Source: Wickerhamiella versatilis (lineage: Eukaryota). Taken from it: a stretch of DNA of 64,000 bases. Where the stretch lies: positions 372,001-436,000 of the forward strand of contig JAQOWU010000007.1 in NCBI GenBank assembly GCA_030867685.1. The letters are read 5' to 3'. This document shows, one piece after another, positions 1-64,000 of the stretch. The notes under the pieces are model-generated. The model made no database searches. It was not told the DNA's origin and saw only the letters and a list, made by a program, of their open reading frames with translations. The position numbers were made by a program, and so were the translations under genes. Each line of letters begins with the position of its first letter. Positions within the stretch are counted from its first letter, which is position 1.

Positions 1-10
1 AAAATACTTA

Positions 11-1627
11 ATGGGTACAGTTGACCAAGACTCAGCCTCAATTGCATCCTGGAACTCCCAGAAAATATCTACCGCAAATGAAATTGATGCGGCCATAGCC
101 GGTGATAGGTACGCATCGGCAGCAGACTACAGAAGGAAAAAGGGCCGTGATGACCCCGATGCCACCAACCATATTATCGTTGACTGGGATGGACCAGATG
201 ATGTTGCAAATCCCCGTAACTGGCCGTTTCCAAAAAAGGCTATTGTCGCTCTTGTTATGGCTTTGATTACAGCTTCCTTATACATGGGCTCAGCATTGTT
301 CACCCCGGCAGAACAGCAGCTTATTGGGCACTTCCAAACTAGTGAAGTCAAGGTAACCCTTGGGTTATCTCTTTATGTGTGGGGGTATGGAATTGCGTCA
401 TTGTGGTTTAGCCCAATGAGTGACAATCCCCTTTTTGGTGGAAGATTATGGATCTATCTCTTCTGCCAGATTGTGTTTTGTGCTTTGCAAATTCCAACTG
501 CTCTATGTAATCATATAGCCCCTTTCGCTGTACTCCGCTTCTTGGCTGGGTGTATGGCCAGCCCACCTTTGGCAACTGGCGGAGCTACTTACGATGACGT
601 ATTTGGTTTCCCAGTTGTGACATATGCGCTTATTGCTTGGTCTGCTGGGGGTGTTCTTGGACCTTGCATTGGGCCATTGATTGGTGGTGCGCTTGTCCAA
701 CACAACTCATGGCGCTGGGCTTTCTGGTATCTGCTAATTCAAGCTGGGGCAGTTCTAGTGGCTCTACTGTTCCTTTTCCCTGAAACAAGTCACCAGGCTA
801 TCCTGATGAAAAAAGCAAGGAGTCTTCGCCGTCGATTGAAGAATCCTAACATTGTTGCCCCAGGGGATATACAGCTCAGGAACCAGAGCACGCGACAAGT
901 TCTCAAGGAAATATTTTGGAAACCAATAGAAATCACTATACGTGAACCAGTCCTTGCACTTATCGATCTACACTTAGGACTGATGTATGCTATCATGTAC
1001 CTGTTTTTCGAAGCCGTTCCTATATCATATGGCAGCGTATACAATTTTAATGCGGTACAGCAGGGTCTCATGTACCTTGGTCTTATATCAGGAATTGTCA
1101 TAATGGGCTTCCTTTATACGCCTTATTTGCAATATTTCCTGATATCACCATTGAAAAGGGAAGGAACCGATAATCCGCGTGAATCAAACGCAGTAGATCC
1201 GTATGCTATTTTTGGCAATCCTGCAATCGTTTCTGCAGTAATGTACCCATTGGGACTCTTAATATATGGCTGGTCTTCACATCCAGGAGTCCATTGGTTC
1301 CCTTCGGTGCTAGGTCTGGCCATTTTTGGCGGATCACTTTGGCTTGCTTTTCAATCTTACCTGTCGTTCCTGGCTAATCTGTATCCTTCACACTTGATAG
1401 CCTCTGCATTCGCTTCAAATTCCGTTGCACGGGCTTTGCTTGCTGCTGCATTTCCATTGTTTGCTCGGTACATGTACAACAACACCGCTATTGATGGTTA
1501 TCCGGTAGGATGGGGTTGCACAATTCTCACATTTATATCATTCATGCTTATACCTCTGCCTGTTTACATGAGACTAAGAGGGGAGGAGATTCATGATAAG
1601 GCAGTGGCTAAATATGGATCAGGCTAA
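11..1627 (+). CDS. MFS drug:H+ antiporter (DHA1 family, Tpo1/Flr1/Mdr1-like)
   Basis: WDGPDDVANPRNWP N-terminal motif, LRFLAG, GPCIGPLIGG, WRWAFW, PETS; about 12 hydrophobic segments. Confidence 0.92.
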   Translation: MGTVDQDSASIASWNSQKISTANEIDAAIAGDRYASAADYRRKKGRDDPDATNHIIVDWDGPDDVANPRNWPFPKKAIVALVMALITASLYMGSALFTPAEQQLIGHFQTSEVKVTLGLSLYVWGYGIASLWFSPMSDNPLFGGRLWIYLFCQIVFCALQIPTALCNHIAPFAVLRFLAGCMASPPLATGGATYDDVFGFPVVTYALIAWSAGGVLGPCIGPLIGGALVQHNSWRWAFWYLLIQAGAVLVALLFLFPETSHQAILMKKARSLRRRLKNPNIVAPGDIQLRNQSTRQVLKEIFWKPIEITIREPVLALIDLHLGLMYAIMYLFFEAVPISYGSVYNFNAVQQGLMYLGLISGIVIMGFLYTPYLQYFLISPLKREGTDNPRESNAVDPYAIFGNPAIVSAVMYPLGLLIYGWSSHPGVHWFPSVLGLAIFGGSLWLAFQSYLSFLANLYPSHLIASAFASNSVARALLAAAFPLFARYMYNNTAIDGYPVGWGCTILTFISFMLIPLPVYMRLRGEEIHDKAVAKYGSG

Positions 1628-1967
1628 ATGGTGCTTGCTTCGCATATCTGAGACATTCAATTATTAATTATTTAGTCCTCCATTAAATTGATTCTATAAC
1701 ACGAATTGTCATAAAATAGACTTACAGGGTTAGCTTTCACCGCCATTATGTTGATGTTAAACTAATATAATCGGAGGGCACGATAACATAACTGGTACAA
1801 TTGACCATGGATAGGTGATTTTGGAAGAAATATTCAGATTTCTATTCTCAGGTTTCTCATACTCAGAAATTTTGAGCTAAATAGCTGTGGTCAGGCTCTG
1901 AGCATTTTGCACCTCAAAGTTTTCCTCTAGATAATGATATCTCTGTTATTAATCAGTAAACTGAGCG

Positions 1968-3206
1968 ATGACTGACTTCCTGGTTATCGGAGCGGGGTTG
2001 GTAGGGCTGACTAGCGCGCTCCAACTGCAAAAAGAAGGCTTTCGAGTGAAAATAGTCGATCGCAAAGGTCCTGGTCTCGGTACGTCATATGGTAATGCTG
2101 GTGTGATCGCTACGATAGAGTCAGAGCCACTAGCGAATCCACATTCACTTATGCAAGCGCCATTCCTCCTATTCGACAAGGAAGGTGCACTCAAAATGCA
2201 TCCTGGGTATATGTTGAATTTATTCCCATTCATGACTAGGTTTGTGATGTCCTGCTTGCCTTCCCGGGTGGAATCAGGAGACAAAGCACTTCATTCGCTC
2301 AATTCTAATGCACTTGGCGCATGGAAGAGATGCTTGAAGTCTATCGGTGCCGAAAAAGAACTTGTAAAATCGGGATTGATAATGGTTTGGCAGAGAGAGA
2401 ATGCGATAAGGGATATAAAGTCATTCCAAGCAAACCTTCGCGACAAAGGGTTAGAATCACAACTTCTAGAGGGTGATGAGATACAGTCTCATGAGCCACA
2501 GCTCAATTCTAGTATACGCTATGGTCTTTTGTTTCCTAATGTTTACCATGTCAGTGAACCCTATCGTGTGTCCACTTGTCTTTTCGAAGCATTAAAAAAA
2601 AACGGTGCTGAATTCATTGAAGAGGATATTAAAACTGTGAAGGTAAACCCGTCTAATGTCGAGGCAAAGTCAGAAAATATTACTTTGAGGGCTTCAAAGC
2701 TTCTGATTGCCTGTGGTGCTGAGAGTGCAAAGTTGGCCACGGAACTGGGAGTTCACGTACCACTTGAGGCAGAAGCTGGTCATCATATCATGATGCCTGA
2801 AAGAAAGAAAACTCTCAACCATATCGTTACCTCGGCAGATAGTCACATATATATGACCCCTATGATCTCAGGATTGCGAGTAACTGGCTTTTCCGAGTGG
2901 GGTGGGCTGAATTTGAAACCAAACTTGACAAGATACAATACACTGGCCCACATCGCAAGTGGGATCTTGCGCGATAGTGTTGTTCTAAACGACGCAACAA
3001 CCTGGACAGGCTTCAGGCCCACCCTCCCTGACTACTTACCTGTCATTGGTAGGCATCCTCAGTACCCAGAACAGGTTTACTTCGCATTTGGCCACCAACA
3101 TTTGGGAGTTACACAGTCTGCAATTACTGCAGAGCTAATAGCGGCGATAGCTAAGGGGCGCGCTCCAAAAGTTGACCTAGCTCCATTCCGCCCCGATAGA
3201 TTTTGA
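1968..3206 (+). CDS. Bacterial-type FAD-dependent D-amino acid dehydrogenase (DadA family, resembles D-hydroxyproline dehydrogenase LhpB)
   Basis: VIGAGLVG dinucleotide motif, GTSYGNAG, WTGFRPTLPD, AFGHQHLGVTQ, C-terminal PDRF; all typical of proteobacterial DadA/LhpB proteins. Confidence 0.85.
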   Translation: MTDFLVIGAGLVGLTSALQLQKEGFRVKIVDRKGPGLGTSYGNAGVIATIESEPLANPHSLMQAPFLLFDKEGALKMHPGYMLNLFPFMTRFVMSCLPSRVESGDKALHSLNSNALGAWKRCLKSIGAEKELVKSGLIMVWQRENAIRDIKSFQANLRDKGLESQLLEGDEIQSHEPQLNSSIRYGLLFPNVYHVSEPYRVSTCLFEALKKNGAEFIEEDIKTVKVNPSNVEAKSENITLRASKLLIACGAESAKLATELGVHVPLEAEAGHHIMMPERKKTLNHIVTSADSHIYMTPMISGLRVTGFSEWGGLNLKPNLTRYNTLAHIASGILRDSVVLNDATTWTGFRPTLPDYLPVIGRHPQYPEQVYFAFGHQHLGVTQSAITAELIAAIAKGRAPKVDLAPFRPDRF

Positions 3207-3353
3207 GGCGTGTCAGATCAACACACAGGCAGAACTATTTTGAAGTGTGCACAATTTAATTTTATGTAGTAGTACAGAGTAAATGAAATCGAGTCACTTG
3301 TTTCAAAGGTATGTTATGGTCTGAAAACTACTTGAACCTAAGTGATGGTGCGT

Positions 3354-4043
3354 CTAACGAGGAAGGTCATCCGAGACCTCCACATGGAAATGCGGTCGTG
3401 TGAACAAGTTTCTTATCAACCCCTTATCCATGTCTCCCTGCACATACCACTTGGGTCGAGAAAAACTTACTACTGATGTTGAGGGCTCATCGCTAGCAAC
3501 TTTAGCAGCAATAGTAGTGCTACTCAAGACGCCAGGGTGCAGTCCCAATTTTTCTACCATGCCTTCAAGACTCGCCTCCACATCTGGAGAGACCTTAGCT
3601 TCTTTGGAGCACAGTATCGCGGCAGCCTTTTCAAACTTTATATCCTTCATTTGATCACATACGTCTTCTAGGTACTGTAAAGGTAGGCTGATAACCAAGA
3701 TATCAGCGTCCTCTGCCACTTTATGGATATCTGAGCTTGCATGAAGGTTGAAAGGTAAAGGAACCTCTGGAAGGTACTGAACATTCTCATGATAGGTATT
3801 TATGATATCGGTGAGTTTCATATCATCTACCATTTCTTCATGTACCCACATTTTTACATCTCGATGGAATAAGTAGGGCTTTCCCATGCAATTATGCGCT
3901 ACTATCCGGGCAATAGCAGTACCCCACTGGCCAGCACCTATTACGGCAACGCGAAATCTCTGTCTATAATTTGAAGCAATATACGCTGGCGCGGATTTAC
4001 TGCCAAGCAACTCTTCCAACCTCTTCGTCGGTGTTGCTGTCAT
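3354..4043 (-). pseudogene. C-terminally truncated NAD-dependent glycerol-3-phosphate dehydrogenase (Gpd1-like N-terminal domain only)
   Basis: FRVAVIGAGQWGTAIA, VKMWVHEE, LTDIINTYHENVQYLP, LFTRPHFHV match Gpd1. The ORF stops just before the GALKN catalytic-Lys motif and no continuation is visible downstream. Confidence 0.75.
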
Positions 4044-4407
4044 TTACGTAATTGAAGAGATGTGTTGGGATATTTTATAAGTGGAACCTACCACTAGAGT
4101 AAATATAGAAGGCTGAATATATATTATTTCTTTGAATACCAATTTTAAAAAGAAACTCAGTGATGATCTCCACAGACATACATTCACTCAGTGCGCCAGT
4201 GAAATAAAGTAGATTATATAGCAACTAGATCAAGCCAACATGAGCAATGATAGTAAGGTAGGTAATGGTGACACACACGCATACTGCGAGGATACGAAAA
4301 TTTCGCATTCGATGAAGCAAGCTTAAACATTACTAATATACTTTTACTATTGACCAACAACTTTAAAAAAAATACTACAGCAGGTAGCATTATGCGGTCT
4401 TTTATGT

Positions 4408-6414
4408 TCAATAGAAGTTAAGCTTGATACCTTTTTCGCGAGCAATAGCCCACCAGTAAGATGGCAAACCAGAAGCTTGCCTCCTTCTAACCTCGTTAAT
4501 GACCTCCAACTTATCTCCATATCTGAATGGACTTGTAGAACTTAGGTTTTGGAACCACAAGTTGTAGCGCCTAGTGAGATCTGTATCTGAAAAAATTGCC
4601 TCGCAGGCCCCTATAAATCCTGCAAAGCAGGGCGGACAGACTAGCGGCGCATTTCGAGTTTGCGTCAGCTCATTTATCGCTTCCAAATGACTCAAAATTC
4701 TCTTTATTCGCGGCTGAAGAATCGATCTATCAATGTTCTTGGTTACCCTGTAATGATAGACGACCAAAGCCTCGTGAAAAGCGAGCGTATGGTGGTTAAC
4801 AAGAGCTAGACAAACACCTTTCCTGCCTGCATCTGTCTCTTCTTCTACAGGTGCTAGTATCATAGGTGGGGTGTATTGATGATACCAATTTTCGAGTGCT
4901 GCTTCAAAATTGATGCACTTCTCGCTATGTTGAACCTCAATACCCTGTTGAGTCAAGATTCCTTGGCCATCACGAGTTCCACGAGATAGCATTATTGCTT
5001 CTTTAAATAGAAAGCCAAGAGAGCAAGGAATGCCATAGGTTAGCTCCCAAGAGTTTCCTTTCAATTCAGCCTCATACATATCCTCATCTTTCTCTACGAA
5101 GAACGGCTCTTCAATGACGTATTGCATGAGATATTCCTCGAATTCGGGAAGGCTTGTAAGTTGCAATGATGGATTTAAACGCGTGTTGCGAGTTTCAATA
5201 GATTTTCTAGCCATATCGCTTTTGTCTGGAAGCATTCCAGAGAAAATGTGATCAATCCAACTGTAAGTTGATTCGTCTATGTAAAACTGGTCGCATTCAT
5301 TTATGCTAAGCATCAGGGATCCGGAGAGCCTTGATAGAATCATAGACATCGCTGAAGTCCTATGTAGAGTGGCAGCCTTAGCACTGACTTTTGGTCTCTG
5401 TTGCAGACGGCTACCTATCAGTAGTCCAATAACATCGAAAAATTTCCACGGTATAGAATGATCATATTCAGCAAAATAATCGGTTCTTTGCAGACATTGT
5501 AGAGCTACCAATAGGTCTTTGTATTTGCCAGCATGGCATCCCTCAAAGCTTCCTTTAATACTACATTTTGCAGCAGTATGTAGTTTTTGACCTAGATCGT
5601 TGTAATATCGAATGCCTTCATTATTTGGCGAGCAACGATCACGGATAAAATATGCTGTGCTGGCTGTAATGCTGTAAAGGATGCAAAGCCGTCCACATGA
5701 ACTGTGGCCAGTAGATAGCACATCCCCAATTGCACTTACGGCTCGCGGAGTCTGGGAAGTGCGCCAAGAGTTCTGAGGATGTACCAGAAAAGACATATAG
5801 GGCATCATGTATTCGTGATATACAGAAAGTAAATATTGAGTTAACGGTGATAATTGGGGTAGCTGTCTTGGCTTTTCAACCGGAAAATAAGGGAGGTAGT
5901 CTGAGAAGTCCGCTTGAAATAGTATATTATCGTGCTTTTGCTCACAGGATTCAAAATAATTGGGCGGTAAAGCCCGATAAAAAAAGTAGGGAAGTGGGAT
6001 AAAATCACCTTTAGACGGATTATGAAGCCACTTAGGGTAGCTTGGATGCGTTATATTAGAAGGCATGGTTTTTAAAGACTTCGCTTTGGGAGAATTATCT
6101 GTGATGGATGCACTGAAAGTGGCGAATGGACCCTCAATCATGGTTTTACGTTCAGGTCTCGCCAAATCGATTCTGACCAGTGCCTCATCCAGCTCTTCAT
6201 GCGTAGCATAGAGCATCGAATTTGGAAACTTCACAAACCCAATAGGACGCCTAGTCTCTGCCACATCCTCATCCCCCCAGGTTAATCGTATTCCGTATCC
6301 TTCACAATCTATACTCGCACGAGCACAGCGATTACAAGTGGGAACTGCCTGATCACATTTTACTTTTCTTTTACGACATGACCAGCATCCCTCGAATGAC
6401 TTATATCTTGCCAT
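4408..6414 (-). CDS. Zn2Cys6 transcription factor, Arg81-like N-terminus
   Basis: SFEGCWSCRKRKVKCDQAVPTCNRCARASIDCEGYGIRLTW; first ATG at 6414. Confidence 0.9.
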   Translation of the reverse strand: MARYKSFEGCWSCRKRKVKCDQAVPTCNRCARASIDCEGYGIRLTWGDEDVAETRRPIGFVKFPNSMLYATHEELDEALVRIDLARPERKTMIEGPFATFSASITDNSPKAKSLKTMPSNITHPSYPKWLHNPSKGDFIPLPYFFYRALPPNYFESCEQKHDNILFQADFSDYLPYFPVEKPRQLPQLSPLTQYLLSVYHEYMMPYMSFLVHPQNSWRTSQTPRAVSAIGDVLSTGHSSCGRLCILYSITASTAYFIRDRCSPNNEGIRYYNDLGQKLHTAAKCSIKGSFEGCHAGKYKDLLVALQCLQRTDYFAEYDHSIPWKFFDVIGLLIGSRLQQRPKVSAKAATLHRTSAMSMILSRLSGSLMLSINECDQFYIDESTYSWIDHIFSGMLPDKSDMARKSIETRNTRLNPSLQLTSLPEFEEYLMQYVIEEPFFVEKDEDMYEAELKGNSWELTYGIPCSLGFLFKEAIMLSRGTRDGQGILTQQGIEVQHSEKCINFEAALENWYHQYTPPMILAPVEEETDAGRKGVCLALVNHHTLAFHEALVVYHYRVTKNIDRSILQPRIKRILSHLEAINELTQTRNAPLVCPPCFAGFIGACEAIFSDTDLTRRYNLWFQNLSSTSPFRYGDKLEVINEVRRRQASGLPSYWWAIAREKGIKLNFY

Positions 6415-6731
6415 ACTTATCAACCCTTTGTGAAGTGGGCATACAAAATGATGTGATTACTACTAGATTATCAGAAAGATGCAACTTATCGTCGAAATAA
6501 TTTCCAAAATGGAATCTTTGGAATCGAAAAAGGATTATAATTGCAAATAGTGCAAGGCAATAAATATAAAAGATGAAATAATGATAATGGTGACACATAG
6601 CAATGTTATTATCCATCCCCGAAGTAAAATAAACACTCGGAAAATTGGACGCTAAGCCAATCCTTACGTGTTGCATTTTAATGTTAGTTTAATCCTACGT
6701 GACAAAGATTATCTGAGATTCTTTATTCTTG

Positions 6732-6746
6732 GGAAAGTCTGGCCGA
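6732..6746 (+). promoter_or_regulatory. Shared 15-bp upstream motif GGAAAGTCTGGCCGA, copy 1
   Basis: Identical to 9389-9403; ends ~105 bp before the OPT ATG; contains a CCG triplet. Confidence 0.7.
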
Positions 6747-6850
6747 AGTTATCTTACTATTAGTCACAATAAGATAGCACTCTTAAGTGGGAGTTACTTA
6801 TAGACCTCGAAGCACAGCATTCAGAATTAATCTTTAATTCATACATCAGT

Positions 6851-9172
6851 ATGTTGGGAGCTGAAAAGAACAAAGTTTCGACGGCAACCGTCAAGGACCT
6901 CAACGAAGAGGAGGAATCTGTTCATAAAGGCTATGTAGGTACTGATGATGTCGGGTTGGAGGAGTCAGAAATGGTTGAATATGGCCCTGATGAGATACTT
7001 GACGAAACAGCTGAGAATGCGCCCTTGCCTGAAGTGAGATCAGTTGTCAGCCCCTTTGATGACGATAGTCTTCCGGTAAACACATTTCGCGCATGGTTGC
7101 TTGGTATTTTATTTACAATTATCGGCTCTGGTATTAATCAATTCTTTTCTATGCGTTACCCAGGCATAACTATAAGTTCCATGGTGGCACAATTGGTATC
7201 TTTTCCTTGTGGGGTGTTTCTTGCTAAGGTTCTCCCTGTACGTGAGTTTAGTCTTGGACGGCTTGGAAAATACAAATTAAATCCCGATCGAAAATTCAAC
7301 AGTAAAGAGCATACATTGATCACGATAATGGCTAACATATCATTCACTTCGGCTTGGGCCACAGACATCATTCAGGCCCAGTTTATCTATGGTAAAATGC
7401 CTGCTGTAGGGTTTCAGTTCCTATTAGTGCTAACATGCCAGCTTTTCGGACTGGGAATTGCCGGACTAGCACAGGATATTTTAGTGCATGATTCCCGTAA
7501 CTATTGGCCCACTACTTTGGCAAATGTAGCTCTATTTGCCTCTTTACACTCGAAGGCAAATCCTGTGGCTAATGGTTGGATGATAAGTCGTCTGAAATTT
7601 TTCCTTGTAGCATTCGGTGCTGCTTTTATCTATTACTTTTTCCCGGGATTCATTTTCACTGCGCTGTCGAATTTTACCTGGATTTGTTGGATCGTACCTA
7701 AAAATATTGTGGTCAATCAGTTATTCGGACAAATTCAAGGCTTAGGTTTCAGTCCAATTACATTTGACTGGTCACAAATCACGTATGGTTACAGTTCTTC
7801 ACCAATGCTTATTCCCCCATCAGCTCTTGTAAATGGAATTTTGTCTTGGCTCCTTTTTTTTGCTATACTACCAGTAATACTTTATTATACCAACAAGATG
7901 TACTTCTCGTATCTTCCAATGTCTTCTTCTACAGTTTTTGATAATAAAGGCAACGAATATAACGGTTCGAGGGTCTTGGATGGGGGGAATCTGTCGCTGA
8001 ATGAAGAGGCATATCGCAACTACTCACCACCTTTTCTGGCGGCCACCTATGCAATTTCATACGCATGTTCTTATGCTGTTCTATCTTCATCAATAACATA
8101 CCTTGTTCTTTATCATGGTAAAAGTATATTAGAAACCTTCAAAGGACAGCAAAAGAAAGATGTTCATGTGCGGCAGATGGAAAAGTACAAAGCTGTACCA
8201 AAATGGTGGTATATTCTACTTACCTTGATTATCTATGCTATTACCATTGGGATCAATGAAAGGTATGAGACTGATTGGCCGGTATGGGGAATAACCATAG
8301 CCCTGCTTATGGTAGCTGTTTTCATCATCCCCGTTGGGATAGTTTATGCCAGGACAAATATAAATACTAATTGCATGACTGTATTGGGGCAAGTCATAGC
8401 AGGATATGCTCTCAACCCACCTAAACCAATTGTATCCTTGCTTTGGAAGTTTTATGCTTACACTGGGATTTCACAAGCAATGTATTTCAGCCAGGATATA
8501 AAACTTGGATATTATATGAAGGTTCCCAAAAGAACAATTTTTGCGGCCCAATTCACTGCGTGCATAATAGGTGCTATTGTGCAGGTTGGTGTTTTGCTGG
8601 GAATGCTCCAAGGACTTGATGGAATATGTACGCCAGGCCAAAAAGATAATTTTACGTGTCCACAAGGGACAACTAATTATGCAGCATCGGTTATTTGGGG
8701 GCTTGTTGGTCCTCAGCGGCTTATATCTGCGGGAAAGCTTTATTCTGGTTTTCTTCATCTATTTTGGATCGGAGCTGTGGTTGTCTTGCTTACCTGGCTA
8801 CTTCAGAGAAAATTTCCTAATAATCGTGTTCTGAAAAATATTAACTGGGTTGTGTTCTTCGGAGCACTGGGGAATTATCCTCCAGCCACAGGTATTAACT
8901 ATACATCAGCGTTTGTGGTTGGGATCGCTTTCAATTATTTCATTAAAAGAAGATATGGAAATTGGTGGCTTAAGTATAATTTTGTCCTATCAAGTGCTCT
9001 TGATGTTGGAACAGCCCTTTCAGGTATAGTGATTTTTCTATGTCTAGGTCTCACAGGTGCTTCGCTTAAGTGGTGGGGGAACGAAGTTTATAATAATACA
9101 GCTGATGGGAAGCTCACTCCGTACAAGGAATTACCATCTAAGGGGTATTTTGGACCAAGCTCTTGGTCTTAA
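6851..9172 (+). CDS. OPT-family oligopeptide transporter
   Basis: PLPEVRSVV, NTFRAW, FNSKEHTLITIMA, QDIKLGYYMKVP, KYNFVLSSALDVG, WWGN. Confidence 0.95.
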   Translation: MLGAEKNKVSTATVKDLNEEEESVHKGYVGTDDVGLEESEMVEYGPDEILDETAENAPLPEVRSVVSPFDDDSLPVNTFRAWLLGILFTIIGSGINQFFSMRYPGITISSMVAQLVSFPCGVFLAKVLPVREFSLGRLGKYKLNPDRKFNSKEHTLITIMANISFTSAWATDIIQAQFIYGKMPAVGFQFLLVLTCQLFGLGIAGLAQDILVHDSRNYWPTTLANVALFASLHSKANPVANGWMISRLKFFLVAFGAAFIYYFFPGFIFTALSNFTWICWIVPKNIVVNQLFGQIQGLGFSPITFDWSQITYGYSSSPMLIPPSALVNGILSWLLFFAILPVILYYTNKMYFSYLPMSSSTVFDNKGNEYNGSRVLDGGNLSLNEEAYRNYSPPFLAATYAISYACSYAVLSSSITYLVLYHGKSILETFKGQQKKDVHVRQMEKYKAVPKWWYILLTLIIYAITIGINERYETDWPVWGITIALLMVAVFIIPVGIVYARTNINTNCMTVLGQVIAGYALNPPKPIVSLLWKFYAYTGISQAMYFSQDIKLGYYMKVPKRTIFAAQFTACIIGAIVQVGVLLGMLQGLDGICTPGQKDNFTCPQGTTNYAASVIWGLVGPQRLISAGKLYSGFLHLFWIGAVVVLLTWLLQRKFPNNRVLKNINWVVFFGALGNYPPATGINYTSAFVVGIAFNYFIKRRYGNWWLKYNFVLSSALDVGTALSGIVIFLCLGLTGASLKWWGNEVYNNTADGKLTPYKELPSKGYFGPSSWS

Positions 9173-9388
9173 GAAGCCCACGGTATTTTATTGAAAGAAT
9201 GAAATTTTTTTTACTCGATAGCCAGGACTAGAACTGAACGAATATAGATTTTAGAGATAACAAATTTCACATCAATATTCTTCCCTTTAGCGTTTCTTTA
9301 GAAGTATTATAGTACGTGGTGTTTCCTCCAGGAAACCTAACCTATAGCTTAATTCACTCCACAAACCCTTATATTGTTATTAATCAAA

Positions 9389-9403
9389 GGAAAGTCTGGC
9401 CGA
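9389..9403 (+). promoter_or_regulatory. Shared 15-bp upstream motif GGAAAGTCTGGCCGA, copy 2
   Basis: Identical to 6732-6746; ends ~100 bp before the oxidase ATG; GATAAG nearby at ~9426. Confidence 0.7.
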
Positions 9404-9503
9404 GGTGAAATCTCCCGTGCGCCGAGATAAGATTATAAATACTAGGGGTACAAGACTTTTATAAGTACGGTGCACCGCCCACGGTCATAGAGAACCACAA
9501 GGT

Positions 9504-10778
9504 ATGCTGTCGAAAGAATCAAATATCATAATTGTAGGAGGAGGAACTTTTGGTCTTTCTACGGCATTATGGCTGTGCAGGAATCATTATCGAAATGTCA
9601 CTGTTATTGACTGCTTTGATGTACCATCTGACCTGAGCGCAGCTTTTGACCTTAACAAAGTCATTCAATCTTCCTACGGGCCTAATGATAGGTTCACCAC
9701 GATGCTCGCGCTAGAAGCACTAGAACTTTGGCAAAATGATCCTGTTTTCTATCCACATTTTCATGATACTGGGATTGTTTATGCTACTTCAGCAGGAAAG
9801 GAAAGCGAAGAATACCACCAACTCAAGTTGGTGCATGATGAGATGGTGAACTCAGGTCGAGAGGCTAGCATACCTCTAGATAGTGTAACTGACTTCAAGA
9901 GGCTTGTGCCTCAACTCACTGGAGATATATCTTCGTGGAGAGGATTCTATCAAGCAAAAGACTGCGGATGGGCTCAAAGTCTTGGTGCACTAGCCTCTGC
10001 TGCAGAAGAGATAAAAAGGTTAGGCGGATCACTTGTTACAGCAAAAGTAGAAAGTCTTATGTTTGACGAGAATTCTACCAGAGTAGTAGGAGTATCTGCA
10101 TCTGATGGCAGAGTTTTCTACGGTGAAAAAATCGTGATTTCTGCTGGTGCATCATCTGTAAAACTCCTTGATTTCAAAAATCAGCTTCTTGCAAAGTGCT
10201 GGACGTTAGGAAAGATTAAACTTTCTCAGGAAGAGGCAAAGGAGTTTAAACACATACCTGTTGTAACAAACCAGGAAATGGGATTCTTTTTCGAGCCTGA
10301 CTATAAGAATGAAATCAAAATATGCAATGAATTTCCCGGTTATACAAATTATATAAGGGAAAGCAAAGAGCCCGATGACTCTGTGCCAGTGAAAAGGAAC
10401 TCGATCCCTAAGGAAGCCGAAGCGGGTATAAGATCTTTGCTGCATGCAACAATGCCGCGATTCGAAGGTAGGGATCTTACTGAGTCCAGAATATGTTGGT
10501 GTACTGATACACCAGATCGTAATTTCCTGATCTGTGAGCATCCAGATTACAGCGGATCACTAGTTCTTGCCACTGGAGACTCAGGACATGGATTTAAACA
10601 CATGCCAAATATCGGTAGATATATCGCAAGGCTTATTTGTTATGGGCCCGCGTCACTTGGTGAGGAGAAGAATCAAAAGTGGAGATGGCGGCCTGAAACC
10701 AGTGGTGACCGCATTCAAAACAGATTTGGAGGCTTAGGATCTGTTAAAGACCTTAACGATATCAAGGAATGGATTTAA
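9504..10778 (+). CDS. Fructosyl-amino acid oxidase (amadoriase) / saccharopine-pipecolate oxidase family flavoprotein
   Basis: IVGGGTFGLSTAL, SAAFDLNKV, GFFFEPD, IKICNEFPGYT, RICWCTDTPD (FAD-linking Cys), ATGDSGHGFK, WRWRPET. Confidence 0.88.
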   Translation: MLSKESNIIIVGGGTFGLSTALWLCRNHYRNVTVIDCFDVPSDLSAAFDLNKVIQSSYGPNDRFTTMLALEALELWQNDPVFYPHFHDTGIVYATSAGKESEEYHQLKLVHDEMVNSGREASIPLDSVTDFKRLVPQLTGDISSWRGFYQAKDCGWAQSLGALASAAEEIKRLGGSLVTAKVESLMFDENSTRVVGVSASDGRVFYGEKIVISAGASSVKLLDFKNQLLAKCWTLGKIKLSQEEAKEFKHIPVVTNQEMGFFFEPDYKNEIKICNEFPGYTNYIRESKEPDDSVPVKRNSIPKEAEAGIRSLLHATMPRFEGRDLTESRICWCTDTPDRNFLICEHPDYSGSLVLATGDSGHGFKHMPNIGRYIARLICYGPASLGEEKNQKWRWRPETSGDRIQNRFGGLGSVKDLNDIKEWI

Positions 10779-10880
10779 TTTTTTGTCTCATTATACCGAA
10801 ACTTTAGGTTAACATAAAAATAATAATGACAAGTGCAAGCGCCCCGAAGTTCAAATTGGCTTAACCATGTAGTCCTTATC

Positions 10881-12206
10881 CTAAGATTTATGCTTTTCTT
10901 TTACAGCTTCTGTGGCTTTGGTGGCTGCAGCTATGATAGTATCTATGTCTGCATCAGTCATTGCGGTCGACATAGCCAGAAAACCACTGCTTGCCGCAAA
11001 AACACCGTTATCTAAAAGCCCCAGGTGAAATATTTTAAGCATATCCTTTTCTTGAGGCGTTTGATAAGCTGTGCGATAGTCGGAAATCGCCTTCTTTCCA
11101 AAATGGACATTCAAAAGAGAACCGACGCCGGTAGCGTGACCGGGTACGTCAAAATCTTTGAATATCTGGTTGAGACTATCACGAACCTTCTGGCCCATTT
11201 CGTTAAGACGCAAAAAAGCTTCCCTATCCAGCAGTTTCATACTTTTGATCCCCGCCGTCATAGTGACAGGATTAGCGGAAAATGTGCCGGCATGGGGAAC
11301 CGCAGGATTACCCTTCGATGGATCAAATACACTCATTATATCCTTACTTCCTCCAATGGCACCTACAGGAAAGCCACCACCAATTATTTTCCCCAGTGTG
11401 GTCAAATCTGGTTTCGCATCCCATAATCCTTGAGCGCCGTTAAAACCAAGTCTGAAGTTAATAACCTCGTCAAATATGAGAAGCGACCCAATTTCGTGTG
11501 CCTTCTTGGTTAGCGACTCGATAAAATCCTTTCTAGCAGGGATTAGACTGACATGACTAGGTAAGGGGTCCACGATTACTGCGGCTATCTGACCAGCGTT
11601 CTGTTCCAATATCTGATTCGATGTCTCAATATCATTGAAAGGCAAAACTACGACATCATTAAGGACCCCACCTGGAGTTGCTTTGCTATAAGCTACTGAC
11701 TGTGGGTATTTATCACCCCAGTTTTCAGGAGAAGAATCGAGACTTACCTCTGCGAAATCATATGTACCATGATAGGATCCCTCAACTTTTGCGATTTTAG
11801 GATGACCAGTATAAGCCCTTGCTGCTTTTATCGCCATCATTACAGCCTCACTACCTGAGTTCGTGAACCTGATTTGCTCAGCTGTGGGCAGGCGTTCCAC
11901 TAGAATCTCTGCTAAATCTATCTCAGACTCCGTCGGCAAGCCGAAGCATGTACCCAATTGAATTTGCTGCTCAACAGCATTTAAAATATCTGGATTAGCA
12001 TGACCATGAATCAAAGATGTGAAGTTGTTATTGCAATCGACCCTCACCTTGCCATCGGCATCCCAAACCTTGGAACCTTTTCCACGTACCGCATAGAGCG
12101 GGAAGGGCCTCATGTAAATACTAGACCGCGTATTTCCTCCAGGAAGTACGCGGCAAGCCCTTTCATAAAGTTTTTCCGAACCTATAGCGTCTGTTGGATA
12201 GCTCAT
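10881..12206 (-). CDS. Class III PLP aminotransferase, HemL/GSA-aminomutase-like, bacterial type
   Basis: LPGGNTR, RFTNSGSEA, GSYHG, LIFDEVINFR, LGKIIGGGFPVGA (PLP Lys), HAGTFSANP. Confidence 0.88.
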   Translation of the reverse strand: MSYPTDAIGSEKLYERACRVLPGGNTRSSIYMRPFPLYAVRGKGSKVWDADGKVRVDCNNNFTSLIHGHANPDILNAVEQQIQLGTCFGLPTESEIDLAEILVERLPTAEQIRFTNSGSEAVMMAIKAARAYTGHPKIAKVEGSYHGTYDFAEVSLDSSPENWGDKYPQSVAYSKATPGGVLNDVVVLPFNDIETSNQILEQNAGQIAAVIVDPLPSHVSLIPARKDFIESLTKKAHEIGSLLIFDEVINFRLGFNGAQGLWDAKPDLTTLGKIIGGGFPVGAIGGSKDIMSVFDPSKGNPAVPHAGTFSANPVTMTAGIKSMKLLDREAFLRLNEMGQKVRDSLNQIFKDFDVPGHATGVGSLLNVHFGKKAISDYRTAYQTPQEKDMLKIFHLGLLDNGVFAASSGFLAMSTAMTDADIDTIIAAATKATEAVKEKHKS

Positions 12207-12439
12207 ACAGGCACGATTTGGATGACCTCTACCCTGTTAAGTCGATGTGGTTTATGTAATCAAATGTTGCTGATAACTTATTGTCGAAAGTGTCTTAATC
12301 TGTTCACTTCTCTCTTTTATTTATGTGCTTATTTTAATGGCGATTTGCATGTTGTTGGAACTATATCAAACCTATTCTGATATGCAGATTGATGCCGTGT
12401 GTTATTAATCACAGTCTTATCCTATTCTATAGATTGTGA

Positions 12440-14170
12440 ATGTTCGTATCACGCTTGTTGAGAAATAAATGGTATTCTGACCAAAGTAATGGCTCTGGTA
12501 TGCCATTGAAACTACTCCTGTCAACAGATGGAGTATACACGCCGCCCAAAGGCAATGGCCAGATGAAATTTAGTTTTCCTAATCCTGAACCCTCTGTGAG
12601 CTTCGCTGGCTATCTATTTGCTTTCGAAGTGATCACATTTGAAAATTCATATGGTTTAGATCCAAAAAATACCGTCATAAAGAAGACAGAGAGAGGAATC
12701 GAGCTGTGTACCAATCGCTTGACATGGGCTGGAGGGCAACAATACGAAAGCGGTACCGTTCGTGCTCATATCTTTCTATCGGTGGAGAACTATATAGAGT
12801 GGCAGGTAACGGCATGTATGGCTAATGGTAGTCATATCAAAGCAATAAAGAGTATCGTGCGAGGGCTACCTCGAGGTAAATTATCTGTCTCTGCTGCAGA
12901 ATTTGAGGAACCTGGTGATAATGAAAAAATTTTTGAATATCCAGCTTTGCAAGGAGGCATGGCAACCCCTTTCGTGGCCATTGAGGAAGAAAGTGGTGAT
13001 CTATACGGCATTTCCTCCTTACAAAGTGAGGTTCGTCCGGCAAGGTTTGTTTTCTTCCCAGGTCCTTCGGGGTACAGAACTGAGCTTATTTATGAGCAGG
13101 CTGGATGGAATCCTTCTTCGGTTGTTAGGGCTCATCCTTGGCGTATTGTCGGACCTAAAGACTCTTTTAAAGATATATGTCGTATCCATTTCGAAGAAGT
13201 AGCACACAATTGGTCCTGGTGTCCATTTAAAACCAGATTAGATGTACCCATGTGGATGAAAAGTATATCGCTTGTGGTTTCGCTCCATGGGGAGCATTGG
13301 ACTGGGTTCGTACACAACAGCTTTCGTCAACAAACAGAGATTCTTCGATGGATTGCTACCCAGATAAACCCAGCTAACGTCATGGTTTTTTTAACTGGAT
13401 GGGATGGAAGGTACTATTGGTCTTATCCTAGTTTTGAAATTGGACGTCATCCTGGTGGGGCTCGTGATTTTAAAGAGCTAATTGATGTGGGCCACAGTTT
13501 GGGCTTTCATTTCGCGCTCATGTTCACGAGCAATGTAGCTAATCCTACATCTCCAGACTATGCTATGATATCTCATGCTAGGTTGAGGACTATATATAAG
13601 GACCCATTCCCCGGTAACTATGTTGACTGGGATGGTGACCGCAAAGGTGAGGGCTCGATGGTTTTTATGAACCTTGCTGTCGAGAGCTGGAGAAATTGGT
13701 TATACTGTAAAATCGCTGAAATGATCGAGAATTACAGGGTAGATGCGTATTTTCTCGATATTTGCGGCTTATGGGAGAACAATTTGGATGGTGATATGTT
13801 TCTCGGTCTCAAGAAGTTGGTGGAGTCACTTGCTGCTCGGTTTCCTGGTGTGCCACCAATTGCAGAAATGCAATATGATGCTCAAATGGGTATCATACCG
13901 ATGAATCAGGTTCCACGGTTCTCTATGTTCGACCAAGCCAATTATGAAACTGTCGCTTCTTTCTGTCACTTAAGTTGGCCAGCACCTGGTGATGGATCCA
14001 CTGGAATTCATGAGTATGGATTTGGTAAATATATACCTGTAGATCCCCATCAGTCCCCGATTCCTACTATCTCCTTTACATGTGACACATTCAAGCGACA
14101 TTCTGACGCAGTGTCCCGCGATATTGCTACGGCTAAAGAGCGATTCCTTTTGAGAGGTAATAAGACATAG
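12440..14170 (+). CDS. Uncharacterised protein, probable glycoside-hydrolase-like TIM barrel (start may be 12500 or 12563)
   Basis: 576-aa ORF; GWDGRYY, GGARDFKELIDVGHSLG, FMNLAVESWRNWL, YRVDAYFLD resemble GH27/31/36-type barrels; no fungal family recognised. Confidence 0.55.
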   Translation: MFVSRLLRNKWYSDQSNGSGMPLKLLLSTDGVYTPPKGNGQMKFSFPNPEPSVSFAGYLFAFEVITFENSYGLDPKNTVIKKTERGIELCTNRLTWAGGQQYESGTVRAHIFLSVENYIEWQVTACMANGSHIKAIKSIVRGLPRGKLSVSAAEFEEPGDNEKIFEYPALQGGMATPFVAIEEESGDLYGISSLQSEVRPARFVFFPGPSGYRTELIYEQAGWNPSSVVRAHPWRIVGPKDSFKDICRIHFEEVAHNWSWCPFKTRLDVPMWMKSISLVVSLHGEHWTGFVHNSFRQQTEILRWIATQINPANVMVFLTGWDGRYYWSYPSFEIGRHPGGARDFKELIDVGHSLGFHFALMFTSNVANPTSPDYAMISHARLRTIYKDPFPGNYVDWDGDRKGEGSMVFMNLAVESWRNWLYCKIAEMIENYRVDAYFLDICGLWENNLDGDMFLGLKKLVESLAARFPGVPPIAEMQYDAQMGIIPMNQVPRFSMFDQANYETVASFCHLSWPAPGDGSTGIHEYGFGKYIPVDPHQSPIPTISFTCDTFKRHSDAVSRDIATAKERFLLRGNKT

Positions 14171-14625
14171 TATAATAAGTATAATAATCTATTGTATATT
14201 ACAGGTGTTGATACTATATGCTAGTTGTGCCATTTCTTTATCTATTTGCATGCATATAATGAACAGTAATTTGGCAGTGTAATGTTTAAAATGTTATCTA
14301 GGTTGACCAGCTGCGCTAGTCAAAGAACAGGAAGCTAATATTTAAAGAATTTGGTTGTATAATGAGCCACCAATTATTTTTTTTACAAAATTGTACAGAG
14401 ATTAGTTCGTAAACTATTAAGAAATATGTTGGTTCAAGATATTCACACGAAACATGGTGAAAAGGGCCTAAAGATGATCGCAGCGAGCATATTTCGCCGG
14501 TAGGTCGAGATTATTTTTGCTTCAACTACAGGTTGTCATACTTTATATACCCCCTCCTCGCCTCTCTCCTCATAGTCACAATTAGTAACCGAGATAGCAT
14601 TTGTCCGTGGTACAAAAAGGTGGTT

Positions 14626-16347
14626 ATGGGAGCTGAGCCTGACTCAGGAGTAAAAGGTTGGATTGGAAACAGATCCAAAACAATCGCGAAAAGCATCTGG
14701 TTCCATTACTTTACATATGATGGGCTTATAGGGGATGTTGATTATGCTTATCTTTTTCGACCAACAATCCCCTTCACAAAGTGGAATAACTCAACACATG
14801 TTTTCTTTGGGTTGGATGAGAAACTACCTACGTTATTAGCTGCTATACTGGGCCTCCAGCACTGCATGGCTATGGCACCTGGATTAGCATCAACTGCATT
14901 ATTATTGCAATCCTACTTAAAGCTATCTTCACAGCAAACAGAATACATTATATCGGCAACTTTCATTACAGCCGGAATATTCAGTGCAATAATGATTGCT
15001 CGTATCCCAATACCATTCACTAACAGATATATCGGGACAGGGATGATATCTGTCTTAGGCATGTCGCCTACAATAGCTACCATTCTCAACCAGTCCCTTA
15101 CAGAGATGTACAACAATGGATTCTGTCCGGTTGATTCGGATGGCACTAAACTTCCGTGCCCAGACGCATATGGTGCAGCACTAGGTACATGTGCCGTATG
15201 TGGTCTTTTTGTGGTTCTTCTTTCATTTTTACCACCAAGAATCATTCACAAGATATTTCCTCATATAGTCACTGGTCCTGTTGTCGTACTGATAGGACTT
15301 TCACTCGCGATAAGTGGCGTAAAGGATTTTGGAGGGGGTACTGCGTGCTATCCTCACGATCAGTGTAACACGGGAACTTCCCAAAGCCATCCCTGGGGAT
15401 CAGGGCAATTTATAGGCTTAGGCTTCAGTGTGGTTATCACAATTGTACTTTTTGATAAGTTCGGGGGCCCAATAATGAAGTCATGTGCTACTATTCTCGG
15501 GTTGATTGTGGGATGCATTATTGCTGCAGCAACCAAGTACTTTTCTCACGAATCTATCGATGAAGCCCCGAATGGGCAGTTTTTGTGGACCACGACATTC
15601 AGACTAACTGTGTATGGTCCCCTTGTGCTACCATGCATTGCTCTTGTATTAATATTGGCTGCAGAATCTGTGGGTGATATTGCAGCCACTGCGCAACTTA
15701 GTAAACTACCCGTTGGTGATGATGGTGAAGAGCACCAGAGACGTGTGAGGGATGGCCTTCTAGCAGCAGGGCTTGCTACGATCTTCGGCGGCCTTTTTAC
15801 AACTGCTGCAAACAGCTCTTATAGTCAAAACAATGGAATAATCGCAATTACTCAAACGGCATCAAGATCTGCAGGGTTTTATTGTGCGTGGTGGCTATTT
15901 CTGATGGGTATAGTTGGAAAGTTTAGCGCGGCTATGGTTGCAATTCCGAAAGCAGTATTCGGTGGATTGGAGTGTTTCCTTTTCACGAGTATCTCAGTCG
16001 CTGGGCTTGGGATAATTGGAAATATTCATCCATTCACTCGCCGTGATCGGATGGTCTTAACTATTGAGCTTTTGTTTGGATTTGCTTCTTTGTTGATACC
16101 CACATGGTTTGATGATGTCTTTTTACCATCCGCGAGAGATGGATCTAATCCCGGTCTGTCGAGTTTTGTCAATTCGATAGTAACAGTCGTTGAAACCCCT
16201 TATGCTATAAGTGCAGTATCAGGTGTTGCCGCTAATTTCTTATTGACTCAACATGAAACTGTCGTTGACGAAGAAGAAATTGAGGGGAAGACAGTCTCGG
16301 ACGATGAAGTAGAGGTTATGAATCCATCCAAAAGCGCACCAGTATAA
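14626..16347 (+). CDS. NAT/NCS2 uric acid-xanthine permease (UapA/UapC-like)
   Basis: DYAYLFRPTIPF, LGLQHCMAM, NAT signature QNNGIIAITQ, FTRRDR; first ATG at 14626 (the track start is TTG). Confidence 0.92.
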   Translation: MGAEPDSGVKGWIGNRSKTIAKSIWFHYFTYDGLIGDVDYAYLFRPTIPFTKWNNSTHVFFGLDEKLPTLLAAILGLQHCMAMAPGLASTALLLQSYLKLSSQQTEYIISATFITAGIFSAIMIARIPIPFTNRYIGTGMISVLGMSPTIATILNQSLTEMYNNGFCPVDSDGTKLPCPDAYGAALGTCAVCGLFVVLLSFLPPRIIHKIFPHIVTGPVVVLIGLSLAISGVKDFGGGTACYPHDQCNTGTSQSHPWGSGQFIGLGFSVVITIVLFDKFGGPIMKSCATILGLIVGCIIAAATKYFSHESIDEAPNGQFLWTTTFRLTVYGPLVLPCIALVLILAAESVGDIAATAQLSKLPVGDDGEEHQRRVRDGLLAAGLATIFGGLFTTAANSSYSQNNGIIAITQTASRSAGFYCAWWLFLMGIVGKFSAAMVAIPKAVFGGLECFLFTSISVAGLGIIGNIHPFTRRDRMVLTIELLFGFASLLIPTWFDDVFLPSARDGSNPGLSSFVNSIVTVVETPYAISAVSGVAANFLLTQHETVVDEEEIEGKTVSDDEVEVMNPSKSAPV

Positions 16348-16515
16348 CTAACCTCATATCATGAAAACTAGCTAATCTCAAGTCACAAATAGAATGTCGT
16401 ACTTAAGGGGTGCTTCACTATGTGCTAAAGGCATTCAATAAGGACCATAAGGCAAGCAATTTTTTTTTAAAAAAAGGATCACATCTAAATTTAACAACAT
16501 CCCCTTAATGTAGGT

Positions 16516-17745
16516 TTAAGCTGGAATTCCGTGAATTTCAGGAGGGGGTATGTTATCAGGAATATAGTCGAATCGAGATCCTTCATGATTTTGATTTTGC
16601 AATTTGGTATTCTTTATGGATATCCACGCAAAGATAGGTAGTAGGCATGCTAGTGCTGTTAGCATCCAAAACGACTTCACGAGTCCCGCGGCGTTCGCTA
16701 CGAATCCTATGACAGCAGGCCCAACAAATCCACCGAAGCATCCTATAGATGCGACCGCTGATATAGCAAGGCTTGAAGGCATGGAAGACTGCAAGCCTGC
16801 AAGTCGTGTCACAGCCGGAGCTATATTAGCAACACCTAGACCCACTAGCGCGAATCCAAAATAAGCTGCTGAGGCCACCGAGGATAAGACTACTAGAAAG
16901 AATCCGGAAATAGCCAGGGTACTACTTAAAATTAGAGAAACAGTGTCTCCATATCTTGCGATAAAGTAGTCCCCACTGAGCCTTCCTAAAGTCATTGCTA
17001 CAGAAAAGGCGATGAATCCATAGCCAGCATTACTTGGGGCAGCTAATCCACGATCAGTTATGAATAACGCACTCCAGTCAAGCACAGATCCTTCTAAAAT
17101 AAACGAAGTAAGGTTGAAAAGAGCCAGGAGACCAACCACACCATGTGGAAAGACAAATACTGGAGATGATTCTCCCGGCATACGATGGCCAGGAAGAAGT
17201 CGCGGATACGCCAATGCCACCATAACAAGAACCAAAAGAGTCGCTGCTAGGGTTGCGGATATAGGAATGAATCCCAAAGATAGTAATACTGTCAAGAATG
17301 CGGACCCAGCAAATGTGCCGACACTGAAGTGTCCATGAAATCCAGACATGAGGGGGACACCCACAATTTTTTCAATTTCCACGCCATGAACATTTTCTGC
17401 AACACCAAGAATACCGAAGAAGACCCCGAAAAGGATCAAAAAAGGGGCGATTGTCACTGAAGTTGGCATGAAGGATAAAGGTGGTAGAATGCAGCCAGCA
17501 CCAAGCATTCCCATGATAATGAATATCTTGCAACCATAACGATGGCAAAGGGGACCGACAATAACCGTACTCAACAATGCACCACCGCTAATGAGGAGAA
17601 GCAGTATTCCCATCATAGCAGCGTCAACAGACAAGCGTGCTTTCATATAAGGAATTAGTGGTGCCCAGCAAGACACAATAAATCCGTGTGAGAAGTAAGA
17701 CAGTCTTACAGCAATTTTTGCATTCGTGGCCGCACGCAGCTCCAT
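16516..17745 (-). CDS. Bacterial-type MFS transporter (YbjJ-like)
   Basis: WAPLIP, LMSGFHGHFSVG, EGSVLDWSALF, AMTLGRLSGD, GPAVIGFVA; compact ~410 aa. Confidence 0.8.
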   Translation of the reverse strand: MELRAATNAKIAVRLSYFSHGFIVSCWAPLIPYMKARLSVDAAMMGILLLLISGGALLSTVIVGPLCHRYGCKIFIIMGMLGAGCILPPLSFMPTSVTIAPFLILFGVFFGILGVAENVHGVEIEKIVGVPLMSGFHGHFSVGTFAGSAFLTVLLSLGFIPISATLAATLLVLVMVALAYPRLLPGHRMPGESSPVFVFPHGVVGLLALFNLTSFILEGSVLDWSALFITDRGLAAPSNAGYGFIAFSVAMTLGRLSGDYFIARYGDTVSLILSSTLAISGFFLVVLSSVASAAYFGFALVGLGVANIAPAVTRLAGLQSSMPSSLAISAVASIGCFGGFVGPAVIGFVANAAGLVKSFWMLTALACLLPIFAWISIKNTKLQNQNHEGSRFDYIPDNIPPPEIHGIPA

Positions 17746-17937
17746 ATTCACTGAAAGACGTATAGCATGAAACTACAAGTAAATGTGGCTTAGTCAAAAC
17801 ATCGGAGGACCGCTCACAAAGGACGGAAGAATAGATCAAGTGACCCAGTATTTATATGAACTCGATAAATGTGAAATGCAGGATTTCCCACAGTTATACT
17901 GAGTTTTTCTGAAGTTCAATTAAATTTCGAAAGCGAT

Positions 17938-19896
17938 ATGTCAGCTATCATGCGGCGCTCGGTATCAGATGCCCGATATCCATTACGTAAGGTCACCTGC
18001 ACGGCGATTGCGGCGGGGATGTCGATCCGTGTACAAAAGCGTAAGTACACGAGAGTACATGTTGCCTGTGATAATTGCAGACAACGCAAGACCCGATGTG
18101 ACTCTGTACGACCTTCCTGTGGTAACTGCATGAAAGAAGGAGAGAATTGTGTTTACGCTGCATCCCCTCCCCGACCGAATGATTCAAATTTGGTCTTCAT
18201 GAATGAGCGCTTCGACAGAATCGAGAATATTCTACAGAAAATTATAGATACAAGGGCACAGGACAATGAGTCAATCACGGAAGAGCTTCGCAACATACTC
18301 GAATCAAGCAGAAAAAAAGAAGCCCAAAAACCAAACGATAAGATATCTGTATCTCGGAAAGACAAGGCAATCATTTCAAACTTCAATGAAAGGCTGTCCC
18401 ACGTGAAGATGCATACTAGTGGGAACCAGGAAAGCTCTACCGTATACATATCGGGAGTTTTTCTTTCGATTCTAAGTTCAACAGACATAGAGGTGCTTTC
18501 GCGACTACTCGACGATCCAAAACTGGGACAAAGCCTTGAGGAGAGATCTTATGAGGTGTGGCGTTCATCACAATCACTCCTGACAGTATTATTTGACAAC
18601 TCTACACCTATATCAGAAGATCATATATATTATGAGAGGTGTCTAGAGATATTTCTTCAAACAACCAGTCCTTATATTCGATGTCTTATTGGGACAGAGG
18701 ATTTGGACCCAAGGCGAAGCTTTTCCTCCGATCATTTAAGGAAAGGGATTACTGCGGCAGTAGTCATTATAGGGAGTGTAGGCATGCGACTTGATCCAAA
18801 CCATGGACAGCTTCCCTTGCAAAAAATAAACCTTTACGAAAAATCTGGATACTATCAGGCGATACGAGTTTTAAATCTTATCAGATTCTCGAAACCAGGA
18901 TTTCTGGAGGTAAGACTTAGCATGCTTCTCATTTGGCTCCTATATACATTCAGCTCCTTCCCATCAACATTGCAACTTTTTGATCCTATTATAGGTATGG
19001 CAAAAGCAATTGGTATTGATCATTGCGATAATTCTTCCGAGCGGAATGCCCAAGAAAGTGTTGTCTGGTTCTTGATAACCAACTTTCAATACCTACTAGC
19101 AATAAGTATGTCAATAAGAGCTATCGAAGATCAACCAGAACCAAATGATGACATGATGCATGATTTCTTTTCAAATTCTGAAATGACTGCACTGCAATAC
19201 TCAGGAGGTATCCACAAAATATATGATGAAGCATATGACTGTTTATTCCATGCTATGAGGCACAATAATTCGGCAGAATACATCTATAGGGACATAAAAA
19301 GCTTGGATGAAAAGCTTGTATCCTGGCGTAACCAGATTCCTGGAGCAATTTGGAACATCGAGGTGCCACCCGACTCAGGACTGTCAAGTTTTCTTCGCAC
19401 ATTTCCCTCAGGTAATTTAAAATACAAATATTATCATACTGTGATTGCAGTACATTCGATTGCAGCCTTCAGCTCAGAGCAATTTGCTTCATATCGGGGG
19501 CATTCTTTGGCTAAAGTTTCGAATGCAGCACGGGCACTATTTAATGCCTCTATCACATCGCAGCTCGCTAAAGCCGACTGTACGCTGTTACATAACTGTG
19601 GAATCACTTCAGCAATTATATGCCTCTTGTACAAACAACTCTATTATCCGTATGCCAAATCAAACTATGAAGACCTATGCCTTGTGAAGGAAAATATAAC
19701 ACTATTTTCCCTAAATGGACTTGTTCCTAATCATCGAAACCCGGTGTCCACGATTTGGGAGACTTTAGCCGATCTAATGTCGCGCCATTATCGTATTCAT
19801 CACCTAAACGTGGAAAATTACACTGATAATAAGGGGTATTCTGATTTGCCAATTGGTAAGGAATTTGCAGAAAGTGACCAATGTTCAATTATTTAA
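17938..19896 (+). CDS. Zn2Cys6 transcription factor
   Basis: ACDNCRQRKTRCDSVRPSCGNCMKEGENCVY; true start may be a downstream Met. Confidence 0.9.
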   Translation: MSAIMRRSVSDARYPLRKVTCTAIAAGMSIRVQKRKYTRVHVACDNCRQRKTRCDSVRPSCGNCMKEGENCVYAASPPRPNDSNLVFMNERFDRIENILQKIIDTRAQDNESITEELRNILESSRKKEAQKPNDKISVSRKDKAIISNFNERLSHVKMHTSGNQESSTVYISGVFLSILSSTDIEVLSRLLDDPKLGQSLEERSYEVWRSSQSLLTVLFDNSTPISEDHIYYERCLEIFLQTTSPYIRCLIGTEDLDPRRSFSSDHLRKGITAAVVIIGSVGMRLDPNHGQLPLQKINLYEKSGYYQAIRVLNLIRFSKPGFLEVRLSMLLIWLLYTFSSFPSTLQLFDPIIGMAKAIGIDHCDNSSERNAQESVVWFLITNFQYLLAISMSIRAIEDQPEPNDDMMHDFFSNSEMTALQYSGGIHKIYDEAYDCLFHAMRHNNSAEYIYRDIKSLDEKLVSWRNQIPGAIWNIEVPPDSGLSSFLRTFPSGNLKYKYYHTVIAVHSIAAFSSEQFASYRGHSLAKVSNAARALFNASITSQLAKADCTLLHNCGITSAIICLLYKQLYYPYAKSNYEDLCLVKENITLFSLNGLVPNHRNPVSTIWETLADLMSRHYRIHHLNVENYTDNKGYSDLPIGKEFAESDQCSII

Positions 19897-19994
19897 CATT
19901 AATAGAATAGAACTCTAAGATAGTTTAGAATAACTGTGAAAAAACTCTAGTATTTGATTTCTGAGTCTTAGGGAGCGGGCTTTCTTGCATTGTT

Positions 19995-20019
19995 CAACCA
20001 GTCTCAGGTAGTGAGGTGG
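19995..20019 (-). repeat. Dispersed ~25-bp intergenic element, copy A (CCACCTCACTACCTGAGACTGGTTG)
   Basis: 21 bp identical to 43206-43226; near-identical to 63435-63458. Confidence 0.85.
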
Positions 20020-20268
20020 CTTGAGATTCGCTGAAAAGTGGTTTGGGAGGAGGCCCTGGAGTTGAAAGTAAGAGAAGTCAAGCTAATCTGGTACATCTCA
20101 TGCTGCAGAAGGTCACCCCATTTGCGATAGAAGCCTATACAAACAAAAGGTTCGCAATTATAGCCGATCTATCTATAAATGTATTTACTAAATATGTGAG
20201 TCTATTTTGCTATGAAAGCTCACTTAGTATCAACTTTTGTTTGCTTAAATACGTTTTCGCAACTGCGA

Positions 20269-21060
20269 TTAGTCCGCATGGTGCTTGGTTGTGACTCTTT
20301 GAGCAGTAGGCATATATATTGGCGGGAAATCAAAGTAGCAGTTCTCATAGTTAGCCAGACCTGCGAACATATTGTAGAATCCTAGGATTCCAACTACAAT
20401 TCCAGTCCAGCCTCCTGCGAGAGCAACATTGTCATTTCCTGTCAATTTCGAGACTGCTAATAACAGAAGAGTAACGTCCAGCGTGAACACTAGTAAGAAG
20501 AAGGGTACGGTCGACCTGATTGTAGTTATCGTCATAAAAAAAGTGAATATAAACCAACACCACAGGAACATAGCCGTTGCTTGATTAAACTCTTCTGCTG
20601 TATAGGCATCAGCCACACCGAAAGGCCCAGTCAAAAGTATGGAATAGGAAATCCAAAACATACCGTAGGAACCTAAAGCAACAGCACCCCAAGTATTCTC
20701 AACTGCAAGTTCCCACATCGCGGCAAGAAATTGGACAAATCCTCCGAAGCTGTATGCAACGGAAGTGATGATGATAGGCTCGGAGACGCCACGAATTCGC
20801 ACGTTGAGCATCGACAAGAAAAGTGTAGTCACGCTAAAACTCGCCAAGCCCATGGGGGTCGGATTACCAAGTTTCCTTTTTGAAGGAACGTAGAGTCCAG
20901 GTCTGAAGTCACCACCAAATGCAGTCGACAAATCTGACCGAAGATACTTTTGACGGCCGATATGGACATATTCTTGGTTTTCTCCAGAAGTTCTGATGCG
21001 CTGCAACGGCTCGTCGACAGAATGGGCGTCTTTGACGCTATCTCCGGAATGCCCAAACAT
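20269..21060 (-). CDS. ADY2: Gpr1/Fun34/YaaH acetate/carboxylate transporter (Ady2/Ato-like)
   Basis: LGNPTPMGLASF (NPAPLGL signature), ENTWGAVALGSYGMFW, AFGG. Confidence 0.9.
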   Translation of the reverse strand: MFGHSGDSVKDAHSVDEPLQRIRTSGENQEYVHIGRQKYLRSDLSTAFGGDFRPGLYVPSKRKLGNPTPMGLASFSVTTLFLSMLNVRIRGVSEPIIITSVAYSFGGFVQFLAAMWELAVENTWGAVALGSYGMFWISYSILLTGPFGVADAYTAEEFNQATAMFLWCWFIFTFFMTITTIRSTVPFFLLVFTLDVTLLLLAVSKLTGNDNVALAGGWTGIVVGILGFYNMFAGLANYENCYFDFPPIYMPTAQRVTTKHHAD

Positions 21061-21262
21061 AAAGGTGGGGTACTTTTTTTGGAGGGGTTGCTTACCTACT
21101 CCTCTCTGAAACGTTTATTACTAATATACATTTATTACTAATACTCCTATTAGGCTACGGCTACAGCACTATGGATTGGCATTCGGTAACATCGCTTCTC
21201 AATAAACAATTCTATCATCGAAAAGGCTTCAGTTTATGTGCTACTTAAGCTATTCCTGACAG

Positions 21263-22612
21263 CTATTTAACTCCTTTGAGTAGGTTTTCTAGCGTGATAG
21301 ACTTAGGACGTTCAATAGGCAAACCAAGAATACGGTCCCATATGACTTGGGTGAGTGGTCCAATTGCTCGCGAAACACCAAACATCACTGTGTAGTAATT
21401 CGTTTCATGAATGCCATAGTGGTGGAAGAGTACACCAGACCCCGAATCCACGTTAGGGAACGGGTTTGATGTCTTGCCATGCTCGGTAAGGACAGCTGGA
21501 GCAATTTCGGAGATATTTCGCACGAGCTTGTATACAGGATCTGCAGAAACTTCTGGATTGGAGTCTGCATAGCCTATAAGTGCTGCAAATCGGGGGTCGG
21601 GACGTCGAAGAACTGCATGTCCGTAACCAGGGATCACTCGACCCGAGTTAAGGATAGACCAAAGGTATTTTACCACATCTTCGCTGGTGTATGTCTCAGG
21701 GATTGATTTTTTCATATCAAGGACAAACCTCAGCACCTCCTGAGCTGCGAGACCGTGCAATGGGCCTGCCAAACCACTCAGACCGGCAGAATATGCCAAA
21801 AATGGATCAGAGAGTGCAGAGCCTACAAGATGGGTAGAGTGGGCACTGACATTTCCACCCTCATGGTCACCATGCAAGGCTGTATAGAGTCGGAGAAGAT
21901 TCACAAATCCCTCGTTAGTGCCATATCCAAGTAATGCTGCATAATTCAAGCTCCAGTCGGCTTTAGGATCGAGATTTCCCGGCAATTCGCCGCCACCCTT
22001 ATAAGTGTTTTGGTATATCCGAGCAGCGACGGCCGGAAGCTTTGCCAATAGCGTCAATACATCGTCGAAGGTGTATTCCCAATAAGATGTCTTAGGAATT
22101 CCTCGCTCGTACGCCTTGGCGAACGTAGACTCGTTGTTAAGAGCGGCAACTGCAGATACGAATTGCGTCATTGGATGCGTGTTCGGAGCTAGGCTCTCAA
22201 GCAGTCTAGTCACATACTCTGGCAATTCACCCCGCTCTGCCAGTAGCTGCGAAAGTTCTGATACCTGCTCTGATGTCGGTACATTTCCAGTTAGTAGCAA
22301 CCAAAACATTGCCTCGGGAAGCATCTCACCTTTTCCTTTGTACTTGGGGAGGAGGGCCTGGCAGTCGGCAATAGTCTTGCCGTGGAAGCGAATGCCCTCA
22401 TTTGCATCGAGCTGAGAGCCTTCCCAAACCATTGACTTGAGGCCACGCATCCCTCCAATAACATTTGATACTTGCAAATCACCTAGAGACTTAGACTTGT
22501 AGTCGGTTTTGAGTTTCTTCAGTAGCTCTATTTTTGCAGGAGCAGCCTCAACAAGCTGTGACTTGAGTGTAGACGTGTATCTCACACCTCCAATGGCTCT
22601 TTTTTGTAACAT
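21263..22612 (-). CDS. CIT3: Mitochondrial 2-methylcitrate synthase (Cit3/McsA)
   Basis: Citrate-synthase fold with LHGDHEGGNVSAH and GLAAQEVL, where citrate synthases have SDHEGG and LANQEVL; Arg-rich presequence. Confidence 0.9.
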   Translation of the reverse strand: MLQKRAIGGVRYTSTLKSQLVEAAPAKIELLKKLKTDYKSKSLGDLQVSNVIGGMRGLKSMVWEGSQLDANEGIRFHGKTIADCQALLPKYKGKGEMLPEAMFWLLLTGNVPTSEQVSELSQLLAERGELPEYVTRLLESLAPNTHPMTQFVSAVAALNNESTFAKAYERGIPKTSYWEYTFDDVLTLLAKLPAVAARIYQNTYKGGGELPGNLDPKADWSLNYAALLGYGTNEGFVNLLRLYTALHGDHEGGNVSAHSTHLVGSALSDPFLAYSAGLSGLAGPLHGLAAQEVLRFVLDMKKSIPETYTSEDVVKYLWSILNSGRVIPGYGHAVLRRPDPRFAALIGYADSNPEVSADPVYKLVRNISEIAPAVLTEHGKTSNPFPNVDSGSGVLFHHYGIHETNYYTVMFGVSRAIGPLTQVIWDRILGLPIERPKSITLENLLKGVK

Positions 22613-22811
22613 ATTAATTATTGTAAACGTGGGAACTGGTTTTCAACATCCTTCATGCGGGGAAACATGGTCTAGGGTTACTATCACCGATCGACGGTAA
22701 TTAGCCTCCTTGAAAGAAGGTATTAACACTTGTATGTTTCCCTATGAATAAAAAACACTCATTTGGATTTGAATTGTTAACAAATATAGACTTCTAGATG
22801 CATAGCTACAT

Positions 22812-24308
22812 CTACAGTGTATAGAGGTCTACATAATTGTCTACATCCATATTTTGAACATTTTCGTCACTGGCAGTCAGAATTGCCTTAACTTTCTCCT
22901 CCGGAAAGCGGCCATTTAGATGGCGCTCGAATTTCTTGAGCAAGGCCGGTGTGCCTTCCGCACGCCGTTTACGATGTCCGATAGGGTAATTCACTTCAAC
23001 GTCATCTAAAACTGTACCATCATTCAAGGTTACCTGCAATGCATTGCCTATGTAACGCTTATCAGGTGCATGGTACTCGGTTGAAAAGCGTTTATCCTCT
23101 ACACACTCCATCTTCGATCGCAATTCATCAACCCGAGGGTCTGCGGCAACCTTGTCCTGATAATCATCAGCAACCAATGTACCTTGAAGCAGGGGTATGG
23201 CTACCATGTACTGTATGCAATGATCGCGGTCAGCGTAGTTATACAATGGACCTGTCTTATCAATGATGCGGAGGGCGGCTTCCTGGGTGCGGATTCGAAC
23301 ATGCTTAATGTCGGCAGCAGATTTTCCGAGCTCAGAAAGCTTTTTATGAACTATCACTGCAGCTTCAACGGCAGTTTGTGCATGGAACTCTGCAGGGAAG
23401 GATATCTTGAAAAGCACGTTTTCCATTACATATGAGCCATACTCACGCTGGAATTTGAATGGCTGTCCCTTGAAAAGGACATCATAGAAGCCCCATGTCT
23501 TGGCTGTGAGAATACTGGGCATACCACCTTCACCACCTTTGACCAGAAGTGCAAGGTTTACCGCTCGGGAGCACGCATCACCAGCAGCCCAGGACTTGCG
23601 GCTCATGGTGTTTGGCGCATGTCTATACGTACGAAGTGACTGTCCATCTACCCATGCTTGAGAAATAGCTGCCATTGTTTCATCGCGTGACAGACCCAAC
23701 ATCTTAGAGACGACTGCCGTTGAGGCAACCTTGACAAGCACTACATGGTCAAGTCCCACCCTATTGAACGAATTTTCAAGGGCAATACATCCCTGGATTT
23801 CGTGTGCTTTAATCATACCCTCAAGCACATCCTTTATCTTGAATACACGGCCCTCCTTACCACCAGTAGCCTTGGCGAGCCGAGTCTGCCAGTCCGCCAC
23901 TGCAAGTATTGCGCCAAGATTATCACTTGGATGACCCCACTCAGCAGCAAGCCAGCAGTCGTTGAAGTCCAGCCAGCGAATTAGGGCACCGATAGAGAAT
24001 GCGCCACGAACTGGGTCGTGTATAAAGGGAGTACCTGGTACCCTCACGCCGTTGGGAACAACCATACCTGAAACAAACGGTTTGACAATCTGATTGGCTT
24101 GTGGATATTTGAGGGCCTCTAGACCACATCCAAGCGTATCAAGAAGGCAGAGGCGGGCTGTTTCCCAGGCCACAGGACTGGTCACTTGAAAGTCATGGAC
24201 ATAATTTGCTATGTCGGCCACTTCTTTATCGTACGATGGTCGTACATTATCCCTGACAATACTCATATAGCGTGCTTGCGTGGGTTTTAAAAGAAGTTGT
24301 CTTAACAT
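22812..24308 (-). CDS. PDH1: 2-methylcitrate dehydratase (PrpD/Pdh1)
   Basis: RWLDFNDCWLAAEWGHPSDN, LRTYRHAPNTMSRKSWAAGDA, FPAEFHAQTA. Confidence 0.96.
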   Translation of the reverse strand: MLRQLLLKPTQARYMSIVRDNVRPSYDKEVADIANYVHDFQVTSPVAWETARLCLLDTLGCGLEALKYPQANQIVKPFVSGMVVPNGVRVPGTPFIHDPVRGAFSIGALIRWLDFNDCWLAAEWGHPSDNLGAILAVADWQTRLAKATGGKEGRVFKIKDVLEGMIKAHEIQGCIALENSFNRVGLDHVVLVKVASTAVVSKMLGLSRDETMAAISQAWVDGQSLRTYRHAPNTMSRKSWAAGDACSRAVNLALLVKGGEGGMPSILTAKTWGFYDVLFKGQPFKFQREYGSYVMENVLFKISFPAEFHAQTAVEAAVIVHKKLSELGKSAADIKHVRIRTQEAALRIIDKTGPLYNYADRDHCIQYMVAIPLLQGTLVADDYQDKVAADPRVDELRSKMECVEDKRFSTEYHAPDKRYIGNALQVTLNDGTVLDDVEVNYPIGHRKRRAEGTPALLKKFERHLNGRFPEEKVKAILTASDENVQNMDVDNYVDLYTL

Positions 24309-24348
24309 AATTAGAGATTACCAATGATCTGACTTTGTGTAACTGCCA

Positions 24349-24404
24349 CCTTTCCCCTTTCCCCTTTCCCTTTCCCTTTCCCTTCCCTTCCCCACTCCCA
24401 CTCC
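24349..24404. repeat. Polypyrimidine (TTTCCC/TTTCCCC)n tract
   Basis: cctttcccctttcccctttccctttccctttcccttcccttccccactcccactcc. Confidence 0.9.
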
Positions 24405-24605
24405 TACCTCAGTCTGCGGGGTACTTGTCGTAGATCGCCGAGACGCGGTTTCTACCGGAGCATGATGGAGAATCATTTATTGATAATTAGAGAAAAAAAG
24501 TGCATGCTTAATACTTTGGTAATGGAGGTCAATATGTGACTCCGAAATTTACGAGGACTTAAGATTATTGATATATTTGCTCTGCGCCATACGATAATAA
24601 ACTTT

Positions 24606-26243
24606 CTAGAACGTATTTTCGGTGGAATCGGACCCTATAGCAGATGTTGCTGATGAGCCAGACATCACGGATGATTGAACGAGATCATAATAATTAGCGC
24701 CCGACCATTTTTGATGCCTTAACATATCGCAGTTAGTGCGCTTTTCCTCGGATTGGATTTGGTCGACATAAGCCTTCATACCTTCAGTGCGGAAGGCTTG
24801 GCTCAGCTTCCATGTTGCCAATGCATTGCTGTGGAGACCTGCAAGTGACACGAGTTGTAACACGAACCCACTCTTGGCAAGTTCCCAAATGAAATCTTTC
24901 ATATCTTGCTCAGTGAACCCCTCGGCGAGCCAATTGAATGATGGCGACAAGTTATATACCAGCCACTTTTCAGGATACTTTTCATGTATTTTGGCTGCAA
25001 AGGACTTTGCCTGCTCCAGATCAGGCCTCTTGGTCTCGAGCCAGAGCATATCAGCGTACGGTGCGAAGGCGAGTGTCCGTTTAAGCGCAGGGTTCATTCC
25101 ATTTCGCACAGGATGATATCCTTCCCGCGTTCGTGGAGCATCCCAATTGAAGTAAATATCTTTGCCTAGAACTTTCCGAGCAGCATTGCGCGCTATAAAG
25201 TTAGATTTTCCTTTGGCCTCTTTGAGATAATCCTCATACCTTTCAGAAAGATTCTGGGATTTTAGTGCATCATGAACAGCTTCATCAAATGTAACCAGCT
25301 TGTGTGACTTCATCCAGTCAGCCTCGAGGCGATTTATTTCTTCCGCACTAGCACCGCGACTCTCAGCATTTATCACAAGGTCCATCAATGGCTCTACTGG
25401 TTCAGTGACTCCAAGAATAAACTCTTGATCGCCGGGATCGACACTTGAAGACAGTAAGCTCGAGGATTCAGAATCTGTTCGGGCAATAATGAGGTTAGAG
25501 GTCCCCATAATATCCCACTGAAACCTAGTGGCAAGAAGACGAGATATGTGCTGCTGGGTAGGTACAATGACTTTTCCAGCTAGATGACCGCATTTTTTAC
25601 CGCCATGCAGCTGGTCTTCAATGTGGATAGCTGCGGCCCCTCTTTCTGCAAACAACTTTGCAAGCTTCATGACGGAGCCTAAGCCACCATGACCAGTGTC
25701 AGCATCAGCTATGATTGGCCTTATGTAGTCAATGTATCCTTGGCGCTTTTTTTCCTCATCAGACAGTTGTGTCCACTCCAACCAAGCTTTTCGGTCATGG
25801 AGTTGTTGTGCCTTGAAAATGCGTTCCACCTGGTTAGGGACTGTATCATAAGGGTAATCACCAAAGTCAGGGCTCACCTCATTGGTAGTGGTTAGCAGAC
25901 TTGAGCATGCCCATCCTGAGATATATGCCACCTCCTGATTCGCTGCACTCTCAGCCATTTGCACAGGATCAACGGAGCCGATGGTGTGGACTGGTAAACG
26001 CTCTTTAAATCTCTGGGAAAACAATGCAAAAAGTTTCTGTGCCTGTAGGTCTGAAGGATATTTTTCAACAAGAGTCCCTCTAAGAGTTGCAATCTTAGCT
26101 CCGTCCCAATTTCGCCGGACTCCCCGGAATCGGTCACTAGCAAACCAAGCATCAATTTCAGTGATTTGTGAGGCTAAATAATTGAGCTCTTCTCCCATAG
26201 TTGGATATGGAAACTTAGAGATTGTGGATACAAACCTTTTCAT
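24606..26243 (-). CDS. ICL2: 2-methylisocitrate lyase (Icl2/MclA)
   Basis: [11 protein letters not shown] and LQLVSLAG; Icl1 has KKCGHM and WQFITLAG. Confidence 0.93.
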
Positions 26244-26502
26244 GTGTCCTCACCAAAAAAGTGTGGTCTGAAGCTGACTGATGGAGTGTGTGGAGGGGGA
26301 GCAGTTAGGGAAAGTGGAGATATATTAATAATCAACAAATGGCAATCAGACGAATTAGATATTCAGAAAATGAATATATCCCCCGGCAACAAAATCCCGA
26401 AGGCTTCTATAAAACCCTATTTTTCTGCTAGTAATAAAACCTTAACGTTGGAATGTATCTCCGACAGTGTATACATTCCCGAAGGATAGATCCTGTGCTC
26501 CA

Positions 26503-26956
26503 TCGGTTGCCTTGGCAATTGACACTCAAAACTTGTGTAATTAAAGCATCTGCTTGTGTAGCAAGATAACCACCAGGTTATATTTCAAGAGTAATTGGGT
26601 GTTTAAGAAATCGTTCGATTTCTGATTGCGTTTTACTCCAAGCCTCATAATAGCACACAACATCAATTCCAGGGTCATCCTGTTTATATGGGATAGGAAG
26701 GCTTCTACCTGCAAATATTGCACTGATATCGCAATCCATGTCATTCACTATATGCTTCATAGCAGTATAAACCTCTGCGAGGTGCTCATAGTCTGTACCC
26801 GAACCAGTGTGTACCCACAAGCTGCAATTGATATATATCTATAACTTGCAGAGCTTCGTGAATTCTTTCATGCCAAACATTGTGCTTGCTATTCTCACCA
26901 CCTGTGTTAGCTTTCATACTAACAAGTCTCAGATATCGTGGCTGACAAATTATCCA
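26503..26956 (-). pseudogene. lysA: Internal fragment of a gammaproteobacterial-type diaminopimelate decarboxylase
   Basis: Hand translation: SMKANTGGENSKHNVWH...LQLVG [frameshift ~26810] HTGSGTDYEHL...AIFAGRSLPIPY...FLKHPITLEI*PGGYLATQADALITQVLSV. This is collinear with E. coli LysA as recalled (SQKTNTGGENSKHGIW...LQLVGIHMHIGSGVDY...HPVKLEIEPGRFLVAQSGVLITQVRSV). Confidence 0.88.
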
Positions 26957-27102
26957 TGTTCAGTGAGCACAATGTATGCATAAATTAAAAATTTCGATTA
27001 CGGCATATATATGCACATATATGGTTCAAGCTTAGATACAGGAAGCCCAATTATATGATAGGAAAATAGAAATCTTGGCATGAGGGTTAGAAAAGCATAT
27101 TT

Positions 27103-27951
27103 TCAATGTTCGGGAATCACCAGGGGGCCAAGCTGGTCCAAAGATTCTGATCTCACATTCGAATCGTAAGCTGAGAACTGTACGGTACTATCTCTGAATG
27201 CTTTCAGGCACTGAACAGTACCAGCGGTGCCAACAGAACGTACTTCCCTTACTTTTTCAAGATCTACTCGGAATGGGAAAATTTCCTGACGTTCCCCTGA
27301 ACGGTGCATAATCTCACCTTCTGGACCAATCGCTTGTGACATCCCAACTCCAAGCAGTCCGGCACCATTAACATCCACAAAGTAACATTGGTTTACGATA
27401 GCATTTGCCTGGGCTACAACAAGTTCTTGCTTACGGTCTAGAGTAGTCGTCATTAGCGGGTGAAGAATTATTTCGGCACCCATGAACGCCAGTTCCCTTG
27501 ATACCTCGGGTATCATAACGTCATAACATATCAATACCCCAAACCGGCCGATACCTGGTACATCGAAGGTCACAAACTTATCTCCAGGAGTGTATTTGTC
27601 CTCGTATGGAAGCCATGGAAATACTTTTCTATAGCGAGTTACGACAACACCGTCAGGACTTATCACGCTCAGCGTGTTGTAAATACATTCTCCAACTTTT
27701 TCCAGTAAGGTACCTGGAATCAACCAGACATTATTAGCTTTAGCAAGATTGCAGAAGACTTGTTCCGTTGGTCCTGGAAGTGATTCTGCTTTGTCGAAGT
27801 TTTCTCCAAAGCAACAAAGTTCACTGAAGACAATCATTTTAACCCACGGGTATTTTTGCTTGGTTTCTATGATAAGAAGCTTCATTTTTTCCAGGTTGTC
27901 ATACTCTGTCGCATCTAGCTGAACTGCAGCTATGCCGAATGATTTCCCCAT
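27103..27951 (-). CDS. Carbon-nitrogen hydrolase (nitrilase superfamily), bacterial type
   Basis: Catalytic triad contexts VFSEL, YRKVFPW, LICYD. Confidence 0.88.
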   Translation of the reverse strand: MGKSFGIAAVQLDATEYDNLEKMKLLIIETKQKYPWVKMIVFSELCCFGENFDKAESLPGPTEQVFCNLAKANNVWLIPGTLLEKVGECIYNTLSVISPDGVVVTRYRKVFPWLPYEDKYTPGDKFVTFDVPGIGRFGVLICYDVMIPEVSRELAFMGAEIILHPLMTTTLDRKQELVVAQANAIVNQCYFVDVNGAGLLGVGMSQAIGPEGEIMHRSGERQEIFPFRVDLEKVREVRSVGTAGTVQCLKAFRDSTVQFSAYDSNVRSESLDQLGPLVIPEH

Positions 27952-28108
27952 AGCACCCCCCAGCTAGCCTCTAGCTTTGTTTGACAAGCCAAAATGAGTA
28001 ACATTTTAATTACAAATCATAATATACATATATAGTCTTTCATCTTACAACGAAATCCATGATTGAATGGATCAGCTATAAATTGGATATCTCGATTCTA
28101 CTACTTAA

Positions 28109-29620
28109 TCATTTATGGACCACAGCCTCAATCAATTCAGATGAAATGATGTCCAATATTTCGGAATCAAAATCAACTTCCATATAAGTTGAAGGCAGAA
28201 GTTTACCATCGCGAGCAATAACATGTGCTTTGTAGTCTGGTGACTTTTCTTTCACGTACACATCTGTACCGTTGACCTTTGCATCAGGGCCCCAACTAGC
28301 GTTTTGGCCAACTTCAATAGACGACAGCGGGAACTCCAATTTATAACCCTCTGAAACGCTGATTTCACCTGCACTCATTGTACTAACAAACGAATACTCA
28401 TATTCCTCCGTGTGAAGAGCGTCACCATTAACATTAAGCCCTGAACCACCTGATACCGAGAACGCATTAACATCCTTCAATTTTCGCTGAGTTTGTACAT
28501 CGTGTAACTTTGTATGTTGCAACCACTCCACCCGCAACTTTTCTACCTTCTTAGTGGAGTTATTGGTAAAGGTCAGGTCAGCAGAAGCATTGAGATCACG
28601 CGTATTACTGACTATTTCAACACCGGGAAGCTGAAGCTTGAAAGGCTTTTCTGTTACTACAGCTGGATAGCTTAAACCTGTACCCTCAAGATTTGGATCT
28701 TCCCAGGTAAGCAGACTAGCGCTGATTACCCAGTCGCCGTCTGCTCCATTCACCACTATGTTCAAAGGAAGCGGACTTTTCCAAAGTGCAGGAAGGAACG
28801 GCGTAACATCAATAGCATAGTGCGGCTGGTTAAAGCTACGAATGGGCACAATAGGACTCCATAAATGAGGCTCAAAAGTGCCAGGGTTTACCGAAGGATA
28901 CGGGGTGAAGTCCCCTGCAGGCTCGCCATTAAGCAGTACAGACACAAATCGTGTTGGCGAATCACTCTGATACCAATTTTCCTCGCCCTTAATTCCCGAG
29001 ATAAAAATATTGATTACAGCGCGAACAGTTGACCGAGAAAGTTTAGGCACGGCGATTGGTGAATCTTTACTATCGCTAGAAAGAGCTTCAACTCTACTAG
29101 GTGCACCATCATAGAACGACTCTTCAATATTATTAGGTGAATAAAAATATTCTGCTGAGAGCTTGATGCTAATATCTCCCTCGAGTTGCTTTGTCGAGAC
29201 GCTATCAGATAGCACCTTGAGGCTCTGGGCATATGAGAAGAGGGGAGCAAATTCACTGACATCTGCCCTTGATTTCAAACATATAGGCTGGTCATCGGAA
29301 CTGGGTAAGAATAAACGCCAAACTTCGACATCGTCGAACGTTATGCGAGTAAGGCTGTTATCAGCGATCCCGGTACTGTTAAGTTCCAGACTAAGTGTGA
29401 CGTGCGTGAAATTGGCTTCTGGTAATTCAATTGCGACCGATATAGGCTCAGTGAGAGAACCAAAAGTTCCGTTTATCAATGTGTTTTCTGCCACGACCGG
29501 ACCATAGTTTGGAAGCGGGGCTGTTACATCGATCAGTTCATTAGCTGCAGATGTAACGTCAACATCCTTTATAGCGCTGAGACCCCAAAATGGCAAAAGC
29601 TGTTGAATTAGAGAGCGCAT
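28109..29620 (-). CDS. Divergent PNGase A family protein (peptide:N-glycanase A-like), probably secreted
   Basis: DDVEVWR, GEENWY, LWSPIVPIRSF, IDVTPFLP match PNGase A blocks; multiple N-glycosylation sequons. Confidence 0.7.
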   Translation of the reverse strand: MRSLIQQLLPFWGLSAIKDVDVTSAANELIDVTAPLPNYGPVVAENTLINGTFGSLTEPISVAIELPEANFTHVTLSLELNSTGIADNSLTRITFDDVEVWRLFLPSSDDQPICLKSRADVSEFAPLFSYAQSLKVLSDSVSTKQLEGDISIKLSAEYFYSPNNIEESFYDGAPSRVEALSSDSKDSPIAVPKLSRSTVRAVINIFISGIKGEENWYQSDSPTRFVSVLLNGEPAGDFTPYPSVNPGTFEPHLWSPIVPIRSFNQPHYAIDVTPFLPALWKSPLPLNIVVNGADGDWVISASLLTWEDPNLEGTGLSYPAVVTEKPFKLQLPGVEIVSNTRDLNASADLTFTNNSTKKVEKLRVEWLQHTKLHDVQTQRKLKDVNAFSVSGGSGLNVNGDALHTEEYEYSFVSTMSAGEISVSEGYKLEFPLSSIEVGQNASWGPDAKVNGTDVYVKEKSPDYKAHVIARDGKLLPSTYMEVDFDSEILDIISSELIEAVVHK

Positions 29621-29772
29621 AGCAAAAAAAAATTAGCAATAAACAAATCTATCTATTTGATATAAATACAATGAAAATTCTCCGCGGAATAACCCTAACA
29701 TCAACATGATGCTCTAGTCGTTGTATATATATGTAAAATGCGACAAACCAGGACTTGACTATAATCAACTCA

Positions 29773-29794
29773 CAGAATCAGAATCAGAATCAGA
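29773..29794 (+). repeat. Short (CAGAAT)n tandem repeat
   Basis: cagaatcagaatcagaatcaga. Confidence 0.7.
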
Positions 29795-30401
29795 GCCAGA
29801 TCACACACATTATACTATCCAGTATCTATAATAGAGAGATGCGCAGCCATGCCTCGAAATATCTACCACCCTGAAGGTCGAAGTGTGTTGGGAGTTCCCA
29901 TATTACCTAATAATTTAGGGATTCTCGTATTCGCTAAGGTGAAAAATGACAACTGAGTTATTATTTATTATTATGCATCGGCCTGAGTTTTTAGGTTTAA
30001 TAGTGGATCAAGCTATCTTGTAATAGTGATTTGAGCTAAGAAAGGTATCTGAAAACGTTTTCAGAGTTTATATACATAGACATGCTTCTCCTAAGGTAGA
30101 GTAATGCCAGAAGGCTATTTTTTTATTTTTGGATAGTAATCAACAGTTTAGTGCGTTCCATAGCAGTGCATGTGAGTTCCATGACTACCTGAAGCCGAAA
30201 TCCACTTCCCTCCTTGATCATATATGTCAAAATACTCTTTTTTTCGAGAGACAGATAAATATAACTTGGGTAATCGAAAAGTGGAAGAGCACAGCTAAAT
30301 TATCCGCACTAAAAAAAGTATTTAAGTATGATGCAATGTATTCATTGAAGACGTCATCTCCTTATCAAGTTATATGTTTTTGTTAGTCAGATAGGACAAC
30401 A

Positions 30402-32705
30402 ATGAGCGATAACAAGGCTGCCATTGCTGCACAAGAAAAGGGGCCTCCGCCTACTTATGCAGAGGCGACTCAGATACGACCCTTAAAGTTCTATCCTACT
30501 GATGGCTCTTTGTCTTACAAGGTAGCCACTACTGATACAGTATCGACTGACGAATGCATTGCTCATCTTAAGCTGATCAGCGTCTTCGCAGATCTCAGGG
30601 ACACTATTTCTAGTCGAGATGGAATTTTCGATTTGTGGGACTGCACTGCGTCCCAATCTGATGATGACTCCCGTAAGCGTGGCTTGGCTCTGCTTCGAGA
30701 GAAAAGATGGGCGGTGTACGTGACTCGGGCAGTTGATCGTTTCGAGTCATGGTTCAAAGGGAACGTATTGGAAAAAACTGTTGATGCAGGAGCTGAGGGA
30801 GTGACTGTTAAGCTGATTGAGAATTCGAAGATGTCGATGATAGATAAGCAGGTCGTGCAGCCCTGGACACCTGAGTCCTTGCCACCCGTAGACGTTCTTA
30901 TGGTGTGGCATGCGTATATGCTTAATCCTCGAGACTTTCTTGAGGATTCTATAAAATTCCAATGTTTGTGGTTTTGGTCAGCAGGTTTTCCATGGAAGGC
31001 AATTAATGAATGTATAAATGAAACATTGGATTATGTTGTTGCCGAAAAGGCTATAGGAAGGTTCGAGGCACAGTGCGGAAGAAAGTGGGTGAATGAAGCA
31101 GATCAAGACTTCAAAATCCTCAAATGCCCATGCTGTGATTCGATATTGAAAATACCATGGACAACGACCAAAGGTCCTGGTGATCTCACTCACCCATTTC
31201 AGGATGGACGCGGTTTCGCAGATACAGATTTGACGTATCACTGTGATTATTGCTCTTATGTGATTACTCGTGATGTACTACGGCTTGCGAAGTTTCGCAA
31301 AGACGTCATAAGGTTGTATAAGGAAGATATTGCCATGCCTGGGTCATTGCTTCCCCCAGACGGCATTCCAAAACCAACACCAAGTTCACCTGAGCACACC
31401 TATGTCAATCATCTAATTAAGAGGGGAATTTCCACGGATAACATGCTGATAGCAAGCGATTATCTCTCTTCACCCTCTAAAACTCTCGATGATGTACGAA
31501 AGCTGCTCGAGGAAATCAGTGCAGACCGCGGAATATTGGCTTACGTTGGAAAATATCGCCGTACCTCGCAAAAAGTAGCTCGTATTCGACGCATGTCCGT
31601 CCGCAGGGTCATGTCCCGATACTGGGACAACTCATCATTATTTTCGTTGGATCTGGTAGGTGCGGTGCTGCGCCAAGGTACGTTTGTGCGAAAGATGGAC
31701 GAAATAGATTGGCTGCATTCCCCCGCCCTTGAGAAAACCATGGAGCGATTAATTATGAAGTATCGTGTATTCCTCGAAATAATAGCCCAAAATGAGGGAA
31801 AAATGGCTGTACCAACTCTTGATGTCGATCTTGCGTGGCATACACATCAGCTATCTCCATACAGGTACTATGCTTTTTGTAAAAAACATACCGGAACACT
31901 AATTAACCACGACGATAAGGTCGAGGAGGGAAAGCTCTCTGATGGGTTCGAATGGACCAGTAAGCAGTATCAGAAACTCACTGGTGGACAATTATATAGT
32001 ACTTGTACCTGCTGGTATTGTGAGGCAGTCCGTGAATCTAATATATCTCCCATTTCTGCGAAATTGTTCTCATCCTCATCTTCAGCTTCTGCTCGCAGCA
32101 ATGCAATTTCTCTCCATTCAGAGTCTGAGAAGCATCAAGATAGTGACAAAATGGCACACATCTCTGCACACAACGCTATAGCACCTAAGGGATTGGCTGC
32201 AGGGACATCGGGAGAACAAGTTCGCGAGGCGCGGCTAAAACATCTTTATGAAAAGGCAAACCGCCGATTGCGCAAGCGGGGTATATCTACCAAGCCTTCT
32301 GGGAAAGGAAACGGAGAGAGAGGACCATACGATGGCTATTTTATGGCCTGGGGTATCCTTCCTCTGTACATGCCTTTTTCGGCGCCCTATATTGCAGACT
32401 GCGACATAAACAATTGCGATGGTATGTATCCAAGCAATCCAGCATGTGCCGATTTTTCTCCCGGGGCCATGGGAAATTGTGTTAGCGGTATGTGCGGAGG
32501 AAGAGTTGGTGCAGGGGGGTGTGGTAGTGGCGCATGCAGCGGTGGGACAGCTGGTGGCCAGTCAGGCAATTGCTCCTCGATGGGCGGATGTGGTGCGAGT
32601 GGTGGATGTGGAGGATTTGGTGGATGTGGTGGAATGGGTGGAGCATGTGGCGGAATTGGCGGTGGGTGCGGGGGTGGCGGAGGCGGATGTGGCGGTGGAT
32701 GCTAA
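30402..32705 (+). CDS. Glycine-rich-domain protein (GRDP/DUF1399-like) with Gly/Cys-rich tail
   Basis: LPPVDVLMVWHAYMLNP, VPTLDVDLAWHTHQL, HDDKV; C-terminal GGCG repeats. Confidence 0.85.
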   Translation: MSDNKAAIAAQEKGPPPTYAEATQIRPLKFYPTDGSLSYKVATTDTVSTDECIAHLKLISVFADLRDTISSRDGIFDLWDCTASQSDDDSRKRGLALLREKRWAVYVTRAVDRFESWFKGNVLEKTVDAGAEGVTVKLIENSKMSMIDKQVVQPWTPESLPPVDVLMVWHAYMLNPRDFLEDSIKFQCLWFWSAGFPWKAINECINETLDYVVAEKAIGRFEAQCGRKWVNEADQDFKILKCPCCDSILKIPWTTTKGPGDLTHPFQDGRGFADTDLTYHCDYCSYVITRDVLRLAKFRKDVIRLYKEDIAMPGSLLPPDGIPKPTPSSPEHTYVNHLIKRGISTDNMLIASDYLSSPSKTLDDVRKLLEEISADRGILAYVGKYRRTSQKVARIRRMSVRRVMSRYWDNSSLFSLDLVGAVLRQGTFVRKMDEIDWLHSPALEKTMERLIMKYRVFLEIIAQNEGKMAVPTLDVDLAWHTHQLSPYRYYAFCKKHTGTLINHDDKVEEGKLSDGFEWTSKQYQKLTGGQLYSTCTCWYCEAVRESNISPISAKLFSSSSSASARSNAISLHSESEKHQDSDKMAHISAHNAIAPKGLAAGTSGEQVREARLKHLYEKANRRLRKRGISTKPSGKGNGERGPYDGYFMAWGILPLYMPFSAPYIADCDINNCDGMYPSNPACADFSPGAMGNCVSGMCGGRVGAGGCGSGACSGGTAGGQSGNCSSMGGCGASGGCGGFGGCGGMGGACGGIGGGCGGGGGGCGGGC

Positions 32706-33248
32706 TTCACTGAAAATCGAAATAAAATTTAGATAGAATCAGTTTTTTTATTTTTTTCGATTAGACCAATGCTGTCGGTATCTAGTCGTATTATGCGAAA
32801 AGCAACCTCGTTTAGCGGCAGATAACGGGCTTCCTGTAAGTATGACAACAAGCGCTTGATTTTGTGTGAACTATTCTATACAATAACATCATATATATGA
32901 ACTTCTGTCACTCCAAATTTTTAAAAAAAAGGTGCGGGGTAAAAAAATGACAGGGTCAGGGTATGTATTACGCCCTGAAAAGCTTGACATTTCTTGCGCC
33001 GTGTAAATTCGTGTTTAGAAGGGGCGATATTCACTTTCTAGCTTGAGAGAGGAACTTATAAAAGGACGAAAAGGAATGTAATAGCCACAAGGTAAAATCA
33101 CGACGAGACCCGTAGTTATTTACCCTTAGTTACGATCAAATAAATGTCTCATCGTAGCGTTCAGCCTAACCCGATTAATAATCACAGTTTTAACTTTCAA
33201 CGGGGCAAACATTGTGACTAAATATTCTTCTTGCCACCAAAGGAGACT

Positions 33249-34907
33249 ATGGCTCCTACTACTACATTATTTCAGAGACCTGACTTCAGGGTCTTAGCGC
33301 TCCATGCCGCAAGAGAAGATCTTGTTGCCATAACCACGCATGGCGCGTTTTCTCGAGGCCGGTGGCTGCGACTCGGCATGGGCATCAACCGAGTTGCCGG
33401 ATCTGTCTTGTGCAAGGATGGTATTATAACGTGCCAGATGACACACGGTGAAATCTTATGCATAGACAGTAAACTGCGCGTAGTTGCGCGGGCTTCTGGT
33501 GCTCCACCCGGTAAGTATCCATTCCCACCAAGCACCAACCCTGATGGAAGATTTGCTGTACTGTCTCAGGGGCAAGAGGGTGTCGCAGTCTATCAAGTAG
33601 ATGGTCTACGTAAAATCAGATTGTTAAGTGGCGTAGAATTTGCTCTGTTGAATCGGCCTGGGTCTAAACCAGCAATAACGGTATCCAAAGGGATGGTGCA
33701 GGTAGCTGCTAACCAATGTGAATGGGACGTGGTCTCTGTATCTGGTGGAATTGAAACTGAGGGAGCAATAGTTAGGGGGAACACAAGTTTGACGCATGTT
33801 GCATTTGATGGTACTGTTACGGACATAGCACTGAAACCAGGAGAGCGATTACTTTCAAATGGGTGGATCTTGAATGGTACTGTTGTGAGGCATTGTCTTC
33901 ATGGAACCAAATATGATCTGGGTACCGCAGCCTTAGAGGCTACCCAGGTAGCCATAAACGAGAATAAGAACTTTTCTGAGGCTATTTTGTGCGACGTAAA
34001 TAATAAGTTGCTTCATGTATCTATCCCGGAATCGATCTGCAATGTTCTGCTAACTACTCGTGGACTTGAAGAAGTACATAATACTCTTCAAGTTCCTGTA
34101 CTTGCTGCCGTGTCGAATTGCCCCAGGCCCTCGAGGTTTCTTGGCTGTAAATATTTATTACTCTTCGTCAATAAAGGCAATACTTCAGCTTTTGAAGCTT
34201 CAACACCGTCTATCCTCAGTAAGGTTGATTTGGGACTTGAATCGGAAGAGACCATAGCTGTGGGTGATTGTGATAATCATCTTATGGTAGTCACACGAAA
34301 TGATATTCGTAAGTATCAATGGGGAACATTCCGCTTAGTGGATTCGATTGGAGTTGAAGATGTTATTGATGCCTGCGTAAGTGATATCTGCGTGATAGCA
34401 CGGCAAGGAGAGGTTATCACTTACAATCATGCACTTTCCATCCTGAATAGACGGTCTTGTCCTGTAGATACGGTTAGAATTACAGATTCTAATTCTCCGA
34501 TTTCTGCATCTTCAACTTGCAGCATAGCCTGCTATGATTCTGCTAATCTCAGCAATGTGACCAGTATATCGTCAAACATGTGGGTAACAGATCATTGTGA
34601 CCAAGGAAACATTATGGCAGTATGTTATGGGTTTGGCGCTTGTGACATATATTCTAATGATACCAAATCAGGTCGCTATGAGCATGAACCAATTCGATTG
34701 TTGCTCGGATCGCGACCACTTCGAATTATCGGAGCTCGGGGAGGAAAGTTCATAGTAGCTGGTGAGTCCATTTGGATTGTTGATAGCATGGGAGCCTCGA
34801 TGATTGAATCAGAGCATGAAATACTCGACGCAGCATTGGTAAATGAGAACTATATATATACCGTAGAGCATGACGGATACCTAAGGGTCCGGCGCATTGA
34901 AATATAG
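33249..34907 (+). CDS. Hypothetical beta-propeller-like protein (weak Mms1/DDB1/Rse1-like resemblance)
   Basis: Long beta-strand-rich ORF; NPDGRFAVL and EETIAVG...LMVVTRNDIR recall DDB1-family segments; first ATG at 33249. Confidence 0.4.
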   Translation: MAPTTTLFQRPDFRVLALHAAREDLVAITTHGAFSRGRWLRLGMGINRVAGSVLCKDGIITCQMTHGEILCIDSKLRVVARASGAPPGKYPFPPSTNPDGRFAVLSQGQEGVAVYQVDGLRKIRLLSGVEFALLNRPGSKPAITVSKGMVQVAANQCEWDVVSVSGGIETEGAIVRGNTSLTHVAFDGTVTDIALKPGERLLSNGWILNGTVVRHCLHGTKYDLGTAALEATQVAINENKNFSEAILCDVNNKLLHVSIPESICNVLLTTRGLEEVHNTLQVPVLAAVSNCPRPSRFLGCKYLLLFVNKGNTSAFEASTPSILSKVDLGLESEETIAVGDCDNHLMVVTRNDIRKYQWGTFRLVDSIGVEDVIDACVSDICVIARQGEVITYNHALSILNRRSCPVDTVRITDSNSPISASSTCSIACYDSANLSNVTSISSNMWVTDHCDQGNIMAVCYGFGACDIYSNDTKSGRYEHEPIRLLLGSRPLRIIGARGGKFIVAGESIWIVDSMGASMIESEHEILDAALVNENYIYTVEHDGYLRVRRIEI

Positions 34908-35387
34908 AGAGTCTATTTTTTTTAAAAAATTGAGCACGTAAAAGAATAAGAGGGTTTTGCAGTAGACTCATGCAATTATATTAGGAGAAGGCTTGGTGGT
35001 TTTCTGAGGCAACTCAATATTTTAAGCCACACAGTAATACAACCGAGGAAACCGATTTCTATGCGCATAACGACTTAGACATCTGTAAACCACTGATCTT
35101 TGCAGTATACTTCTATGGATAAGAAGGCCCCAACCCTGATTCTCTAGCACAACTGAACCGTAGAAAAACCAAAATCACTACTGTTATCTCATACTATTTT
35201 TTTTCGCCAAAATAATCCAGTTTCCATGTCTTATATGAACACAGAAGAGATAAAAGAGAGCAGTGTATGATCAAATGACGATTAATAATCTATTAGACCT
35301 AGCTAGATTATCATAGGTTAGAAAGACAAGATGGGCATTATACCCCGGCAAAAATAATAAATATGCATCCACCATGGACTTAAGAAG

Positions 35388-35960
35388 TCACAATACGGGA
35401 GATCCTACACAGAGGAGTAGAACAGCCGCTCTTATATGCATTCGATACTCCTCGGGAGAAGTCACGGTATCTCTGATACCCCGAGATACTATTACTAGGT
35501 TACTGGCCAAAATCTTCGGGGTTAATCCAACTTTAGCCCATCGCCGTGAGATATAAGTATTTTCTAGAAACCGCGTCAACATTTCTATGGTTGTTTCCCT
35601 CGCGATTTTTTCATATTTCTCACCAACAGTGGATAGTTCCTCAGCTAACTCTGTGCCAGTGAGGTCAGCCAGGGAAGTACTGAACGCCTTAATTAAACGA
35701 TCTTCTATTGAAATCTCGCGATCATGAAGACACGATTCGAAATTTTTCAGTCTTGGTGTCATTCCCCGTTCAGCAACTGCGCATAAGAGAGCTTCTTTAT
35801 TTGGAAAATGAGCATAAACCGTTTGGCGCGATACTCCAGCAGCTCGGGCTACGTCATCCATAGTTGTCTTCTTGTATCCAAAATTACTGAATGACTGCCA
35901 TGCCTTACTCACTATAACCTTTTGTAAAGGTGGCGCGTACTGGCCATCGTCTATTACCAT
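35388..35960 (-). CDS. TetR/AcrR-family transcriptional regulator (bacterial type)
   Basis: Intact HTH: FSNFGYKKTTMDDVARAAGVSRQTVYAHFPNKEALL; 190 aa. Confidence 0.92.
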   Translation of the reverse strand: MVIDDGQYAPPLQKVIVSKAWQSFSNFGYKKTTMDDVARAAGVSRQTVYAHFPNKEALLCAVAERGMTPRLKNFESCLHDREISIEDRLIKAFSTSLADLTGTELAEELSTVGEKYEKIARETTIEMLTRFLENTYISRRWAKVGLTPKILASNLVIVSRGIRDTVTSPEEYRMHIRAAVLLLCVGSPVL

Positions 35961-36177
35961 TTATGTGTTAGTCATACAAACAACAGAAACACACCTATAT
36001 TCGATGATCTCTGTAGTCATGTTGACAGCTCAACTCAATGGATTTCTTGCTTTCGACGGAATAATCTCATGTTGTACGTTGAATTCCTAATTCTCACTAT
36101 TTCTCTACAATATTTAGCACAACATAGTATCAGATAGCAATCTGAGTAATCAAACGTCTATTGGCTGACCCTCTACA

Positions 36178-37737
36178 ATGTCCATTGGTGTTCATCGTGA
36201 ACTGGAACTCACTGAATGCACTGTAGAAGGTGTTAATTCTCTATACGCTAGAGGAATTAAGTGCGAAGACCTAATATCAGCATTTCAAAAACGGGTTTCT
36301 AAGTACAATCCTCATTATAATGCCATAATAACTCCTAATCCCTCAGCGCTTGAAGATGCTCGTGAGATAGACCGTCTTCGACAGTCAGGTGAGCCCCTAG
36401 GTCCTTTGGCTGGTATTCCGGTGGTGATAAAGGACACGATGGATATGGTAAACTTGCCGTCGACTGCAGGTTGGCATTTTCTAAGCGCAAGAGCTGGTGG
36501 TGTGGACCTCATTCCGGAAAAGGACTCTCCTGTTGTCGCACGAATAAAGAAAGCAGGCTGTGTTATTCTCGGTAAGACAAATGTTCCAATTCTTTCAGCT
36601 GGCGGGAGTAACACTAACAACAGCTGGGCCGGCCCAACTTTGAATTCAGCAGCACCGGCCCGAATGCCAGGTGGGAGCTCTGCAGGTACTGCAACTGCAG
36701 TTGGAACAAGTATGGCTGTTGTAGGCTTGGCAGAAGAGACAGGTGGATCGATTCAAAATCCCGCAGCCGCACAAGGTCTAGTTGGCGTAAAGCCTACCTT
36801 CGGACTAGTACCCAATGCTGGTGTTGTTCCTCTTGGTGGTTCTACTCGTGACGTTGTTGGGCCAATTGCTCGAACCGTGCGCGATGCAGCGCTGGTGCTC
36901 GACGTTCTCGCTGGTTATACTTCCGAAGATCCGAAGACTGTTGCTGGGATCGGCAACCGCCCATTAGACGGCTATACGACGAATTTAAACCGATCATTTT
37001 TGAAAGGAAAGCGCTTAGGACTTTATGGTTTTGGATGGCGTAAACAGGAACTTTCAAAGGAATGCGCTACGTTATACGAACGAGCAAAGAAGGAAATAGA
37101 GCGATGTGGAGCTACACTGATAGATGACCCTTTTTTGAATACCAATTTTACCTCGATAGCTTGGACCTCCTCCAAAAGATCGTATTTTGATGCTCGGGGT
37201 ATGGAGTGTGCCGCTTACGATGTGGATCAGTATCTTCGCCGTCTGGGACCATCGGCAGCCATCAAAGATTTTAACAGTCTTTCAAAGATAACCGAGACTG
37301 AGGATCCTTTTGGTTCCGGTGGCGTGTTGGAATACTTAAAATATCTTCCCGAAACAGAAGTTTCTTTGAACGACTCTACGACTCCTCCACCCCTGAAGGA
37401 GTTCGTAAAAGCGAAAGAAGAATATATTAGGGTGATTAATGAGATCTTCTCTAACCATCATCTTGATGGTCTTGTATTTCCTCAGATGTGTGATGAGCCT
37501 CCACTTTTGAAGGCCGATAGCGACGCTATTATACCCCTCACGGTCAGTGAAATTAATATCGCAGGTCTACCAATCGTTACTGTCCCTGCTGGTTATTATG
37601 AATCTGGCTCACCATTCAACTTGGTATTTATTGGCAAGCATTGGTCAGAAGCAGAGCTTCTGGGTCTTGCCTATGACTACGAACAAGCAACACATCATCG
37701 CATAGCTCCAAGGCTAGAGGAGAGTCAGCTAGAGTAG
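36178..37737 (+). CDS. Amidase-signature family amidase, bacterial type
   Basis: GIPVVIKD (Lys), PGGSSAGTA, EETGGSIQNPA (Ser-cisSer-Lys triad), GVKPTFGLV. Confidence 0.92.
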   Translation: MSIGVHRELELTECTVEGVNSLYARGIKCEDLISAFQKRVSKYNPHYNAIITPNPSALEDAREIDRLRQSGEPLGPLAGIPVVIKDTMDMVNLPSTAGWHFLSARAGGVDLIPEKDSPVVARIKKAGCVILGKTNVPILSAGGSNTNNSWAGPTLNSAAPARMPGGSSAGTATAVGTSMAVVGLAEETGGSIQNPAAAQGLVGVKPTFGLVPNAGVVPLGGSTRDVVGPIARTVRDAALVLDVLAGYTSEDPKTVAGIGNRPLDGYTTNLNRSFLKGKRLGLYGFGWRKQELSKECATLYERAKKEIERCGATLIDDPFLNTNFTSIAWTSSKRSYFDARGMECAAYDVDQYLRRLGPSAAIKDFNSLSKITETEDPFGSGGVLEYLKYLPETEVSLNDSTTPPPLKEFVKAKEEYIRVINEIFSNHHLDGLVFPQMCDEPPLLKADSDAIIPLTVSEINIAGLPIVTVPAGYYESGSPFNLVFIGKHWSEAELLGLAYDYEQATHHRIAPRLEESQLE

Positions 37738-37822
37738 GAAGCGTAAACTCAGAGAAAGTACTAAATTAGAGTCTTAAGAATCAAATTTGTCTATATTTGA
37801 GGATCTTATATCCTGAATACGT

Positions 37823-38660
37823 TCAAAACGTAGCATGACCAAGTTCAACAGCGAAGCTAAGAGTGAGACAACTATACTTAATAATATGATCCAAAAGCTA
37901 GCTTATCCGCCGTATCATGTATAGTGTGTACATATATGGATTAGACACCTCAAAGGCACTATCGAAAACATGAGAGCTTGAGTAGCCTGTAATTTTGTTT
38001 CAGCTAGCGTAATCGCTACTTGCAATCTTCGGTAGCGCTGAATAGGTCCAGCCTATTGTACAGTATTCTATAATCTTCGGAATATACTCAGTAAGATTCT
38101 CGTCGGCATCATCAAGTTTCATAAAAAGCCACAGTATCTTTTCCTAGCTTAATGGATCCTACGCTATATCCTGTCATGTCCTGCTCAAACATTGCGACGA
38201 CTTGGATTCCTGAATCCCTATGATTCGCGGCAATATCTTGAGAATCTAAAACCGAATTCTTCAGCACCGGCTGCAGGTAGAACAAAAGGCATGAAAAGGT
38301 TGATAGAATCCTGATTTGAACCTATTAACACTACATCTTCTAGAGTGCTAGAACCCACGGAACGCGCTTTTCTGCTAAGACAATGCATAAGTTCATAGGT
38401 CGTATTTGTCTGCATCATTTTTTTCCGAATTGTGGTAAGTGAATAATTGATTCGAGATGCCCAAGGCCTATCACCATGTGATGTAATATCTATAAAGTCT
38501 ACACCGTTCCTTTAATTTGAGCATATCATCAAAATCAACTTCTTGGCGTTGTATTTTCCCATACTCAACTTTCCGAAGTCCTTTGGGAGTAAGTAAATGT
38601 TATGGAGGGATCTCCAGGCGCGCAGCCTAACTGGTAAAAATAGCAAAAACAATCTTTAAT
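37823..38660 (-). pseudogene. Degraded fungal leucine aminopeptidase 1 (M28 family)
   Basis: Hand translation across frames: NGVDFIDIT, VVLIGSNQDSINLFMPFVLPAAGA, EEFG, SQDI, AMFEQDMTGY, SSDYAS, LDHIIKYSCLTLSFAVELG; several stops and frameshifts plus internal deletions; 5' boundary approximate. Confidence 0.85.
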
Positions 38661-38812
38661 CTGATGAAGGGAAGCTATTACATAATTATATTACATTGAT
38701 AGATATCCTTTTACTTCTGCCCAGGATTGATAGTGTTTGGAATGAATGGTTTCATAGCACCAAAAAAGTAAAATTGGACATATTGTAGAGCTTCTGAAAT
38801 ATGTTTCAATAT

Positions 38813-40015
38813 CTAAGCTCCAGGTGCCGGTTGTGCGCCCGGTATGGATGTAGTAATGGCCTTGAGGTCGGAATCACTTGTGTATTTTACGGGTGCAAAG
38901 GCATATTGCTTGTTGTCAATATCAAAAACGAGGTAGAGCTGGCGAAGTATTGGATCACCAAGGATATTAAGTTCAAAAATAAACTCAGAAATAGAACGAC
39001 CCACGGCAAAGATATAAGTGCCTTGGTCTTCTTCAAGTATCAAGTCCTCAGCAGGTACGTTTACCTCAACACCAGATATTGTGAAGTTCAGTCCAGTTCT
39101 TCCAGTCAAGTCGGGCTTAGTCTGCGATGCATATACCTCATTATAGGAATCCCAGCTGAATCCATAATCTGAAGCCGCGCTATCAGCCAAGTCTTGCGGA
39201 AGGAGAATCTGAGGGGTACCTGTGTCCCAGATAGCTGAAAAACTATGGCCCTGGAACTCTATATCAACACCATAGTAGCTTTCAAGAATGCCAAACTCAC
39301 CAGAAGACCATGGAACGGTATAAAGGGGTCCCTTATATTTTGCTGAGTCGACGCCTCCAAGAATCAGCTCGGCATCTGTGGCATCTTCATTTGCCATGTA
39401 TAAGCTGAATGCATTCGCATTGATAGTACCTTGCTCTTGAAGACGCTGAACAAACGGGGTATACTTTGTAGGTGCTGACTCCGCGCTCTTGACAGAGATG
39501 CCGAAGATACCTCTGTTATCAGGAAATAAGTTATCAGACTGATTCAAATACGCAATTGGGTAGTTATCTACAGAAGCTCCGGCTAGCGTTACCGTCGCAT
39601 CAGCCCAAGAACCTGTGACTGTGTTAGATCCATCACCGTACGAATCAGTAAAATCATTATTCAACCACTTATATCCAGATGTAGCAGAATCAGGGTCAAA
39701 GAGATTAGAGCCCGAGGAGCCCGTGGCGAATGCCCAAGTATCACTGCTGCCGGTATCTAGGATTGCAGATATTTTCTGACCCGCAATCTCGTAGTCAACA
39801 AAGTAACGTTCTCCTGTGAAGTCCAATGAAGTTTCTGGGTCATTTCGCTTTCTTAAAGACCGTCCAGGATGAGCGATTCTTGACGAGTTCGTGAATCTGG
39901 GAGCTGTGGAGATTTTATGAGATACTGGGATTGTTAGCACGCCTGGAGCACCTCGCTCCGCGAGGGGCGCAGCTATAGAAATACTGATGACAGAGGCCAA
40001 ACTGCAAAACCACAT
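38813..40015 (-). CDS. Secreted A1 aspartic protease (SAP/yapsin-like)
   Basis: Signal peptide, KR propeptide site, LDTGSSD and WDTGT catalytic motifs, ILGD; ATG at 40015. Confidence 0.93.
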   Translation of the reverse strand: MWFCSLASVISISIAAPLAERGAPGVLTIPVSHKISTAPRFTNSSRIAHPGRSLRKRNDPETSLDFTGERYFVDYEIAGQKISAILDTGSSDTWAFATGSSGSNLFDPDSATSGYKWLNNDFTDSYGDGSNTVTGSWADATVTLAGASVDNYPIAYLNQSDNLFPDNRGIFGISVKSAESAPTKYTPFVQRLQEQGTINANAFSLYMANEDATDAELILGGVDSAKYKGPLYTVPWSSGEFGILESYYGVDIEFQGHSFSAIWDTGTPQILLPQDLADSAASDYGFSWDSYNEVYASQTKPDLTGRTGLNFTISGVEVNVPAEDLILEEDQGTYIFAVGRSISEFIFELNILGDPILRQLYLVFDIDNKQYAFAPVKYTSDSDLKAITTSIPGAQPAPGA

Positions 40016-40898
40016 GAGGTATACCAAAATGAGAAGACCTTTTATCCACTTATAATGCCCCCATTTGACAAAGCACCGACGATCAGTGTTATTAAAACGG
40101 AAGATTCCGACGGTGAGAACTAGACATTAATCCTAAGAGGTCGGATTAAAAGCAGGAGGACCTTGGGGGAATTATACCGGAAAAACAAATAAATTTACTT
40201 TATGAATATTTAACCATACTGGCCGCAGCTATGCGTGAATCTGCAAGATATCTCTCCAAGACAGGACTTAATTAACAATTAATTAAATACCCTTACCCCA
40301 TACAATCGTGGCAATCATGCAAACAGGTGGCTGGTAGTGGGTCAAAATAAGAAATATATTCCAGCATTAAGACAGTTATTGAACAGTATCAAGGCAATTA
40401 TCAACCTTCCTTGGTTAATAGAAACAAGGTCGTCTGAGATATTGAATCTGTACAAGTGCAGATATGCTGCCTAATCGCTGCAGGTAGACTCAAAGAATTG
40501 ATAAGAATACTCTAATCCAATTGGTAGAGGATTCCAGGGCTTTAGTTGGAATGACGGAGCTGAAGCGGTTAGTGCAAGCTGTGAAATAGGAGTATTCAGT
40601 CTTGTTCTTAGCCATCATATTTATTTTCCATATAGTGCTGGCTTGACCTAGTACTCTCTTCAATGAACATACGGATGCTATAGGAGACTTAGTTCAGGGC
40701 ATATGACAAAAGAAGAAAATCCGATATTAGTATACACTAAGGTTAATGTCAACAAAAGCCTGAAATACTGTCGTGCTGTACACATAGTTACTTTCTCCTT
40801 ACACCAAACTACTGCGCAGTAATTAAGAAGTAAAGCCATACATTTTTTTGGAAGTAGATGCTCTATCTTAAATTATCCGACAATTGCGTCATCGTCTC

Positions 40899-40912
40899 CC
40901 TGAGACTGGTTG
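40899..40912 (+). repeat. Dispersed intergenic element, partial copy D (CCTGAGACTGGTTG)
   Basis: 14-bp exact match to copies A and B. Confidence 0.7.
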
Positions 40913-41405
40913 TGAGCAACGTGTGATATTACCTGATATATTACAAGTTTAGAATATCAATACTCTTCTAACGCACCAGCACCAGAAACAGCGGCCATAT
41001 GTCAACGTTATTAAGATATCTCTCTGATAAGTTTCAGCTTAAAAGATATAGTTGATAGTCAGATTGTTTCTTAGCTTTTTTGCAAAAAAAGAGCTACTTA
41101 AACACGTATTTCTGGAGTACAAGTTAATAAAATCTGAGATAATATATATTCATAAGTTGACATCTGATAATTATTAAAGAGGCTAGCTAGTAGCATAAAG
41201 TTATAATCTTATGTGGTGATGCTTAAGCTCTGAAAGATGAAGGGAGAGTGATCAGGACCAGCTACCTATTCATGAAACCATTACGAAAAAGTACGATGCA
41301 AAATGAGTATTCTTATGAAAAAGAAAAGAACAGAGTACTCTCAAAATGCTGTATCAGACGCAACATCAAGTAGTTTGTGCCGTGGTGTGAAGGCGTGCAA
41401 GCATG

Positions 41406-42809
41406 TTAAACAAGCGCCCACAATCCCATAATTATGGCGACAGGTGGTAATAGTAAATTACCTGCAGCGTTGATTGAAGAAGAGCCAATACTAGTAACAC
41501 TCGTGGAAGCAGTAGCAGTACTTCCACCTTGTTCCCCACTGCGACCAGCAAAAAAAGCTGTGTTCGAGCTATAAGAAAATGCCGCACTAGCTGTGGTAGA
41601 GGAATAACCGGAGGCTTGAACTGCCGATGGAATGCCTGAAGAGATCTCTATTATTGAAGAGGATGAGGAATTATATTTTGCTGGTGCCAATGCGATTTCT
41701 TTATTTTCCAGATCAAAGACTGTGTAAATAAAACGCAATGCATTATCACCTAGAATCAGAGCTTCCGCACTTTGGGGGAGTTGCTGAAATCCGATCGTGC
41801 ATACACCGTTGTCCTGTGACATATATGTGAAAAAGTCGCTGAGCGCAACTTCAATATTAATGCCGCTAATATTGAAACCCACAGAGCCGCTTATAGAACC
41901 GCACTCGATTGTGTAGAGCCCTGCTTGCGAATCGTACTCGACGCCATTTCCCAGCGTAGATAAAATAGACTCGAGCATACCTTCAGAGACCGCAGTCAAA
42001 CTAGTACCAGTGTCAATAACGACTGGATAGTTGCCTCCGCTAACCACTTGGATTGAATCTCCTTGCTCGTTAGCAAGAGAGATCCCCTGCATCATCACAG
42101 AAAACTCGGTGACATATCGTTCTACTGTGGGCACCAATGGTAATTTTTTCAGTTGTCCCTGATATTTAGCTGTATCTATACCACCGAATAGTATCTCTCC
42201 CCCTCTTGCATCTACATCGTTGAGCCAAACAGAATAGGCTACGGAATCGATGGCACCTGTGTCTTTCAGTTGATAGGGAAAAGATGGATAACGATACGGA
42301 TTGTTTTCCTGTATCGTGATTTCGTCGCTTGCAAGACCTACTCCAAACACAGCATTTGTGCTTGCATTGACGGCCACTGCAAAATTTGCGTTATCAACTT
42401 TTGCACCTCCAATACTTATGCTGTCTTGAGCATAAACTCCTATGGCAAAGGTTTTGTCTCCATACAATATTTGAAAATAATCAGAATTATTAGCACTGAA
42501 GGAGCTTGAGTCCTCATAGTCGAAAACATTGCCCTTACTGCAGTCAACTTCGTAAGTCTCGCCGTTACAGTAGGGGTTGTCGCTAGACATAAGCCAGAGG
42601 TCTGAAGATCCAGTATCGATTTGAACAGATAGACTTTGCGATGGAGTTCCTACCTTCAAATGAGCTTCATACTGAATCTTTTGATTCTCTAAGCTGCCAG
42701 TAACCGTGTCATCACGTTTATGCAATGATTTAGTGGATTGTTTGAAAGGAACATGGATCACAGAGGACAGCGCAGCATTACTTAAAAGGAGGATAGAAAA
42801 CGCACTCAT
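41406..42809 (-). CDS. GPI-anchored aspartic protease (yapsin-like)
   Basis: Signal peptide, KR site, IDTGSSDLW, IDTGTS, Ser/Thr-rich stalk, hydrophobic C-terminus. Confidence 0.92.
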   Translation of the reverse strand: MSAFSILLLSNAALSSVIHVPFKQSTKSLHKRDDTVTGSLENQKIQYEAHLKVGTPSQSLSVQIDTGSSDLWLMSSDNPYCNGETYEVDCSKGNVFDYEDSSSFSANNSDYFQILYGDKTFAIGVYAQDSISIGGAKVDNANFAVAVNASTNAVFGVGLASDEITIQENNPYRYPSFPYQLKDTGAIDSVAYSVWLNDVDARGGEILFGGIDTAKYQGQLKKLPLVPTVERYVTEFSVMMQGISLANEQGDSIQVVSGGNYPVVIDTGTSLTAVSEGMLESILSTLGNGVEYDSQAGLYTIECGSISGSVGFNISGINIEVALSDFFTYMSQDNGVCTIGFQQLPQSAEALILGDNALRFIYTVFDLENKEIALAPAKYNSSSSSIIEISSGIPSAVQASGYSSTTASAAFSYSSNTAFFAGRSGEQGGSTATASTSVTSIGSSSINAAGNLLLPPVAIIMGLWALV

Positions 42810-43202
42810 AATAATTTCTTTTTTTTCTTTCTGTTGGACTACTTTGTAAATATAGTAGGTATTTTCCAGCTAATCAGTCTGAACCTCAAATTACGCCCCC
42901 TTACCCTATTTCTTAGCGGCTACTCGGCAATTGTCTTTGGATCCCACTAAAATTTATGTGGGCCAAAGTAAGTATTAGAGATATCTATTATCCACATGAG
43001 CTTATACAGAAAAAAAAATAACCGTATGTTATACCGAGATCCAAGGTTTCGGCAGATTTCACCTGATCAAGGTCAGTCTCCACGGTGGGTTACATTGATT
43101 TCGGGTTTAAGTGAGTACTCGATGATCCGGGACTAAGATCTCTTTGAAATTATAAATTATATAGCCTCGTTTTACATATTCCCGACAGTGAATAACGCCA
43201 TT

Positions 43203-43226
43203 CCACTCACTACCTGAGACTGGTTG
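43203..43226 (+). repeat. Dispersed intergenic element, copy B (CCACTCACTACCTGAGACTGGTTG)
   Basis: 21-bp exact match to the reverse complement of 19995-20015. Confidence 0.85.
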
Positions 43227-44403
43227 GATAATTCTCCACAGCAGTACTCGTATTAATCCACTTACAATTCAGTGAACTTCCCAAATTTTTGTAAACTACA
43301 GCAAAGCAACCGAATCTTGTGTAAGTATTCTTTAGTCAATCCTCTAGGTGGTATTAGGGTTGTAATGCAAAGTCTGAACACGTGTGTACATTTTAGTAGT
43401 CTCATGACATTAAAGCTTACATATTTTGATAGAGGATATCCTTCAGATATACACGCCTTCGGAAATGGCCCGCTAAAAAGGGTTTGGTGATTATCACATT
43501 GCTGCATGTCCGAGGGTGTCGTATTCGAGAATAGATACTAGATGGTTCCGGATAAAGCTTGTCGATTTATATAGGCACTAGAGCCCAGAACTGCATTTTC
43601 GCAGCAAATACTCGTACCGGAGATTACATGCGAGTAAAACAACCTCTATGAAACGGGGGTTAATGCGATTTGACTCACTAGCTTCTTGTTCTTTAATCTA
43701 AATTTGTAACACGAACCTTCCCTTCTTTCCAGCGTGGAGGTAGGCGGTGGCAGGCTGTGGGTTCGAGCTGGTTTACGCAGTGTTCCTGTGTGAAAATAAT
43801 AGTATACATCTAATCGACGTTGCTCGGTATCGTAGGCTACACAGCTTCCTTATCGCGCTGGGATAGTTCCTACTCACGACAACTTCGTAGGGGCAGCAAC
43901 AACTCAACATACATATCCGAGATGTTATTTACTCATCAGAGTTTAGGTTCGCTTGTGAGAAGAAAGGGGAAATGAATACTGAGCGCTACAGTTAGTTTAC
44001 CATAAGAAGTCTTATATTATACCGCAGCACACAGATTTCTAAAAGCTGTTTCATCTTACCTGCTGACCAGAACTCCGATCGCTGTCATCTCTTCCCCTCA
44101 CAGTATTATCAAATATAGCATAGATCGAGATTTATAATCAGGTAGATGCAGTATCATTGTCTTAGTCCCTAGGCCTCTAAATGAAGGCGATCGTGGTATA
44201 GGTGATTTATTGTACCTCTGCTGGTGCTCAAAACTACTATGGCGCTATAGGCGAGGTTAGTTTCTGGCTTTATGTGTTTCTAACCAGACCTTCCCCGCAT
44301 TGTAAGCCTCTTTCTTCCGAAAATCTAACCTTACCCACAATGGCCACCTGGTATCCGAGCGAATATAAAAAGCCCCAAATATCCGCTCAGTCATGATATC
44401 AAC

Positions 44404-45444
44404 ATGACAGCGCAGGGATTTGCACGTGCTGCGACATCTGTGAAAACTAAGGACCCTTTGGTGGTCAAAGATATTCCCATTCCCAAGGTGGGGAAGCGTG
44501 ATTGCCTGGTGAAAATGGAGGCCTGTGGGGTTTGCCATACCGACTTACATGTGCTTGAGGGTGACTGGACTGCATCAGACCCCTCTTTTGTCCCATATAT
44601 TGCCGGACATGAGGGTGTTGGAATTGTTGTCGACAAGGGTGACGATGTGACATCAGTCGAGATTGGCGAGCGTGTTGGTATTCCATGGCTATATTCAGCA
44701 TGCGGTCATTGTGAATATTGCTTCTCCGGATGGGAGACGTTGTGTAAGAATCAGAAGAACCCCGGTCTTCACGTCGATGGTGCATTCTCAGAGTACGCAA
44801 TTGCTTCTCCTGACTGGGTTGCTCACCTGCCCAAGGATATTGATGTATACGAGGTTGCGCCGGTGTTGTGTGCAGGCCTCACTGTTTACAAGGGTCTTAA
44901 GGTGACAGATTGTAAGGCCGGCGATGTGGTGGTGATTGGTGGCTGTGGTGGTCTAGGCCAGATGGCTATCCAGTTTGGCAAAGCCATGGGGTTCGATGTT
45001 ATCGGTGTTGATATCGATGATGGCAAGGTTGCAACGGCTAAGAAGCTGGGTGCCATCGATGCAGTGAATGCGTTGAAAACAGACCCAGTTAAGTATGTCC
45101 AGGAGAAGTACGGAGGAGCTCATGGTGCACTTATCACTGCTGTATCTCGTCCTGCATTTGCACAGGCAATGGGTTATCTCCGTCGTGGTGGCACTATGGC
45201 GCTTAATGGTCTGCCACCTGGAGAGTTCCCTATTGATATCATCCAAACCGTGTTAAATGGAATTACTATTCGAGGTTCCATTGTAGGATCGCGGCTAGAT
45301 ATGATCGAAGCGCTGAAGTTCTACGTTGAAGGAAAAATACACACCATCTATAAGAAGGATAAGATTGACAACATTAACAAAATCTTTGATGATTTGAGCA
45401 AAGGAAAGGTCGAAGGTCGAGTTGTTCTGGACTTTAAGAGCTAG
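44404..45444 (+). CDS. ADH1: Zn-dependent alcohol dehydrogenase, bacterial AdhP type
   Basis: ACGVCHTDLH, GHEGVG, structural Zn CGHCEYC...C; WETLC, TAVSRPAF, GLPPGEFP, IRGSIVGSRLD are AdhP-like rather than fungal Adh1-like. Confidence 0.9.
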   Translation: MTAQGFARAATSVKTKDPLVVKDIPIPKVGKRDCLVKMEACGVCHTDLHVLEGDWTASDPSFVPYIAGHEGVGIVVDKGDDVTSVEIGERVGIPWLYSACGHCEYCFSGWETLCKNQKNPGLHVDGAFSEYAIASPDWVAHLPKDIDVYEVAPVLCAGLTVYKGLKVTDCKAGDVVVIGGCGGLGQMAIQFGKAMGFDVIGVDIDDGKVATAKKLGAIDAVNALKTDPVKYVQEKYGGAHGALITAVSRPAFAQAMGYLRRGGTMALNGLPPGEFPIDIIQTVLNGITIRGSIVGSRLDMIEALKFYVEGKIHTIYKKDKIDNINKIFDDLSKGKVEGRVVLDFKS

Positions 45445-45976
45445 TAAGAACAGTAAAAGTAGTTCTACTAAATTTTCTTAAACTTTATGTCGAATCATGT
45501 TATCGTTGATGCTTACCTTGATGAGACTTGAGGGACAGTTCATTGGATACTCATCGTTCAGTCATATGACTGGCATCTTCAAACTATTGCTTGTCAGCTA
45601 CTATATACACGTACTAATGAAAGTTTTGTACCTTCTAAGTCCTCTTGTGATATAAGTAACTTTTTAAATTAACCTCGGTTTACAATGGGTTTCGGTTATG
45701 AAGTGATTCAGCATAATCAGTCATAAATTTTAGTGGTGGGAATAGTTAACGGACACAGCATCTACCCGCAACACATTTGGTAAATTGCTAGTTGTAGACC
45801 ATAGTTTCGGAAAAGCCATAAATATGCTGTCAACCGATTCGAATGCAAATTAGATAGAGGCAGCAGCTCAGATTACATAGCTCAATAGAAAAAGTCAAAA
45901 CATTAGAGGCTTACCACGGCTTTTAAAAATATAATAAATAATTAGCAGCAAATAAATAAAATATCAATAAAAGTAC

Positions 45977-47566
45977 TCACTTCGGGTCTTGAGGATCAGC
46001 GCAAAGCGCGAGAGCTTTTTCAAGGATTTCGATTCTCAGATTCCAGCGTCTATTCAGCTCAGAGGCTAATAGAGGGAAAGCGAATCTCGAGATGGCTACT
46101 GTTGTGTGTTTCATCAACTGAATATCCAAGTAAATCCACCTTCTATGAGGAAAAAAAATGCCATTTAGCAGCATTATGCCGTAGGCAAAGTCCGCATGGA
46201 AAGGCATAAGGCCATGTTTTGTAAGAATATTTGCATGCTCGTAACAAACAACAATATTCCTTCGTGCACATTCTTCACATATCCTTGCTGCTTGAGGATT
46301 ACGGTATACAAAGGCCAATTTTGACCATAACAAACACTTGAACGTACAGAATGTGAGATGTAAGCGCAAGCGTAAAAACAGTTCTGGCCCTACATCCAAA
46401 TCAGTACCGCCCAATTCCGGTAGATTTAGTGACCATGCGTCAAGCTGCCTATTAACATCTTCCACAGCTTCAGCGATATTATGTGAGACATCAGAATCTG
46501 ACTCGATATTCAACGAGTATATAGGCTCATAGAATTTTATCATATTAGAAAAACGGCGAACAATCGATGCCTCAACCGAGTCATTAACCGGTAATGGTGT
46601 TTGTATAGCGCTCAGTTTCCAAGGTTCGTTTCCCGTTAAACAAGCCAAATCCGTATAATAATAAAACAATACCCAGCATGCAGTTTTAAGGCGTTCTGCG
46701 AGATCAGGTTGCATCACTTCAAATACTTCAGGGCGATGCAAGCCTAATTTAAAAGCCATTCCCCTGCATACCTCTGCTATGACTCGCAACTGGGCTGGAA
46801 ACCCACATATGTTCGTCGCCATTAAGACAAATATCCCCGCCAGAAAGTGAGACGGCTCTGGTTGAATCTTTTCGCACGATTCCAAAGTTAGCTGCGCCTG
46901 GGAGAAAGATAGGCTGAACGATTTGAAGTTTTTTTCGACGCCAAGGTTAACTAGCGATAACATAATGCTAGTCGTGCACATATAGCGTGCCTCTCTGTTA
47001 ATGCTCATATCATCAAGATCATCCCTGCCTAGTAATACCAAGTATATCCTGGAAATAGGCCCTAGACTTTCTGGAGCATGATCATATACGTACCGCCATC
47101 TTAAACGCACCATTTGTTCCTGGCTCTCGGTCAAACGTACATTCACTTGCATGAGATGACGGATCTGATCCAAGTACCTTTTACTCGCTGTAGCACACTG
47201 AAACATTAAAGAATTCAAAACGTTCGGCTGTCCAGGCGGTTTAAAAACCGGATCGGCCCCACAGAGAATATCCCCAAATCTATAAAATAGCGTGCTCTCA
47301 CTTCTGCTAGGTTCCCAATCAGCTGAAATCTCTAAATTGAGCATATAATCCTGCGATGTTTCCATAACATGTGATGTGGCTCTCATTATCCACCGGAGAC
47401 GATCACTTATAATTGAGGTCTTAGCGACCACATTACGAGACTCTTGGAAGATACAGCGTACTCCACGGCGAAAACAGCTAGAACATACTGGTCTAACTCC
47501 ATCACACCGTATTTTTCTCTTCCTACACGCATCACAGGCTTGGCCTACGCGAAGTTTCCCGGCCAT
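45977..47566 (-). CDS. Zn2Cys6 transcription factor
   Basis: ACDACRKRKIRCDGVRPVCSSCFRRGVRC; LGLHR middle-homology region; ATG at 47566. Confidence 0.9.
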   Translation of the reverse strand: MAGKLRVGQACDACRKRKIRCDGVRPVCSSCFRRGVRCIFQESRNVVAKTSIISDRLRWIMRATSHVMETSQDYMLNLEISADWEPSRSESTLFYRFGDILCGADPVFKPPGQPNVLNSLMFQCATASKRYLDQIRHLMQVNVRLTESQEQMVRLRWRYVYDHAPESLGPISRIYLVLLGRDDLDDMSINREARYMCTTSIMLSLVNLGVEKNFKSFSLSFSQAQLTLESCEKIQPEPSHFLAGIFVLMATNICGFPAQLRVIAEVCRGMAFKLGLHRPEVFEVMQPDLAERLKTACWVLFYYYTDLACLTGNEPWKLSAIQTPLPVNDSVEASIVRRFSNMIKFYEPIYSLNIESDSDVSHNIAEAVEDVNRQLDAWSLNLPELGGTDLDVGPELFLRLRLHLTFCTFKCLLWSKLAFVYRNPQAARICEECARRNIVVCYEHANILTKHGLMPFHADFAYGIMLLNGIFFPHRRWIYLDIQLMKHTTVAISRFAFPLLASELNRRWNLRIEILEKALALCADPQDPK

Positions 47567-47763
47567 TTTGGACAACAGATTATTAATCAGATAAAGTCAC
47601 TATATAGCGATTGGCATGATAGCTCTTATATGTGGCTAATTACGATAAGATAGGTTTTCAATGTTTTTAGTTTCTGGAATGACAGCAAAAGTCGAGCGCC
47701 ACATCATGAGCTATGGAGCTTTAAAATCTATTACATTTGCTTCTGCTGCTGGTAAAAAAAAAT

Positions 47764-49587
47764 CTAATATTGTTCCATTGCATGAGACCGAGATGGTCCT
47801 AGCTTCTGCGCATGTTTCTCATCCACCATACCACTCTCTGGCGGAGGTTCCGTGGCTTCAACGATGGCAAATTGATCCGGATCTAGCGTCATCTTTGGTC
47901 CATCATACCACTTGTAAGCATCAACCCAGTAGTATATAGTTGCACCAAGCCAGACTGCACCGCATATCAAAACAGTGTAGTTCATTTCATCTGCAGATGT
48001 AACAGGGATATCAGAAGGAATGATTGTGAGAGCAAAGATTACAAAAACACCATAAATTGAGGCTATAAAGTTGTTGCACCACGAAAGGGTGTGTCCCAGA
48101 TAGAAGACACCAGGATCGAATGCATCACGGTCAAAGAATGCTGTTCGGAACCATATCGGTAAGCACCACGCCAAATAAAGTGATGTAACGCCCAATGAGA
48201 AAATAGCTTCTGCCGCGGTATCACCTGCAAGAATAAGGAGTCCTATTAGCAAAGCTATAATCACATCAAAGCATAATGAAAAATATGGAATGCCTCTGGG
48301 TGTAATCTTTTTGAGTATGGAGGAAAAAGGAAGCGCATCATCGCGGGCAAATGCCCATGTCTGGCGAGATGTGGCAAGCAACTGCGAAAGCCCCATGGAC
48401 CACTGTACCACTGCAAATAAAGCCATGATACCCATAGCCCATTTTTTATTCAAAGCCCTTTCGATAACAGGAACGATTGGGAAGTCAGCGTTCATCACCT
48501 TATCAAACCCTTCTGGTGTTGGATCAATGACTGCCGCTAGTACGCACAAAATCACGAAGCCCAAAACCCAGCAAAGTCCAATACTCATCATGATTCCAAA
48601 TGGGATCGCAAATCCTGCATTTGTAGCTTCCTCTCCCATGTGAATGCAGGAATCATGGCTCGAAACAGACCAGACCGCATTCAGCCAGGAAAGTAAAAAG
48701 GTCCAACCATAAGAATAGCTGAGACCATTATTCTCATTACCAAAGACGAAAGAACCCGAATTGAGATCCTCACCTTTCTGTTTCAATCCTATAGGCACAG
48801 CAATGACCAGAATACACACGCAAACCATATTTAGAAAAATAGTTGAGGTTTGTATGTGAGACAGTAAACGATTGGGAAGACAGGCTACAAGTCCCATAGA
48901 GATGGTGGCAGCGGCATAAACACCGTAGCATTCGTAATTATTGTATTCAAAGTCTTCATACGCTAATTGCGGGCATGCGAGCAGTAGCTCAGCAAACCCA
49001 TAAGTAATGCTGGCCCCCCCGGCAATCAACCCTAAAGTATCTGCATACCCACAAAGAAAACTCCAAAAACGTTTCGATAGCAAATGCTGGCGAATTAGAG
49101 CCCATCTTGATGAGCCCGGAGTAGTCTTAATATCGTACCATAACCCTTTCTCTGATCGGGCAACATCACCCGGTGCGAATTTATATGTCCACCAATAAAG
49201 CCCCCCACTGGTAGGCATTGCAGACCCCATTTCAGACATTGACACACCGATGGACATGATGAAAAAGCAAGGTACGAACCACCCCCAAGTCATACCGACG
49301 CCTCCGCCACTAACTGATGAAGTGAACTCCGTAGCGATCGATGGGGCTACAGACATGATAGAAAAGCTTACACCTAACAAGGCCAAGGGAGAAAAAGATC
49401 GTTTCAACTCAGGCTTGTAGCCCAACTTTTCCAGCAGAAGTTCATCTCGTTCCTCCTGAGGGTTCAAGTTATGCGGAGCTGCATCCTCCTTTCTATGCTT
49501 CAGGATAGCTCCATCACTTGAGTTAGTCGACGAAGAGGATCCAACTTCAGTTCCGCCCATATCACAAGATTGCGAATTTTGACGCAT
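47764..49587 (-). CDS. APC-superfamily GABA/polyamine/choline permease (Uga4/Tpo5-like)
   Basis: LGYKPELKRSFS, SAMPTSGGLYWW, HMGEEATNA, SRQTWAFARDDALPFS. Confidence 0.9.
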   Translation of the reverse strand: MRQNSQSCDMGGTEVGSSSSTNSSDGAILKHRKEDAAPHNLNPQEERDELLLEKLGYKPELKRSFSPLALLGVSFSIMSVAPSIATEFTSSVSGGGVGMTWGWFVPCFFIMSIGVSMSEMGSAMPTSGGLYWWTYKFAPGDVARSEKGLWYDIKTTPGSSRWALIRQHLLSKRFWSFLCGYADTLGLIAGGASITYGFAELLLACPQLAYEDFEYNNYECYGVYAAATISMGLVACLPNRLLSHIQTSTIFLNMVCVCILVIAVPIGLKQKGEDLNSGSFVFGNENNGLSYSYGWTFLLSWLNAVWSVSSHDSCIHMGEEATNAGFAIPFGIMMSIGLCWVLGFVILCVLAAVIDPTPEGFDKVMNADFPIVPVIERALNKKWAMGIMALFAVVQWSMGLSQLLATSRQTWAFARDDALPFSSILKKITPRGIPYFSLCFDVIIALLIGLLILAGDTAAEAIFSLGVTSLYLAWCLPIWFRTAFFDRDAFDPGVFYLGHTLSWCNNFIASIYGVFVIFALTIIPSDIPVTSADEMNYTVLICGAVWLGATIYYWVDAYKWYDGPKMTLDPDQFAIVEATEPPPESGMVDEKHAQKLGPSRSHAMEQY

Positions 49588-50181
49588 ATATATATTTCTT
49601 TGTCATGTCATTATATAACACACTGATAAGAGCGCTATTTTACCTTAAAATCAGATTCCATATAATTCAAGCAAACCTCGACAATAGTATATTTTAATAG
49701 GTCAGGCAGTGGTGAATTCTTTTTCGCGCACAGGGGGAGAGGGGCTCATAACATCGATATGTGGAAAAAATCTGATGAACCACAACAAAGCTAGACTTTT
49801 TTTAATCAAAGGTTAGAGTGTTTATATCTGTCAAGCTATAGCCAATTTACAATTAGTAGTCTGTGACCCCTTGACATCCTTAATCTAGCAAATGCACACT
49901 AAGCTTTCGGCTATTTTAACCATTTAAGTATGATTAAGTCATCGTGATATGTGGCTGACAATTTAAGATAATCACGTCATATATACCTCGATCATAGCGT
50001 GGATTCTAGCAGTGTTTCAGTGGACTTGCTTAAAATCACTTCTTGATCTGGCTATATCAACATATTTGAACAATTAAGCTATACTAAACTAGTGGTATAG
50101 AATGTAAGCATGCAATGTGAGGGAGTTCGCGTTGTACAATTTTTCTTGAACTGCAAGCTCAAAAAAAGTATGATAGCAAAA

Positions 50182-51237
50182 CTAACTGCGCAGGTAGTTT
50201 ATCACTGGTTCACCCCATGAGGGTCGACCTCTGTAAGCGGCTACATCGTCGGGCATCGTGGCAATGTTGTCAGCTAAAACTTGACCATATCCCTCAGCTT
50301 TGATTTGTGAAATGGGATATAAGTATGTTCTCTGGGTAAAAGCAAGAAACTTGGTCTGTGGAAGTCGGGTAAGAATTTGACGAGTCACACGAGCGTAAAC
50401 TTCATTGTCGAAATCGGGTGCTCCTGCGCCAAAGAAGGATCTGTTTGGTGTTGGTCTCCACTCTTCATATGGCGAATCTGCTATTTGTATTAGCCAAGTG
50501 ATGCGTTGGACCCATTGTCCAACCTTCATTTTGCTGAAGTATTTGTTCATGGAGAATTGCAAGTGTTCCTTATAACCAGGCACCCGTGTGTGGATATCTG
50601 TCATTTTCTTGTTGTTTTTATCAGTCCACAAATAATTCACTGAACTTACACCTGCGGCAGCACGCTGCATGTACTCATCACAGTCAGCATTGTATTCGAG
50701 TAGCAAGAAATCCTCCTCGGAATTCTCGCAGAGCAGGCGCAAAAGGTCTTCTGAAGACAGACCACTTGCAGCCGCTTTACGTGGAAGCTCTTTACCCTTG
50801 ATCTTGTTCAAGATCTTCTTGCCCTTGACCTCGAAGTATTGTGGATATCTTTGAGTAAGGGTGCACATCGCAAAGTCATACAATTCTCGAGCCGCATTCT
50901 TCGTTTCAATTGTGTCTGCTGCAAGACATGTGCTATTTGGATTATCCTGCATTACTTTTCGATGAATATCGGTGATAACTTCGTAGTCCGAGTCTACAGT
51001 GAGCCATTCTTCATGAGTGGTTCGTCCAATATTCATTACTTCACGGTAGTTGGGTTTGAATGGGCGGTACTGAGGGATCTTTTCTGTTCTCCAGTCGTAA
51101 CCTTCTGAAACCGGCTGAACATCAACATTCTCATGTATTTTGCCGGAATATTGTAATTTAAACCAGACCAGCTGGGCCACACGGAAAATTAAATAAAAGC
51201 AGAGGAGCAAAAGTACGGCTTTTGATATCTCTATCAT
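50182..51237 (-). CDS. DUF3445 family protein (heme-dependent oxidative N-demethylase alpha-like)
   Basis: YRPFKP, QRYPQYF, EEDFLLL, IHTRVPGY, RQILTRLPQT; ATG at 51237. Confidence 0.8.
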   Translation of the reverse strand: MIEISKAVLLLLCFYLIFRVAQLVWFKLQYSGKIHENVDVQPVSEGYDWRTEKIPQYRPFKPNYREVMNIGRTTHEEWLTVDSDYEVITDIHRKVMQDNPNSTCLAADTIETKNAARELYDFAMCTLTQRYPQYFEVKGKKILNKIKGKELPRKAAASGLSSEDLLRLLCENSEEDFLLLEYNADCDEYMQRAAAGVSSVNYLWTDKNNKKMTDIHTRVPGYKEHLQFSMNKYFSKMKVGQWVQRITWLIQIADSPYEEWRPTPNRSFFGAGAPDFDNEVYARVTRQILTRLPQTKFLAFTQRTYLYPISQIKAEGYGQVLADNIATMPDDVAAYRGRPSWGEPVINYLRS

Positions 51238-51520
51238 TGTCAAAACAGAAGCAATTGTTCTCAAGTTAAAACTTGTTCCCAACGGTTATATATATATGGT
51301 AGTGTAGGCATACCGATGCAAGATAAACCATTAGGTAATAAAAGATAGCGGGTTTCGATCAATATTGAGGAAGTTATCACCGAATAAGCTAAGAAAAATA
51401 TGACACATCAGTGTATAATACATTCCCAGTTTGTAAATCGCAACCGGTATCTTAATTCTCCCGTAATAAAGAATAAGTATGTAAAGTGATTCGATGTAAC
51501 CCATTCCGTCATCACTTATC

Positions 51521-53293
51521 ATGGGAAAAAAGGAATCAACTCTCTACGGTGTTAACGAGGAGGTTAAGTCAGGTTCGGTAGTAGACATCGAGCTAAAGGA
51601 CAGCCAATCGAACTGGTTCAAACGGGCCTTCGATTCGTTCAAGCCTCCTCGAAATTATGATTTTGCCACGGAGGGAATGACTTATGGAGAAGTTGGGTTA
51701 GAGTACATGGCTCGCAACAAACATGATCTTCGGTCCAGACATCTCCTTATCATAAGTCTTTCCGCTTGTATAGGTACAGGACTGTTTATTGGAAGCGGTA
51801 ACATCCTAAAGCAAGCGGGTCCATCTGGGCTCCTTCTAGGTAGTATCATTACGGCAGTAATGGTACTGTGCTCAATGGCTTCGGTTAGCGAGATGTCGGT
51901 GCGCTATCCCTCAGAATCCCCTTTTAGTGACTTCCCAGCTCGGTTCTTTGATCGCTCTTGGGGGTTCACGCTGGGATGGATGTATGCACTAGCAATGATT
52001 GTCTCGATTCCGCTAGAACTAATAGCAGGTGCAATGGCTACACAGTATTGGAAGACTGATGATAATGCCGCTGCACATACAAACCCAGTTGCATGGGTGA
52101 CTTTGCTTGTTGTCTTTTTTATAGTGGTTCAATTATTTGGCAACGTCCTTTTCGCAGAATATGAGTTTTTTTCCGGATCTGTAAAAATCCTTACCATGGT
52201 AGGATTCATTCTATTCGCAATAATCGTTGATTGTGGCGGAGGATCTTCACACCAATACATCGGAGGCTCAAGATGGGAACATCCAGCTAATGATGCCGGG
52301 GTAAGCTATAAAGCTGGATTTGCAAACTCCTTCAAGGGCATTGTTTTTTCGTTAGCCAATTGGCCTTTAACATATGGTACTACTGAAATCTCCTGTGTAT
52401 CGGCAGCAGAGTCTACAAATCCTGTGAAATCAATCAGTTCTTTGACTAAACGGACTGTATGGCGCTTTTGTATATTTTTTATATTGGGAATTTCGCTAGC
52501 TTGTCTGATAGTTCCATTTGACAATGCAGATGTTGGTTCAGGTAGCGACGGATCGGGTTCTCCATTCGTTATAGCATTGAGGATGGCAGAAGTCAAAGGT
52601 TTACCTTCTGTTTTCAATTCTGTGATCATCATCTCTGTATTGGCAATGGGGAACTCTGCGGGATTCGCTGGATCGCGTATCATGGTCTCACTGGCAGCAA
52701 ACGGTCACGCCCCAAAGTTCCTGGGCTATGTTGACCGAAAGGGCAGACCGCTTGGTGCTCTTTCAGTAGAATTTGTCTTTGCCGCGTTGTCCTTTGTTTG
52801 CGCTTCTGATAAATACAGCGAGGTCTTCAACTGGATGTATGCATTTATTTCCCTGGTCTTCTTATTTGTATGGGCTATTTTCTGCCTATCATTTCTCAAC
52901 ATGCGGTGGGCGATGAAGTACAGAGGTGTTTCGACAAGCGAATTAGTGTACAAGAGCCCACTTGGTATTCCTGGGGCAGTGATTGGCGCTATTCTACCTA
53001 TTGCTGTTCTAGGCTTGCAATTCTGGATCTATATTTGGCCATTTGGCTATGATACGATGACACCGCGTGAGCGGGCTGAGGCATTTTTCCAGGGAGACTT
53101 GTCGGTGATCGTGGCGTTGATCTTATTCGTAGGGCACAAAGCGATTACACGAAGTCGTATGATAAGCTATAAGGAAATTGATCTCGACTCAAACCTGCGT
53201 GAAATTGATTATGAGCTCCTTGAAAAGGAAAAGGAAAGGAAGAGTGATAGGACAAAAAACCCTGCACTCTTTCTCTTCTCAAGAATATTTTGA
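51521..53293 (+). CDS. Yeast amino-acid permease (YAT family, Gap1-like)
   Basis: LRSRHLLIIS, IGTGLFIGSG, AAESTNP, SPFVIA, APKFLGYVDRKGRP. Confidence 0.93.
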   Translation: MGKKESTLYGVNEEVKSGSVVDIELKDSQSNWFKRAFDSFKPPRNYDFATEGMTYGEVGLEYMARNKHDLRSRHLLIISLSACIGTGLFIGSGNILKQAGPSGLLLGSIITAVMVLCSMASVSEMSVRYPSESPFSDFPARFFDRSWGFTLGWMYALAMIVSIPLELIAGAMATQYWKTDDNAAAHTNPVAWVTLLVVFFIVVQLFGNVLFAEYEFFSGSVKILTMVGFILFAIIVDCGGGSSHQYIGGSRWEHPANDAGVSYKAGFANSFKGIVFSLANWPLTYGTTEISCVSAAESTNPVKSISSLTKRTVWRFCIFFILGISLACLIVPFDNADVGSGSDGSGSPFVIALRMAEVKGLPSVFNSVIIISVLAMGNSAGFAGSRIMVSLAANGHAPKFLGYVDRKGRPLGALSVEFVFAALSFVCASDKYSEVFNWMYAFISLVFLFVWAIFCLSFLNMRWAMKYRGVSTSELVYKSPLGIPGAVIGAILPIAVLGLQFWIYIWPFGYDTMTPRERAEAFFQGDLSVIVALILFVGHKAITRSRMISYKEIDLDSNLREIDYELLEKEKERKSDRTKNPALFLFSRIF

Positions 53294-53428
53294 GAGCTTT
53301 TCTTACTTATAGAACAACATATATTTAAATGGTAGTATTATCCCCGCTAAAGTCAATTATTTGAGACATAAATATTCATAACGCTCTGCTTGATGAATCG
53401 TCCCAGTTGAATTAGTAACTGAGTATAA

Positions 53429-54037
53429 ATGAGAGATGTACAAATTGTCTGGGCTCATCCGCGGGAAAACTCTTTGACAGCTGCAGTGGTTTCTGCAGTT
53501 AGTGAGGAGCTTAAGAAACATCATTTCTCTGTAACCGAGCTTGATTTGTATCGCACGGGGTTTAGACCCATCTTGGAGGCTGCTGATGAGCCTGACTGGG
53601 CGGACTGTTCTAAGGTGTATTCTGATGACATTATGAAGTTAGCAAATGACCTGAAAAGCAAAGATTCAGTCATTTTCGTATTTCCTGTGTGGTGGTATTC
53701 GGTCCCAGCCATTATGAAGGGGTACATCGATCGAGTCTGGAACCACGGTCTGGCCTATGGACCCAAGCAATTGTTTCGATTGAGCAGCGTGTTCTGGATT
53801 GGATTAATGGGAACAACTGAGCAGAATTGTGCAGCGCTTGGCCTAAACACTAGTATGGAGACTCAGCTCAATGTGGGAATTGCTGAATTTTGCGGTATCA
53901 AGGATAGTGAGACGCTGATTCTCTACGAAACAGTTGCTGAGCAAGGCACGTACTCAAGAGAGCATTACTTAAGAATAATTAGCAATGCTCGGGAACGCAT
54001 TGCTGAATGGGCAAGAGCTCTCACAAATAATTTATAG
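53429..54037 (+). CDS. Flavodoxin-fold NAD(P)H:quinone oxidoreductase, bacterial YcaK-like
   Basis: VWAHPRENSLT, ELDLYR, DEPDW, FPVWWYSVPAIMKGYIDRVWNHGLAYG closely follow E. coli YcaK as recalled. Confidence 0.88.
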   Translation: MRDVQIVWAHPRENSLTAAVVSAVSEELKKHHFSVTELDLYRTGFRPILEAADEPDWADCSKVYSDDIMKLANDLKSKDSVIFVFPVWWYSVPAIMKGYIDRVWNHGLAYGPKQLFRLSSVFWIGLMGTTEQNCAALGLNTSMETQLNVGIAEFCGIKDSETLILYETVAEQGTYSREHYLRIISNARERIAEWARALTNNL

Positions 54038-54136
54038 TATTTAATTCGGTACCGATTTCTCACGTCGTCCTCTAAACTCACTAGGAGACTTATTTAGTAT
54101 ATTTAGAAATAAAAAAAATAGCTATTGGGTACTCGC

Positions 54137-55309
54137 TTAAGCAGCTACCCTGATAGGGCCACCGAGAATTGTCTTACGTATTCCCATCATAATTGTATCA
54201 CCTGTTTCCTCCGCTAGTTCTTGATACCAAGAGTCCGTTGTCTCTGCATCTTTTCCATGCGTTATCTCATTACGATGGCGAGCCCTTCTTACGATAGAGG
54301 CAACGCGCTCTACCCGGGCTTGGTTGTAAGCGGTAAGAGCTTCGCCAATATTGTTCTTGCACTTCTCCAGGCACTGGGACAAAACCCATCCGTCCTCAAT
54401 AGCTTGAACACCACCTTGACCAAGATCTGGTGACATTGCATGGGCAGCGTCTCCGATCAATGCAACGCCCTGGTCAGTAAGATTATCCAGAGGTTTAATA
54501 TCATGAACTTCCACACGTGCTATTGTTGAGGGATCCATAACATCGATAAGCTCTTGGACAGGCCTTGCCCATCCTTTGAAATGGTAGGACAACTCACTCT
54601 TGTATTTCGCTGGGTCATTTTCGCTTCCCAAAGCAAGTGGGACGTCGAAAAAGAAGTAGTGCCAGCCTTGACCCATAGGCATCAATGATACTCTTTTGCC
54701 ATCACCAACATACTGAACCCATTCGCCATCTGGCATAATGCCCTCACCGAGCTTGACGCGTCCATTCCAGTTCACGTACCCACTATACTGGCGGTCAACC
54801 TTCCTTCCTGCTACTTGATTCCTTAGGGTAGAATGTGTACCATCCGCACCTATAAGAAGGTCTGCATCGACGCTATCACCGTCATCGAACAATACTTCAA
54901 CTCTTCCGTTAGCTTTTTCCCGGTAACCTACGCACTGTTTCCCCAAGATCACATCGGCATCTGCCTTTTCTAGAAGCACGCGCTGCAGTTCAGTACGTGC
55001 AATTGGCTTGGCTGCCCTACCTACAGACTCATACAGTGGAGCAAGGCTGAATTGGGTCAGCTTTTTCCCGTTCTTATTATGATAACTCATACTTTCCAGG
55101 TTCCCGCTGGCATCGTCAATAGCGTCACCTAATCCCAAAGCATCTAGAACGAGCACACCATTACTCCATACCGATATGGCGGATCCTGCTGGTCGTAACG
55201 CCTGCACACGGTCGAATAGCCTAACCTTGTGGCCATGTTGCCGAAGAGCGATGGCGGTCGCCAGACCTCCGATTCCAGCCCCAGCGATCACAATATCAAG
55301 CGAACTCAT
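54137..55309 (-). CDS. hpxO: FAD-dependent urate hydroxylase, bacterial type
   Basis: AISVWSNG, TQFSLAPL, YSGYVNWNG, GKRVSLMP, FFFDVPL, GQGG, ITHGKD...WYQELAEETG...ILGGP; collinear with Klebsiella HpxO as recalled. Confidence 0.9.
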   Translation of the reverse strand: MSSLDIVIAGAGIGGLATAIALRQHGHKVRLFDRVQALRPAGSAISVWSNGVLVLDALGLGDAIDDASGNLESMSYHNKNGKKLTQFSLAPLYESVGRAAKPIARTELQRVLLEKADADVILGKQCVGYREKANGRVEVLFDDGDSVDADLLIGADGTHSTLRNQVAGRKVDRQYSGYVNWNGRVKLGEGIMPDGEWVQYVGDGKRVSLMPMGQGWHYFFFDVPLALGSENDPAKYKSELSYHFKGWARPVQELIDVMDPSTIARVEVHDIKPLDNLTDQGVALIGDAAHAMSPDLGQGGVQAIEDGWVLSQCLEKCKNNIGEALTAYNQARVERVASIVRRARHRNEITHGKDAETTDSWYQELAEETGDTIMMGIRKTILGGPIRVAA

Positions 55310-56100
55310 ATTTTAGTGTTTTAGTTGGTACAGATTTGGAGGGGAAAGGCCTAATTTATAGTTTCTCCCACATGCTATGAAAAATGGACATAACTCCGCG
55401 GAAAGGGCGAATTTTGGTCTGGGAGATTGATCCTGATGATGTAATCACGACTCGTTCGAGCTCACCATCGATAAGTCTGATATCTGATGCGTCTGGCAAT
55501 TGATCCTAAATACTATTTGATTTTGAGCACTTGTCTTATTTCGATGTATATATGACGGTGCCCTGTTATCCGATTCATAAAAGTCATTTTAACTACTTAT
55601 CTCTACGTCACAGCGAGCTTACCCCATGTCAAAGCGATAACCGTGTCGTATTAGGAACGAAAATATCTGGTATTCTGTATAATCCAGATTTTCAAATAGA
55701 TAACAACGGGTCGCTTACACAAGTAAAAAGACCGCGGTGGCCGCTGAATCTTGAGATGTTGAAATCCACTGGGAGTTTACATAACTTCTGATACATTGAT
55801 TTCTCTCATCCAATCTGTAGCTAGTCTGGTTGGATGGCCTGGTCCTGTTCATATATAGTTGTATGTGATATGAATAAATAGCTGGAGTGGCGAAGAGTGA
55901 CAGGATAATGTAGGCATCTCATCTTGAAATACGAGAATAGGTTTGAACTCGGGTCAGTAAAAGGACCTAATCCGTGGTCGGATACGAACGGATATATGCT
56001 TTAGCACCAACAATTCAATACACCATCAGTACTTTATCAAGGATAACATTCAATTATGACTGTAACTTTTTATGTTATGTTTCTAATAGTTACTATCATC

Positions 56101-57696
56101 TTATAATGGATAAATAAACGTCTTATCCTCAAGATCTGTCAGGTCTAAAATAGCCATGTCCACCGCGCGTTTATTGCCATCTTCATCGTCAATCAGTCCG
56201 ATCTTATGACTATTTTCCTTTTTTCGCTGGCGATTACGTCTCGCCAACACGAACCATACAATCCCAATCAGTCCAGGTGCTACCGAGAAAGACAGTACAA
56301 TCTGGACTACCCACGCGGGAAGGAAACGAGGACCATCCTTATCCTGCCATAGCTGGGGGGATATTATATTTGAAATTGAATAGCTTCCTAATGCCATTGC
56401 ATTGCGTACCAGCCTCTTGGTATAAGAAGATCCTGCAGTCGATGATGCTAGGCCAAAAGCACATATCCAGGCAACACCAAAGCTTTGAGATGCAAGACAA
56501 ATACCTGCCAAGATACCTATTGTGTTGGTGTAGGGCAAACTAATAGCAACAACGGATCCCACCCACGAAGGCAGCAATGACCAAATAAGCGTGAGACAGG
56601 TTGTATTAGGGAAGAGAAACATGGCAATTGCGGCAAGTATTGCCCATACCACGGCGTAACCAGCCCCCGCAACGGTTATGAGTGTGGAGTCGAGATTTGA
56701 AATGCCCCCCATATTGTTATAGAGAATAGTTTGCTGATATGTGAGATTATTTGCCAGCTGTTGAAGCAAAAAAAATCCTGAGATCAGCCACGATATCGGA
56801 TCTTTTATGGCTTCTATGGCGTGCGGATACTTGAATTTACTTTGCTGAATCGTGTTATGCTGGGTCCGATGAACTCGGCGTACCACCCAGACCCGTTCAT
56901 CATTCGTCAAGAATCGAGCATTGGTTGGGTTATCTGGATATAAAAACCAGAGCAGAACAGTTACGATTAGACTGAGACCACCAATAATTATATTCAATAC
57001 CCGGTAATCACCAAAGGTGGTGTGGGCAAAAAAAGTACCGTACGCTATAAAGCCGATGGGTATTGGGGAGAACATACAGGCCGCATAAAAAATTGGCTGC
57101 GTGGCAGCTCTTTCATTTTTGGTCATAAACTGGCCGTTGGAGGTGGTCAATATGTTAATAGCCGGTGACTCCACCACGCCTAAGAAGAAGCGTAGCATTA
57201 ATACACCCGGAAAGTTGTATGCAGCACATATCAAAAATACGAGTACAGTCCAAAAAAAGCAAACCCCAACCAGAAGCTTCGAGAGTGGGAGGTGTTGGAT
57301 CAGCCATATACTAGGAATTTGTCCTACGAAGAACCCAACATAGAACAAGGTATTACAGTCATTGTACGTATCTTGGTTTAATCCTGTATGTTCCCAAAGG
57401 CCTGAGATCGCGCTGTATGACAGAGTTGCCTTATCCATGTACAGTACAAGGTTAACTAGAAAAGTTAGTGAGAGGATTCTCGAAACAACCTTCCTTCCTA
57501 ATCTGCGGTCTTCCTCCGGGCTAAGCTCTCGAACCTGGGGATCCCATTCTTTCATAAATGCCAAGGTATCGTCCACCGAAGTTGGATCGGCAATGTCAAT
57601 GTTTTCTGTCTCTGCAACTTCTTCGGGGGTAGAGACAGGATCTAGATTGGATATTGGCTGCTTTCCCTCATCACCAGGATCATATTGCAGGCTCAT
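56101..57696 (-). CDS. YCT1: Dal5-family MFS transporter, high-affinity cysteine transporter Yct1 orthologue
   Basis: TLAFM, LYMDKATLSY, NTLFYVGF, FFLLQQLANNL.YQQ, PRFLPAWVVQIVLSF, DLTDLE.KTFIYPL match S. cerevisiae Yct1 as recalled. Confidence 0.87.
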   Translation of the reverse strand: MSLQYDPGDEGKQPISNLDPVSTPEEVAETENIDIADPTSVDDTLAFMKEWDPQVRELSPEEDRRLGRKVVSRILSLTFLVNLVLYMDKATLSYSAISGLWEHTGLNQDTYNDCNTLFYVGFFVGQIPSIWLIQHLPLSKLLVGVCFFWTVLVFLICAAYNFPGVLMLRFFLGVVESPAINILTTSNGQFMTKNERAATQPIFYAACMFSPIPIGFIAYGTFFAHTTFGDYRVLNIIIGGLSLIVTVLLWFLYPDNPTNARFLTNDERVWVVRRVHRTQHNTIQQSKFKYPHAIEAIKDPISWLISGFFLLQQLANNLTYQQTILYNNMGGISNLDSTLITVAGAGYAVVWAILAAIAMFLFPNTTCLTLIWSLLPSWVGSVVAISLPYTNTIGILAGICLASQSFGVAWICAFGLASSTAGSSYTKRLVRNAMALGSYSISNIISPQLWQDKDGPRFLPAWVVQIVLSFSVAPGLIGIVWFVLARRNRQRKKENSHKIGLIDDEDGNKRAVDMAILDLTDLEDKTFIYPL

Positions 57697-57747
57697 ATAT
57701 TATATAATTTTATGTATGGGAGTCATTTATCTTTCTCTGACGTTCGG

Positions 57748-57755
57748 TCACGTGA
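57748..57755. promoter_or_regulatory. Cbf1-type palindrome TCACGTGA upstream of YCT1
   Basis: Perfect CDEI/Cbf1 consensus 52 bp upstream of the YCT1 ATG. Confidence 0.6.
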
Positions 57756-57934
57756 AGTGACGATAACATTGAATCTTCGTATCCTCGCCTCTAATAATGA
57801 CTTTTGAACTAAGTAGAGAATCTATAGGATGGTCAAGATTTTATTAATATAACCAGGATAAAAAAGAATATCAATCATATGAGGAGGATTTTTGAGTGCG
57901 TGCCTTTTTACGGTCAAAAATGTCAGCAGCATTT

Positions 57935-58867
57935 TTACTGTGAAGAGGCAGGTCTTCCTACACCCCCGCCTACGATTGCTGGACAAGGGCCATAAGAAGC
58001 ACCAATTTGAGTTTTCATGTAAAATCCGTCATGTGCACCCCAGTACAAAAAGTCACCTTCAAATAGGCCTAGGAGGTGATGGAGGTGAGTTGGACTAGCT
58101 GGACCAAACGGGTCCTCTGTATTAGAATAGTAGTGATAATCTGTTCCGTTTTCCGTCTTAATCCAAATCATTCCTGATGGATGAATAAAACCCCAAGCAG
58201 AAAATGGTACGCTAGGAACCCAGTCGTTGCCATTCCAGACACCCGTATATTTCGACACATCTGCGTTACCTTTGAATTTACTGTCGAATGCTGAGGCATA
58301 TGCCAAGTTGCCCACACGAGGTGGAGCAAAGCCGACAATCTTATCAATAACATCGCCAAACTCATGCTCTATTGCCAGAGCAGAGAGCTGCATGACTGAG
58401 CAACCCATACTATGCCCCGCTAATACCACCTTTTCGTTAGGATACTGCTGAAAAGCGGATTGCAATTCTGACTTGACATCATTCCAGGATTTTCTGAATT
58501 GCACAAGGAACCCATGGAATATCAGAGCATCACCAGGAATACCTAACTCTTCATCCGGTGGCCACATCATCAGATCAACGTCATGGATAATGTCGTCAAT
58601 ACTGGATGAATTCGTGCCCTCAAACGAAACGACAATCCCAAACTTGTCTGAGTGGTAAACATTGACCTTCTGCTCACTTTCCCCATAATCCAGCGATTTA
58701 AGAAGCTTGTCGGATCCAACGGTAAACTCTGATGAGCTGACGCTATTGCAGTAGGTATCCATAACTGTAGCTGCGAGCTCGGTGTAGTTTGATTCTTGCC
58801 AGAATGGTAGGCTGGTGGCATGTGCACAGGCACATATTATTGAAACAACATAGAGGAGAAATTGCAT
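57935..58867 (-). CDS. Secreted class 3 lipase
   Basis: Signal peptide from ATG 58867; FEGT, IFHGF, GHSMG nucleophile, PRVGN, DWVPSVP. Confidence 0.9.
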   Translation of the reverse strand: MQFLLYVVSIICACAHATSLPFWQESNYTELAATVMDTYCNSVSSSEFTVGSDKLLKSLDYGESEQKVNVYHSDKFGIVVSFEGTNSSSIDDIIHDVDLMMWPPDEELGIPGDALIFHGFLVQFRKSWNDVKSELQSAFQQYPNEKVVLAGHSMGCSVMQLSALAIEHEFGDVIDKIVGFAPPRVGNLAYASAFDSKFKGNADVSKYTGVWNGNDWVPSVPFSAWGFIHPSGMIWIKTENGTDYHYYSNTEDPFGPASPTHLHHLLGLFEGDFLYWGAHDGFYMKTQIGASYGPCPAIVGGGVGRPASSQ

Positions 58868-59202
58868 TCTTCCTTTCTGTTTGTCTGTATTTTGTGCAGG
58901 CACAGGAATTTTATAACATACTGCGGTATGATTTGCTAAGCCAAGTGATCGACATTGCCGGTGCAATTCGGTTCGGATATGCAACCAGGGGACCACGTGC
59001 TGCTGTGATTTTCGCAAGACAGGTCCACATGAGATTTAGAAAAAAGTAGATCTTGCATTCATCTATATATCGTAGTGAGCGTATGCGGATACTAGATACT
59101 CACAGTTTACCAGCACTCGTAGAATCTTTTTAACTTTCTATTCTATTTTGAAATATGCCATTACGTCATCCATATATAAAACAAATTCAACCTGGATTCA
59201 AT

Positions 59203-60447
59203 TTAATATTGATTTGACCTCGGAATCTCACCGCCGAGTACAGGAAGTAGATTCTCCAGAAGACAAGCATGATATTCCAATCGAAATTTGTCAAGGTGCT
59301 CACTACATCGGCACCGACATCCTACACCATTAATACTTTCCGTGTCAGGCTGACCAAGAGTCGAATCATATAGTACGTCAATCTGCTTAGTTGGTGCATT
59401 CCCAGGACATAACCCTAGGGTTGAATGTGCATAACCAATATCCCGGAAGTAGTGGATCTGTGAGGCATTGAGCATCATAGCCACCGCCAATGTATGGACT
59501 GGCGCGTCACCCCAGCGCTCAAACCAAAACCCACCTGCCTCTTCTAAAGCCTCGAAGTACTGCAAGTACAAAGGGCTGTTCCAAAGATCTACTCTCGCAA
59601 TTTCGAAGTTTGACCAAAAGTGACACATATTGAATACCTCGTTCGCCATGGGCTCACCATATGATGGATCGTTATCTTTGGCAGCTTTGTCCGTACTTAA
59701 TGCAACTGTTTTCCATAGATCCGTCTCTGGGACATCCCACTGTTTCCTGAATGCTTGAGTGACACGAAAAAGGTTTTCCACAGTTGATTTTATCTCCCGT
59801 ATGAATGCATTGAATCCATACCATTTACCATTACGTTCCATCTCTACGAAAACGTCATATGTCGTATCACAGAAGTATTCTACATCTGGCTCAACCCGCC
59901 AGTACCATTTATATTTCTTGACGAGAGGGTGTCTGAAGAAGAATCCACTGAAAAAACGACACATCTGGTGGTAGGATTTCTGGTCTCCATATGTCACATT
60001 ACGGTCAGCTTGAAATTGTAATGCATCATTGATCCAGCGGTCATCGATATTTTGTGGAAATTCCCAGTGGTCCGCTGGAATCACCCCAAACTCACATACG
60101 GATTCTGTTTCCTGGCGGATACGATTCATAAATTCTTCAGAAAATGGCTTGTCATTCAAAAACGTCCATGGATAATGAAACCATTTATTGAAATGGTCCT
60201 CCATGGATCTCACACTGTCTATAAGGCCGTCGATGTCTGAATTGCGGCTTAGTGCTAAGAGAGTAGCATTAGCTCTCGGTCCTCGCGTATCGGGCACACG
60301 ACAGCCTACAGCAAAAGGCTTGTCGTACTTACCACCCATACCGGGATGCAATACAATCTGAGATCTCTGTTTTTTATATCTAGATATGCTCAAGATGATC
60401 ACAAGTATACATATGAGTAGGTAAGAGCAAAGTCTTCGACATCGCAT
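59203..60447 (-). CDS. Kre2/Ktr family alpha-1,2-mannosyltransferase (GT15)
   Basis: Type II anchor; YPWTFLND, SYHQMCRFFSG, WYWRVEPDV, CHFWSNFEIA, ERWGDAPVH. Confidence 0.95.
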   Translation of the reverse strand: MRCRRLCSYLLICILVIILSISRYKKQRSQIVLHPGMGGKYDKPFAVGCRVPDTRGPRANATLLALSRNSDIDGLIDSVRSMEDHFNKWFHYPWTFLNDKPFSEEFMNRIRQETESVCEFGVIPADHWEFPQNIDDRWINDALQFQADRNVTYGDQKSYHQMCRFFSGFFFRHPLVKKYKWYWRVEPDVEYFCDTTYDVFVEMERNGKWYGFNAFIREIKSTVENLFRVTQAFRKQWDVPETDLWKTVALSTDKAAKDNDPSYGEPMANEVFNMCHFWSNFEIARVDLWNSPLYLQYFEALEEAGGFWFERWGDAPVHTLAVAMMLNASQIHYFRDIGYAHSTLGLCPGNAPTKQIDVLYDSTLGQPDTESINGVGCRCRCSEHLDKFRLEYHACLLENLLPVLGGEIPRSNQY

Positions 60448-61105
60448 GTATGCTTACAAATACTGAAACATGTTTCGCGCCGTTCACTGGAATATTTGTT
60501 GAGAGTATACTATGAGAATTCCATTTTTTCCTTTGTACTAAGGAAAAAGATCAAGATCATTCAAATAATCACATGACTCATCCATTGTGATGATACCGTG
60601 CTTCAGGATGAAGATTGGGAAAGGAAAGATGGAGCAGCCAAAAGTGCAGATTACATATGTTTTAAGAAAGTTTCCTTTCCTATGACTTCTTTTGATATCT
60701 AATCAATTTATTATTTCAGAACCATTACCGATGATATATTTGGTTCATACTGCAGAGTATTGCTATTTGCTCAAATAGGACTGAAAGGAGTTATTCAACA
60801 CGTCAACGCCGTGAAACGTCACCCTCCAAGCCTAAATTGTCTTGCGGAGAGAACACTTACTTGCTTGCGGCAAAGCTGATGCCACTCTATTAGTAACATA
60901 CGCCTCGCCAAAGTCGGGGATAAGCACCAAGAAATGATGTTAATTTGTGCACGTGCAAAGTTCTAAGGATCTATTTCAGTTAACACTTAAAACTTTTGCA
61001 GAGGTTTTGGTGATACCTTTGGGTACAATACGATAGGTACCTGAGTATGACTACGCACACGTGCCTATAAGGGTAAGTCGTTATTAGCAACTTTCTCCTT
61101 ATTAA

Positions 61106-61342
61106 ATGGACAAGCCAAAACAAATTGGAAGCCGAAGAAATGCCCCAATTTGCCAAGGATGCTTTATGAAGGGTGTGAAGTGTAGTGGTAGTAAACCTGA
61201 ATGCAAGAGATGCATCAAGAAAAGGCTAAAATGCGTATATCCAGTGGAAACCAACCCCGGTGACGAGGACAATATATCTTTTTTGTTTTCATTAAACTTA
61301 TTTGTGCAGCTTGCATTGTACATGGATGCCGAAGACAATTAG
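61106..61342 (+). pseudogene. Zn2Cys6 DNA-binding-domain-only ORF (truncated TF)
   Basis: CQGCFMKGVKCSGSKPECKRCIKKRLKCVY with all six Cys; stop after 78 aa. Confidence 0.7.
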
Positions 61343-61722
61343 CATTGGCCGCCTCAACGAAAAGTGTTATTCTTTCGTTGAGTCGTAAGAAAGGCTTGAA
61401 GTCGAGGAAATTGGATATTATGGTCCTCAAAGTTGCTTCTGCCGTTCTGCATCGCGCTCAATTGGTTCCGTCACACCATTAATTTATATTGAGAAGAACA
61501 TCAAATGAAAATGCATATACCACACCATTACGCTGTGCTATGACGTATTTTATGATGCCGTAAGTTATGACCTTTGCTATCTCTTGGCATGAAAGTAATG
61601 CGCGCAGGTTATTTAAGCAGTGAATAAAGCAAATTATAGGATGAATTTGGTTAAACATGATGTGCTACGCCTCGCAGTGTGAAATTTATAGAATTAGAGA
61701 TATTGTTTATTGATACAGGCCA

Positions 61723-62943
61723 TTAGTAAGGGTATACGCTAGAGTTCCGGGCACAATAAGTGCTCCAATCGAGTACCAATGCGGAATACATCTTCTCAAA
61801 TAATGCAGGGGTATCCACGCTATTCACATATGTGGCATTGGCCCATCTTCCTCGTTTGGGCTTAAGGTTGCTGGGCCACATCCTCATATTACCATAGAAG
61901 GGGCTATCATATGAGGTGTCCACAGCCACAGAGACATTCATAGAATTCGTAATATATTCTGGGAAGGCCATGAATGCTGAAACTGCTTCGTCCCAAAGCG
62001 GGATAGTGACGTCAGATGCATTGCCGGTGCCAATAAAGCTGCTGATAGCGAATAGCGCTGGGTCTTCAGTAATGTTATCATAACTAAATTCTTCAATAAG
62101 TTTGTCAAACATATCCTGTGGCGGAAAAATATAGTTAGTAACATTTCCACCGATATAAACCTGCTTGAATCCTGCAGTCAACACTTTTTCAGCTGCTTCT
62201 GGGTCAAACATAAGGTTGAAATCAGTGTTGATGTCATTGTTCGTATCCCCTCCTGTAACTTGGGCGTATTGGTTGTCAATATAACCACCCATGATCCATA
62301 GTGCTTTCACATTCTTGACAAAGTCCGGCCACATACTTACAGCTTGTGCGACCGTGGTCATGAGACCTGCAGCAAAGATCTCTAGCTCGCCAGGATACTC
62401 ACGGGCGGCTTGAATTAGCGCCATCGCTGCTGGGATATCTTTATTGTAGTTGACATCGCTCTGATTATACGTGTCCTTGTATCCCTCGCTCCATGCTCCT
62501 TTCCACACAAATTCTCCAAAAAGCTCCTCCCAAACTTCAAACGTATTTTCATTGCGGAGAAACGGCTGAGCTGCTCCGGCGTAAAGCGGAATGCAATCCG
62601 ATATGCTGTAGTTAGCCAGTACATCTGCCGCTTGTCCGAGTGCGTTAGGAAGAGAGGTATCCCCAAAACTCCCTGAGATGCCAACAACCTTCATACCGCT
62701 CAGAAGAGGCAGGATCAGGTTAAGCGGTGTAAGTCCATCATTGTCTATGAAGACTTTACGCTCTTTAGGTGGTGATACGGTTGTATTCAAAGGATAAGAA
62801 CAATTTGACAGGGTATAGTTGGATGTAAAATTGCCGAATTGCGTAGAGCAGTTACTAACCGTGCCGTTGCTAATTGTAAAATTGAAACTTGCAGCAGCAA
62901 AGGGCAGAGCAGCCAGTGTAGCCGTGAATATGCCCATCACCAT
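61723..62943 (-). CDS. Secreted inosine/uridine-preferring nucleoside hydrolase family protein
   Basis: Signal peptide; VFIDND, LWIMGG, DFNLMFDPEAA, LWDE. Confidence 0.85.
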   Translation of the reverse strand: MVMGIFTATLAALPFAAASFNFTISNGTVSNCSTQFGNFTSNYTLSNCSYPLNTTVSPPKERKVFIDNDGLTPLNLILPLLSGMKVVGISGSFGDTSLPNALGQAADVLANYSISDCIPLYAGAAQPFLRNENTFEVWEELFGEFVWKGAWSEGYKDTYNQSDVNYNKDIPAAMALIQAAREYPGELEIFAAGLMTTVAQAVSMWPDFVKNVKALWIMGGYIDNQYAQVTGGDTNNDINTDFNLMFDPEAAEKVLTAGFKQVYIGGNVTNYIFPPQDMFDKLIEEFSYDNITEDPALFAISSFIGTGNASDVTIPLWDEAVSAFMAFPEYITNSMNVSVAVDTSYDSPFYGNMRMWPSNLKPKRGRWANATYVNSVDTPALFEKMYSALVLDWSTYCARNSSVYPY

Positions 62944-63434
62944 TCTAGTTGTTAACTTCGATTCTTATGCAGTAGCGACCCTTATATAGGGTTGTTTCGG
63001 TAAGCTTACGAATGACTAACAATAAGTATAATGTCATGATCAACAAGCATTTTCGATCCGTGCTTGCCTAGAAGGAGAAGGAGGGAAGGCAAACAAAATA
63101 TCTTGAAATCTAAGTCTTGGAAAATGTTATACGATTAATATCCAGAAGTGCAAGTTGTAGCGTCTATAAAGATTCGAACCATGCTCAAATGCGTGATTTA
63201 CATGTTATTCCCTTTTAGGATATATATAATTAGTCAGATGGCCCCGGAAAGAAATTTCCGGGGGCAGTCTGAAGGATACAGAGAGGTTAAATCTTGTATA
63301 TAGGATACCTTTAGGAAAAAAATAAAGCAAGATCTGTATCAGGCCACAATAGATACCATACAAATGCACCAAAACATTTTTTCTTTTGTTTCTTCTATGC
63401 ATATGCATTAAAATAATTACGTAACCTAGATAAA

Positions 63435-63458
63435 CCACTTCACTACCAGAGACTGGTT
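63435..63458 (+). repeat. Dispersed intergenic element, copy C (CCACTTCACTACCAGAGACTGGTT)
   Basis: 22 of 24 positions match copy A. Confidence 0.85.
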
Positions 63459-64000
63459 CAATAAAGAAGTAAATAGTTACACGACGTGGTTAAAGTTGTC
63501 CTCCTATCCATTTACAGCATGATAGTGGGTCTGCTCGGCGAATTTAAAGTAGTAGGTACGTATAACACAGCTGTGATTGATCCATCTAACAAGTGTGTTT
63601 TTATGAAGTCAACGGGCAGATCACAAGTCTTGCTTGTTTTTCAGGTATTTTCATGGAAGATGCTTCATGTTGATAATTAGTTGTCATGCGACGACAGTAA
63701 TTTGCGAGACAAACGTTAAGCCGTCGGTTACTAAAGACCTTCGTTGCAAAGTCTTTTCGTTGTAATAGCAATTTTCCAGTAAGCTTTGTAGATAATAAGA
63801 GATGCTGCACCAAAGTATGGAACAGAGTTGCATTTCACGCAGAGTTCCTGCCTCAGCGATTGAACGACTCAGTCCAAAAATTTTCCACGTCCTCGAGGGC
63901 CTTATTTGAGACAGAAATGATCTTTCAAGCTGTCAAGAAGTACTGTAGTCCATTACATGTCATTGGTTTCGCTGACGCCATTTGCTGCTTTCTGTTTAAA

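Follow-up and report, generated by a model that had tools for sequence, protein, structure and literature searches.

Gene content of the window

The window, that is, the whole 64-kb stretch of DNA analysed here, contains 34 distinct open reading frames (ORFs) of at least 150 amino acids; one frame (2/11-1627) is present twice among 35 rows and was counted once. A Pfam family could be assigned to 32 of them. Ten of the 34 are of bacterial type and all ten are uninterrupted, in line with an earlier note on this DNA that had reported about ten ORFs with bacterial signatures; they are intact and belong to the families named there, with some labels refined below. Against a background of 3.8% the binomial tail for this proportion is 3.6e-7, where the background (211 bacterial genes out of 5,498) is a generous one, borrowed from the most transfer-rich yeast described. 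Curated NCBIfam cut-offs are passed by three of the ten (AdhP, YcaK-type NF007280, and HpxO); the other seven are below the cut-off or have no NCBIfam match.

The same note described the region as rich in bacterial-type genes linked to fungal ones, and the Pfam families of the neighbours bear this out. Three full fungal Zn2Cys6 transcription factors are encoded at 4408-6414 (minus strand; Zn_clus and Fungal_trans_2), 17938-19896 (plus; Zn_clus), and 45977-47566 (minus; Pfam). Among the fungal transporters are an OPT oligopeptide transporter (6851-9172, plus; Pfam OPT, 573 bits) and a UapA-type uric acid-xanthine permease (14626-16347, plus; Pfam Xan_ur_permease), which matches PDB entry 5i6c, 'Uric acid-xanthine permease', with 503 bits but a bacterial uracil permease with 49 bits. 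Two amino-acid permeases (47764-49587, minus; 51521-53293, plus; Pfam) lie in a fungal block with a HODM_asu/DUF3445-like protein (50182-51237, minus; Pfam), for which there are only partial plasmid matches of 23-26%. Two eukaryotic aspartyl proteases are found on the minus strand at 38813-40015 and 41406-42809 (Pfam Asp, 168 and 225 bits), and a KTR protein is a further fungal neighbour (Pfam). The methylcitrate-cycle trio of a eukaryote-type citrate synthase, PrpD, and an isocitrate-lyase family enzyme occupies 21263-26243 (minus; Pfam, NCBIfam). Three more genes appear to be non-bacterial: a PNGase A-like gene (28109-29620, minus), whose sole plasmid match is partial and 26% identical, a GRDP-like gene (30402-32705, plus), and a gene for a 552-aa protein without a family (33249-34907, plus), for which the WD40-like Atlas matches are weak and below the recognition threshold.

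Two neighbours are unusual. At 3354-4043 (minus) a eukaryote-type NAD glycerol-3-phosphate dehydrogenase is represented by an N-terminal fragment of 229 aa (Pfam NAD_Gly3P_dh_N alone), which covers positions 1-195 of the 342 in TIGR03376. The C-terminal domain would not fit, because just 147 bp separate the stop codon from the end of the adjacent oxidoreductase gene. The second DAO-family ORF (9504-10778, plus) is of fungal and not of bacterial type; it encodes a fructosyl-amine (Amadori) oxidase-type flavoprotein, and fructosyl amine:oxygen oxidoreductases lead its PDB matches (326 bits). With the FAD oxidoreductases that flank bacterial homologues of the transaminase described below, it shares the FAD motif and no further homology.

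Are the junctions between fungal and bacterial-type genes real? The assembly of an independent isolate (X5) bridges those in the 20 kb that were compared: a 43,663-bp contig spans 27000-45183 with no differing letter, and a second contig of 77,800 bp carries on from 45156. Contigs from two metagenomes labelled as food fermentation (X13, X14) match the window at 99% or more. The window thus represents authentic chromosomal DNA of a budding yeast, on which bacterial-type and fungal genes are linked. A proposed lysA relic could not be recovered: between the genes, 63 stop-to-stop frames reach 50 aa or more, none of which matches an Orn/DAP decarboxylase family, and tblastn with four gammaproteobacterial LysA proteins gave no match in the window better than E = 0.67.

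Bacterial-type genes

HpxO, an FAD-dependent urate hydroxylase of 390 aa (54137-55309, minus), passes its NCBIfam equivalog cut-off (530.3 versus 500) and matches PDB chain 3rp6 with 375 bits. Its Arg206 and Tyr218 align with residues conserved there, an Arg and a Tyr, and the motifs GxGxxG and GDAAH are found at residues 10 and 286. A global search returned relatives at 97, 78, 75, and 71%, one at 64%, and then Halotalea alkalilenta at 63%. The other FAD-dependent enzyme resembles D-amino-acid or D-hydroxyproline dehydrogenases (1968-3206, plus; 412 aa; Pfam DAO, 186 bits). It has GxGxxG at residue 8 and scores 182 bits for the NCBIfam DadA subfamily, below the cut-off of 383; the search gave a 75% relative followed by Halomonadaceae at 47-50%. 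For both proteins, all named rows among the best 120 matches are bacterial.

The maximum-likelihood phylogenies proposed in the earlier note were run for these two proteins, and both fall inside Gammaproteobacteria near Halomonadaceae. The window copy of HpxO and four relatives form a clade there (support 100), with a cyanobacterial clade across a branch of the same support. The oxidoreductase and its 75% relative form a pair (100), next to which lies a subclade of Halomonadaceae (83); the pair is set on a long branch (1.84) and has a deviant composition. The exact sister groups in the two trees, which come from quick searches, have SH-aLRT values of only 83-84.

The TetR-family regulator (35388-35960, minus; 190 aa; Pfam TetR_N, 59.4 versus 24) has relatives at 97% and 68%, below which the global search found only bacterial-type TetR/AcrR proteins at about 34-39% (values from a MAFFT alignment; at most 35% in the search table). 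Its HTH segment is unvaried with respect to bacterial relatives. Between the two yeast-type copies, 40 of 49 residues are identical in the DNA-binding part and 81 of 128 in the remainder. The gene is divergent from that of an amidase-signature amidase (36178-37737, plus; 519 aa; Pfam Amidase, 275 bits), with start codons 217 bp apart; the intergenic region contains no inverted repeats of 8 bp or longer, and TetR was annotated beside the bacterial amidase at none of five loci. The amidase is 56.5-58.4% identical over 96-98% of its length to genes of Burkholderia, Caballeronia, Shinella, Variovorax, and Thioclava, and identity reaches only 32-38% in 121 Halomonadaceae genomes. Lys85, GGSS167-168, and Ser191 are unvaried in an alignment with two bacterial homologues, and the best PDB match is a peptide amidase (195 bits).

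The YbjJ-like MFS transporter has 12 transmembrane segments (16516-17745, minus; 409 aa; Pfam MFS_1, 48.5 bits). An exhaustive representative search found a single 72% relative and the next at 44%, with matches mostly of 375-400 aa. Among ten clusters looked up, the named ones are 'fucose permease' (a JGI label without organism), 'Inner membrane protein YbjJ [compost metagenome]', and Pectobacterium MFS transporters; Rhizobium and Paraburkholderia plasmid genes are 42-45% identical.

For two genes the labels in the earlier note need adjustment. The 'HemL-like' enzyme (10881-12206, minus; 441 aa) does belong to the class-III family (NCBIfam hemL, 370 bits, below the cut-offs of 527 and 398), but its nearest PDB chains are the class-III aminotransferase 6k8h (461 bits), then ForI and beta-transaminases, whereas true GSA aminomutases score at most 269 bits. 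It is better described as an omega/beta-amino-acid transaminase, and is 58.6% identical to a Caballeronia plasmid gene and 57% to genes of Microvirga and Brucella intermedia. Likewise, the 'nitrilase' (27103-27951, minus; 282 aa; Pfam CN_hydrolase, 111 bits) is a carbon-nitrogen hydrolase with the Cys of its C-Y-D motif at residue 142, but its top score, a weak one, is to the aliphatic-amidase/formamidase branch (aliphatic amidase 95 bits versus 63 for the yeast Nit3-type 1f89). It shares 44-46% identity with genes of Cupriavidus, Shinella, and Chondrinema, and is the weakest case among the ten.

The 'TIM barrel' protein (12440-14170, plus; 576 aa) is a putative DUF6259/GH31-like glycoside hydrolase with no Pfam or NCBIfam match. 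The Atlas clusters closest to it, with scores of 0.98-0.99, have a bacterial share of 78-100%, and DUF6259 is present in some; only four plasmid records match, including a Hymenobacter gene at 48% identity over 94% of the length. The AdhP-type zinc alcohol dehydrogenase (ADH; 44404-45444, plus; 346 aa; NCBIfam AdhP equivalog, 345.2 versus 344) is 55-58% identical to genes of Caballeronia, Halomonas, Paracoccus, and Sphingobium; it scores 392-443 bits to a set of PDB ADH chains, which we take to be bacterial, versus 245 to yeast ADH1 (4w6z). The YcaK-type NAD(P)H oxidoreductase of flavodoxin fold (53429-54037, plus; 202 aa; NCBIfam NF007280, 238.6 versus 162) shares 53.8% identity with a plasmid gene of Enterobacter, across 98% of the protein, and 37.6% with E. 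coli ycaK. None of 80 bacterial hpxO loci has a YcaK-type gene adjoining hpxO.

Origin of the bacterial-type genes

How firmly can a bacterial origin be assigned? For TetR, HpxO, and the oxidoreductase, the best matches of the global search comprise two to five near relatives and otherwise bacterial-type proteins, with no named fungal row. A probable bacterial origin has direct support for these three and for the MFS transporter, and partial support for the ADH (PDB) and the DUF6259 protein (Atlas). For the transaminase, CN-hydrolase, amidase, and YcaK-type protein, it is suggested by bacterial matches only. The searches of global protein collections covered the first four; for the other six, the best full-length identity to bacterial genes is 46-58.6%. 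PrpD is native and widespread in budding yeasts. The copy in the window shares 65.5% identity with Caballeronia PrpD and exceeds the bacterial equivalog cut-off, so identity to bacteria alone proves little. The criteria applied to the six can therefore also fit a gene that is not a recent arrival.

Transfer of all ten genes as a single island was also considered and rejected. The best-matching lineages differ: HpxO and the oxidoreductase are Halomonadaceae-like, the amidase and transaminase match plasmids of Burkholderiaceae and Rhizobiales, and the DUF6259 protein matches Bacteroidota and Gemmatimonadota. No two neighbours of the window lie side by side in the bacterial loci that were inspected, and none of the 80 bacterial hpxO loci has a homologue of another bacterial-type gene of the window beyond paralogue level (28-29%; the transaminase at six loci and the amidase at one). 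GC3 is equal in bacterial-type genes and the rest (0.411 and 0.416, p = 0.73), and the window is free of repeats of 40 bp or more, as would suit old, ameliorated transfers. Together, these observations argue for separate and old transfers, not one island.

Each of the four tested proteins has a copy in a related organism (oxidoreductase 75%, MFS 72%, TetR 68%, HpxO 78%), and the nearest bacterial proteins found are about 35-63% identical. Judging from identity and contig sizes, the near relatives are presumably yeasts. The four related copies apparently lie on one 76-kb contig, as suggested by an identical longest-contig value of 76,047 bp.

These data fit a published frame. C. versatilis is credited with 211 bacterial genes, with no donor match above 70% identity (PMC5897096, PMC13376923), and for W/S-clade yeasts an accumulation of xenologues in the "end" domains of chromosomes has been described (PMC13376923). 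The earlier premise that such yeasts carry many bacterial genes, including ADH1, agrees with what is described in these sources (PMC5897096, PMC13376923). We consider it quite probable that about ten bacterial genes arrived several times and from several lineages, and settled among native or fungal-derived genes. Under this scenario, genes from different bacteria would have entered the yeast chromosome at different times, and each would now be an independent, intron-less eukaryotic gene that has adopted the base composition of the host and is flanked by intergenic regions of its own. These transfers would be old and common to the related organism (68-78% protein identity), where the genes seem to be linked as well. 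The window may be part of a permissive chromosome-end domain, the type in which foreign genes accumulate; transfer-rich regions near chromosome ends are already known for such yeasts.

Predicted functions

Judging from annotation, the content of the window appears to lean towards nutrient scavenging, of nitrogen compounds especially. The substrates may be urate, amides, D- or beta-amino acids, peptides, and glycated amines, and a combination of fungal transporters with bacterial enzymes, as the earlier note proposed, would be hypothetical. So would its sugar-rich, nitrogen-poor niche, since the food-fermentation label of X13 and X14 carries no information on nitrogen poverty. Only five of the ten bacterial-type genes plausibly encode enzymes that release nitrogen, namely the oxidoreductase, transaminase, CN-hydrolase, amidase, and HpxO; the other five encode the glycosidase-like protein, the ADH, the quinone-reductase-like protein, the transporter, and the regulator.

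Composition of the window

The window is densely packed, with 34 distinct open reading frames (ORFs) of at least 150 amino acids lying close together on both strands, 32 of which can be assigned to a Pfam family. GC content is flat throughout (0.40-0.47), and searches for tRNA genes, for repeats of 40 bp or more and for mobile-element scars that would mark sites of insertion all came back empty. The backbone is fungal: Pfam identifies three full Zn2Cys6 factors (one with the fungal-specific middle domain), an OPT transporter, a GPR1/FUN34 protein, two amino-acid permeases, two eukaryotic aspartyl proteases and a KTR mannosyltransferase, and a eukaryote-type citrate synthase adjoins genes for PrpD and an isocitrate-lyase family enzyme. 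A UapA-type permease (14626-16347, + strand) scores 503 bits against the solved fungal uric acid-xanthine permease and 49 bits against a bacterial uracil permease.

Set among these fungal genes are ten uninterrupted ORFs of bacterial type. They encode an oxidoreductase (1968-3206, +), a transaminase (10881-12206, -), a 576-amino-acid DUF6259 protein (12440-14170, +), an MFS protein (16516-17745, -), a CN-hydrolase (27103-27951, -), a TetR regulator (35388-35960, -), an amidase (36178-37737, +), an ADH (44404-45444, +), a YcaK-type protein (53429-54037, +) and HpxO (54137-55309, -). The bacterial-type genes are monocistronic, spaced 100-1,600 bp apart, and alternate singly with fungal genes. 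Against a background of 3.8%, borrowed from published figures for the yeast with the most transferred genes on record, ten bacterial-type ORFs among 34 correspond to a binomial tail of 3.6e-7.

The earlier note had listed ten ORFs with bacterial family signatures in a region rich in transferred genes. ORF listing, Pfam and NCBIfam recover all ten intact, and the description of the region is borne out by their share of the ORFs and by four with direct bacterial affinity. The lysA relic that it also proposed was not recovered: none of 63 intergenic frames matches an Orn/DAP decarboxylase, and the best tblastn match with four LysA queries has an E-value of 0.67.

Two features are signs of local gene decay. 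One is an ORF for a eukaryote-type glycerol-3-phosphate dehydrogenase (3354-4043, -) that is reduced to the N-terminal NAD domain, matching profile positions 1-195 of 342; a gap of 147 bp separates its truncated end from the stop codon of the bacterial-type oxidoreductase. A pseudogene or truncated paralogue, left where an insertion or rearrangement took place long ago, is the probable explanation. In a 1.3-kb gap, a 78-amino-acid open frame (61106-61339, +) carries a Zn2Cys6 cluster motif (28 bits, E = 2e-6) without the body of a transcription factor, and is probably the leftover of a decayed fungal regulator gene. Between a GRDP-like gene and TetR lies a 552-amino-acid ORF (33249-34907, +) without a Pfam or NCBIfam family; its only Atlas neighbours are weak, WD40/propeller-like and recognised below the reliability threshold.

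Physical linkage of bacterial-type and fungal genes

Do the bacterial-type ORFs belong to the yeast chromosome, or are they foreign to it, through a chimeric assembly or bacterial contamination? The second explanation is scarcely credible. The independent comparison, which uses Logan contigs rather than raw reads, covers the 20 kb from 27000 to 46999. In an isolate run that is not flagged as a possible source of the assembly, a contig of 43,663 bp runs over 27000-45183 without a single differing letter. It crosses the CN-hydrolase/PNGase A-like, 552-amino-acid ORF/TetR, amidase/protease and protease/ADH junctions, so that the fungal/bacterial junctions in this interval, on which the earlier note had staked its reading, are independently spanned; a contig of 77,800 bp continues from 45156. 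Two food-fermentation metagenomes provide contigs of at least 99% identity over the 27000-46999 ground, and a 9.5-kb probe of the stretch is found in full in runs of 12 studies.

The composition of the genes points the same way. GC does not differ from that of neighbouring genes, and mean GC3 is 0.411 for the ten bacterial-type genes and 0.416 for the other 24 (p = 0.73). Single, closely spaced genes interleaved with fungal ones are likewise not what a chimera would suggest, and the relatives of four of the genes appear to be linked in another organism. Nothing was found in favour of a chimera. Contigs of all three DNA runs do break at about 45,154-45,185, inside the ADH gene, but the break coincides with a 32-base record of roughly twofold depth, which suggests a repeated word, and long contigs abut it on both sides. 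For 27-47 kb, chimera and contamination are effectively refuted. The doubled depth of the 32-base record (45154-45185) suggests a second copy of the word, perhaps in an ADH paralogue elsewhere in the genome.

A further run, X20, whose type is guessed, comes from an organism about 95% identical. One of its contigs skips 49 bases at 38757-38807, downstream of the protease ORF (38813-40015); the skipped segment has the ends CA..TT on the + strand, not GT..AG on the strand of the protease gene, and could be a between-strain indel. No run on record as RNA is listed as containing the stretch. X20, which is only guessed to be RNA, has contigs about the size of single genes at the CN-hydrolase, PNGase A-like, GRDP-like, 552-amino-acid, amidase, protease and ADH genes, and gives some cover of the TetR region; such contigs cannot show transcription or rank expression.

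Bacterial affinity of the candidate genes

Three of the ten proteins pass NCBIfam cut-offs, namely the ADH (AdhP, 345.2 against 344 bits), the YcaK-type protein (238.6 against 162) and HpxO (530.3 against 500). Five others match bacterial families below the cut-off, and NCBIfam has no match for the 576-amino-acid protein or for the 409-amino-acid MFS protein.

Global searches were made with TetR, HpxO, the oxidoreductase and the MFS protein. TetR has relatives at 97% and 68% identity, followed only by TetR/AcrR proteins at 35% or less. HpxO has relatives at 97, 78, 75, 71 and 64%, then Halotalea alkalilenta at 63% and a long series of HpxO proteins from Pseudomonas, Halomonadaceae and cyanobacteria; every named entry among its best 120 matches is bacterial. 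The same is true of the best 120 matches of the oxidoreductase, where a relative at 75% is followed by Chromohalobacter and Halomonas at 47-50% (plasmid matches reach merely 36-38%). For the MFS protein, an exhaustive search found one relative at 72% and all other matches at 44% or less. The names among these are 'fucose permease', which is a JGI label without an organism, 'Inner membrane protein YbjJ [compost metagenome]' and MFS transporters of Pectobacterium. Organism names are attached to part of the matches of these four proteins, and those seen are all bacterial or metagenomic; no named fungal protein occurs among the best 58-150 matches in collections of billions. Thus, for four of the ten candidates the best matches beyond close relatives are bacterial and no comparable fungal match was found.

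Maximum-likelihood trees were obtained by quick IQ-TREE searches for HpxO and the oxidoreductase, from sequence sets without fungal entries. In the HpxO tree (54 of 92 available sequences, with loci thinned by score), the window protein and four relatives form a clade with support of 100 inside a gammaproteobacterial group with support of 97. The nearest sequences are those of Halotalea and Cernens, and the cyanobacteria lie beyond a branch with support of 100. The oxidoreductase tree contains 38 sequences picked from 120 by name or high rank. Here the window protein and its relative pair with support of 100; a long stem leads to the pair, whose neighbour is a Halomonadaceae subclade, all within a group of Halomonadaceae, Oceanospirillales and Vibrionaceae with support of 100. 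Both proteins therefore nest within a bacterial clade, with their immediate sisters placed at a support of only 83-84 (HpxO) and 83 (oxidoreductase).

The six other candidates were compared with bacterial collections only, and it is in these that their best identities of 46-58.6% were obtained: 58.6% for the transaminase and 57.7% for the ADH (both Caballeronia), 56.5-58.4% for the amidase (Burkholderia, Caballeronia, Shinella, Variovorax and Thioclava), 53.8% for the YcaK-type protein (Enterobacter), 48% for the 576-amino-acid protein (Hymenobacter) and 46% for the CN-hydrolase (Cupriavidus). The ADH scores 392-443 bits against a set of PDB chains compared with 245 bits against yeast ADH1. 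The nearest Atlas clusters of the 576-amino-acid protein are 78-100% bacterial, some of them with DUF6259 or GH31-type domains. Two non-candidates used as negative controls, the DUF3445/HODM-like and PNGase A-like proteins, gave only partial matches of 23-26% on bacterial plasmids.

A third control behaved differently. PrpD is a normal, widespread gene of budding yeasts, yet the PrpD of the window is 65.5% identical to Caballeronia PrpD and passes a bacterial equivalog cut-off. Either PrpD too is a xenologue, or identity to bacterial proteins fails to tell foreign genes from native ones. In either case, a bacterial origin of the transaminase, DUF6259 protein, CN-hydrolase, amidase, ADH and YcaK-type protein is no better than probable. 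The three methylcitrate-cycle genes (citrate synthase, PrpD and isocitrate-lyase family; 21263-26243, -) lie side by side on one strand. The identity of PrpD to its Caballeronia counterpart exceeds that of the plasmid matches of any of the ten candidates, and the gene may be either native or re-acquired.

Could the ten genes instead be ancient fungal genes, inherited vertically and lost from most fungi? The very bacterial appearance of a yeast gene such as PrpD is in line with this idea, as is the purely bacterial comparison set of the six. Vertical inheritance is nevertheless highly improbable, given that the searches with TetR, HpxO, the oxidoreductase and the MFS protein brought up no named fungal protein and that the yeast-type clades of HpxO and the oxidoreductase sit inside Gammaproteobacteria. 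In addition, budding yeasts are not known to have TetR regulators, GSA-aminomutase-like transaminases or YcaK-type proteins.

Age and number of transfers

The transfers are likely to be old, since the nearest bacterial proteins are 35-63% identical and the composition is fully ameliorated. TetR, HpxO, the oxidoreductase and the MFS protein each have a relative at 68-78% identity whose cluster reports the same longest contig, of 76,047 bp. Linkage in a related organism is thereby suggested, though not proved, for a set of genes that takes up 53 kb of the window.

Did the genes arrive together or separately? The favoured interpretation is that the transfers were separate events from several bacterial groups. 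For HpxO and the oxidoreductase the donors indicated are Halomonadaceae-like Gammaproteobacteria, and for the 576-amino-acid protein Bacteroidota and Gemmatimonadota. A common donor for all genes was considered and rejected, as the amidase finds just 32-38% identity in 121 Halomonadaceae genomes. The alternative, that one or a few operons or islands came from a single donor and were later split by insertions of fungal genes, is very unlikely. Its best candidates for co-transfer are TetR with the amidase and the YcaK-type gene with HpxO. The former two are divergent, with 217 bp between their start codons in the classic bacterial TetR layout; the latter two are convergent and about 100 bp apart, and the shared leaning of HpxO and the oxidoreductase towards Halomonadaceae-like donors might also be read in favour of a block.

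Bacterial gene neighbourhoods argue against this. No annotated TetR neighbour was found at five bacterial amidase loci, and no amidase within 1.5 kb of distant TetR relatives at 12 loci drawn from 401 Pseudomonadota genomes (one of the 12 from an unpublished genome). At 80 bacterial hpxO loci, viewed with 8-kb flanks where the contig allowed, a YcaK-type gene was never present within 8 kb, and the other bacterial-type genes of the window were represented at paralogue level only (the transaminase at 28-29% in six loci, the amidase at 27% in one). The partners also differ in their distance from bacteria: the nearest bacterial relative is 35-39% identical for TetR and 58% for the amidase, which moreover does not exceed 38% in the Halomonadaceae genomes. 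In the loci examined, no neighbours from the window were adjacent in a donor-type genome.

The transaminase and the neighbouring DAO gene were also tried as a co-transferred pair, and rejected: FAD oxidoreductases do lie beside the bacterial transaminase homologues, but they are unrelated to the yeast neighbour. Nor is that neighbour bacterial. It is a fungal-type fructosyl-amine (Amadori product) oxidase (9504-10778, +) of the kind found in filamentous fungi, with 326 bits to solved fructosyl amine oxidases, and it lies tail to tail with the transaminase gene, 102 bp apart. It is a candidate for a fungus-to-yeast transfer and may be connected with the glycated amino acids of foods that have been heated or fermented. 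On plasmids of Caballeronia and Brucella intermedia, the transaminase homologues belong to clusters with an aldehyde dehydrogenase, FAD oxidoreductases, a class II aldolase and IclR/LysR regulators, joined in B. intermedia by amino-acid ABC transporter genes. These look like an uncharacterised catabolic cluster for an amino compound.

Nitrogen metabolism

By annotation, 14 of the 34 ORFs are concerned with the uptake or breakdown of nitrogen compounds. They encode the oxidoreductase, the OPT transporter, the fructosyl-amine oxidase, the transaminase, the UapA-type permease, the CN-hydrolase, the amidase, two aspartyl proteases, two amino-acid permeases, the DUF3445/HODM-like protein, HpxO and a nucleoside hydrolase. 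The nitrogen bias of the window thus appears real at the level of annotation, and half of the ten bacterial-type genes plausibly encode nitrogen-releasing enzymes. The transaminase is closest to omega/beta-transaminases and not to true glutamate-1-semialdehyde aminomutases, and the oxidoreductase groups with proteins labelled by their sources as D-amino-acid or D-hydroxyproline dehydrogenases. The DUF3445/haem-dependent N-demethylase alpha-like protein (50182-51237, -; 219 bits) is flanked by the two amino-acid permease genes.

It is tempting to see here an integrated neighbourhood, in which fungal transporters and Zn2Cys6 regulators have been selected to sit, work and be regulated together with bacterial enzymes. 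The share of nitrogen-related ORFs, the presence of a urate permease and a urate hydroxylase in one window, and the occurrence of bacterial amidase homologues in clusters with urea/amide ABC transporters, formamidases and ANTAR regulators are all in keeping with such a reading, which is plausible, unproven and on balance doubtful. The earlier note went in this direction, proposing that such combinations serve to extract nitrogen in a sugar-rich, nitrogen-poor niche, an ecological setting that is likewise conjectural. Half of the bacterial-type genes do not encode nitrogen enzymes, and the UapA-type permease and HpxO are separated by about 38 kb, an interval that contains some 18 unrelated ORFs of 150 amino acids or more. 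Nutrient-scavenging genes are generally common near yeast chromosome ends, and therefore the theme may reflect location rather than selection for clustering. The published account, as given in the accessible text of PMC13376923, is one of accumulation in permissive domains of low expression.

Comparison with known transfers and gene clusters

That Wickerhamiella/Starmerella (W/S) yeasts carry hundreds of bacterial genes, piled up in large chromosome-end domains, is already known. The accessible text of Brito et al. (2026; PMC13376923) describes three chromosomes per species, almost no transposons and no donor match above 70% identity. Bacterial genes are mostly enzymes, 5 of 24 acquired transporters are not of Pezizomycotina origin, and xenologues have accumulated significantly in AT-enriched, weakly expressed 'end' domains, some of which exceed 500 kb in W. 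versatilis. The window resembles these domains in its accumulation of xenologues, in its dense mixture of native genes with metabolic genes of bacterial derivation and probable arrivals from filamentous fungi, and in being almost free of transposable elements and repeats (0.2% of the genome in the paper). It also shares with them the lack of donor matches above 70%, transfers common to several species, and the preponderance of enzymes over transporters. It appears to fit the published description in each respect that could be tested.

Goncalves et al. (2018; PMC5897096), in the text available, put the number of bacterial genes in Candida (now Wickerhamiella) versatilis at 211 and that of ortholog groups common to W/S species at 52. 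As with their alien-index genes, many bacterial genes of the window appear to be common to related species, pointing to ancestral acquisition, and as in their ADH1/ADH6 and SUC2 set, a bacterial-type zinc ADH is found in a yeast. The published ADH1 clusters with Acetobacteraceae, whereas the ADH of the window has its best matches in plasmid genes of Caballeronia, Halomonas, Paracoccus and Sphingobium (55-58%). The enterobactin operon acquired within the same clade (Kominek et al., bioRxiv 10.1101/399394, in the part available) is a further case of bacterial genes on a yeast chromosome, from which, in that instance, they are expressed. It was one contiguous operon from one donor family; the genes of the window are interleaved with fungal genes, point to several donor groups, and include no pair that is adjacent in the bacterial loci examined.

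As a phenomenon, the window therefore adds little. It offers a clean worked example, gene by gene, of what is best read as such a domain: single foreign genes from several bacterial groups, fully domesticated between fungal regulators and permeases, and apparently still linked in a related organism.

The DAL genes of yeast are native genes that moved into a tight cluster of six. The window resembles the DAL cluster and subtelomeric scavenging sets in that nitrogen-catabolic genes and permeases are gathered together, in the DAL case in a non-central region (Wong and Wolfe 2005, via the available part of PMC13751858). Unlike the DAL genes, the enzymes of the window are foreign and scattered, with unrelated genes between them, across more than 50 kb. 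In a term search of the main texts, as available, of PMC13376923 and the review PMC12461148, nitrogen catabolism, urate, amidases and TetR were not discussed as transferred functions; the supplementary tables may list these genes. Since nitrogen catabolism is not treated as a theme of transfer in the literature examined, the nitrogen bias may merit a genome-wide test.

HpxO and urate

Two gene combinations are leads worth experiment, the pairing of the UapA-type permease with HpxO and that of TetR with the amidase. HpxO matches profile NF033623 over its full length (positions 1-381 of 381) and contains the FAD motifs GAGIGG at residue 10 and GDAAH at residue 286. Its Arg206 and Tyr218 are invariant in 15 sequences and align with an Arg and a Tyr of chain 3rp6, which are presumably Arg204 and Tyr216 of the native Klebsiella enzyme, important for urate hydroxylation. 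On these grounds HpxO should hydroxylate urate.

In the hpx purine-utilisation cluster of Klebsiella, HpxO is a flavin urate hydroxylase (PMC13751858, in the part available; PDB 3rp6). The yeast protein scores above the HpxO equivalog cut-off, and its alignment with 3rp6 runs from end to end (375 bits). However, it stands alone, with no hpx neighbours found in the window, and the urate transporter of the window is of the fungal UapA type and not HpxP. In the window, about 38 kb lie between the permease (14626-16347, +) and HpxO (54137-55309, -). A fungal permease and a bacterial hydroxylase may together constitute a chimeric route for the use of urate as a nitrogen source. With fungal uricase missing or lost, a flavin urate hydroxylase could also stand in for it as an oxygenase. 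The available part of PMC13751858 does not mention HpxO in any yeast.

TetR and the amidase

The TetR protein conforms to the architecture of its family, an N-terminal helix-turn-helix and an all-helical ligand domain within about 190-200 amino acids. It scores 59.4 bits for TetR_N against a threshold of 24 and aligns over its full length with 11 bacterial-type TetR/AcrR proteins, the helix-turn-helix segment being invariant. At least two yeast-type genomes have retained an intact copy. The divergent amidase gene, 217 bp away, appears to derive from a different bacterial lineage. Might the regulator control it? The proposal that this bacterial repressor was rewired to control a foreign, nitrogen-releasing amidase must be rated distinctly unlikely. 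If true, it would be a case of a prokaryotic one-component regulator rewired inside a eukaryote; a TetR that binds DNA in the yeast nucleus and answers a small molecule would be nature's equivalent of the engineered Tet switch. No palindromic operator was found, with 0 inverted repeats in 35900-36240 (seed of 6, at least 8 bp, arms at most 30 bp apart), a search that imperfect operators would escape.

The amidase retains the Lys, Ser-Ser and Ser positions that it has in common with bacterial homologues, and its best solved relative is a peptide amidase. In the two yeast-type copies of TetR, the DNA-binding part is identical at 40 of 49 positions (82%), compared with 81 of 128 (63%) in the rest of the protein.

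Follow-up and report, generated by a model that had tools for sequence, protein, structure and literature searches.

In bacterial operons that serve feeding on Amadori compounds, a specific regulator is encoded along with a dedicated importer and an enzyme for deglycation, as set out in excerpts of PMC12632257, PMC4072780 and PMC8262997. The locus described here resembles frl of E. coli and Bacillus subtilis, fra of Salmonella, and the santhopine/fructosyl-amino-acid catabolism of Arthrobacter and Agrobacterium in joining an importer, a deglycating enzyme and a regulator for glycated amino acids, a function that is here predicted from the genes. The component families differ. Import in the bacteria relies on ABC or other permeases, whereas the transporter here belongs to the OPT family; the bacterial regulators are of the GntR/LacI type, whereas a Zn2Cys6 factor is present here; and frl and fra use kinase/deglycase chemistry, in contrast with the oxidation predicted for this locus. 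The Arthrobacter/Agrobacterium type works with an amadoriase-like oxidase. None of these bacterial systems is eukaryotic.

The known fungal amadoriases include Amadoriase I and II of Aspergillus fumigatus, the fructosyl peptide oxidases of Eupenicillium, Coniochaeta, Phaeosphaeria and Aspergillus nidulans, and the enzyme of Pichia sp. N1-1, reportedly a yeast amadoriase whose source strain was enriched on fructosyl-valine. HbA1c and glycated-albumin diagnostics work with amadoriases, and those of fungi have been studied as isolated diagnostic reagents, whereas the oxidase described here, a member of the same family, sits beside transporter and regulator genes. To our knowledge, neither the role of amadoriases for the fungus nor the route by which their substrates enter the cell has been established. 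Full-text and title searches of the literature found no report of a transporter or regulator linked to a fungal amadoriase, and full-text searches found no description of an OPT-amadoriase module.

Among fungal catabolic clusters, the prn cluster for proline in Aspergillus nidulans and the DAL cluster for allantoin in S. cerevisiae share with this locus a regulator that adjoins, or is divergent from, the transporter and the first catabolic enzyme. Clusters of this kind combine a common upstream element with nitrogen control by GATA factors. The present locus differs from them in its OPT-family transporter and amadoriase, in the far greater age of this pair relative to its regulator, and in a substrate class that would be new.

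Gene content and proposed function of the locus

The whole stretch of DNA that was analysed, referred to as the window, covers 64 kb of Wickerhamiella versatilis. A Zn2Cys6 transcription factor of 668 aa is encoded on the minus strand (4408..6414), divergent from an OPT-family transporter of 773 aa on the plus strand (6851..9172); a fructosyl-amine-oxidase-like FAD oxidase of the amadoriase family, 424 aa in length, follows on the plus strand (9504..10778). These identities, assigned by a sequence-only reading, are borne out by Pfam domains and PDB relatives. The transporter matches PF03169 over its full length (573 bits, E 1.1e-171, profile positions 2-623 of 623), the oxidase has the DAO fold (PF01266, 113.8 bits over residues 8-377), and the factor carries Zn_clus at residues 9-45 (E 8.7e-11) together with Fungal_trans_2 (E 3.9e-24). 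All five CTG codons of the oxidase fall in Leu/Ile columns of the alignment, which indicates that CTG is read as leucine here and hence that the standard-code open reading frames are correct.

We judge the locus to be a real, probably inducible uptake-plus-oxidation module, and the gene pair with its common motif points to a so far undescribed pathway by which amino acids or peptides that carry a sugar modification serve as food. The explanation that we favour, by a modest lean and as a whole, is an ancient OPT-amadoriase unit for N-substituted amino acids or peptides, with Amadori compounds the likeliest, that is co-controlled here through a 15-mer, GATA sites and probably the neighbouring factor. 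The OPT importer would take up an N-substituted amino acid or short peptide, the oxidase, presumed to be cytosolic, would cleave the C-N bond of the imported compound, and a usable amino compound would be released as a nitrogen source. The substrate is most likely an amino acid in Amadori (fructosyl) form or a short glycated peptide, and in that case oxidation would yield glucosone and H2O2 besides the free amino acid or peptide.

The oxidase and its likely substrates

Membership of the amadoriase family, also claimed by the sequence-only reading, holds up against solved structures. The best solved relatives are Amadoriase II (3djd, E 3e-96) and Amadoriase I (4wct, E 8e-93), and all of the best, over a range of 3e-96 to 1e-72, are fructosyl-amine or fructosyl-peptide oxidases. 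The N-terminal IIVGGGTFG, of the GxGxxG type, aligns with Amadoriase II. By hand count, Cys335 of Amadoriase II, the carrier of the covalent flavin, corresponds to Cys331 of the RICWC motif here, and all 120 of 120 homologues share this cysteine. Glu276, Gly361, Lys365 and Arg407 are likewise kept. Excerpts of PMC6353924 describe the contacts to the fructosyl moiety that are common to AfFAOX-II (E280/G364/R411) and AnFPOX-15 (E282/G376/R419), to which Glu276, Gly361 and Arg407 correspond. The flavin-linking cysteine and the fructosyl-contact Glu/Gly/Arg are present in all 12 OPT-linked oxidases; the Glu/Gly/Arg residues are near-invariant among all 120 homologues, and are therefore a mark of the family, not necessarily of the substrate. 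The oxidase itself groups in a clade of yeasts to which the solved proteins do not belong.

It is possible, if rather doubtful, that the same module serves a different substrate, namely a non-glycated secondary amine such as saccharopine, pipecolate, sarcosine, another N-alkyl amino acid or an opine- or nicotianamine-like N-carboxyalkyl compound, which the OPT protein would then import. Plant relatives of the transporter carry nicotianamine-type ligands, and members of the oxidase family in Schizosaccharomyces pombe are said to oxidise saccharopine and pipecolate, not fructosyl amino acids. Automatic names on homologues ('L-pipecolate oxidase', 'sarcosine oxidase/L-pipecolate oxidase', 'L-saccharopine oxidase') lean the same way, as does the flavoenzyme saccharopine oxidase described in an excerpt of PMC9854754. 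The counterpart of Arg112, which lies on the carboxylate side in Amadoriase II, is not kept in the oxidase by hand count on the alignment. Set against these points are the retained fructosyl contacts and the balance of similarity: the oxidase scores 326 bits against amadoriases versus 72 bits (E 3.5e-19) against bacterial monomeric sarcosine oxidase, in a comparison that included no fungal saccharopine/pipecolate oxidase. Its C-terminus (...KEWI) has no peroxisomal SKL-type signal, in contrast with the VSKL terminus of a protein from Exophiala that bears the label saccharopine oxidase. Moreover, an OPT-type carrier is not obviously needed for free saccharopine, pipecolate or sarcosine. Glycated amino acids or peptides remain the substrates that we consider most likely, and the OPT partner suggests that natural glycated substrates may be peptide-sized.

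Conservation of the gene pair and of the neighbouring factor

Orthologues of the transporter, at 57-84% identity, occur in yeasts, Saitoella and Pseudogymnoascus. In all seven named taxa examined (Candida jaroonii, Yamadazyma tenuis, Wickerhamomyces ciferrii, Brettanomyces nanus, Ambrosiozyma monospora, two species of Saitoella and four strains of Pseudogymnoascus), which span all three ascomycete subphyla, Saccharomycotina, Taphrinomycotina and Pezizomycotina, the accessions or locus tags of the oxidase and the OPT gene follow each other directly. The two genes are divergent neighbours in five of 80 metagenome loci, and one more contains an OPT fragment only. Among the 22 best OPT matches (at least 57% identity, the window's own included), 10 have a longest contig equal in bp to that of an oxidase match, and four of these contigs are small (6,775, 9,355, 17,953 and 76,047 bp). 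The adjacency in the named taxa and metagenome loci upholds the earlier proposal that transporter and oxidase act as one functional unit; that the pair is an ancient conserved two-gene unit belongs to the explanation favoured above and shares its modest lean. The intergenic region common to the pair in other fungi contains a recurrent element, AGGT[CG]AA[CT][ACG]C[CG], with 22 matches in 719 kb, 12 of them inside 4.4 kb of such spacers. This concentration suggests that the pair is co-regulated in fungi other than this yeast too.

The history of the Zn2Cys6 factor is different. Only five homologues are detectable, at 98% (another strain), 68%, 52% and 52% identity plus one weak match, and in a protein atlas the factor falls among generic Zn_clus/Fungal_trans_2 clusters. 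No relatives were found by tblastn in the 80 metagenome loci. In one of these loci, L055, a factor of the same architecture adjoins the pair and has no BLASTP similarity to that of the window. The factor is lineage-specific and no conserved part of the OPT-oxidase unit, and the pair is far older than its regulator. Arg81 carries the Zn_clus and Fungal_trans_2 domains, and the description of the factor as Arg81-like extends as far as these two domains; none of the five homologues is named. In the sister species, the 68% homologue of the factor, the 84% homologue of the transporter and the 75% homologue of the oxidase lie on contigs of one size, 76,047 bp, and judged by this equality the sister species keeps the factor near the pair.

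A wider reading is that ascomycetes possess a salvage unit of ancient origin, devoted to glycated amino acids or short peptides, in which a specialised OPT-subfamily importer is firmly coupled to an amadoriase, and which is equipped here with its own Zn2Cys6 regulator and 15-bp operator. We put this forward tentatively, at somewhat less than an even chance. If true, it would supply a long-sought physiological role for fungal amadoriases, and OPT transporters would gain a new class of substrate, glycated peptides. A pair conserved in three subphyla offers a concrete, testable answer that names a candidate importer, and the locus offers experimenters a short promoter element together with a candidate regulator. 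The organism is present in food-fermentation metagenomes; sugar- and protein-rich food ferments would be expected to contain Maillard/Amadori products, and the module could therefore be of importance for the nitrogen available there.

The upstream element and probable control of the pair

The 64-kb window contains two exact copies of the 15-mer GGAAAGTCTGGCCGA, copy 1 at 6732-6746 and copy 2 at 9389-9403, each on the plus strand. Copy 1 ends 104 bp before the ATG of the transporter gene (6851) and lies 318 bp from that of the factor; copy 2 ends 100 bp before the ATG of the oxidase gene (9504). The identical element that the sequence-only reading saw about 100 bp upstream of both genes, in one orientation, is thus confirmed, and the match extends to GGAAAGTCTGGCCGA[A/G]GT, with 17 of 18 positions identical between copies. 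The count in the window is still two when up to two mismatches are allowed (0.08 expected; at least two in 0 of 100 shuffles), and three mismatches reveal no further copy.

An exact 15-mer repeat is by itself unremarkable and at chance level, because the window contains 13 exact direct 15-mer pairs, about five of which are independent and not low-complexity. A common 15-mer also arises in 24 of 100,000 shuffles of both promoters, and the scan spans many windows. That the shared element is a functionless coincidence nonetheless seems improbable. Among 528 pairs of 300-bp upstream regions, transporter and oxidase form the sole pair with at least 14 bases in common, the runner-up having 13, and none of the 100,000 shuffles places a common 15-mer within 4 bp of the same offset, as the two copies are. 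The genes are adjacent and the unit is conserved across Ascomycota, and the element lies upstream of a TATA box at a spacing plausible for an activator site. By arithmetic from the shuffles, the chance of a co-positioned 15-mer per window is ∼0.003 for any promoter pair and ∼0.0002 for adjacent pairs. Across the ∼250,000 windows scanned, co-positioned 15-mers between some promoters are expected by chance.

GATA sites are concentrated in the divergent promoter region common to factor and transporter (6415..6850). Its 436 bp contain seven GATAA sites, or 16.1 per kb, the highest density among 33 intergenic regions of the window, whose mean is 4.15 per kb; this ranking is counted in favour of nitrogen control of the locus. 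The 331-bp spacer between transporter and oxidase contains two. A GATAA on the opposite strand begins 3 bp downstream of copy 1; downstream of copy 2 come GATAAG (9426-9431) and TATAAATA (9434-9441). The earlier remark on GATA sites near the motif copies therefore stands as an enrichment for the factor-transporter region and fails as one for the spacer. The 15-bp element and the GATA sites would most likely place transporter and oxidase under common control, with induction by substrate, probably through the neighbouring Zn2Cys6 factor, acting on top of nitrogen catabolite repression.

The protein that binds the element may be another one. Many Zn2Cys6 factors recognise paired CGG half-sites, and GGAAAGTCTGGCCGA contains one CCG and no such pair. 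This feature, together with the lineage restriction of the factor beside an ancient pair, would fit a real cis-element of a more general factor, for instance in peptide or amino-acid sensing, with the adjoining Zn2Cys6 gene unrelated to the pair; we rate this as a lesser possibility. Expression bears on it in two ways. In four RNA runs carrying the same species label, the depth per strand is ∼6-29 for the factor and ∼0-3.4 for the transporter, and for the oxidase ∼0-2.5 in three runs and ∼2.5-9.5 in the fourth. An expressed factor beside a near-silent pair suits an unrelated regulator, yet Zn2Cys6 activators are as a norm expressed and inactive without inducer, and the pattern matches the expectation for an uninduced pair. 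A more general factor also sits poorly with the absence of a degenerate 15-mer (up to three mismatches) from every other promoter of the window, with the equal contigs of the sister species, and with the divergent regulator-transporter layout, which is typical of pathway-specific fungal clusters. Control by the neighbouring factor is the reading that we retain as probable.

Low RNA for transporter and oxidase fits equally genes of no importance under the conditions sampled. A second short sequence, the 12-mer TGTTATTAATCA (9375..9386, plus strand), lies 2 bp upstream of copy 2 of the 15-mer and recurs exactly at 1944 and 12400; with one further copy at one mismatch, the window holds four versus 0.71 expected, and at least four occur in 0 of 100 shuffles.

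A conserved transporter and oxidase gene pair

The locus consists of three standard-code open reading frames (ORFs). One, on the minus strand (4408-6414), encodes a Zn2Cys6 factor that carries a Fungal_trans_2 domain; divergent from it, on the plus strand, is the gene for a full-length OPT transporter (6851-9172), and in tandem with the latter lies a gene for a DAO-fold oxidase of 424 amino acids (9504-10778, plus strand). Domain and PDB matches bear out the layout proposed in the sequence-only reading, namely a Zn2Cys6 factor divergent from an OPT transporter and followed by an amadoriase-family oxidase. The standard code applies because all five CTG codons of the oxidase fall on leucine or isoleucine columns in the alignment with homologues, which rules out a code in which CTG is read as serine.

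The OPT transporter and the oxidase form a conserved gene pair. The best homologues of the two proteins stem from the same records, and exact look-ups returned consecutive accessions or locus tags in all seven named taxa checked: Candida jaroonii (CAH6719913/14), Yamadazyma tenuis (EGV65396/97), Wickerhamomyces ciferrii (CCH44334/33), Brettanomyces nanus (FOA43_004090/89), Ambrosiozyma monospora (GME70568/69), Saitoella (S. coloradoensis YB2330_000834/35; S. complicata G7K_6328/27) and four strains of Pseudogymnoascus (e.g. V502_09094/95). Saccharomycotina, Taphrinomycotina and Pezizomycotina are all represented among these taxa, and from consecutive identifiers we infer gene adjacency, as is standard. 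For 10 of the 22 best OPT matches, the longest contig has the same size as that of an oxidase match, with sizes that include 6,775, 9,355, 17,953 and 76,047 bp.

Among 80 metagenome loci retrieved through the oxidase family, 43 of which have 3 kb or more of sequence to one side, five (L055, L059, L060, L063 and L080) carry an OPT gene divergent from and adjoining the oxidase, and a sixth (L052) has only a C-terminal OPT fragment beside it. In a family tree with 120 members, in which linkage status is established for a minority of tips, OPT-linked oxidases fall at three places (the window's own clade, a Pichiaceae-like clade and the Saitoella branch); the linkage is therefore broad and not a one-off. 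Functional coupling of transporter and oxidase is very probable. Searches of the 80 loci with tblastn detected no relatives of the window's factor, aminotransferase, second DAO-fold oxidase, MFS permease or 576-amino-acid ORF.

Oxidase family and likely substrate

The best solved relatives of the oxidase are all fructosyl-amine or fructosyl-peptide oxidases, led by Amadoriase II (AfFAOX-II; PDB 3djd, E 3e-96) and Amadoriase I (4wct, E 8e-93), while monomeric sarcosine oxidase matches at only E 3.5e-19. Residues Cys335, Glu280, Gly364, Lys368 and Arg411 of Amadoriase II correspond, as counted by hand on the alignment, to Cys331, Glu276, Gly361, Lys365 and Arg407 of the window oxidase; Cys335 is the residue that carries the flavin. 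Among 12 OPT-linked oxidases, the cysteine, glutamate, glycine and arginine are kept in all and the lysine in 11. Since these residues are near-invariant among 120 homologues (glutamate in 119, arginine in 113), they mark the family and are no proof of substrate. One study (PMC6353924) describes E282, G376 and R419 of AnFPOX-15 as touching the fructosyl moiety, as in AfFAOX-II, and the residues on the amino-acid side as variable. At the position aligned with Arg112 of Amadoriase II, the arginine is not retained in the window oxidase. The OPT-linked homologue in metagenome locus L055 (10483-11241), when aligned to a fructosyl peptide oxidase, reads alanine at the Glu280-equivalent position (CNATQGY versus the family's CNEFPGY); substrate contacts may therefore differ among linked oxidases. 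That the substrate is an Amadori compound has close to an even chance.

The C-terminus of the window oxidase is KEWI and lacks an SKL-type signal, unlike that of an Exophiala homologue labelled saccharopine oxidase (VSKL). The absence of such an end weakly favours a cytosolic enzyme working on imported material.

Promoter elements and the neighbouring factor

The 15-mer GGAAAGTCTGGCCGA has two exact copies (6732 and 9389), both on the plus strand, and no further copy is present in the 64-kb window at up to three mismatches. The two copies end 104 bp before the ATG of the OPT gene and 100 bp before that of the oxidase gene, in agreement with the earlier claim of an identical 15-mer in the same orientation about 100-105 bp upstream of both, and the match between them extends to 17 of 18 bases. 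The window holds 13 direct exact 15-mer pairs, about five of them independent and not of low complexity; an exact repeat is by itself unremarkable, and the remarkable feature is its placement. When 300-bp upstream regions were compared in 528 pairs, 14 or more shared bases occurred only in the OPT/oxidase pair, and 13 shared bases in three pairs. When the two promoters were shuffled 100,000 times, any shared 15-mer appeared in 24 shuffles, and in none did the offsets of a shared 15-mer agree to within 4 bp. Arithmetic from the shuffles puts the chance of a co-positioned 15-mer, per window, at about 0.003 when any two promoters are considered and at about 0.0002 when only those of adjacent genes are. 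Such a chance is small yet not negligible over very many windows, and independent evidence for the gene pairing therefore matters. The 15-mer is probably functional; that the adjacent factor binds it is possible, at somewhat less than even chances.

GATA-like sites had also been described nearby. They are enriched in the factor-OPT spacer, where seven GATAA sites in 436 bp give the highest density of 33 intergenic regions, but the two sites in the OPT-oxidase spacer are an ordinary number. The order in the oxidase promoter is the 15-mer, GATAAG (9426), TATAAATA (9434) and the ATG.

Five homologues of the factor were found, at 98% (another strain), 68%, 52% and 52% identity together with one weak match; the factor evolves fast. 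The contig of the 68% homologue matches in size (76,047 bp) those of the 84% OPT and 75% oxidase homologues. By its domain content (Zn_clus, Fungal_trans_2), the factor may be called 'Arg81-like'. Of two long OPT-linked metagenome loci, L055 has a gene with these two domains just 3' of the oxidase; its protein has no BLASTP similarity to the window's factor, and it is weak support at best for an association of regulator and pair. None of the sequencing runs listed as containing the stretch is recorded as RNA; four RNA runs were chosen by species label, stem from at most two samples and have reads 95-99% alike to the window. In them, the factor gene has a per-strand depth of about 6-29 and the OPT gene one of about 0-3.4, and the oxidase gene stays at about 0-2.5 except in one run (about 2.5-9.5). 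Reads over the OPT and oxidase genes are too few in these runs to place RNA 5' ends. An uninduced pair whose regulator is present constitutively would give such a pattern, but the pattern is no proof of regulation.

Dedicated promoter elements accompany the pair in other fungi too. In the OPT-oxidase spacers of distant fungi (80 metagenome loci, protein identity to the window at most 46%), the best matches to the 15-mer have five to six mismatches, which is chance level. Through these matches another element came to notice, AGGT[CG]AA[CT][ACG]C[CG], which recurs, in many cases with GATA[AG] after it, in the divergent OPT-oxidase spacers of intron-bearing fungi. It has 22 matches in 719 kb, 12 of them inside 4.4 kb of such spacers (L055 9283-9880; L059 9224-10020, with L058 the same; L060 729-1700; L063 639-1239; L080 2723-3253); the short contig L061 contributes a 13th (at about 168), upstream of its oxidase gene. 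Independent cases number about four, since L058 and L059 are identical, L060 is closely related to L059, and L063 to L061. The element has no match in the 64-kb window; the yeast 15-mer core AAGTCTGGCCGA and AGGTCAACCCGA of the recurrent element are alike at 8 of 12 bases, and kinship between them is suggestive only.

A 12-mer, TGTTATTAATCA, precedes three plus-strand genes of the neighbourhood. It lies at 1944-1955, 12 bp before the ATG of the second DAO-fold oxidase; at 9375-9386 in the amadoriase promoter, 2 bp upstream of the 15-mer; and at 12400-12411, 28 bp before the 576-amino-acid ORF in the spacer common with the aminotransferase. A one-mismatch copy is at 7129-7140. At up to one mismatch, the window holds four matches versus 0.71 expected, with at least four in none of 100 shuffles, and the 12-mer could mark a wider amine-catabolism regulon. 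An intron reading (branch-point-like TTAATCA, then AG) was dropped because both ORF starts align with family N-termini and no splice joints were seen in the four RNA runs.

Proposed mechanism and surrounding genes

The OPT transporter would take up an N-substituted amino acid or short peptide, and the oxidase would split its C-N bond in the cytosol, giving a free amino compound, H2O2 and a carbonyl product, which would be glucosone for an Amadori substrate. Both genes would be switched on jointly through the 15-bp element, probably acted on by the neighbouring Zn2Cys6 factor when substrate is present, and preferred nitrogen would hold them down via GATA factors. Bacterial Amadori operons (frl, fra and oxidase-based santhopine catabolism) and fungal Zn2Cys6-controlled catabolic clusters follow the same logic. 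What is new to us relative to those systems is how old the pair is and that it joins an amadoriase to an OPT importer. A full-text search found no literature joining an amadoriase with an oligopeptide transporter, and related term sets returned nothing relevant by title or abstract on a fungal cluster of this kind; as the search covered few subscription journals, 'not described' is provisional. The consulted portion of a Brettanomyces genome paper notes an expansion of the oxidase family and leaves OPT linkage unmentioned.

Convergent with the oxidase gene is a class-III aminotransferase gene (10881-12206, minus strand; very close to the solved chain 6k8h, E 4e-137), which groups with beta-transaminases and glutamate-1-semialdehyde aminomutase-like enzymes, is expressed at a depth of about 10-16 in all but one of the four RNA runs (about 3-6 in that one), and adjoins the oxidase in none of the 80 metagenome loci. 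The 576-amino-acid ORF (12440-14170, plus strand) has no Pfam or PDB match and zero RNA depth in the four runs. Its identity to a Sphingomonas protein is 57%, to a Pseudoduganella protein 53% and to Hymenobacter proteins about 50%; these bacterial relatives are set among TonB-dependent receptor, SusD and DUF5695 genes, and in the protein atlas the ORF lies near bacterial DUF6259 and glycoside-hydrolase-like clusters. The ORF is a horizontal-transfer candidate of bacterial origin. A 229-amino-acid ORF (3354-4043, minus strand) matches yeast Gpd1 (chain 4fgw, 391 residues) over residues 31-235 only, with no space for the C-terminal half. Its RNA depth of about 200-440 per strand, with many read ends at 3321 and 4030-4037, may come from a truncated gene that is expressed or from reads that belong to a full-length paralogue located elsewhere and are cross-mapped here.

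The pair's surroundings (11-3206 and 14626-17745) form a nutrient-scavenging neighbourhood with an MFS permease (11-1627), the second DAO-fold gene, which is glycine/sarcosine-oxidase-like (1968-3206, plus strand), a xanthine/uracil permease (14626-16347), another MFS gene (16516-17745) and, farther along, a CN-hydrolase gene and a PNGase-A-like gene. A methylcitrate-cycle cluster (17938-26243) has its core genes on one strand, namely a citrate-synthase-like gene (21263-22612), a PrpD/MmgE gene (22812-24308) and an isocitrate-lyase-family gene (24606-26243), beside a Zn2Cys6 gene (17938-19896) and a Gpr1/Fun34/YaaH carrier (20269-21060).

What the first reader, a model, noticed from the sequence alone, without database searches (positions are those of the whole stretch)
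19995..63458. Unexplained ~25-bp element dispersed through intergenic DNA at ~20-kb spacing
Seen: consensus CCACYTCACTACCWGAGACTGGTT at 19995-20019 (-), 43203-43226 (+) and 63435-63458 (+). There is a 14-bp partial copy at 40899-40912 and a degenerate one at 24398-24416. Copies A and B share 21 identical bases, all copies are non-coding, and copy A lies between convergent genes, which argues against a simple promoter site. It is non-palindromic and long for a single TF site. Hypotheses: replication-origin or chromosome-structure element, interstitial copy of a long yeast-type telomere repeat unit (one strand is G-rich: TCAGGTAGTGAGGTGG), or the terminus of a decayed mobile element.
Basis: seen in the sequence. 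Interest (0 to 1): 0.8.

Follow-up and report, generated by a model that had tools for sequence, protein, structure and literature searches.

The report
Telomerase scars scattered between yeast genes
The short repeat is a piece of this yeast's unusually long 41-letter chromosome-end repeat, and hundreds of single copies lie between genes near the chromosome ends, most likely written into broken DNA by telomerase before the break was rejoined.

Summary
The element is real, but it is part of a 41-bp unit and has no 20-kb period. The unit forms end-pointing tandem arrays at or near four contig ends, two of them the ends of one scaffolded chromosome, and an intact TERT gene is present. It is the telomere repeat of a Wickerhamiella/Starmerella-type yeast. 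I found 231 single interstitial copies in 840 kb of end-biased DNA (roughly 350 genome-wide). Of these, 228 lie outside ORFs. Density falls about 30- to 100-fold from chromosome ends to middles, and copies near ends point towards the telomere. Eighty of 231 stop at one fixed 3' position, and mismatches are spread evenly along the unit. Four paralogue pairs are filled/empty. One perfect 50-bp copy is cleanly absent in three runs of other strains. Best reading: telomerase adds about one template pass at internal breaks, which are then rejoined, as for mammalian short interstitial telomeric sequences but far denser. The telomerase RNA was not found. Earlier notes of this scan saw the same family on other DNA of this genome. 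The chromosome-end arrays, TERT and the strain-level empty allele were tested here.

The parts
19977..20019 (-). Copy A: near-complete single unit of the 41-bp telomere repeat (43 bp, 3 mismatches), pointing towards the nearer (left) chromosome end; between convergent Zn2Cys6 and Gpr1/Fun34/YaaH genes
40899..40912 (+). 14-bp perfect fragment of the unit between two tandem aspartyl protease genes
43203..43232 (+). Copy B: 26-bp ungapped match (43207-43232, 1 mismatch), extended leftwards by 4 bases if one base is missing; between an aspartyl protease gene and an Acetobacteraceae-type ADH gene (divergent)
63428..63458 (+). Copy C: 31-bp match, 3 mismatches, upstream of a nucleoside hydrolase gene
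24398..24416 (+).
   Evidence: score 7; 221 of 913 control tiles reach it

Best explanation
The element is the telomere repeat of this yeast (41-bp unit; about 0.93 for this part alone). The dispersed copies are short interstitial telomeric sequences written by telomerase. Mechanism: (1) a break or a collapsed or reversed fork exposes a 3' end in intergenic DNA (inferred); (2) 1-5 host bases pair somewhere along the long RNA template (shown at 3 filled/empty sites); (3) TERT copies to the template boundary, so copies start anywhere but end at one position, with about one pass and rarely two (pattern shown, enzyme inferred); (4) the end is rejoined to the original distal DNA or to other DNA by end joining, without target duplication (shown for clean insertions; junction enrichment shown); (5) the patch decays neutrally and survives mainly outside genes (shown). 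Forks running towards the telomere, or healing of the centromere-bearing end, would give the end-pointing bias in the outer 130 kb (inferred).
For: End-pointing tandem arrays lie at C1 right, C4 right, C7 left and C8 left. Contig overlaps join C4-C3-C1 into one chromosome with an array at both ends. An intact 766-aa TERT ORF has RBD and RT domains. Published telomere tract lengths of W. versatilis (410, 121, 329, 410, 206) all lie within 2 bp of multiples of 41, as those of two other species fit their 30- and 20-bp units (PMC13376923 supplement file 16). 80 of 231 copies end at unit positions 26/27 (p about 2e-45), and the next base is random in 84. 205 of 231 fit one 50-nt template window, against a mean of 146 and a maximum of 156 in 200 phase shuffles. 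Interior mismatch rate is 0.02-0.17 per position with no protected core, and transitions dominate. 228 of 231 are outside ORFs although 58% of the DNA is coding. 4 of 8 two-flank paralogue cases are filled/empty, two of them with 5-base in-register host priming. The perfect 50-bp copy at C8:309256 is absent in 3 of 4 runs laid: 20 RNA reads in X24 and one contig in X19 skip 49 bases with 1 shared, one contig in X14 skips 53; X13 does not bridge the site. Loose ends with mixed flanks pile at the same 3' position in all 4 runs. Ku (2 genes) is present.
Against: The telomerase RNA gene was not found, so the template boundary is inferred from the copies themselves. Two of six ends have no array in this assembly, and the arrays at C7 left and C8 left have 1.8 and 3.1 kb of other sequence beyond them. 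Filled/empty pairs have no outgroup, so insertion versus precise deletion is argued, not proven. 151 of 231 copies do not end at 26/27, and 26 of 231 do not fit the 50-nt window. Two Pif1-family helicases are present, so loss of this known brake on telomerase at breaks does not explain the density. The end-pointing strand is not G-rich, which is unusual for a telomerase product. Plain two-ended break repair would not by itself give an orientation bias. The 840 kb sample is biased towards ends and known hits.
Confidence: 0.7

Rival explanations
1. Fossil ends: each copy is the stub of a newly healed or former telomere onto which further DNA was later added (capture, break-induced replication from a telomere into an internal copy), so the end domains grew outwards. 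This also needs telomerase and may account for a share of the copies alongside the best explanation.
For: Orientation towards the end is 74:15 within 50 kb and 63:25 at 50-130 kb, and vanishes further in (17:18, 9:10). Copies sit at edges of duplicated blocks more often than matched intergenic sites (44 of 228 against 109 of 1140, p 7e-5) and less often inside them (4 of 228 against 72 of 1140). The last 3.1 kb of C7 follows a 50-bp copy on C7 and a 12-unit array on C8.
Against: Empty alleles join both original flanks, so those copies are internal insertions. Almost no interstitial copy exceeds 59 bp. The C7/C8 shared block may be an assembly artefact. Most copies (184 of 228) are not at a detected duplication edge.
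Confidence: 0.17
2. Selected binding sites: the copies are kept as sites for a telomere-binding Myb protein and relay silencing or act as back-up telomere seeds over the long end domains.
For: Density gradient and orientation resemble subtelomeric SiRTAs of S. cerevisiae (PMC10055226, passages). A two-Myb Tay1/Teb1-like protein (name recalled) and a TRF+Myb Tbf1-like protein are encoded. 33 of 40 intergenic gaps in the last 100 kb of C7 hold a copy.
Against: Mismatches are flat along the unit and transition-rich, the 5' edges are ragged, and different copies cover non-overlapping parts of the unit. A perfect copy is strain-specific. No bias by neighbouring gene direction (44:43).
Confidence: 0.07
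3. Telomerase-independent capture of telomeric DNA fragments or circles, or gene conversion from the arrays, at breaks.
For: A few copies cross the boundary and reach 53-59 bp. Capture is the standing alternative for mammalian ITSs (PMC2246262, passages).
Against: Random fragments of a tandem array would end at any phase; 80 of 231 end at 2 of 41 positions, and lengths are capped near one unit.
Confidence: 0.04
4. Terminus of a decayed mobile element, or a replication-origin element.
For: Dispersed, intergenic and high in copy number.
Against: No shared sequence beyond the fixed end, no target duplication, tandem arrays at chromosome ends, and a 30- to 100-fold density gradient with no regular spacing.
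Confidence: 0.02

Closest known systems
Short interstitial telomeric sequences (s-ITS) of mammals inserted at double-strand breaks (Nergadze et al. 2007, PMC2246262; review PMC6410037; passages read)
   Same: Short telomere-repeat patches at internal sites, filled/empty loci, 1-5 base in-register microhomology at the break, little or no target duplication, decay with age.
   Different: Here the unit is 41 bp and copies are about one unit or less, so the template boundary can be read off. Density is about 1 per 3 kb in the outer 100 kb (human: 714-2920 ITSs in the whole genome per PMC6410037). There is a gradient and orientation bias over hundreds of kb. No TER-derived flanks were seen.
Long telomerase-type repeat units of budding yeasts (K. 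lactis 25, L. kluyveri 26, Tetrapisispora 25-29, W. domercqiae 30, putative Pichia norvegensis 43; PMC7857110 passages and table part 2 of 3, PMC8211666 passages)
   Same: Long, homogeneous unit in short terminal arrays; TERT present; inferred template slightly longer than one unit (45-50 nt).
   Different: 41 bp is near, but not above, the longest putative motif listed (43 nt). The end-pointing strand is not G-rich (9 G, 11 C). This sequence is not among the Trichomonascaceae rows seen.
SiRTAs and X/Y' interstitial tracts of S. cerevisiae (PMC10055226, passages)
   Same: Telomere-like sequences enriched and telomere-oriented in subtelomeres, random in orientation elsewhere.
   Different: SiRTAs are mostly TG-rich look-alikes that stimulate telomere addition within X/Y' elements. 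Here the copies are the products themselves, in unique DNA, over 300-500 kb.
W/S-clade 'end' domains (PMC13376923; passages, section 9 part 1 of 2, supplement file 16)
   Same: Three chromosomes, long terminal domains rich in horizontally acquired genes; the window (372-436 kb from an end) has TetR, bacterial-type ADH and similar genes.
   Different: In the text I saw, that paper gives telomere coordinates but no motif and does not mention dispersed telomere units. Its supplementary PDF and some files could not be read.

Membership tests
Telomerase-made telomere repeat | Tandem arrays at chromosome ends, same orientation at each end | tested here: met
   4 arrays, all end-pointing; 2 run to the last base of a contig and cap one scaffolded chromosome; 2 of 6 ends lack an array in the assembly
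Telomerase-made telomere repeat | Intact TERT gene | tested here: met
   766-aa ORF, PF12009 and PF00078 above cut-off, no stops
Telomerase-made telomere repeat | Telomerase RNA with a template of more than one unit | tested here: inconclusive
   Best candidate proved to be a polymorphic insertion; an expressed flank from another strain was not found in this assembly
Telomerase-made telomere repeat | G-rich strand runs 5' to 3' towards the end | tested here: not met
   End-pointing strand 9 G, 11 C; a usual feature, not a strict one
Telomerase-made telomere repeat | Bal31 sensitivity; shortening in a telomerase mutant | not testable with these tools
   bench test
Telomerase-inserted short ITS | Empty orthologous or paralogous site with joined flanks | tested here: met
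   4 of 8 paralogue cases; 3 of 4 runs at C8:309256
Telomerase-inserted short ITS | Host bases in register with the inserted repeat | tested here: met
   5 bases at C4:26922 and at C7:3329, 1 base at C8:309256; 2 other sites unclear; few sites
Telomerase-inserted short ITS | Synthesis stops at a template boundary | tested here: met
   80 of 231 end at positions 26/27, following base random; boundary not checked against a TER
Telomerase-inserted short ITS | Dependence on telomerase activity | not testable with these tools
   needs a TERT deletion or a marked template
Transposon terminus (TIR/LTR/MITE) | Shared internal sequence and target-site duplication | tested here: not met
Conserved protein-binding site | Protected core positions, fixed edges on both sides | tested here: not met
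   flat mismatch profile, ragged 5' edges
Replication origin element | ARS activity, ORC binding, even spacing | tested here: inconclusive
   spacing is not even; activity not testable

The most novel reading that the evidence does not exclude
In this yeast telomerase is a routine break-repair polymerase. Its one-pass patches glue duplicated and horizontally acquired DNA into the chromosome ends, and the accumulated copies then spread telomeric chromatin inwards. That would explain both how the 300-600 kb low-expression, HGT-rich end domains of the W/S clade are built and why they are repressed.
Probability: 0.15. Interest if true: 0.9.

Novelty: new variant of a known kind. Interest (0 to 1): 0.72.

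Why it matters
Whether interstitial telomeric sequences come from telomerase or from captured telomeric DNA is hard to settle with 6-base repeats. A 41-base unit records where each synthesis began and ended, giving several hundred natural footprints of telomerase at internal breaks, some recent enough to differ between strains. It suggests that telomerase action at breaks, normally suppressed, is common and tolerated in a lineage reported to have lost many DNA repair genes. It also offers a testable handle on the unexplained long end domains where these yeasts keep horizontally acquired genes.

Tried and rejected
C8:309256 as the telomerase RNA gene: rejected, since the 50-bp match is absent in other strains and the 501-nt region folds no better than shuffles (z 0.70). 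A flank read next to the repeat in 158 RNA reads of X24 gave one 3-mismatch genome hit with no repeat beside it and matched none of the fetched copies by eye, so the TER is still unplaced. Run search: no RNA holder listed among indexed runs; one raw RNA run was added by species label. Loss of Pif1 or Ku as the cause: both are present. Rap1 DNA-binding domain and DNA ligase IV Pfam searches gave no hit, but nothing rang in the controls either, so these are uninformative. Metagenome contig scan for a 20-mer: 0. Rfam and tRNA scans of the window: 0. Tandem-repeat RNA: 286 X24 reads carry a unit-to-unit junction, but DNA carry-over could not be excluded in this unstranded library, so TERRA is not claimed. 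Random mid-chromosome tiles were not obtained; the middles are covered only by the genome-wide motif lists and 52 kb of gene-centred loci with 1 hit. Literature searches without a report of dense single-unit ITSs in a yeast or of this motif: (open-licence library only).

Full report
Observation. The window is intron-poor yeast DNA and is G000:C7:372001-436000 in a 9.88-Mb, 8-contig assembly. A 20-mer of the consensus has 88 genome matches at up to 2 mismatches and the reversed control has 0. The 'degenerate' copy at 24398 is at chance level.

The unit. Many of the 88 matches are 41 bases apart at contig ends. Arrays of an exact 41-bp unit (one copy: G000:C4:85258-85298) run to the last base of C1 and C4 and lie at C7:1760-1899 and C8:3142-3635, all pointing 5' to 3' towards the end. 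Overlaps between contig ends (C4 start with C3 start, 2.5 kb; C3 end with C1 start, 1.2 kb; C8 end with C5 end, 1.2 kb) give three chromosomes of 2.57, 2.64 and 4.63 Mb. The C4-C3-C1 chromosome has an array at each end. The right ends of C7 and of C8-C5 have none in this assembly. Beyond the C7 array lie 1.8 kb of noisy, partly inverted repeat sequence that looks like a read artefact (inference). Beyond the C8 array lie 3.1 kb that are 99.9% identical to the last 3.1 kb of C7. An intact TERT is encoded, as are a TRF+Myb protein and a two-Myb protein that I take from memory to be Tbf1 and Tay1/Teb1, two Ku genes and two Pif1-family genes. The end-pointing strand has 9 G and 11 C.

Organism. The best named relatives of a window housekeeping protein are Sugiyamaella and Trichomonascus (79% and 75%). 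The window's ADH is closest to Acetobacteraceae AdhP among named hits, which I recall as a mark of the Wickerhamiella/Starmerella clade. In a published table (PMC13376923, supplement file 16) all 5 W. versatilis telomere tracts are within 2 bp of multiples of 41, while the tracts of W. domercqiae and St. bombicola fit their listed 30- and 20-bp motifs. So a 41-bp telomere unit was probably already detected in that species, although I saw no motif printed. The paper's supplementary PDF, one scanned PDF, two other files and files 13-15 were not seen and may give it. The longest putative yeast motif in PMC7857110 is 43 nt, so 41 is not a record.

Dispersed copies. The other half of the unit has 233 matches at up to 3 mismatches, control 0 (only the first 100 were listed). 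I scanned 839,837 bases in 50 segments, chosen near ends and around known hits, against all 41 phases on both strands. This gave 246 hits and 0 for the reversed unit. I dropped 15 hits in arrays, noisy ends and contig overlaps, leaving 231. Since 133 of the 231 would be caught by the pattern, the genome holds roughly 350 (rough). Only 3 of 231 touch an ORF of 150 aa or more, although such ORFs cover 58% of the DNA. In the complete genome-wide lists (96 sites) 71 lie within 300 kb of an end, which is 18% of the genome. Density is 10.3 per 100 kb in the outer 50 kb and 0.1-0.3 beyond 500 kb. With the sensitive scan, 33 of 40 intergenic gaps in the last 100 kb of C7 carry a copy. Orientation towards the nearer end is 74:15 under 50 kb, 63:25 at 50-130 kb, 17:18 at 130-300 kb and 9:10 beyond. 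The window, 372-436 kb from an end, lies in the thin tail, with one copy pointing out and three in.

Anatomy. Numbering the unit 0-40, 59 copies end at position 26 and 21 at 27, the excess expected from a chance next base (80 of 231; p about 2e-45). The 30 bases after that point are random in 84 copies. Starts are spread out. Among 71 copies that cross position 26/27, 45 start at positions 18-26, with a peak at 22. A 50-nt window holds 205 of 231 copies and a 45-nt window 186, against at most 156 for shuffled phases at 50 nt. The longest copy is 59 bp. This is what one pass over a 45-50 nt template with a short terminal redundancy would leave, with an occasional second pass. The fixed end is the 3' end of the strand that points to the telomere, the strand telomerase makes. 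Mismatches are flat along the unit and mostly transitions, which fits neutral decay rather than a protected binding core.

Filled and empty sites. Of 8 copies with both flanks matched elsewhere in the fetched DNA, 3 are contig overlaps, 1 is ambiguous and 4 have a partner without the copy. At C4:26922 five host bases continue in register into the patch, which stops at the fixed end. At C7:3329 five host bases prime and four match at the far junction. The strongest case came from reads. I took the perfect 50-bp copy at C8:309256 for the telomerase RNA template and laid four runs on it. Three of them, from three study codes and with many flank differences, carry the empty site: 20 reads from 17 starts in X24 and one contig in X19 skip 49 bases with one shared base, and one contig in X14 skips 53. 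X13 does not bridge it. There is no target duplication. So a full-length patch is present in this strain and absent in others, which rules it out as the TER and points to recent insertion, though no outgroup polarises it. In all four runs loose ends with mixed flanks pile up at the same 3' position. Copies also sit at edges of duplicated blocks more often than matched intergenic sites (44 of 228 against 109 of 1140; p 7e-5).

Mechanism. Shown: identity with the terminal repeat, one-unit length, fixed 3' end, in-register priming at a few sites, clean presence/absence, neutral-looking decay, gradient and orientation bias. Inferred: that TERT writes the patches at breaks or stalled forks, and that end joining closes them. 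For the orientation bias, forks moving outwards would present end-pointing 3' ends. Telomerase extends reversed forks at telomeric repeats in mammalian cells, but that abstract reports no extension at non-telomeric reversed forks (PMC10032592, abstract), so this step is a guess. Healing of the centromere-bearing end followed by re-extension is the other route. The W/S clade is reported to lack many repair genes, for example XRS2 and NEJ1 in part of its species (PMC12629084, passages); I did not test these genes here.

Comparison and novelty. It works like mammalian short ITS insertion (PMC2246262, passages; PMC6410037, passages) and meets the tests I could run. It differs in unit length, density and chromosomal gradient. 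My searches found no report of such dense single-unit ITSs in a yeast; they cover open-licence papers only. PMC12983215 and PMC13234504 (passages) added nothing. Earlier AI notes of this scan describe the same family in other windows of this genome; they were leads, not support. Verdict: a new variant of a known kind, interest 0.72.

Noticed in passing
G000:C8:91-3189 and C7:2636509-2639608 (L038, L039): The last 3.1 kb of C7 recurs at 99.9% identity outside the telomere array of C8; it follows a 50-bp copy on C7 and a 12-unit array on C8. Either telomere-to-ITS recombination or a misjoin.
   Followed up: partly
Distal ends of arrays on C1, C4, C7 (L041, L042, L037): 3 of 3 arrays stop at unit position 16-17, nine or ten bases short of the fixed 3' end of the dispersed copies; possibly a defined double-strand terminus.
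   Followed up: no
L086:4940-5020 (C8:309240-309320): The flanks of the strain-specific insertion themselves resemble short pieces of the unit on the opposite strand, so the empty site may have attracted telomerase.
   Followed up: no
L086:4961, run X24: 158 RNA reads enter the repeat at unit position 23 from a single flank not found in this assembly; a candidate for the telomerase RNA or a strain-specific copy in an abundant transcript.
   Followed up: partly
L086:4956-4996, run X24: 286 RNA-library reads carry tandem units; telomeric transcripts or DNA carry-over.
   Followed up: no
window 35388-35960, 44404-45444, 53429-54037, 1968-3206, 27103-27951: Bacterial-type genes in the window: TetR regulator, Acetobacteraceae-like ADH, flavodoxin-fold reductase, FAD oxidoreductase, carbon-nitrogen hydrolase; only the ADH was checked against relatives.
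   Followed up: partly
window 21263-26243: Adjacent citrate-synthase-like ORF (by eye), MmgE/PrpD dehydratase and isocitrate-lyase-family genes on one strand: a methylcitrate-cycle cluster.
   Followed up: no
window 6430-6440, 11848-11859, 50513-50524: Perfect 11-12 base matches to the unit (control had none at this score); two lie inside ORFs; not counted.
   Followed up: no
G000:C7:1162-1562 kb; C8:1562-1610 kb and 2268-2582 kb: Mid-chromosome copies seem to cluster loosely; could mark centromere regions or old fusion points.
   Followed up: no
L045:274-2574: TERT is compact (766 aa) and so divergent that only one close relative (73%) and two distant ones were found.
   Followed up: no

What the first reader, a model, noticed from the sequence alone, without database searches (positions are those of the whole stretch)
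35388..37737. Intact bacterial TetR/amidase divergon in a eukaryote, with candidate operators
Seen: a full-length TetR with a canonical HTH is divergent from a bacterial-type amidase across 217 bp, the classic bacterial repressor/target layout. The spacer has two inverted repeats: GTTGA-cagc-TCAAC (36021-36034, containing TTGACA) and TCAGAT-agca-ATCTGA (36130-36145). Prokaryotic regulators are rarely kept after transfer to eukaryotes, yet this ORF is intact while nearby genes have decayed. Inference: a possible natural ligand-responsive TetR switch in yeast. Co-transfer is unproven and the palindromes are short.
Basis: partly seen in the sequence, partly recalled or inferred. Interest (0 to 1): 0.85.

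Follow-up and report, generated by a model that had tools for sequence, protein, structure and literature searches.

The report
Bacterial TetR regulator kept in yeast
A yeast-like fungus carries a bacterial-type TetR regulator gene next to a bacterial amidase gene; both are transcribed and the regulator is kept intact by selection, which hints at, but does not prove, a natural bacterial-style gene switch working inside a eukaryote.

Summary
The layout is real. A 190-aa TetR-family ORF (35388-35960, minus) and a 519-aa amidase-signature ORF (36178-37737, plus) diverge across 217 bp in a compact fungal genome.

Both genes are of bacterial descent and have the host's base composition. The amidase nests beside an Acidocella-containing bacterial clade at about 70% identity. 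The TetR has no relative above 40% outside yeasts.

Public RNA reads show both as separate, unspliced transcripts, one library being poly(A)-selected. Adapter-marked 5' ends lie 168-178 bp apart, each about 20-35 bp downstream of a TATA-like element.

The TetR is under purifying selection (dN/dS about 0.12). Its helix-turn-helix is 24 of 25 identical between two yeast lineages that are 66-68% identical overall.

The palindromes are no more frequent than in shuffled or other intergenic DNA. No TetR-amidase pair was found in 190 bacterial loci, so an inherited "divergon" is unsupported.

A functional TetR protein in yeast is well supported. Regulation of the amidase is plausible but untested. 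Interest 0.7.

The parts
35388..35960 (-). TetR-family regulator CDS, 190 aa, intronless
   Evidence: PF00440 E 2.9e-16. AlphaFold2 gives an all-helical model of 10 helices, pLDDT 85.4. Top Foldseek matches are TetR-family repressors. It keeps every invariant residue of its bacterial subfamily. No joints appear in the RNA reads.
35775..35927 (-). DNA-binding domain, residues 12-62, with the helix-turn-helix at residues 28-52
   Evidence: Helices 12-27, 34-41 and 45-51 in the model. Residues 28-52 are 24 of 25 identical to the second yeast's protein P0002, against 63% in the C-terminal domain.
35290..35976 (-). TetR mRNA, about 690 nt; 3' end near 35290, 5' ends at 35966-35976
   Evidence: Summed depth is 102-157 in the poly(A) run X24 and 10-49 in X21 and X22. 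38 molecules begin at 35290. Adapter-like loose ends sit at 35966, 35969, 35973 and 35976 (18, 7, 4 and 4 reads). The next bin, 35970-36136, has depth about 1 or 0.
35961..36177 (.). 217-bp divergent spacer holding both core promoters
   Evidence: Almost no RNA depth. No similarity to bacterial loci.
35996..36001 (.). TATA-like TATATT, 20-30 bp upstream of the TetR 5' ends
   Evidence: Pattern scan, with positions relative to the 5' ends. Its function is inferred.
36021..36034 (.).
   Evidence: Present. Repeats of this class occur at chance frequency.
36109..36116 (+). TATA-like AATATTTA, 28-35 bp upstream of the amidase 5' end
   Evidence: with the 5' end at 36144. Its function is inferred.
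36130..36145 (.). Inverted repeat TCAGAT-agca-ATCTGA, candidate operator 2; it lies between the TATA-like element and the amidase mRNA 5' end and overlaps two GATA cores
   Evidence: Present. The mRNA 5' end is at 36144 (3 adapter-marked reads). GATA cores are at 36128-36131 and 36133-36136. Repeats of this class occur at chance frequency.
36144..37800 (+). Amidase mRNA, about 1.66 kb
   Evidence: Summed depth is 16-40 (X24), 21-38 (X21) and 17-34 (X22). Depth is zero from 37807. The organism-B contig spans 36155-37800. No joints.
36178..37737 (+). Amidase-signature enzyme CDS, 519 aa, peptide-amidase-like
   Evidence: PF01425 E 1.6e-81. The closest solved chains are peptide amidases 5ac3 and 1m21, E 1.5e-56 and 3.1e-55. 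K85, S167 and S191 are invariant in 17 homologues.

Best explanation
Two genes of bacterial descent were fixed long ago in a yeast lineage and are now ordinary yeast genes. Each has the host's composition, its own TATA-like core promoter and its own unspliced mRNA.

The TetR gene still encodes a working TetR-family protein: a small all-helical homodimer with an intact helix-turn-helix and ligand-binding domain.

The most likely job, which is inferred and not shown, is as follows:
- The dimer (about 2 x 21 kDa by residue count) reaches the nucleus.
- It binds an operator in the 168-178 bp between the two transcription starts.
- It sterically hinders pre-initiation-complex assembly at the amidase promoter, and perhaps at its own.
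- It lets go when it binds a small molecule related to the amidase's amide substrate, so the peptide-amidase-like enzyme is made on demand.

The pair is probably not a bacterial divergon carried over intact. The juxtaposition either arose in the yeast lineage or came from an unsampled donor.

Shown: bacterial descent, integration, transcription, mRNA ends, purifying selection, fold.
Predicted only: the dimer.
Inferred: nuclear entry, DNA binding, operator identity, ligand, effect on the amidase.
For: Descent and integration:
- The two yeast amidases form a clade (SH-aLRT 99) with P0090 as sister (96). That clade lies inside a 29-row group (100) whose other 26 rows include three proteins named Acidocella by NCBI, plus L001 (113 rows; names).
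- All nearest Atlas clusters of the TetR are 100% Bacteria.
- GC3 is 0.377 for the TetR and 0.371 for the amidase, within the 0.35-0.47 of 32 other ORFs.
- Fungal genes flank the pair.

Expression:
- Raw RNA reads from 3 runs (2 samples, 2 studies) cover the TetR at summed depth 102-157 (poly(A) run X24) and 10-49 (X21, X22).
- They cover the amidase at 16-40. The spacer is at about 0-1 and the region after the amidase at 0.
- Adapter-marked 5' ends lie at 35966-35976 (33 reads) and 36144 (3 reads).
- Organism-B contigs stop at the same gene borders.

Selection:
- The RNA allele differs from the window at 21 CDS sites, 15 synonymous and 6 not. It reproduces exactly the six replacements of P0001.
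- dN/dS is 0.117, binomial p 5.5e-6.
- A second yeast keeps an intact 185-aa copy, P0002, 68% identical. HTH residues 28-52 are 24 of 25 identical.
- All subfamily-invariant residues are kept.

Fold:
- pLDDT 85.4, pTM 0.73. The Foldseek top hits are TetR repressors such as 3bhq, SmeT 2w53 and Rv0078 bound to DNA, 6c31.

Dimer:
- ipSAE is 0.57 against a best of 3 controls of 0.00. The runs agree in at least 97% of contacts and the partner's pLDDT is at least 79.
- That mark was reached by 20 of 30 proteins solved as pairs of one chain and 1 of 23 solved as single chains.
- The interface is residues 141-190. The pass may come from likeness to solved TetR dimers.

Plausibility of repression:
- Prokaryotic repressors bound near the TATA of yeast promoters repress transcription (passages read in PMC8421071).
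- In Streptomyces, TetR regulators less than 200 bp from a divergent neighbour mostly regulate it (abstract of PMC3511530).
- The amidase 5' end lies inside the 36130-36145 repeat, downstream of a TATA-like element.
- P0002 and P0060 report the same contig statistics (2 contigs, longest 76047), so the second yeast probably has both genes on one contig.
Against: - No binding, localisation or knockout data exist.
- The two palindromes are at chance frequency.
- A crude palindrome hunt in 77 upstream regions of bacterial relatives gave no shared operator, and the yeast arms occur as inverted repeats in 0 of 77.
- No TetR-amidase pairing was found in bacteria: 0 of 80 amidase loci, 0 of 30 further loci and 3 extended ones, and 1 of 80 TetR-relative loci. 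The detection HMM found 5 of 5 unrelated TetR genes in a control.
- Bacterial relatives of this TetR mostly neighbour short-chain dehydrogenases (13 of 54 upstream ORFs, 19 of 52 downstream) and aldo-keto reductases (6 of 54), not amidases.
- The closest non-yeast TetR is 38-40% identical, against about 70% for the amidase.
- The amidase is well expressed in all three RNA runs while the TetR mRNA is as abundant or more so. There is no sign of tight repression under those unknown conditions.
- The spacer is 217 bp, just over the 200-bp rule, which was derived in bacteria.
- The TetR 5' UTR is only 6-16 nt, which might limit translation from the first ATG.
Confidence: 0.4

Rival explanations
1. 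The TetR is a functional, selected protein in yeast, but the amidase is not its target. The two genes arrived separately, or were juxtaposed by rearrangement. The TetR regulates other loci or acts as a small-molecule-binding protein, while native yeast factors drive the amidase, for example nitrogen-responsive GATA factors.
For: - Expression and purifying selection hold as for the best explanation.
- No bacterial precedent exists for the pairing.
- The genomes with the closest amidases lack a full-length relative of this TetR. Best matches have E 9e-9 to 2e-6 over the HTH only, in 4 of 5 genomes.
- Bacterial relatives of the TetR pair with dehydrogenases and reductases.
- The only two GATA cores of the spacer sit at 36128-36136, just upstream of the amidase 5' end.
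- The amidase is expressed alongside abundant TetR mRNA.
Against: - Two independently acquired bacterial genes ending up head to head 217 bp apart is unlikely by chance, unless the region is a hot spot for foreign DNA.
- No dehydrogenase remnant lies beside the TetR.
- No other TetR-family ORF is in the window.
- The rest of the genome could not be searched because no genome is held.
Confidence: 0.3
2. A true bacterial TetR/amidase divergon was transferred as one fragment from an unsampled donor, and the regulatory link has been kept since.
For: - Adjacency and divergent orientation match the commonest TetR layout: 250 of 372 Streptomyces TetR regulators are divergent from a neighbour (abstract of PMC3511530).
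- Both genes are equally ameliorated.
- Both are present in a second yeast, probably on one contig.
- TetR regulators evolve fast, so 40% against 70% identity does not by itself exclude one donor.
Against: - The counts against pairing in bacteria apply here too.
- No plasmid among 72,556 holds both. There were 2 weak TetR hits and 19 amidase hits, in different records.
- In the two annotated or inspected contexts closest in layout, the amidase sits inside a same-strand cluster after a Liv-type ABC transporter. Shinella has a DeoR/GlpR regulator there, not a TetR.
- The spacer has no similarity to bacterial DNA and no above-chance operator.
Confidence: 0.2
3. The TetR ORF is a passenger with no function, merely not yet decayed, or the region is bacterial contamination or misassembly.
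For: Bacterial regulators are not expected to be useful in a eukaryote. The ORF is short (190 aa), so it could survive for a while by chance.
Against: - dN/dS is 0.117 with 15 synonymous changes.
- An intact copy at 68% identity exists in a second yeast, with a nearly invariant HTH.
- Transcripts are abundant in a poly(A)-selected library.
- Composition matches the host.
- Fungal genes lie on both sides in one 64-kb window.
- The identical protein was called on 8 contigs, the longest 873,793 bp.
- 19 of the 24 listed public runs hold at least half of the stretch's sampled words; 12 of the 20 runs that hold any of it may be the source of this DNA.
Confidence: 0.05

Closest known systems
Bacterial TetR-family repressors with a divergently transcribed target (TetR/tetA type; rule of Ahn, Cuthbertson & Nodwell 2012, PMC3511530, abstract read)
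   Same: - TetR_N helix-turn-helix and an all-helical two-domain fold.
- A predicted dimer through the last helices.
- Divergent orientation to an enzyme gene across a short spacer.
   Different: - The host is a eukaryote.
- Each gene has a TATA-like element and its own mRNA, recovered in a poly(A)-selected library.
- The spacer is 217 bp rather than under 200 bp.
- No above-chance operator is present.
- No bacterial relative of either gene shows the pairing.
Engineered TetR/LexA/LacI repression of yeast RNA polymerase II promoters (for example WTC846, PMC8421071, passages read)
   Same: - A prokaryotic repressor is expressed in yeast.
- The candidate site lies between the TATA element and the start site, the position where such repressors work in engineered promoters.
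   Different: - This one would be natural and evolved rather than built.
- Its operator, ligand and any effect are unknown.
Bacteria-to-yeast transfers of metabolic genes and operons
   Same: - Bacterial genes fixed in a budding-yeast-like genome.
- Ameliorated composition and transcription as eukaryotic mRNAs.
   Different: - Those cases, as I recall them, involve enzymes and transporters.
- Here a one-component DNA-binding regulator is retained, expressed and under purifying selection.
Peptide amidase (Pam) of the amidase-signature family (PDB 1m21/1m22, 5ac3)
   Same: - Full-length sequence match, E 1.5e-56 and 3.1e-55.
- K85, S167 and S191 are invariant.
   Different: - The match is distant, and scores are below every NCBIfam equivalog cut-off (best 275.7 against 534).
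- The substrate is unknown.

Membership tests
TetR family of transcriptional regulators (PF00440) | N-terminal TetR_N helix-turn-helix domain | tested here: met
   PF00440 E 2.9e-16, 59.4 bits against a cut-off of 24, residues 16-61 covering profile positions 1-46 of 47.
TetR family of transcriptional regulators (PF00440) | All-helical two-domain fold of about nine to ten helices | tested here: met
   AlphaFold2 gives 10 helices, pLDDT 85.4, pTM 0.73. 287 PDB chains match at E <= 0.001, and the listed top hits are TetR-family proteins, TM 0.45-0.72.
TetR family of transcriptional regulators (PF00440) | Homodimer through the C-terminal helices | tested here: inconclusive
   This is a prediction only. 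ipSAE is 0.57 against a best of 3 controls of 0.00. The mark was reached by 20 of 30 proteins solved as pairs of one chain and 1 of 23 solved as single chains. The runs agree in at least 97% of contacts and the partner's pLDDT is at least 79. The interface is residues 141-190. The pass may reflect likeness to solved TetR dimers.
TetR family of transcriptional regulators (PF00440) | Sequence-specific binding to a (pseudo)palindromic operator | not testable with these tools
   Candidate repeats exist, but at chance frequency. No operator could be derived from bacterial relatives.
TetR family of transcriptional regulators (PF00440) | Release from DNA on binding a small-molecule ligand | not testable with these tools
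   The C-terminal domain is conserved with its bacterial subfamily. The ligand is unknown.
Bacterial TetR/target divergon inherited as a unit | The same pair is adjacent in bacterial relatives of either gene | tested here: not met
   TetR-family ORFs were found in 0 of 80 amidase loci at +-5 kb, 0 of 30 further loci at +-1.5 kb and 0 of 3 extended loci. An amidase gene was found in 1 of 80 TetR-relative loci, and it was not adjacent. The HMM control found 5 of 5.
Bacterial TetR/target divergon inherited as a unit | Divergent neighbour less than 200 bp away (rule from the abstract of PMC3511530) | tested here: not met
   The orientation is divergent, but the spacer is 217 bp. The mRNA 5' ends are 168-178 bp apart. 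The rule was derived in Streptomyces.
Bacterial TetR/target divergon inherited as a unit | Same donor lineage for both genes | tested here: inconclusive
   The amidase lies next to an Acidocella-containing clade. The TetR's nearest relatives are unnamed environmental proteins at 38-40% identity. Genomes with the closest amidases lack it. 0 of 301 genomes of that family match at E <= 1e-12, but the tool warns that an empty answer shows nothing.
Amidase-signature family (PF01425) | Full-length amidase domain | tested here: met
   E 1.6e-81, residues 31-495 covering profile positions 1-445 of 445.
Amidase-signature family (PF01425) | Lys / cis-Ser / Ser catalytic triad (which residues form the triad is recalled) | tested here: met
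   K85, S167 (in GGSS) and S191 are invariant in an alignment of 17 homologues.
Bacterium-to-fungus horizontal transfer | The gene nests among bacterial sequences yet lies in a eukaryotic chromosome and is expressed there | tested here: met
   Trees, Atlas taxa, fungal neighbours, host-like GC3 and RNA reads including a poly(A)-selected run.

The most novel reading that the evidence does not exclude
A bacterial one-component TetR repressor has been domesticated by a eukaryote and works as a natural, ligand-gated switch on an RNA polymerase II promoter. It sits between the TATA element and the start site of the neighbouring, horizontally acquired amidase gene. In effect this would be a naturally evolved 'Tet system' in yeast.
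Probability: 0.3. Interest if true: 0.9.

Novelty: new variant of a known kind. Interest (0 to 1): 0.7.

Why it matters
Genes known to have moved from bacteria into fungi are, as far as I recall, almost all enzymes and transporters. DNA-binding regulators are assumed to be useless once separated from bacterial RNA polymerase and their operators.

Here a TetR-family regulator has stayed intact through full compositional amelioration. It is abundantly transcribed and shows dN/dS of about 0.12, with a nearly invariant recognition helix. That argues the protein does something in a eukaryotic cell.

If it regulates transcription, three things would follow:
- It would be a natural counterpart of the engineered Tet systems.
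- It would show that a bacterial allosteric repressor can be wired into chromatin-based regulation by evolution.
- It would give synthetic biology a yeast-adapted, orthogonal sensor with a ligand still to be found.

If it does something else, that function would itself be new for the family.

Seven full-text searches found no report of this. Supplementary gene lists of yeast HGT surveys could not be read and may already list it.

Tried and rejected
Genome-wide operator or paralogue searches were therefore impossible.
- The look-up of sequencing runs listed no RNA holder among the indexed runs. The RNA evidence comes only from the raw-read runs laid.
- Operator discovery: counting inverted repeats in 77 upstream regions of bacterial TetR relatives gave only GC-rich noise and two weak AT-containing candidates, in 3-4 loci each. 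The yeast arms were present in 0 of 77. The method is crude and the relatives are at most 40% identical.
- The exact palindromes are unique in the window. This says nothing, because any specific 12-base pattern is rare.
- Remnants of bacterial neighbour genes: tblastx of both flanks, the spacer and ORF 33231-34907 against 160 bacterial loci gave nothing below E 0.2.
- Plasmids as vectors: no PLSDB plasmid holds both genes.
- TetR in the amidase donor's family: 0 of 301 genomes at E <= 1e-12. At most 11 candidates per genome were scored, and the tool states that an empty answer without a positive genome shows nothing.
- Conserved bacterial context of the amidase: an L001-type ABC ATPase lies directly upstream in only 3 of 75 loci with enough flank, and an M20 hydrolase downstream in 1 of 70. 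No single ancestral context can be claimed.
- Naming the TetR donor: the exhaustive HMMER search, the profile search and the cluster look-up gave no organism names for the closest relatives.
- PMC5386878 looked promising (16 'TetR' hits), but all were 'tetranucleotide'.
- Contamination or misassembly was rejected (see the last rival explanation).
- Conservation of the spacer in the divergent strain, organism B or the second yeast could not be examined.
Full report
**What is there**

The window is a compact, intron-poor fungal genome. It encodes a Zn2Cys6 factor, two eukaryotic aspartyl proteases, isocitrate lyase and PrpD, among others.
- At 35388-35960 (minus) lies an open 190-codon frame. 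It matches Pfam TetR_N at E 2.9e-16.
- At 36178-37737 (plus) lies a 519-codon frame that matches the amidase-signature family over its full length, E 1.6e-81.
- They are divergent across 217 bp.

**Are the palindromes more than chance? No**
- Of 2000 Markov shuffles of the spacer, 87% contain at least one perfect inverted repeat with arms >=5 and loop 0-8. 65% contain two or more, and 41% one with arms >=6. The mean is 2.58 records against 4 observed.
- The other 14,854 intergenic bases of the window carry 3.17 such repeats per 217 bp, 0.95 of them with arms >=6. The spacer has 4 and 1.
- Each exact palindrome is unique in the window, but that is true of any 12-base pattern.

**Descent of the amidase**
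- Outside yeasts, the best matches are about 70% identical bacterial proteins, several named Acidocella by NCBI.
- I built a 113-row tree from the window, P0060, the 80 genome loci and P0061-P0091. The two yeast proteins pair (SH-aLRT 99) and join the long-branched P0090 (96).
- That clade sits in a 29-row group (100) whose other 26 rows include the Acidocella-named proteins and L001.
- K85, S167 and S191 are invariant in 17 homologues. That these three form the catalytic triad is recalled.
- The nearest solved structures are peptide amidases, 5ac3 and 1m21, at E 1.5e-56 and 3.1e-55.

**Descent of the TetR**
- An exhaustive HMMER scan of 1.84 billion representatives gave P0002 (68%, the second yeast). 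The next hit was only 38% identical (P0179, E 2.2e-31). 142 hits were below 1e-10.
- A profile search added P0335 at 40%.
- The nearest Atlas clusters are 100% bacterial.
- The yeast proteins keep every invariant residue of this subfamily, in both the HTH and the C-terminal domain.
- I built a 105-row tree using only hits of 160-235 aa; longer multi-domain hits were left out. The yeast clade (100) joins P0179 (88) and then P0180, P0181, P0182 and P0220 (95). All of these have an amino-acid make-up typical of low-GC genomes. Their organisms are unknown.

**Is the pair a bacterial unit? I found no support**
- None of the 80 bacterial amidase loci (+-5 kb) holds a TetR-family ORF. tblastn at E <= 10 gave six short hits, all with E above 3. 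My HMM gave 0 of 5713 ORFs at E <= 1e-3 and one at 0.013.
- The same holds for 30 loci from 32 of 301 genomes of L001's family (+-1.5 kb; four repeat earlier genomes) and for three loci extended to 14-15 kb.
- The HMM found 5 of 5 unrelated TetR genes in a control.
- Conversely, only 1 of 80 metagenomic loci of TetR relatives holds any amidase-signature gene. That is L129, at 36% identity, about 1.6 kb away.
- I also looked at the longest ORFs beside those TetR genes. I gave 54 of 66 upstream ORFs and 52 of 57 downstream ORFs of >=120 aa to Pfam, dropping short ones and near-duplicates. They are mostly short-chain dehydrogenases (13 of 54 and 19 of 52) and aldo-keto reductases (6 of 54).
- The five genomes with the closest amidases I could reach have only HTH-level matches to the TetR.
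- No plasmid holds both genes.
- In L001 and in a Shinella plasmid, the amidase follows a Liv-type ABC transporter on the same strand. The regulator there is DeoR/GlpR. That context is itself not general: it holds in 3 of 75 loci.
- Still, adjacency of two foreign genes in yeast is hard to get by chance, so co-transfer from an unsampled donor remains possible.

**Integration and age**
- GC3 is 0.377 for the TetR and 0.371 for the amidase, inside the 0.35-0.47 range of 32 other ORFs. The bacterial relatives' loci have 58-73% GC.
- The identical TetR protein was called on 8 contigs, up to 873,793 bp long.
- 19 of the 24 listed public runs hold at least half of the stretch's words, though 12 of the 20 runs that hold any of it may be the source itself.
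- Contamination is excluded.

**Expression**

I laid three raw-read RNA runs carrying the species label of the best holders, plus contigs of a run of 'organism B'. X24 is poly(A)-selected. X21 and X22 are one sample.

| Region | X24 | X21 | X22 |
|---|---|---|---|
| TetR bins | 102-157 | 10-49 | 10-41 |
| Spacer bin 35970-36136 | 1.1 | 0 | 0 |
| Amidase bins | 16-40 | 21-38 | 17-34 |
| After 37807 | about 0 | about 0 | about 0 |

- The left neighbour reaches at most about 7 and the protease end stays below 1.
- No splice joints were seen.
- Loose read ends carry one adapter-like consensus. I recall it as the template-switching adapter of full-length cDNA kits; this is recall and was not tested.
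- Those ends lie at 35966, 35969, 35973 and 35976 (18, 7, 4 and 4 reads) and at 36144 (3 reads).
- The TetR mRNA therefore starts 6-16 nt before its ATG, and the amidase mRNA 34 nt before its own. The two starts are 168-178 bp apart.
- 38 molecules begin at 35290, which I take as the TetR 3' end.
- TATA-like elements lie 20-35 bp upstream of each start.
- The 36130-36145 repeat lies between the amidase TATA-like element and its start. It overlaps the only two GATA cores of the spacer.
- Organism-B contigs cover 35067-35955 and 36155-37800 and skip the spacer, as transcripts would. The tool only guesses that this run is RNA.

**Selection**
- The RNA reads come from a lineage a few percent diverged from the window: 21 of 573 TetR coding positions (3.7%) differ, and most reads are 95-99% alike.
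- In the TetR CDS the listed fixed differences number 21, of which 15 are synonymous and 6 are not.
- They reproduce exactly the six replacements of P0001, none of them within HTH residues 28-52.
- With 136 synonymous and 434 non-synonymous sites, dN/dS is 0.117 (p 5.5e-6). The table is truncated, so synonymous changes may be undercounted and the ratio may be lower.
- The indels seen in organism B all lie in the 3' UTR.
- Against the second yeast, HTH residues 28-52 are 24 of 25 identical, the C-terminal domain is 63% identical and the whole protein 66-68%.
- For the amidase, only the first 107 codons could be scored: 9 synonymous changes and 3 not.

**Structure**
- AlphaFold2 gives ten helices, pLDDT 85.4.
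- Foldseek's best chains are TetR repressors, including a DNA-bound one.
- A two-copy model passes its controls: 0.57 against 0.00. The mark was reached by 20 of 30 solved homodimers and 1 of 23 solved single chains. Contact agreement is at least 97% and pLDDT at least 79.
- The canonical interface, residues 141-190, is used. This may simply reflect likeness to solved dimers.

**Reading**
- A functional TetR-family protein in a yeast is well supported, at about 0.85.
- That it is a DNA-binding regulator is suggested by the near-invariant recognition helix.
- The amidase is the obvious candidate target because of proximity. The position of the second repeat also fits what is known from engineered yeast promoters (PMC8421071, passages read) and from the bacterial genome-context rule (PMC3511530, abstract).
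- Nothing here tests that link, and the amidase is not visibly repressed in the three runs.
- I put the regulatory link at about 0.4, a different target or function at about 0.3, and intact co-transfer of a bacterial divergon at about 0.2.

**Literature**

Seven full-text searches found no report of a TetR-family gene transferred to a yeast or fungus. Supplementary tables of yeast HGT surveys were closed and may list it.

Noticed in passing
window 27103-32705: Just upstream lie three more hydrolase-type genes: a carbon-nitrogen hydrolase (27103-27951, minus), a PNGase A-like amidase (28109-29620, minus) and a GRDP-like protein (30402-32705, plus). The neighbourhood may be a nitrogen- or amide-scavenging region. 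Their origin, fungal or foreign, was not examined.
   Followed up: no
window 33231-34907 (+): This 558-codon ORF beside the TetR has no Pfam match and only low RNA depth, at most about 7. Its listed TTG start comes from the bacterial code, so the real start is probably a later ATG.
   Followed up: partly
proteins P0090, P0179-P0182, P0220: P0090 is 62% identical and long-branched, and is sister to the two yeast amidases. P0179-P0182 and P0220 form a clade with the yeast TetRs and have a low-GC-type amino-acid make-up, unlike the GC-rich bacterial relatives. They may come from further eukaryotes or from low-GC bacteria. Their contigs could not be fetched.
   Followed up: partly
window 34300-39300, runs X21, X22, X24: RNA runs filed under the same species label as the best DNA holders differ from the window by fixed substitutions at a few percent of positions (3.7% in the TetR CDS), and match protein P0001 rather than the window's own protein. 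The label therefore covers at least two diverged lineages.
   Followed up: partly
window 35961-35976: The TetR mRNA has a very short 5' leader of 6-16 nt. The next in-frame ATG is codon 34, which would remove helix 1. Which start codon is used was not tested.
   Followed up: no
window 36128-36136: Two GATA cores in opposite orientation (TATC, GATA) sit inside or next to the 36130-36145 repeat. These could be sites for native nitrogen-regulating GATA factors rather than a TetR operator.
   Followed up: no
window 38757-38807: The organism-B contig skips 49 bases here, with ends CA..TT. This lies in the 3' region of the aspartyl protease gene. The ends are not intron-like, so it is probably an indel between lineages.
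   Followed up: no
L001 and L199 (Shinella plasmid NZ_CP132309.1): In two distant alphaproteobacteria, the amidase sits in the same cluster: a Liv-type ABC transporter, the amidase, an M20/Zn hydrolase and two choline-kinase-like phosphotransferases. This hints at a conserved catabolic pathway whose substrate might also be the yeast enzyme's.
   Followed up: partly
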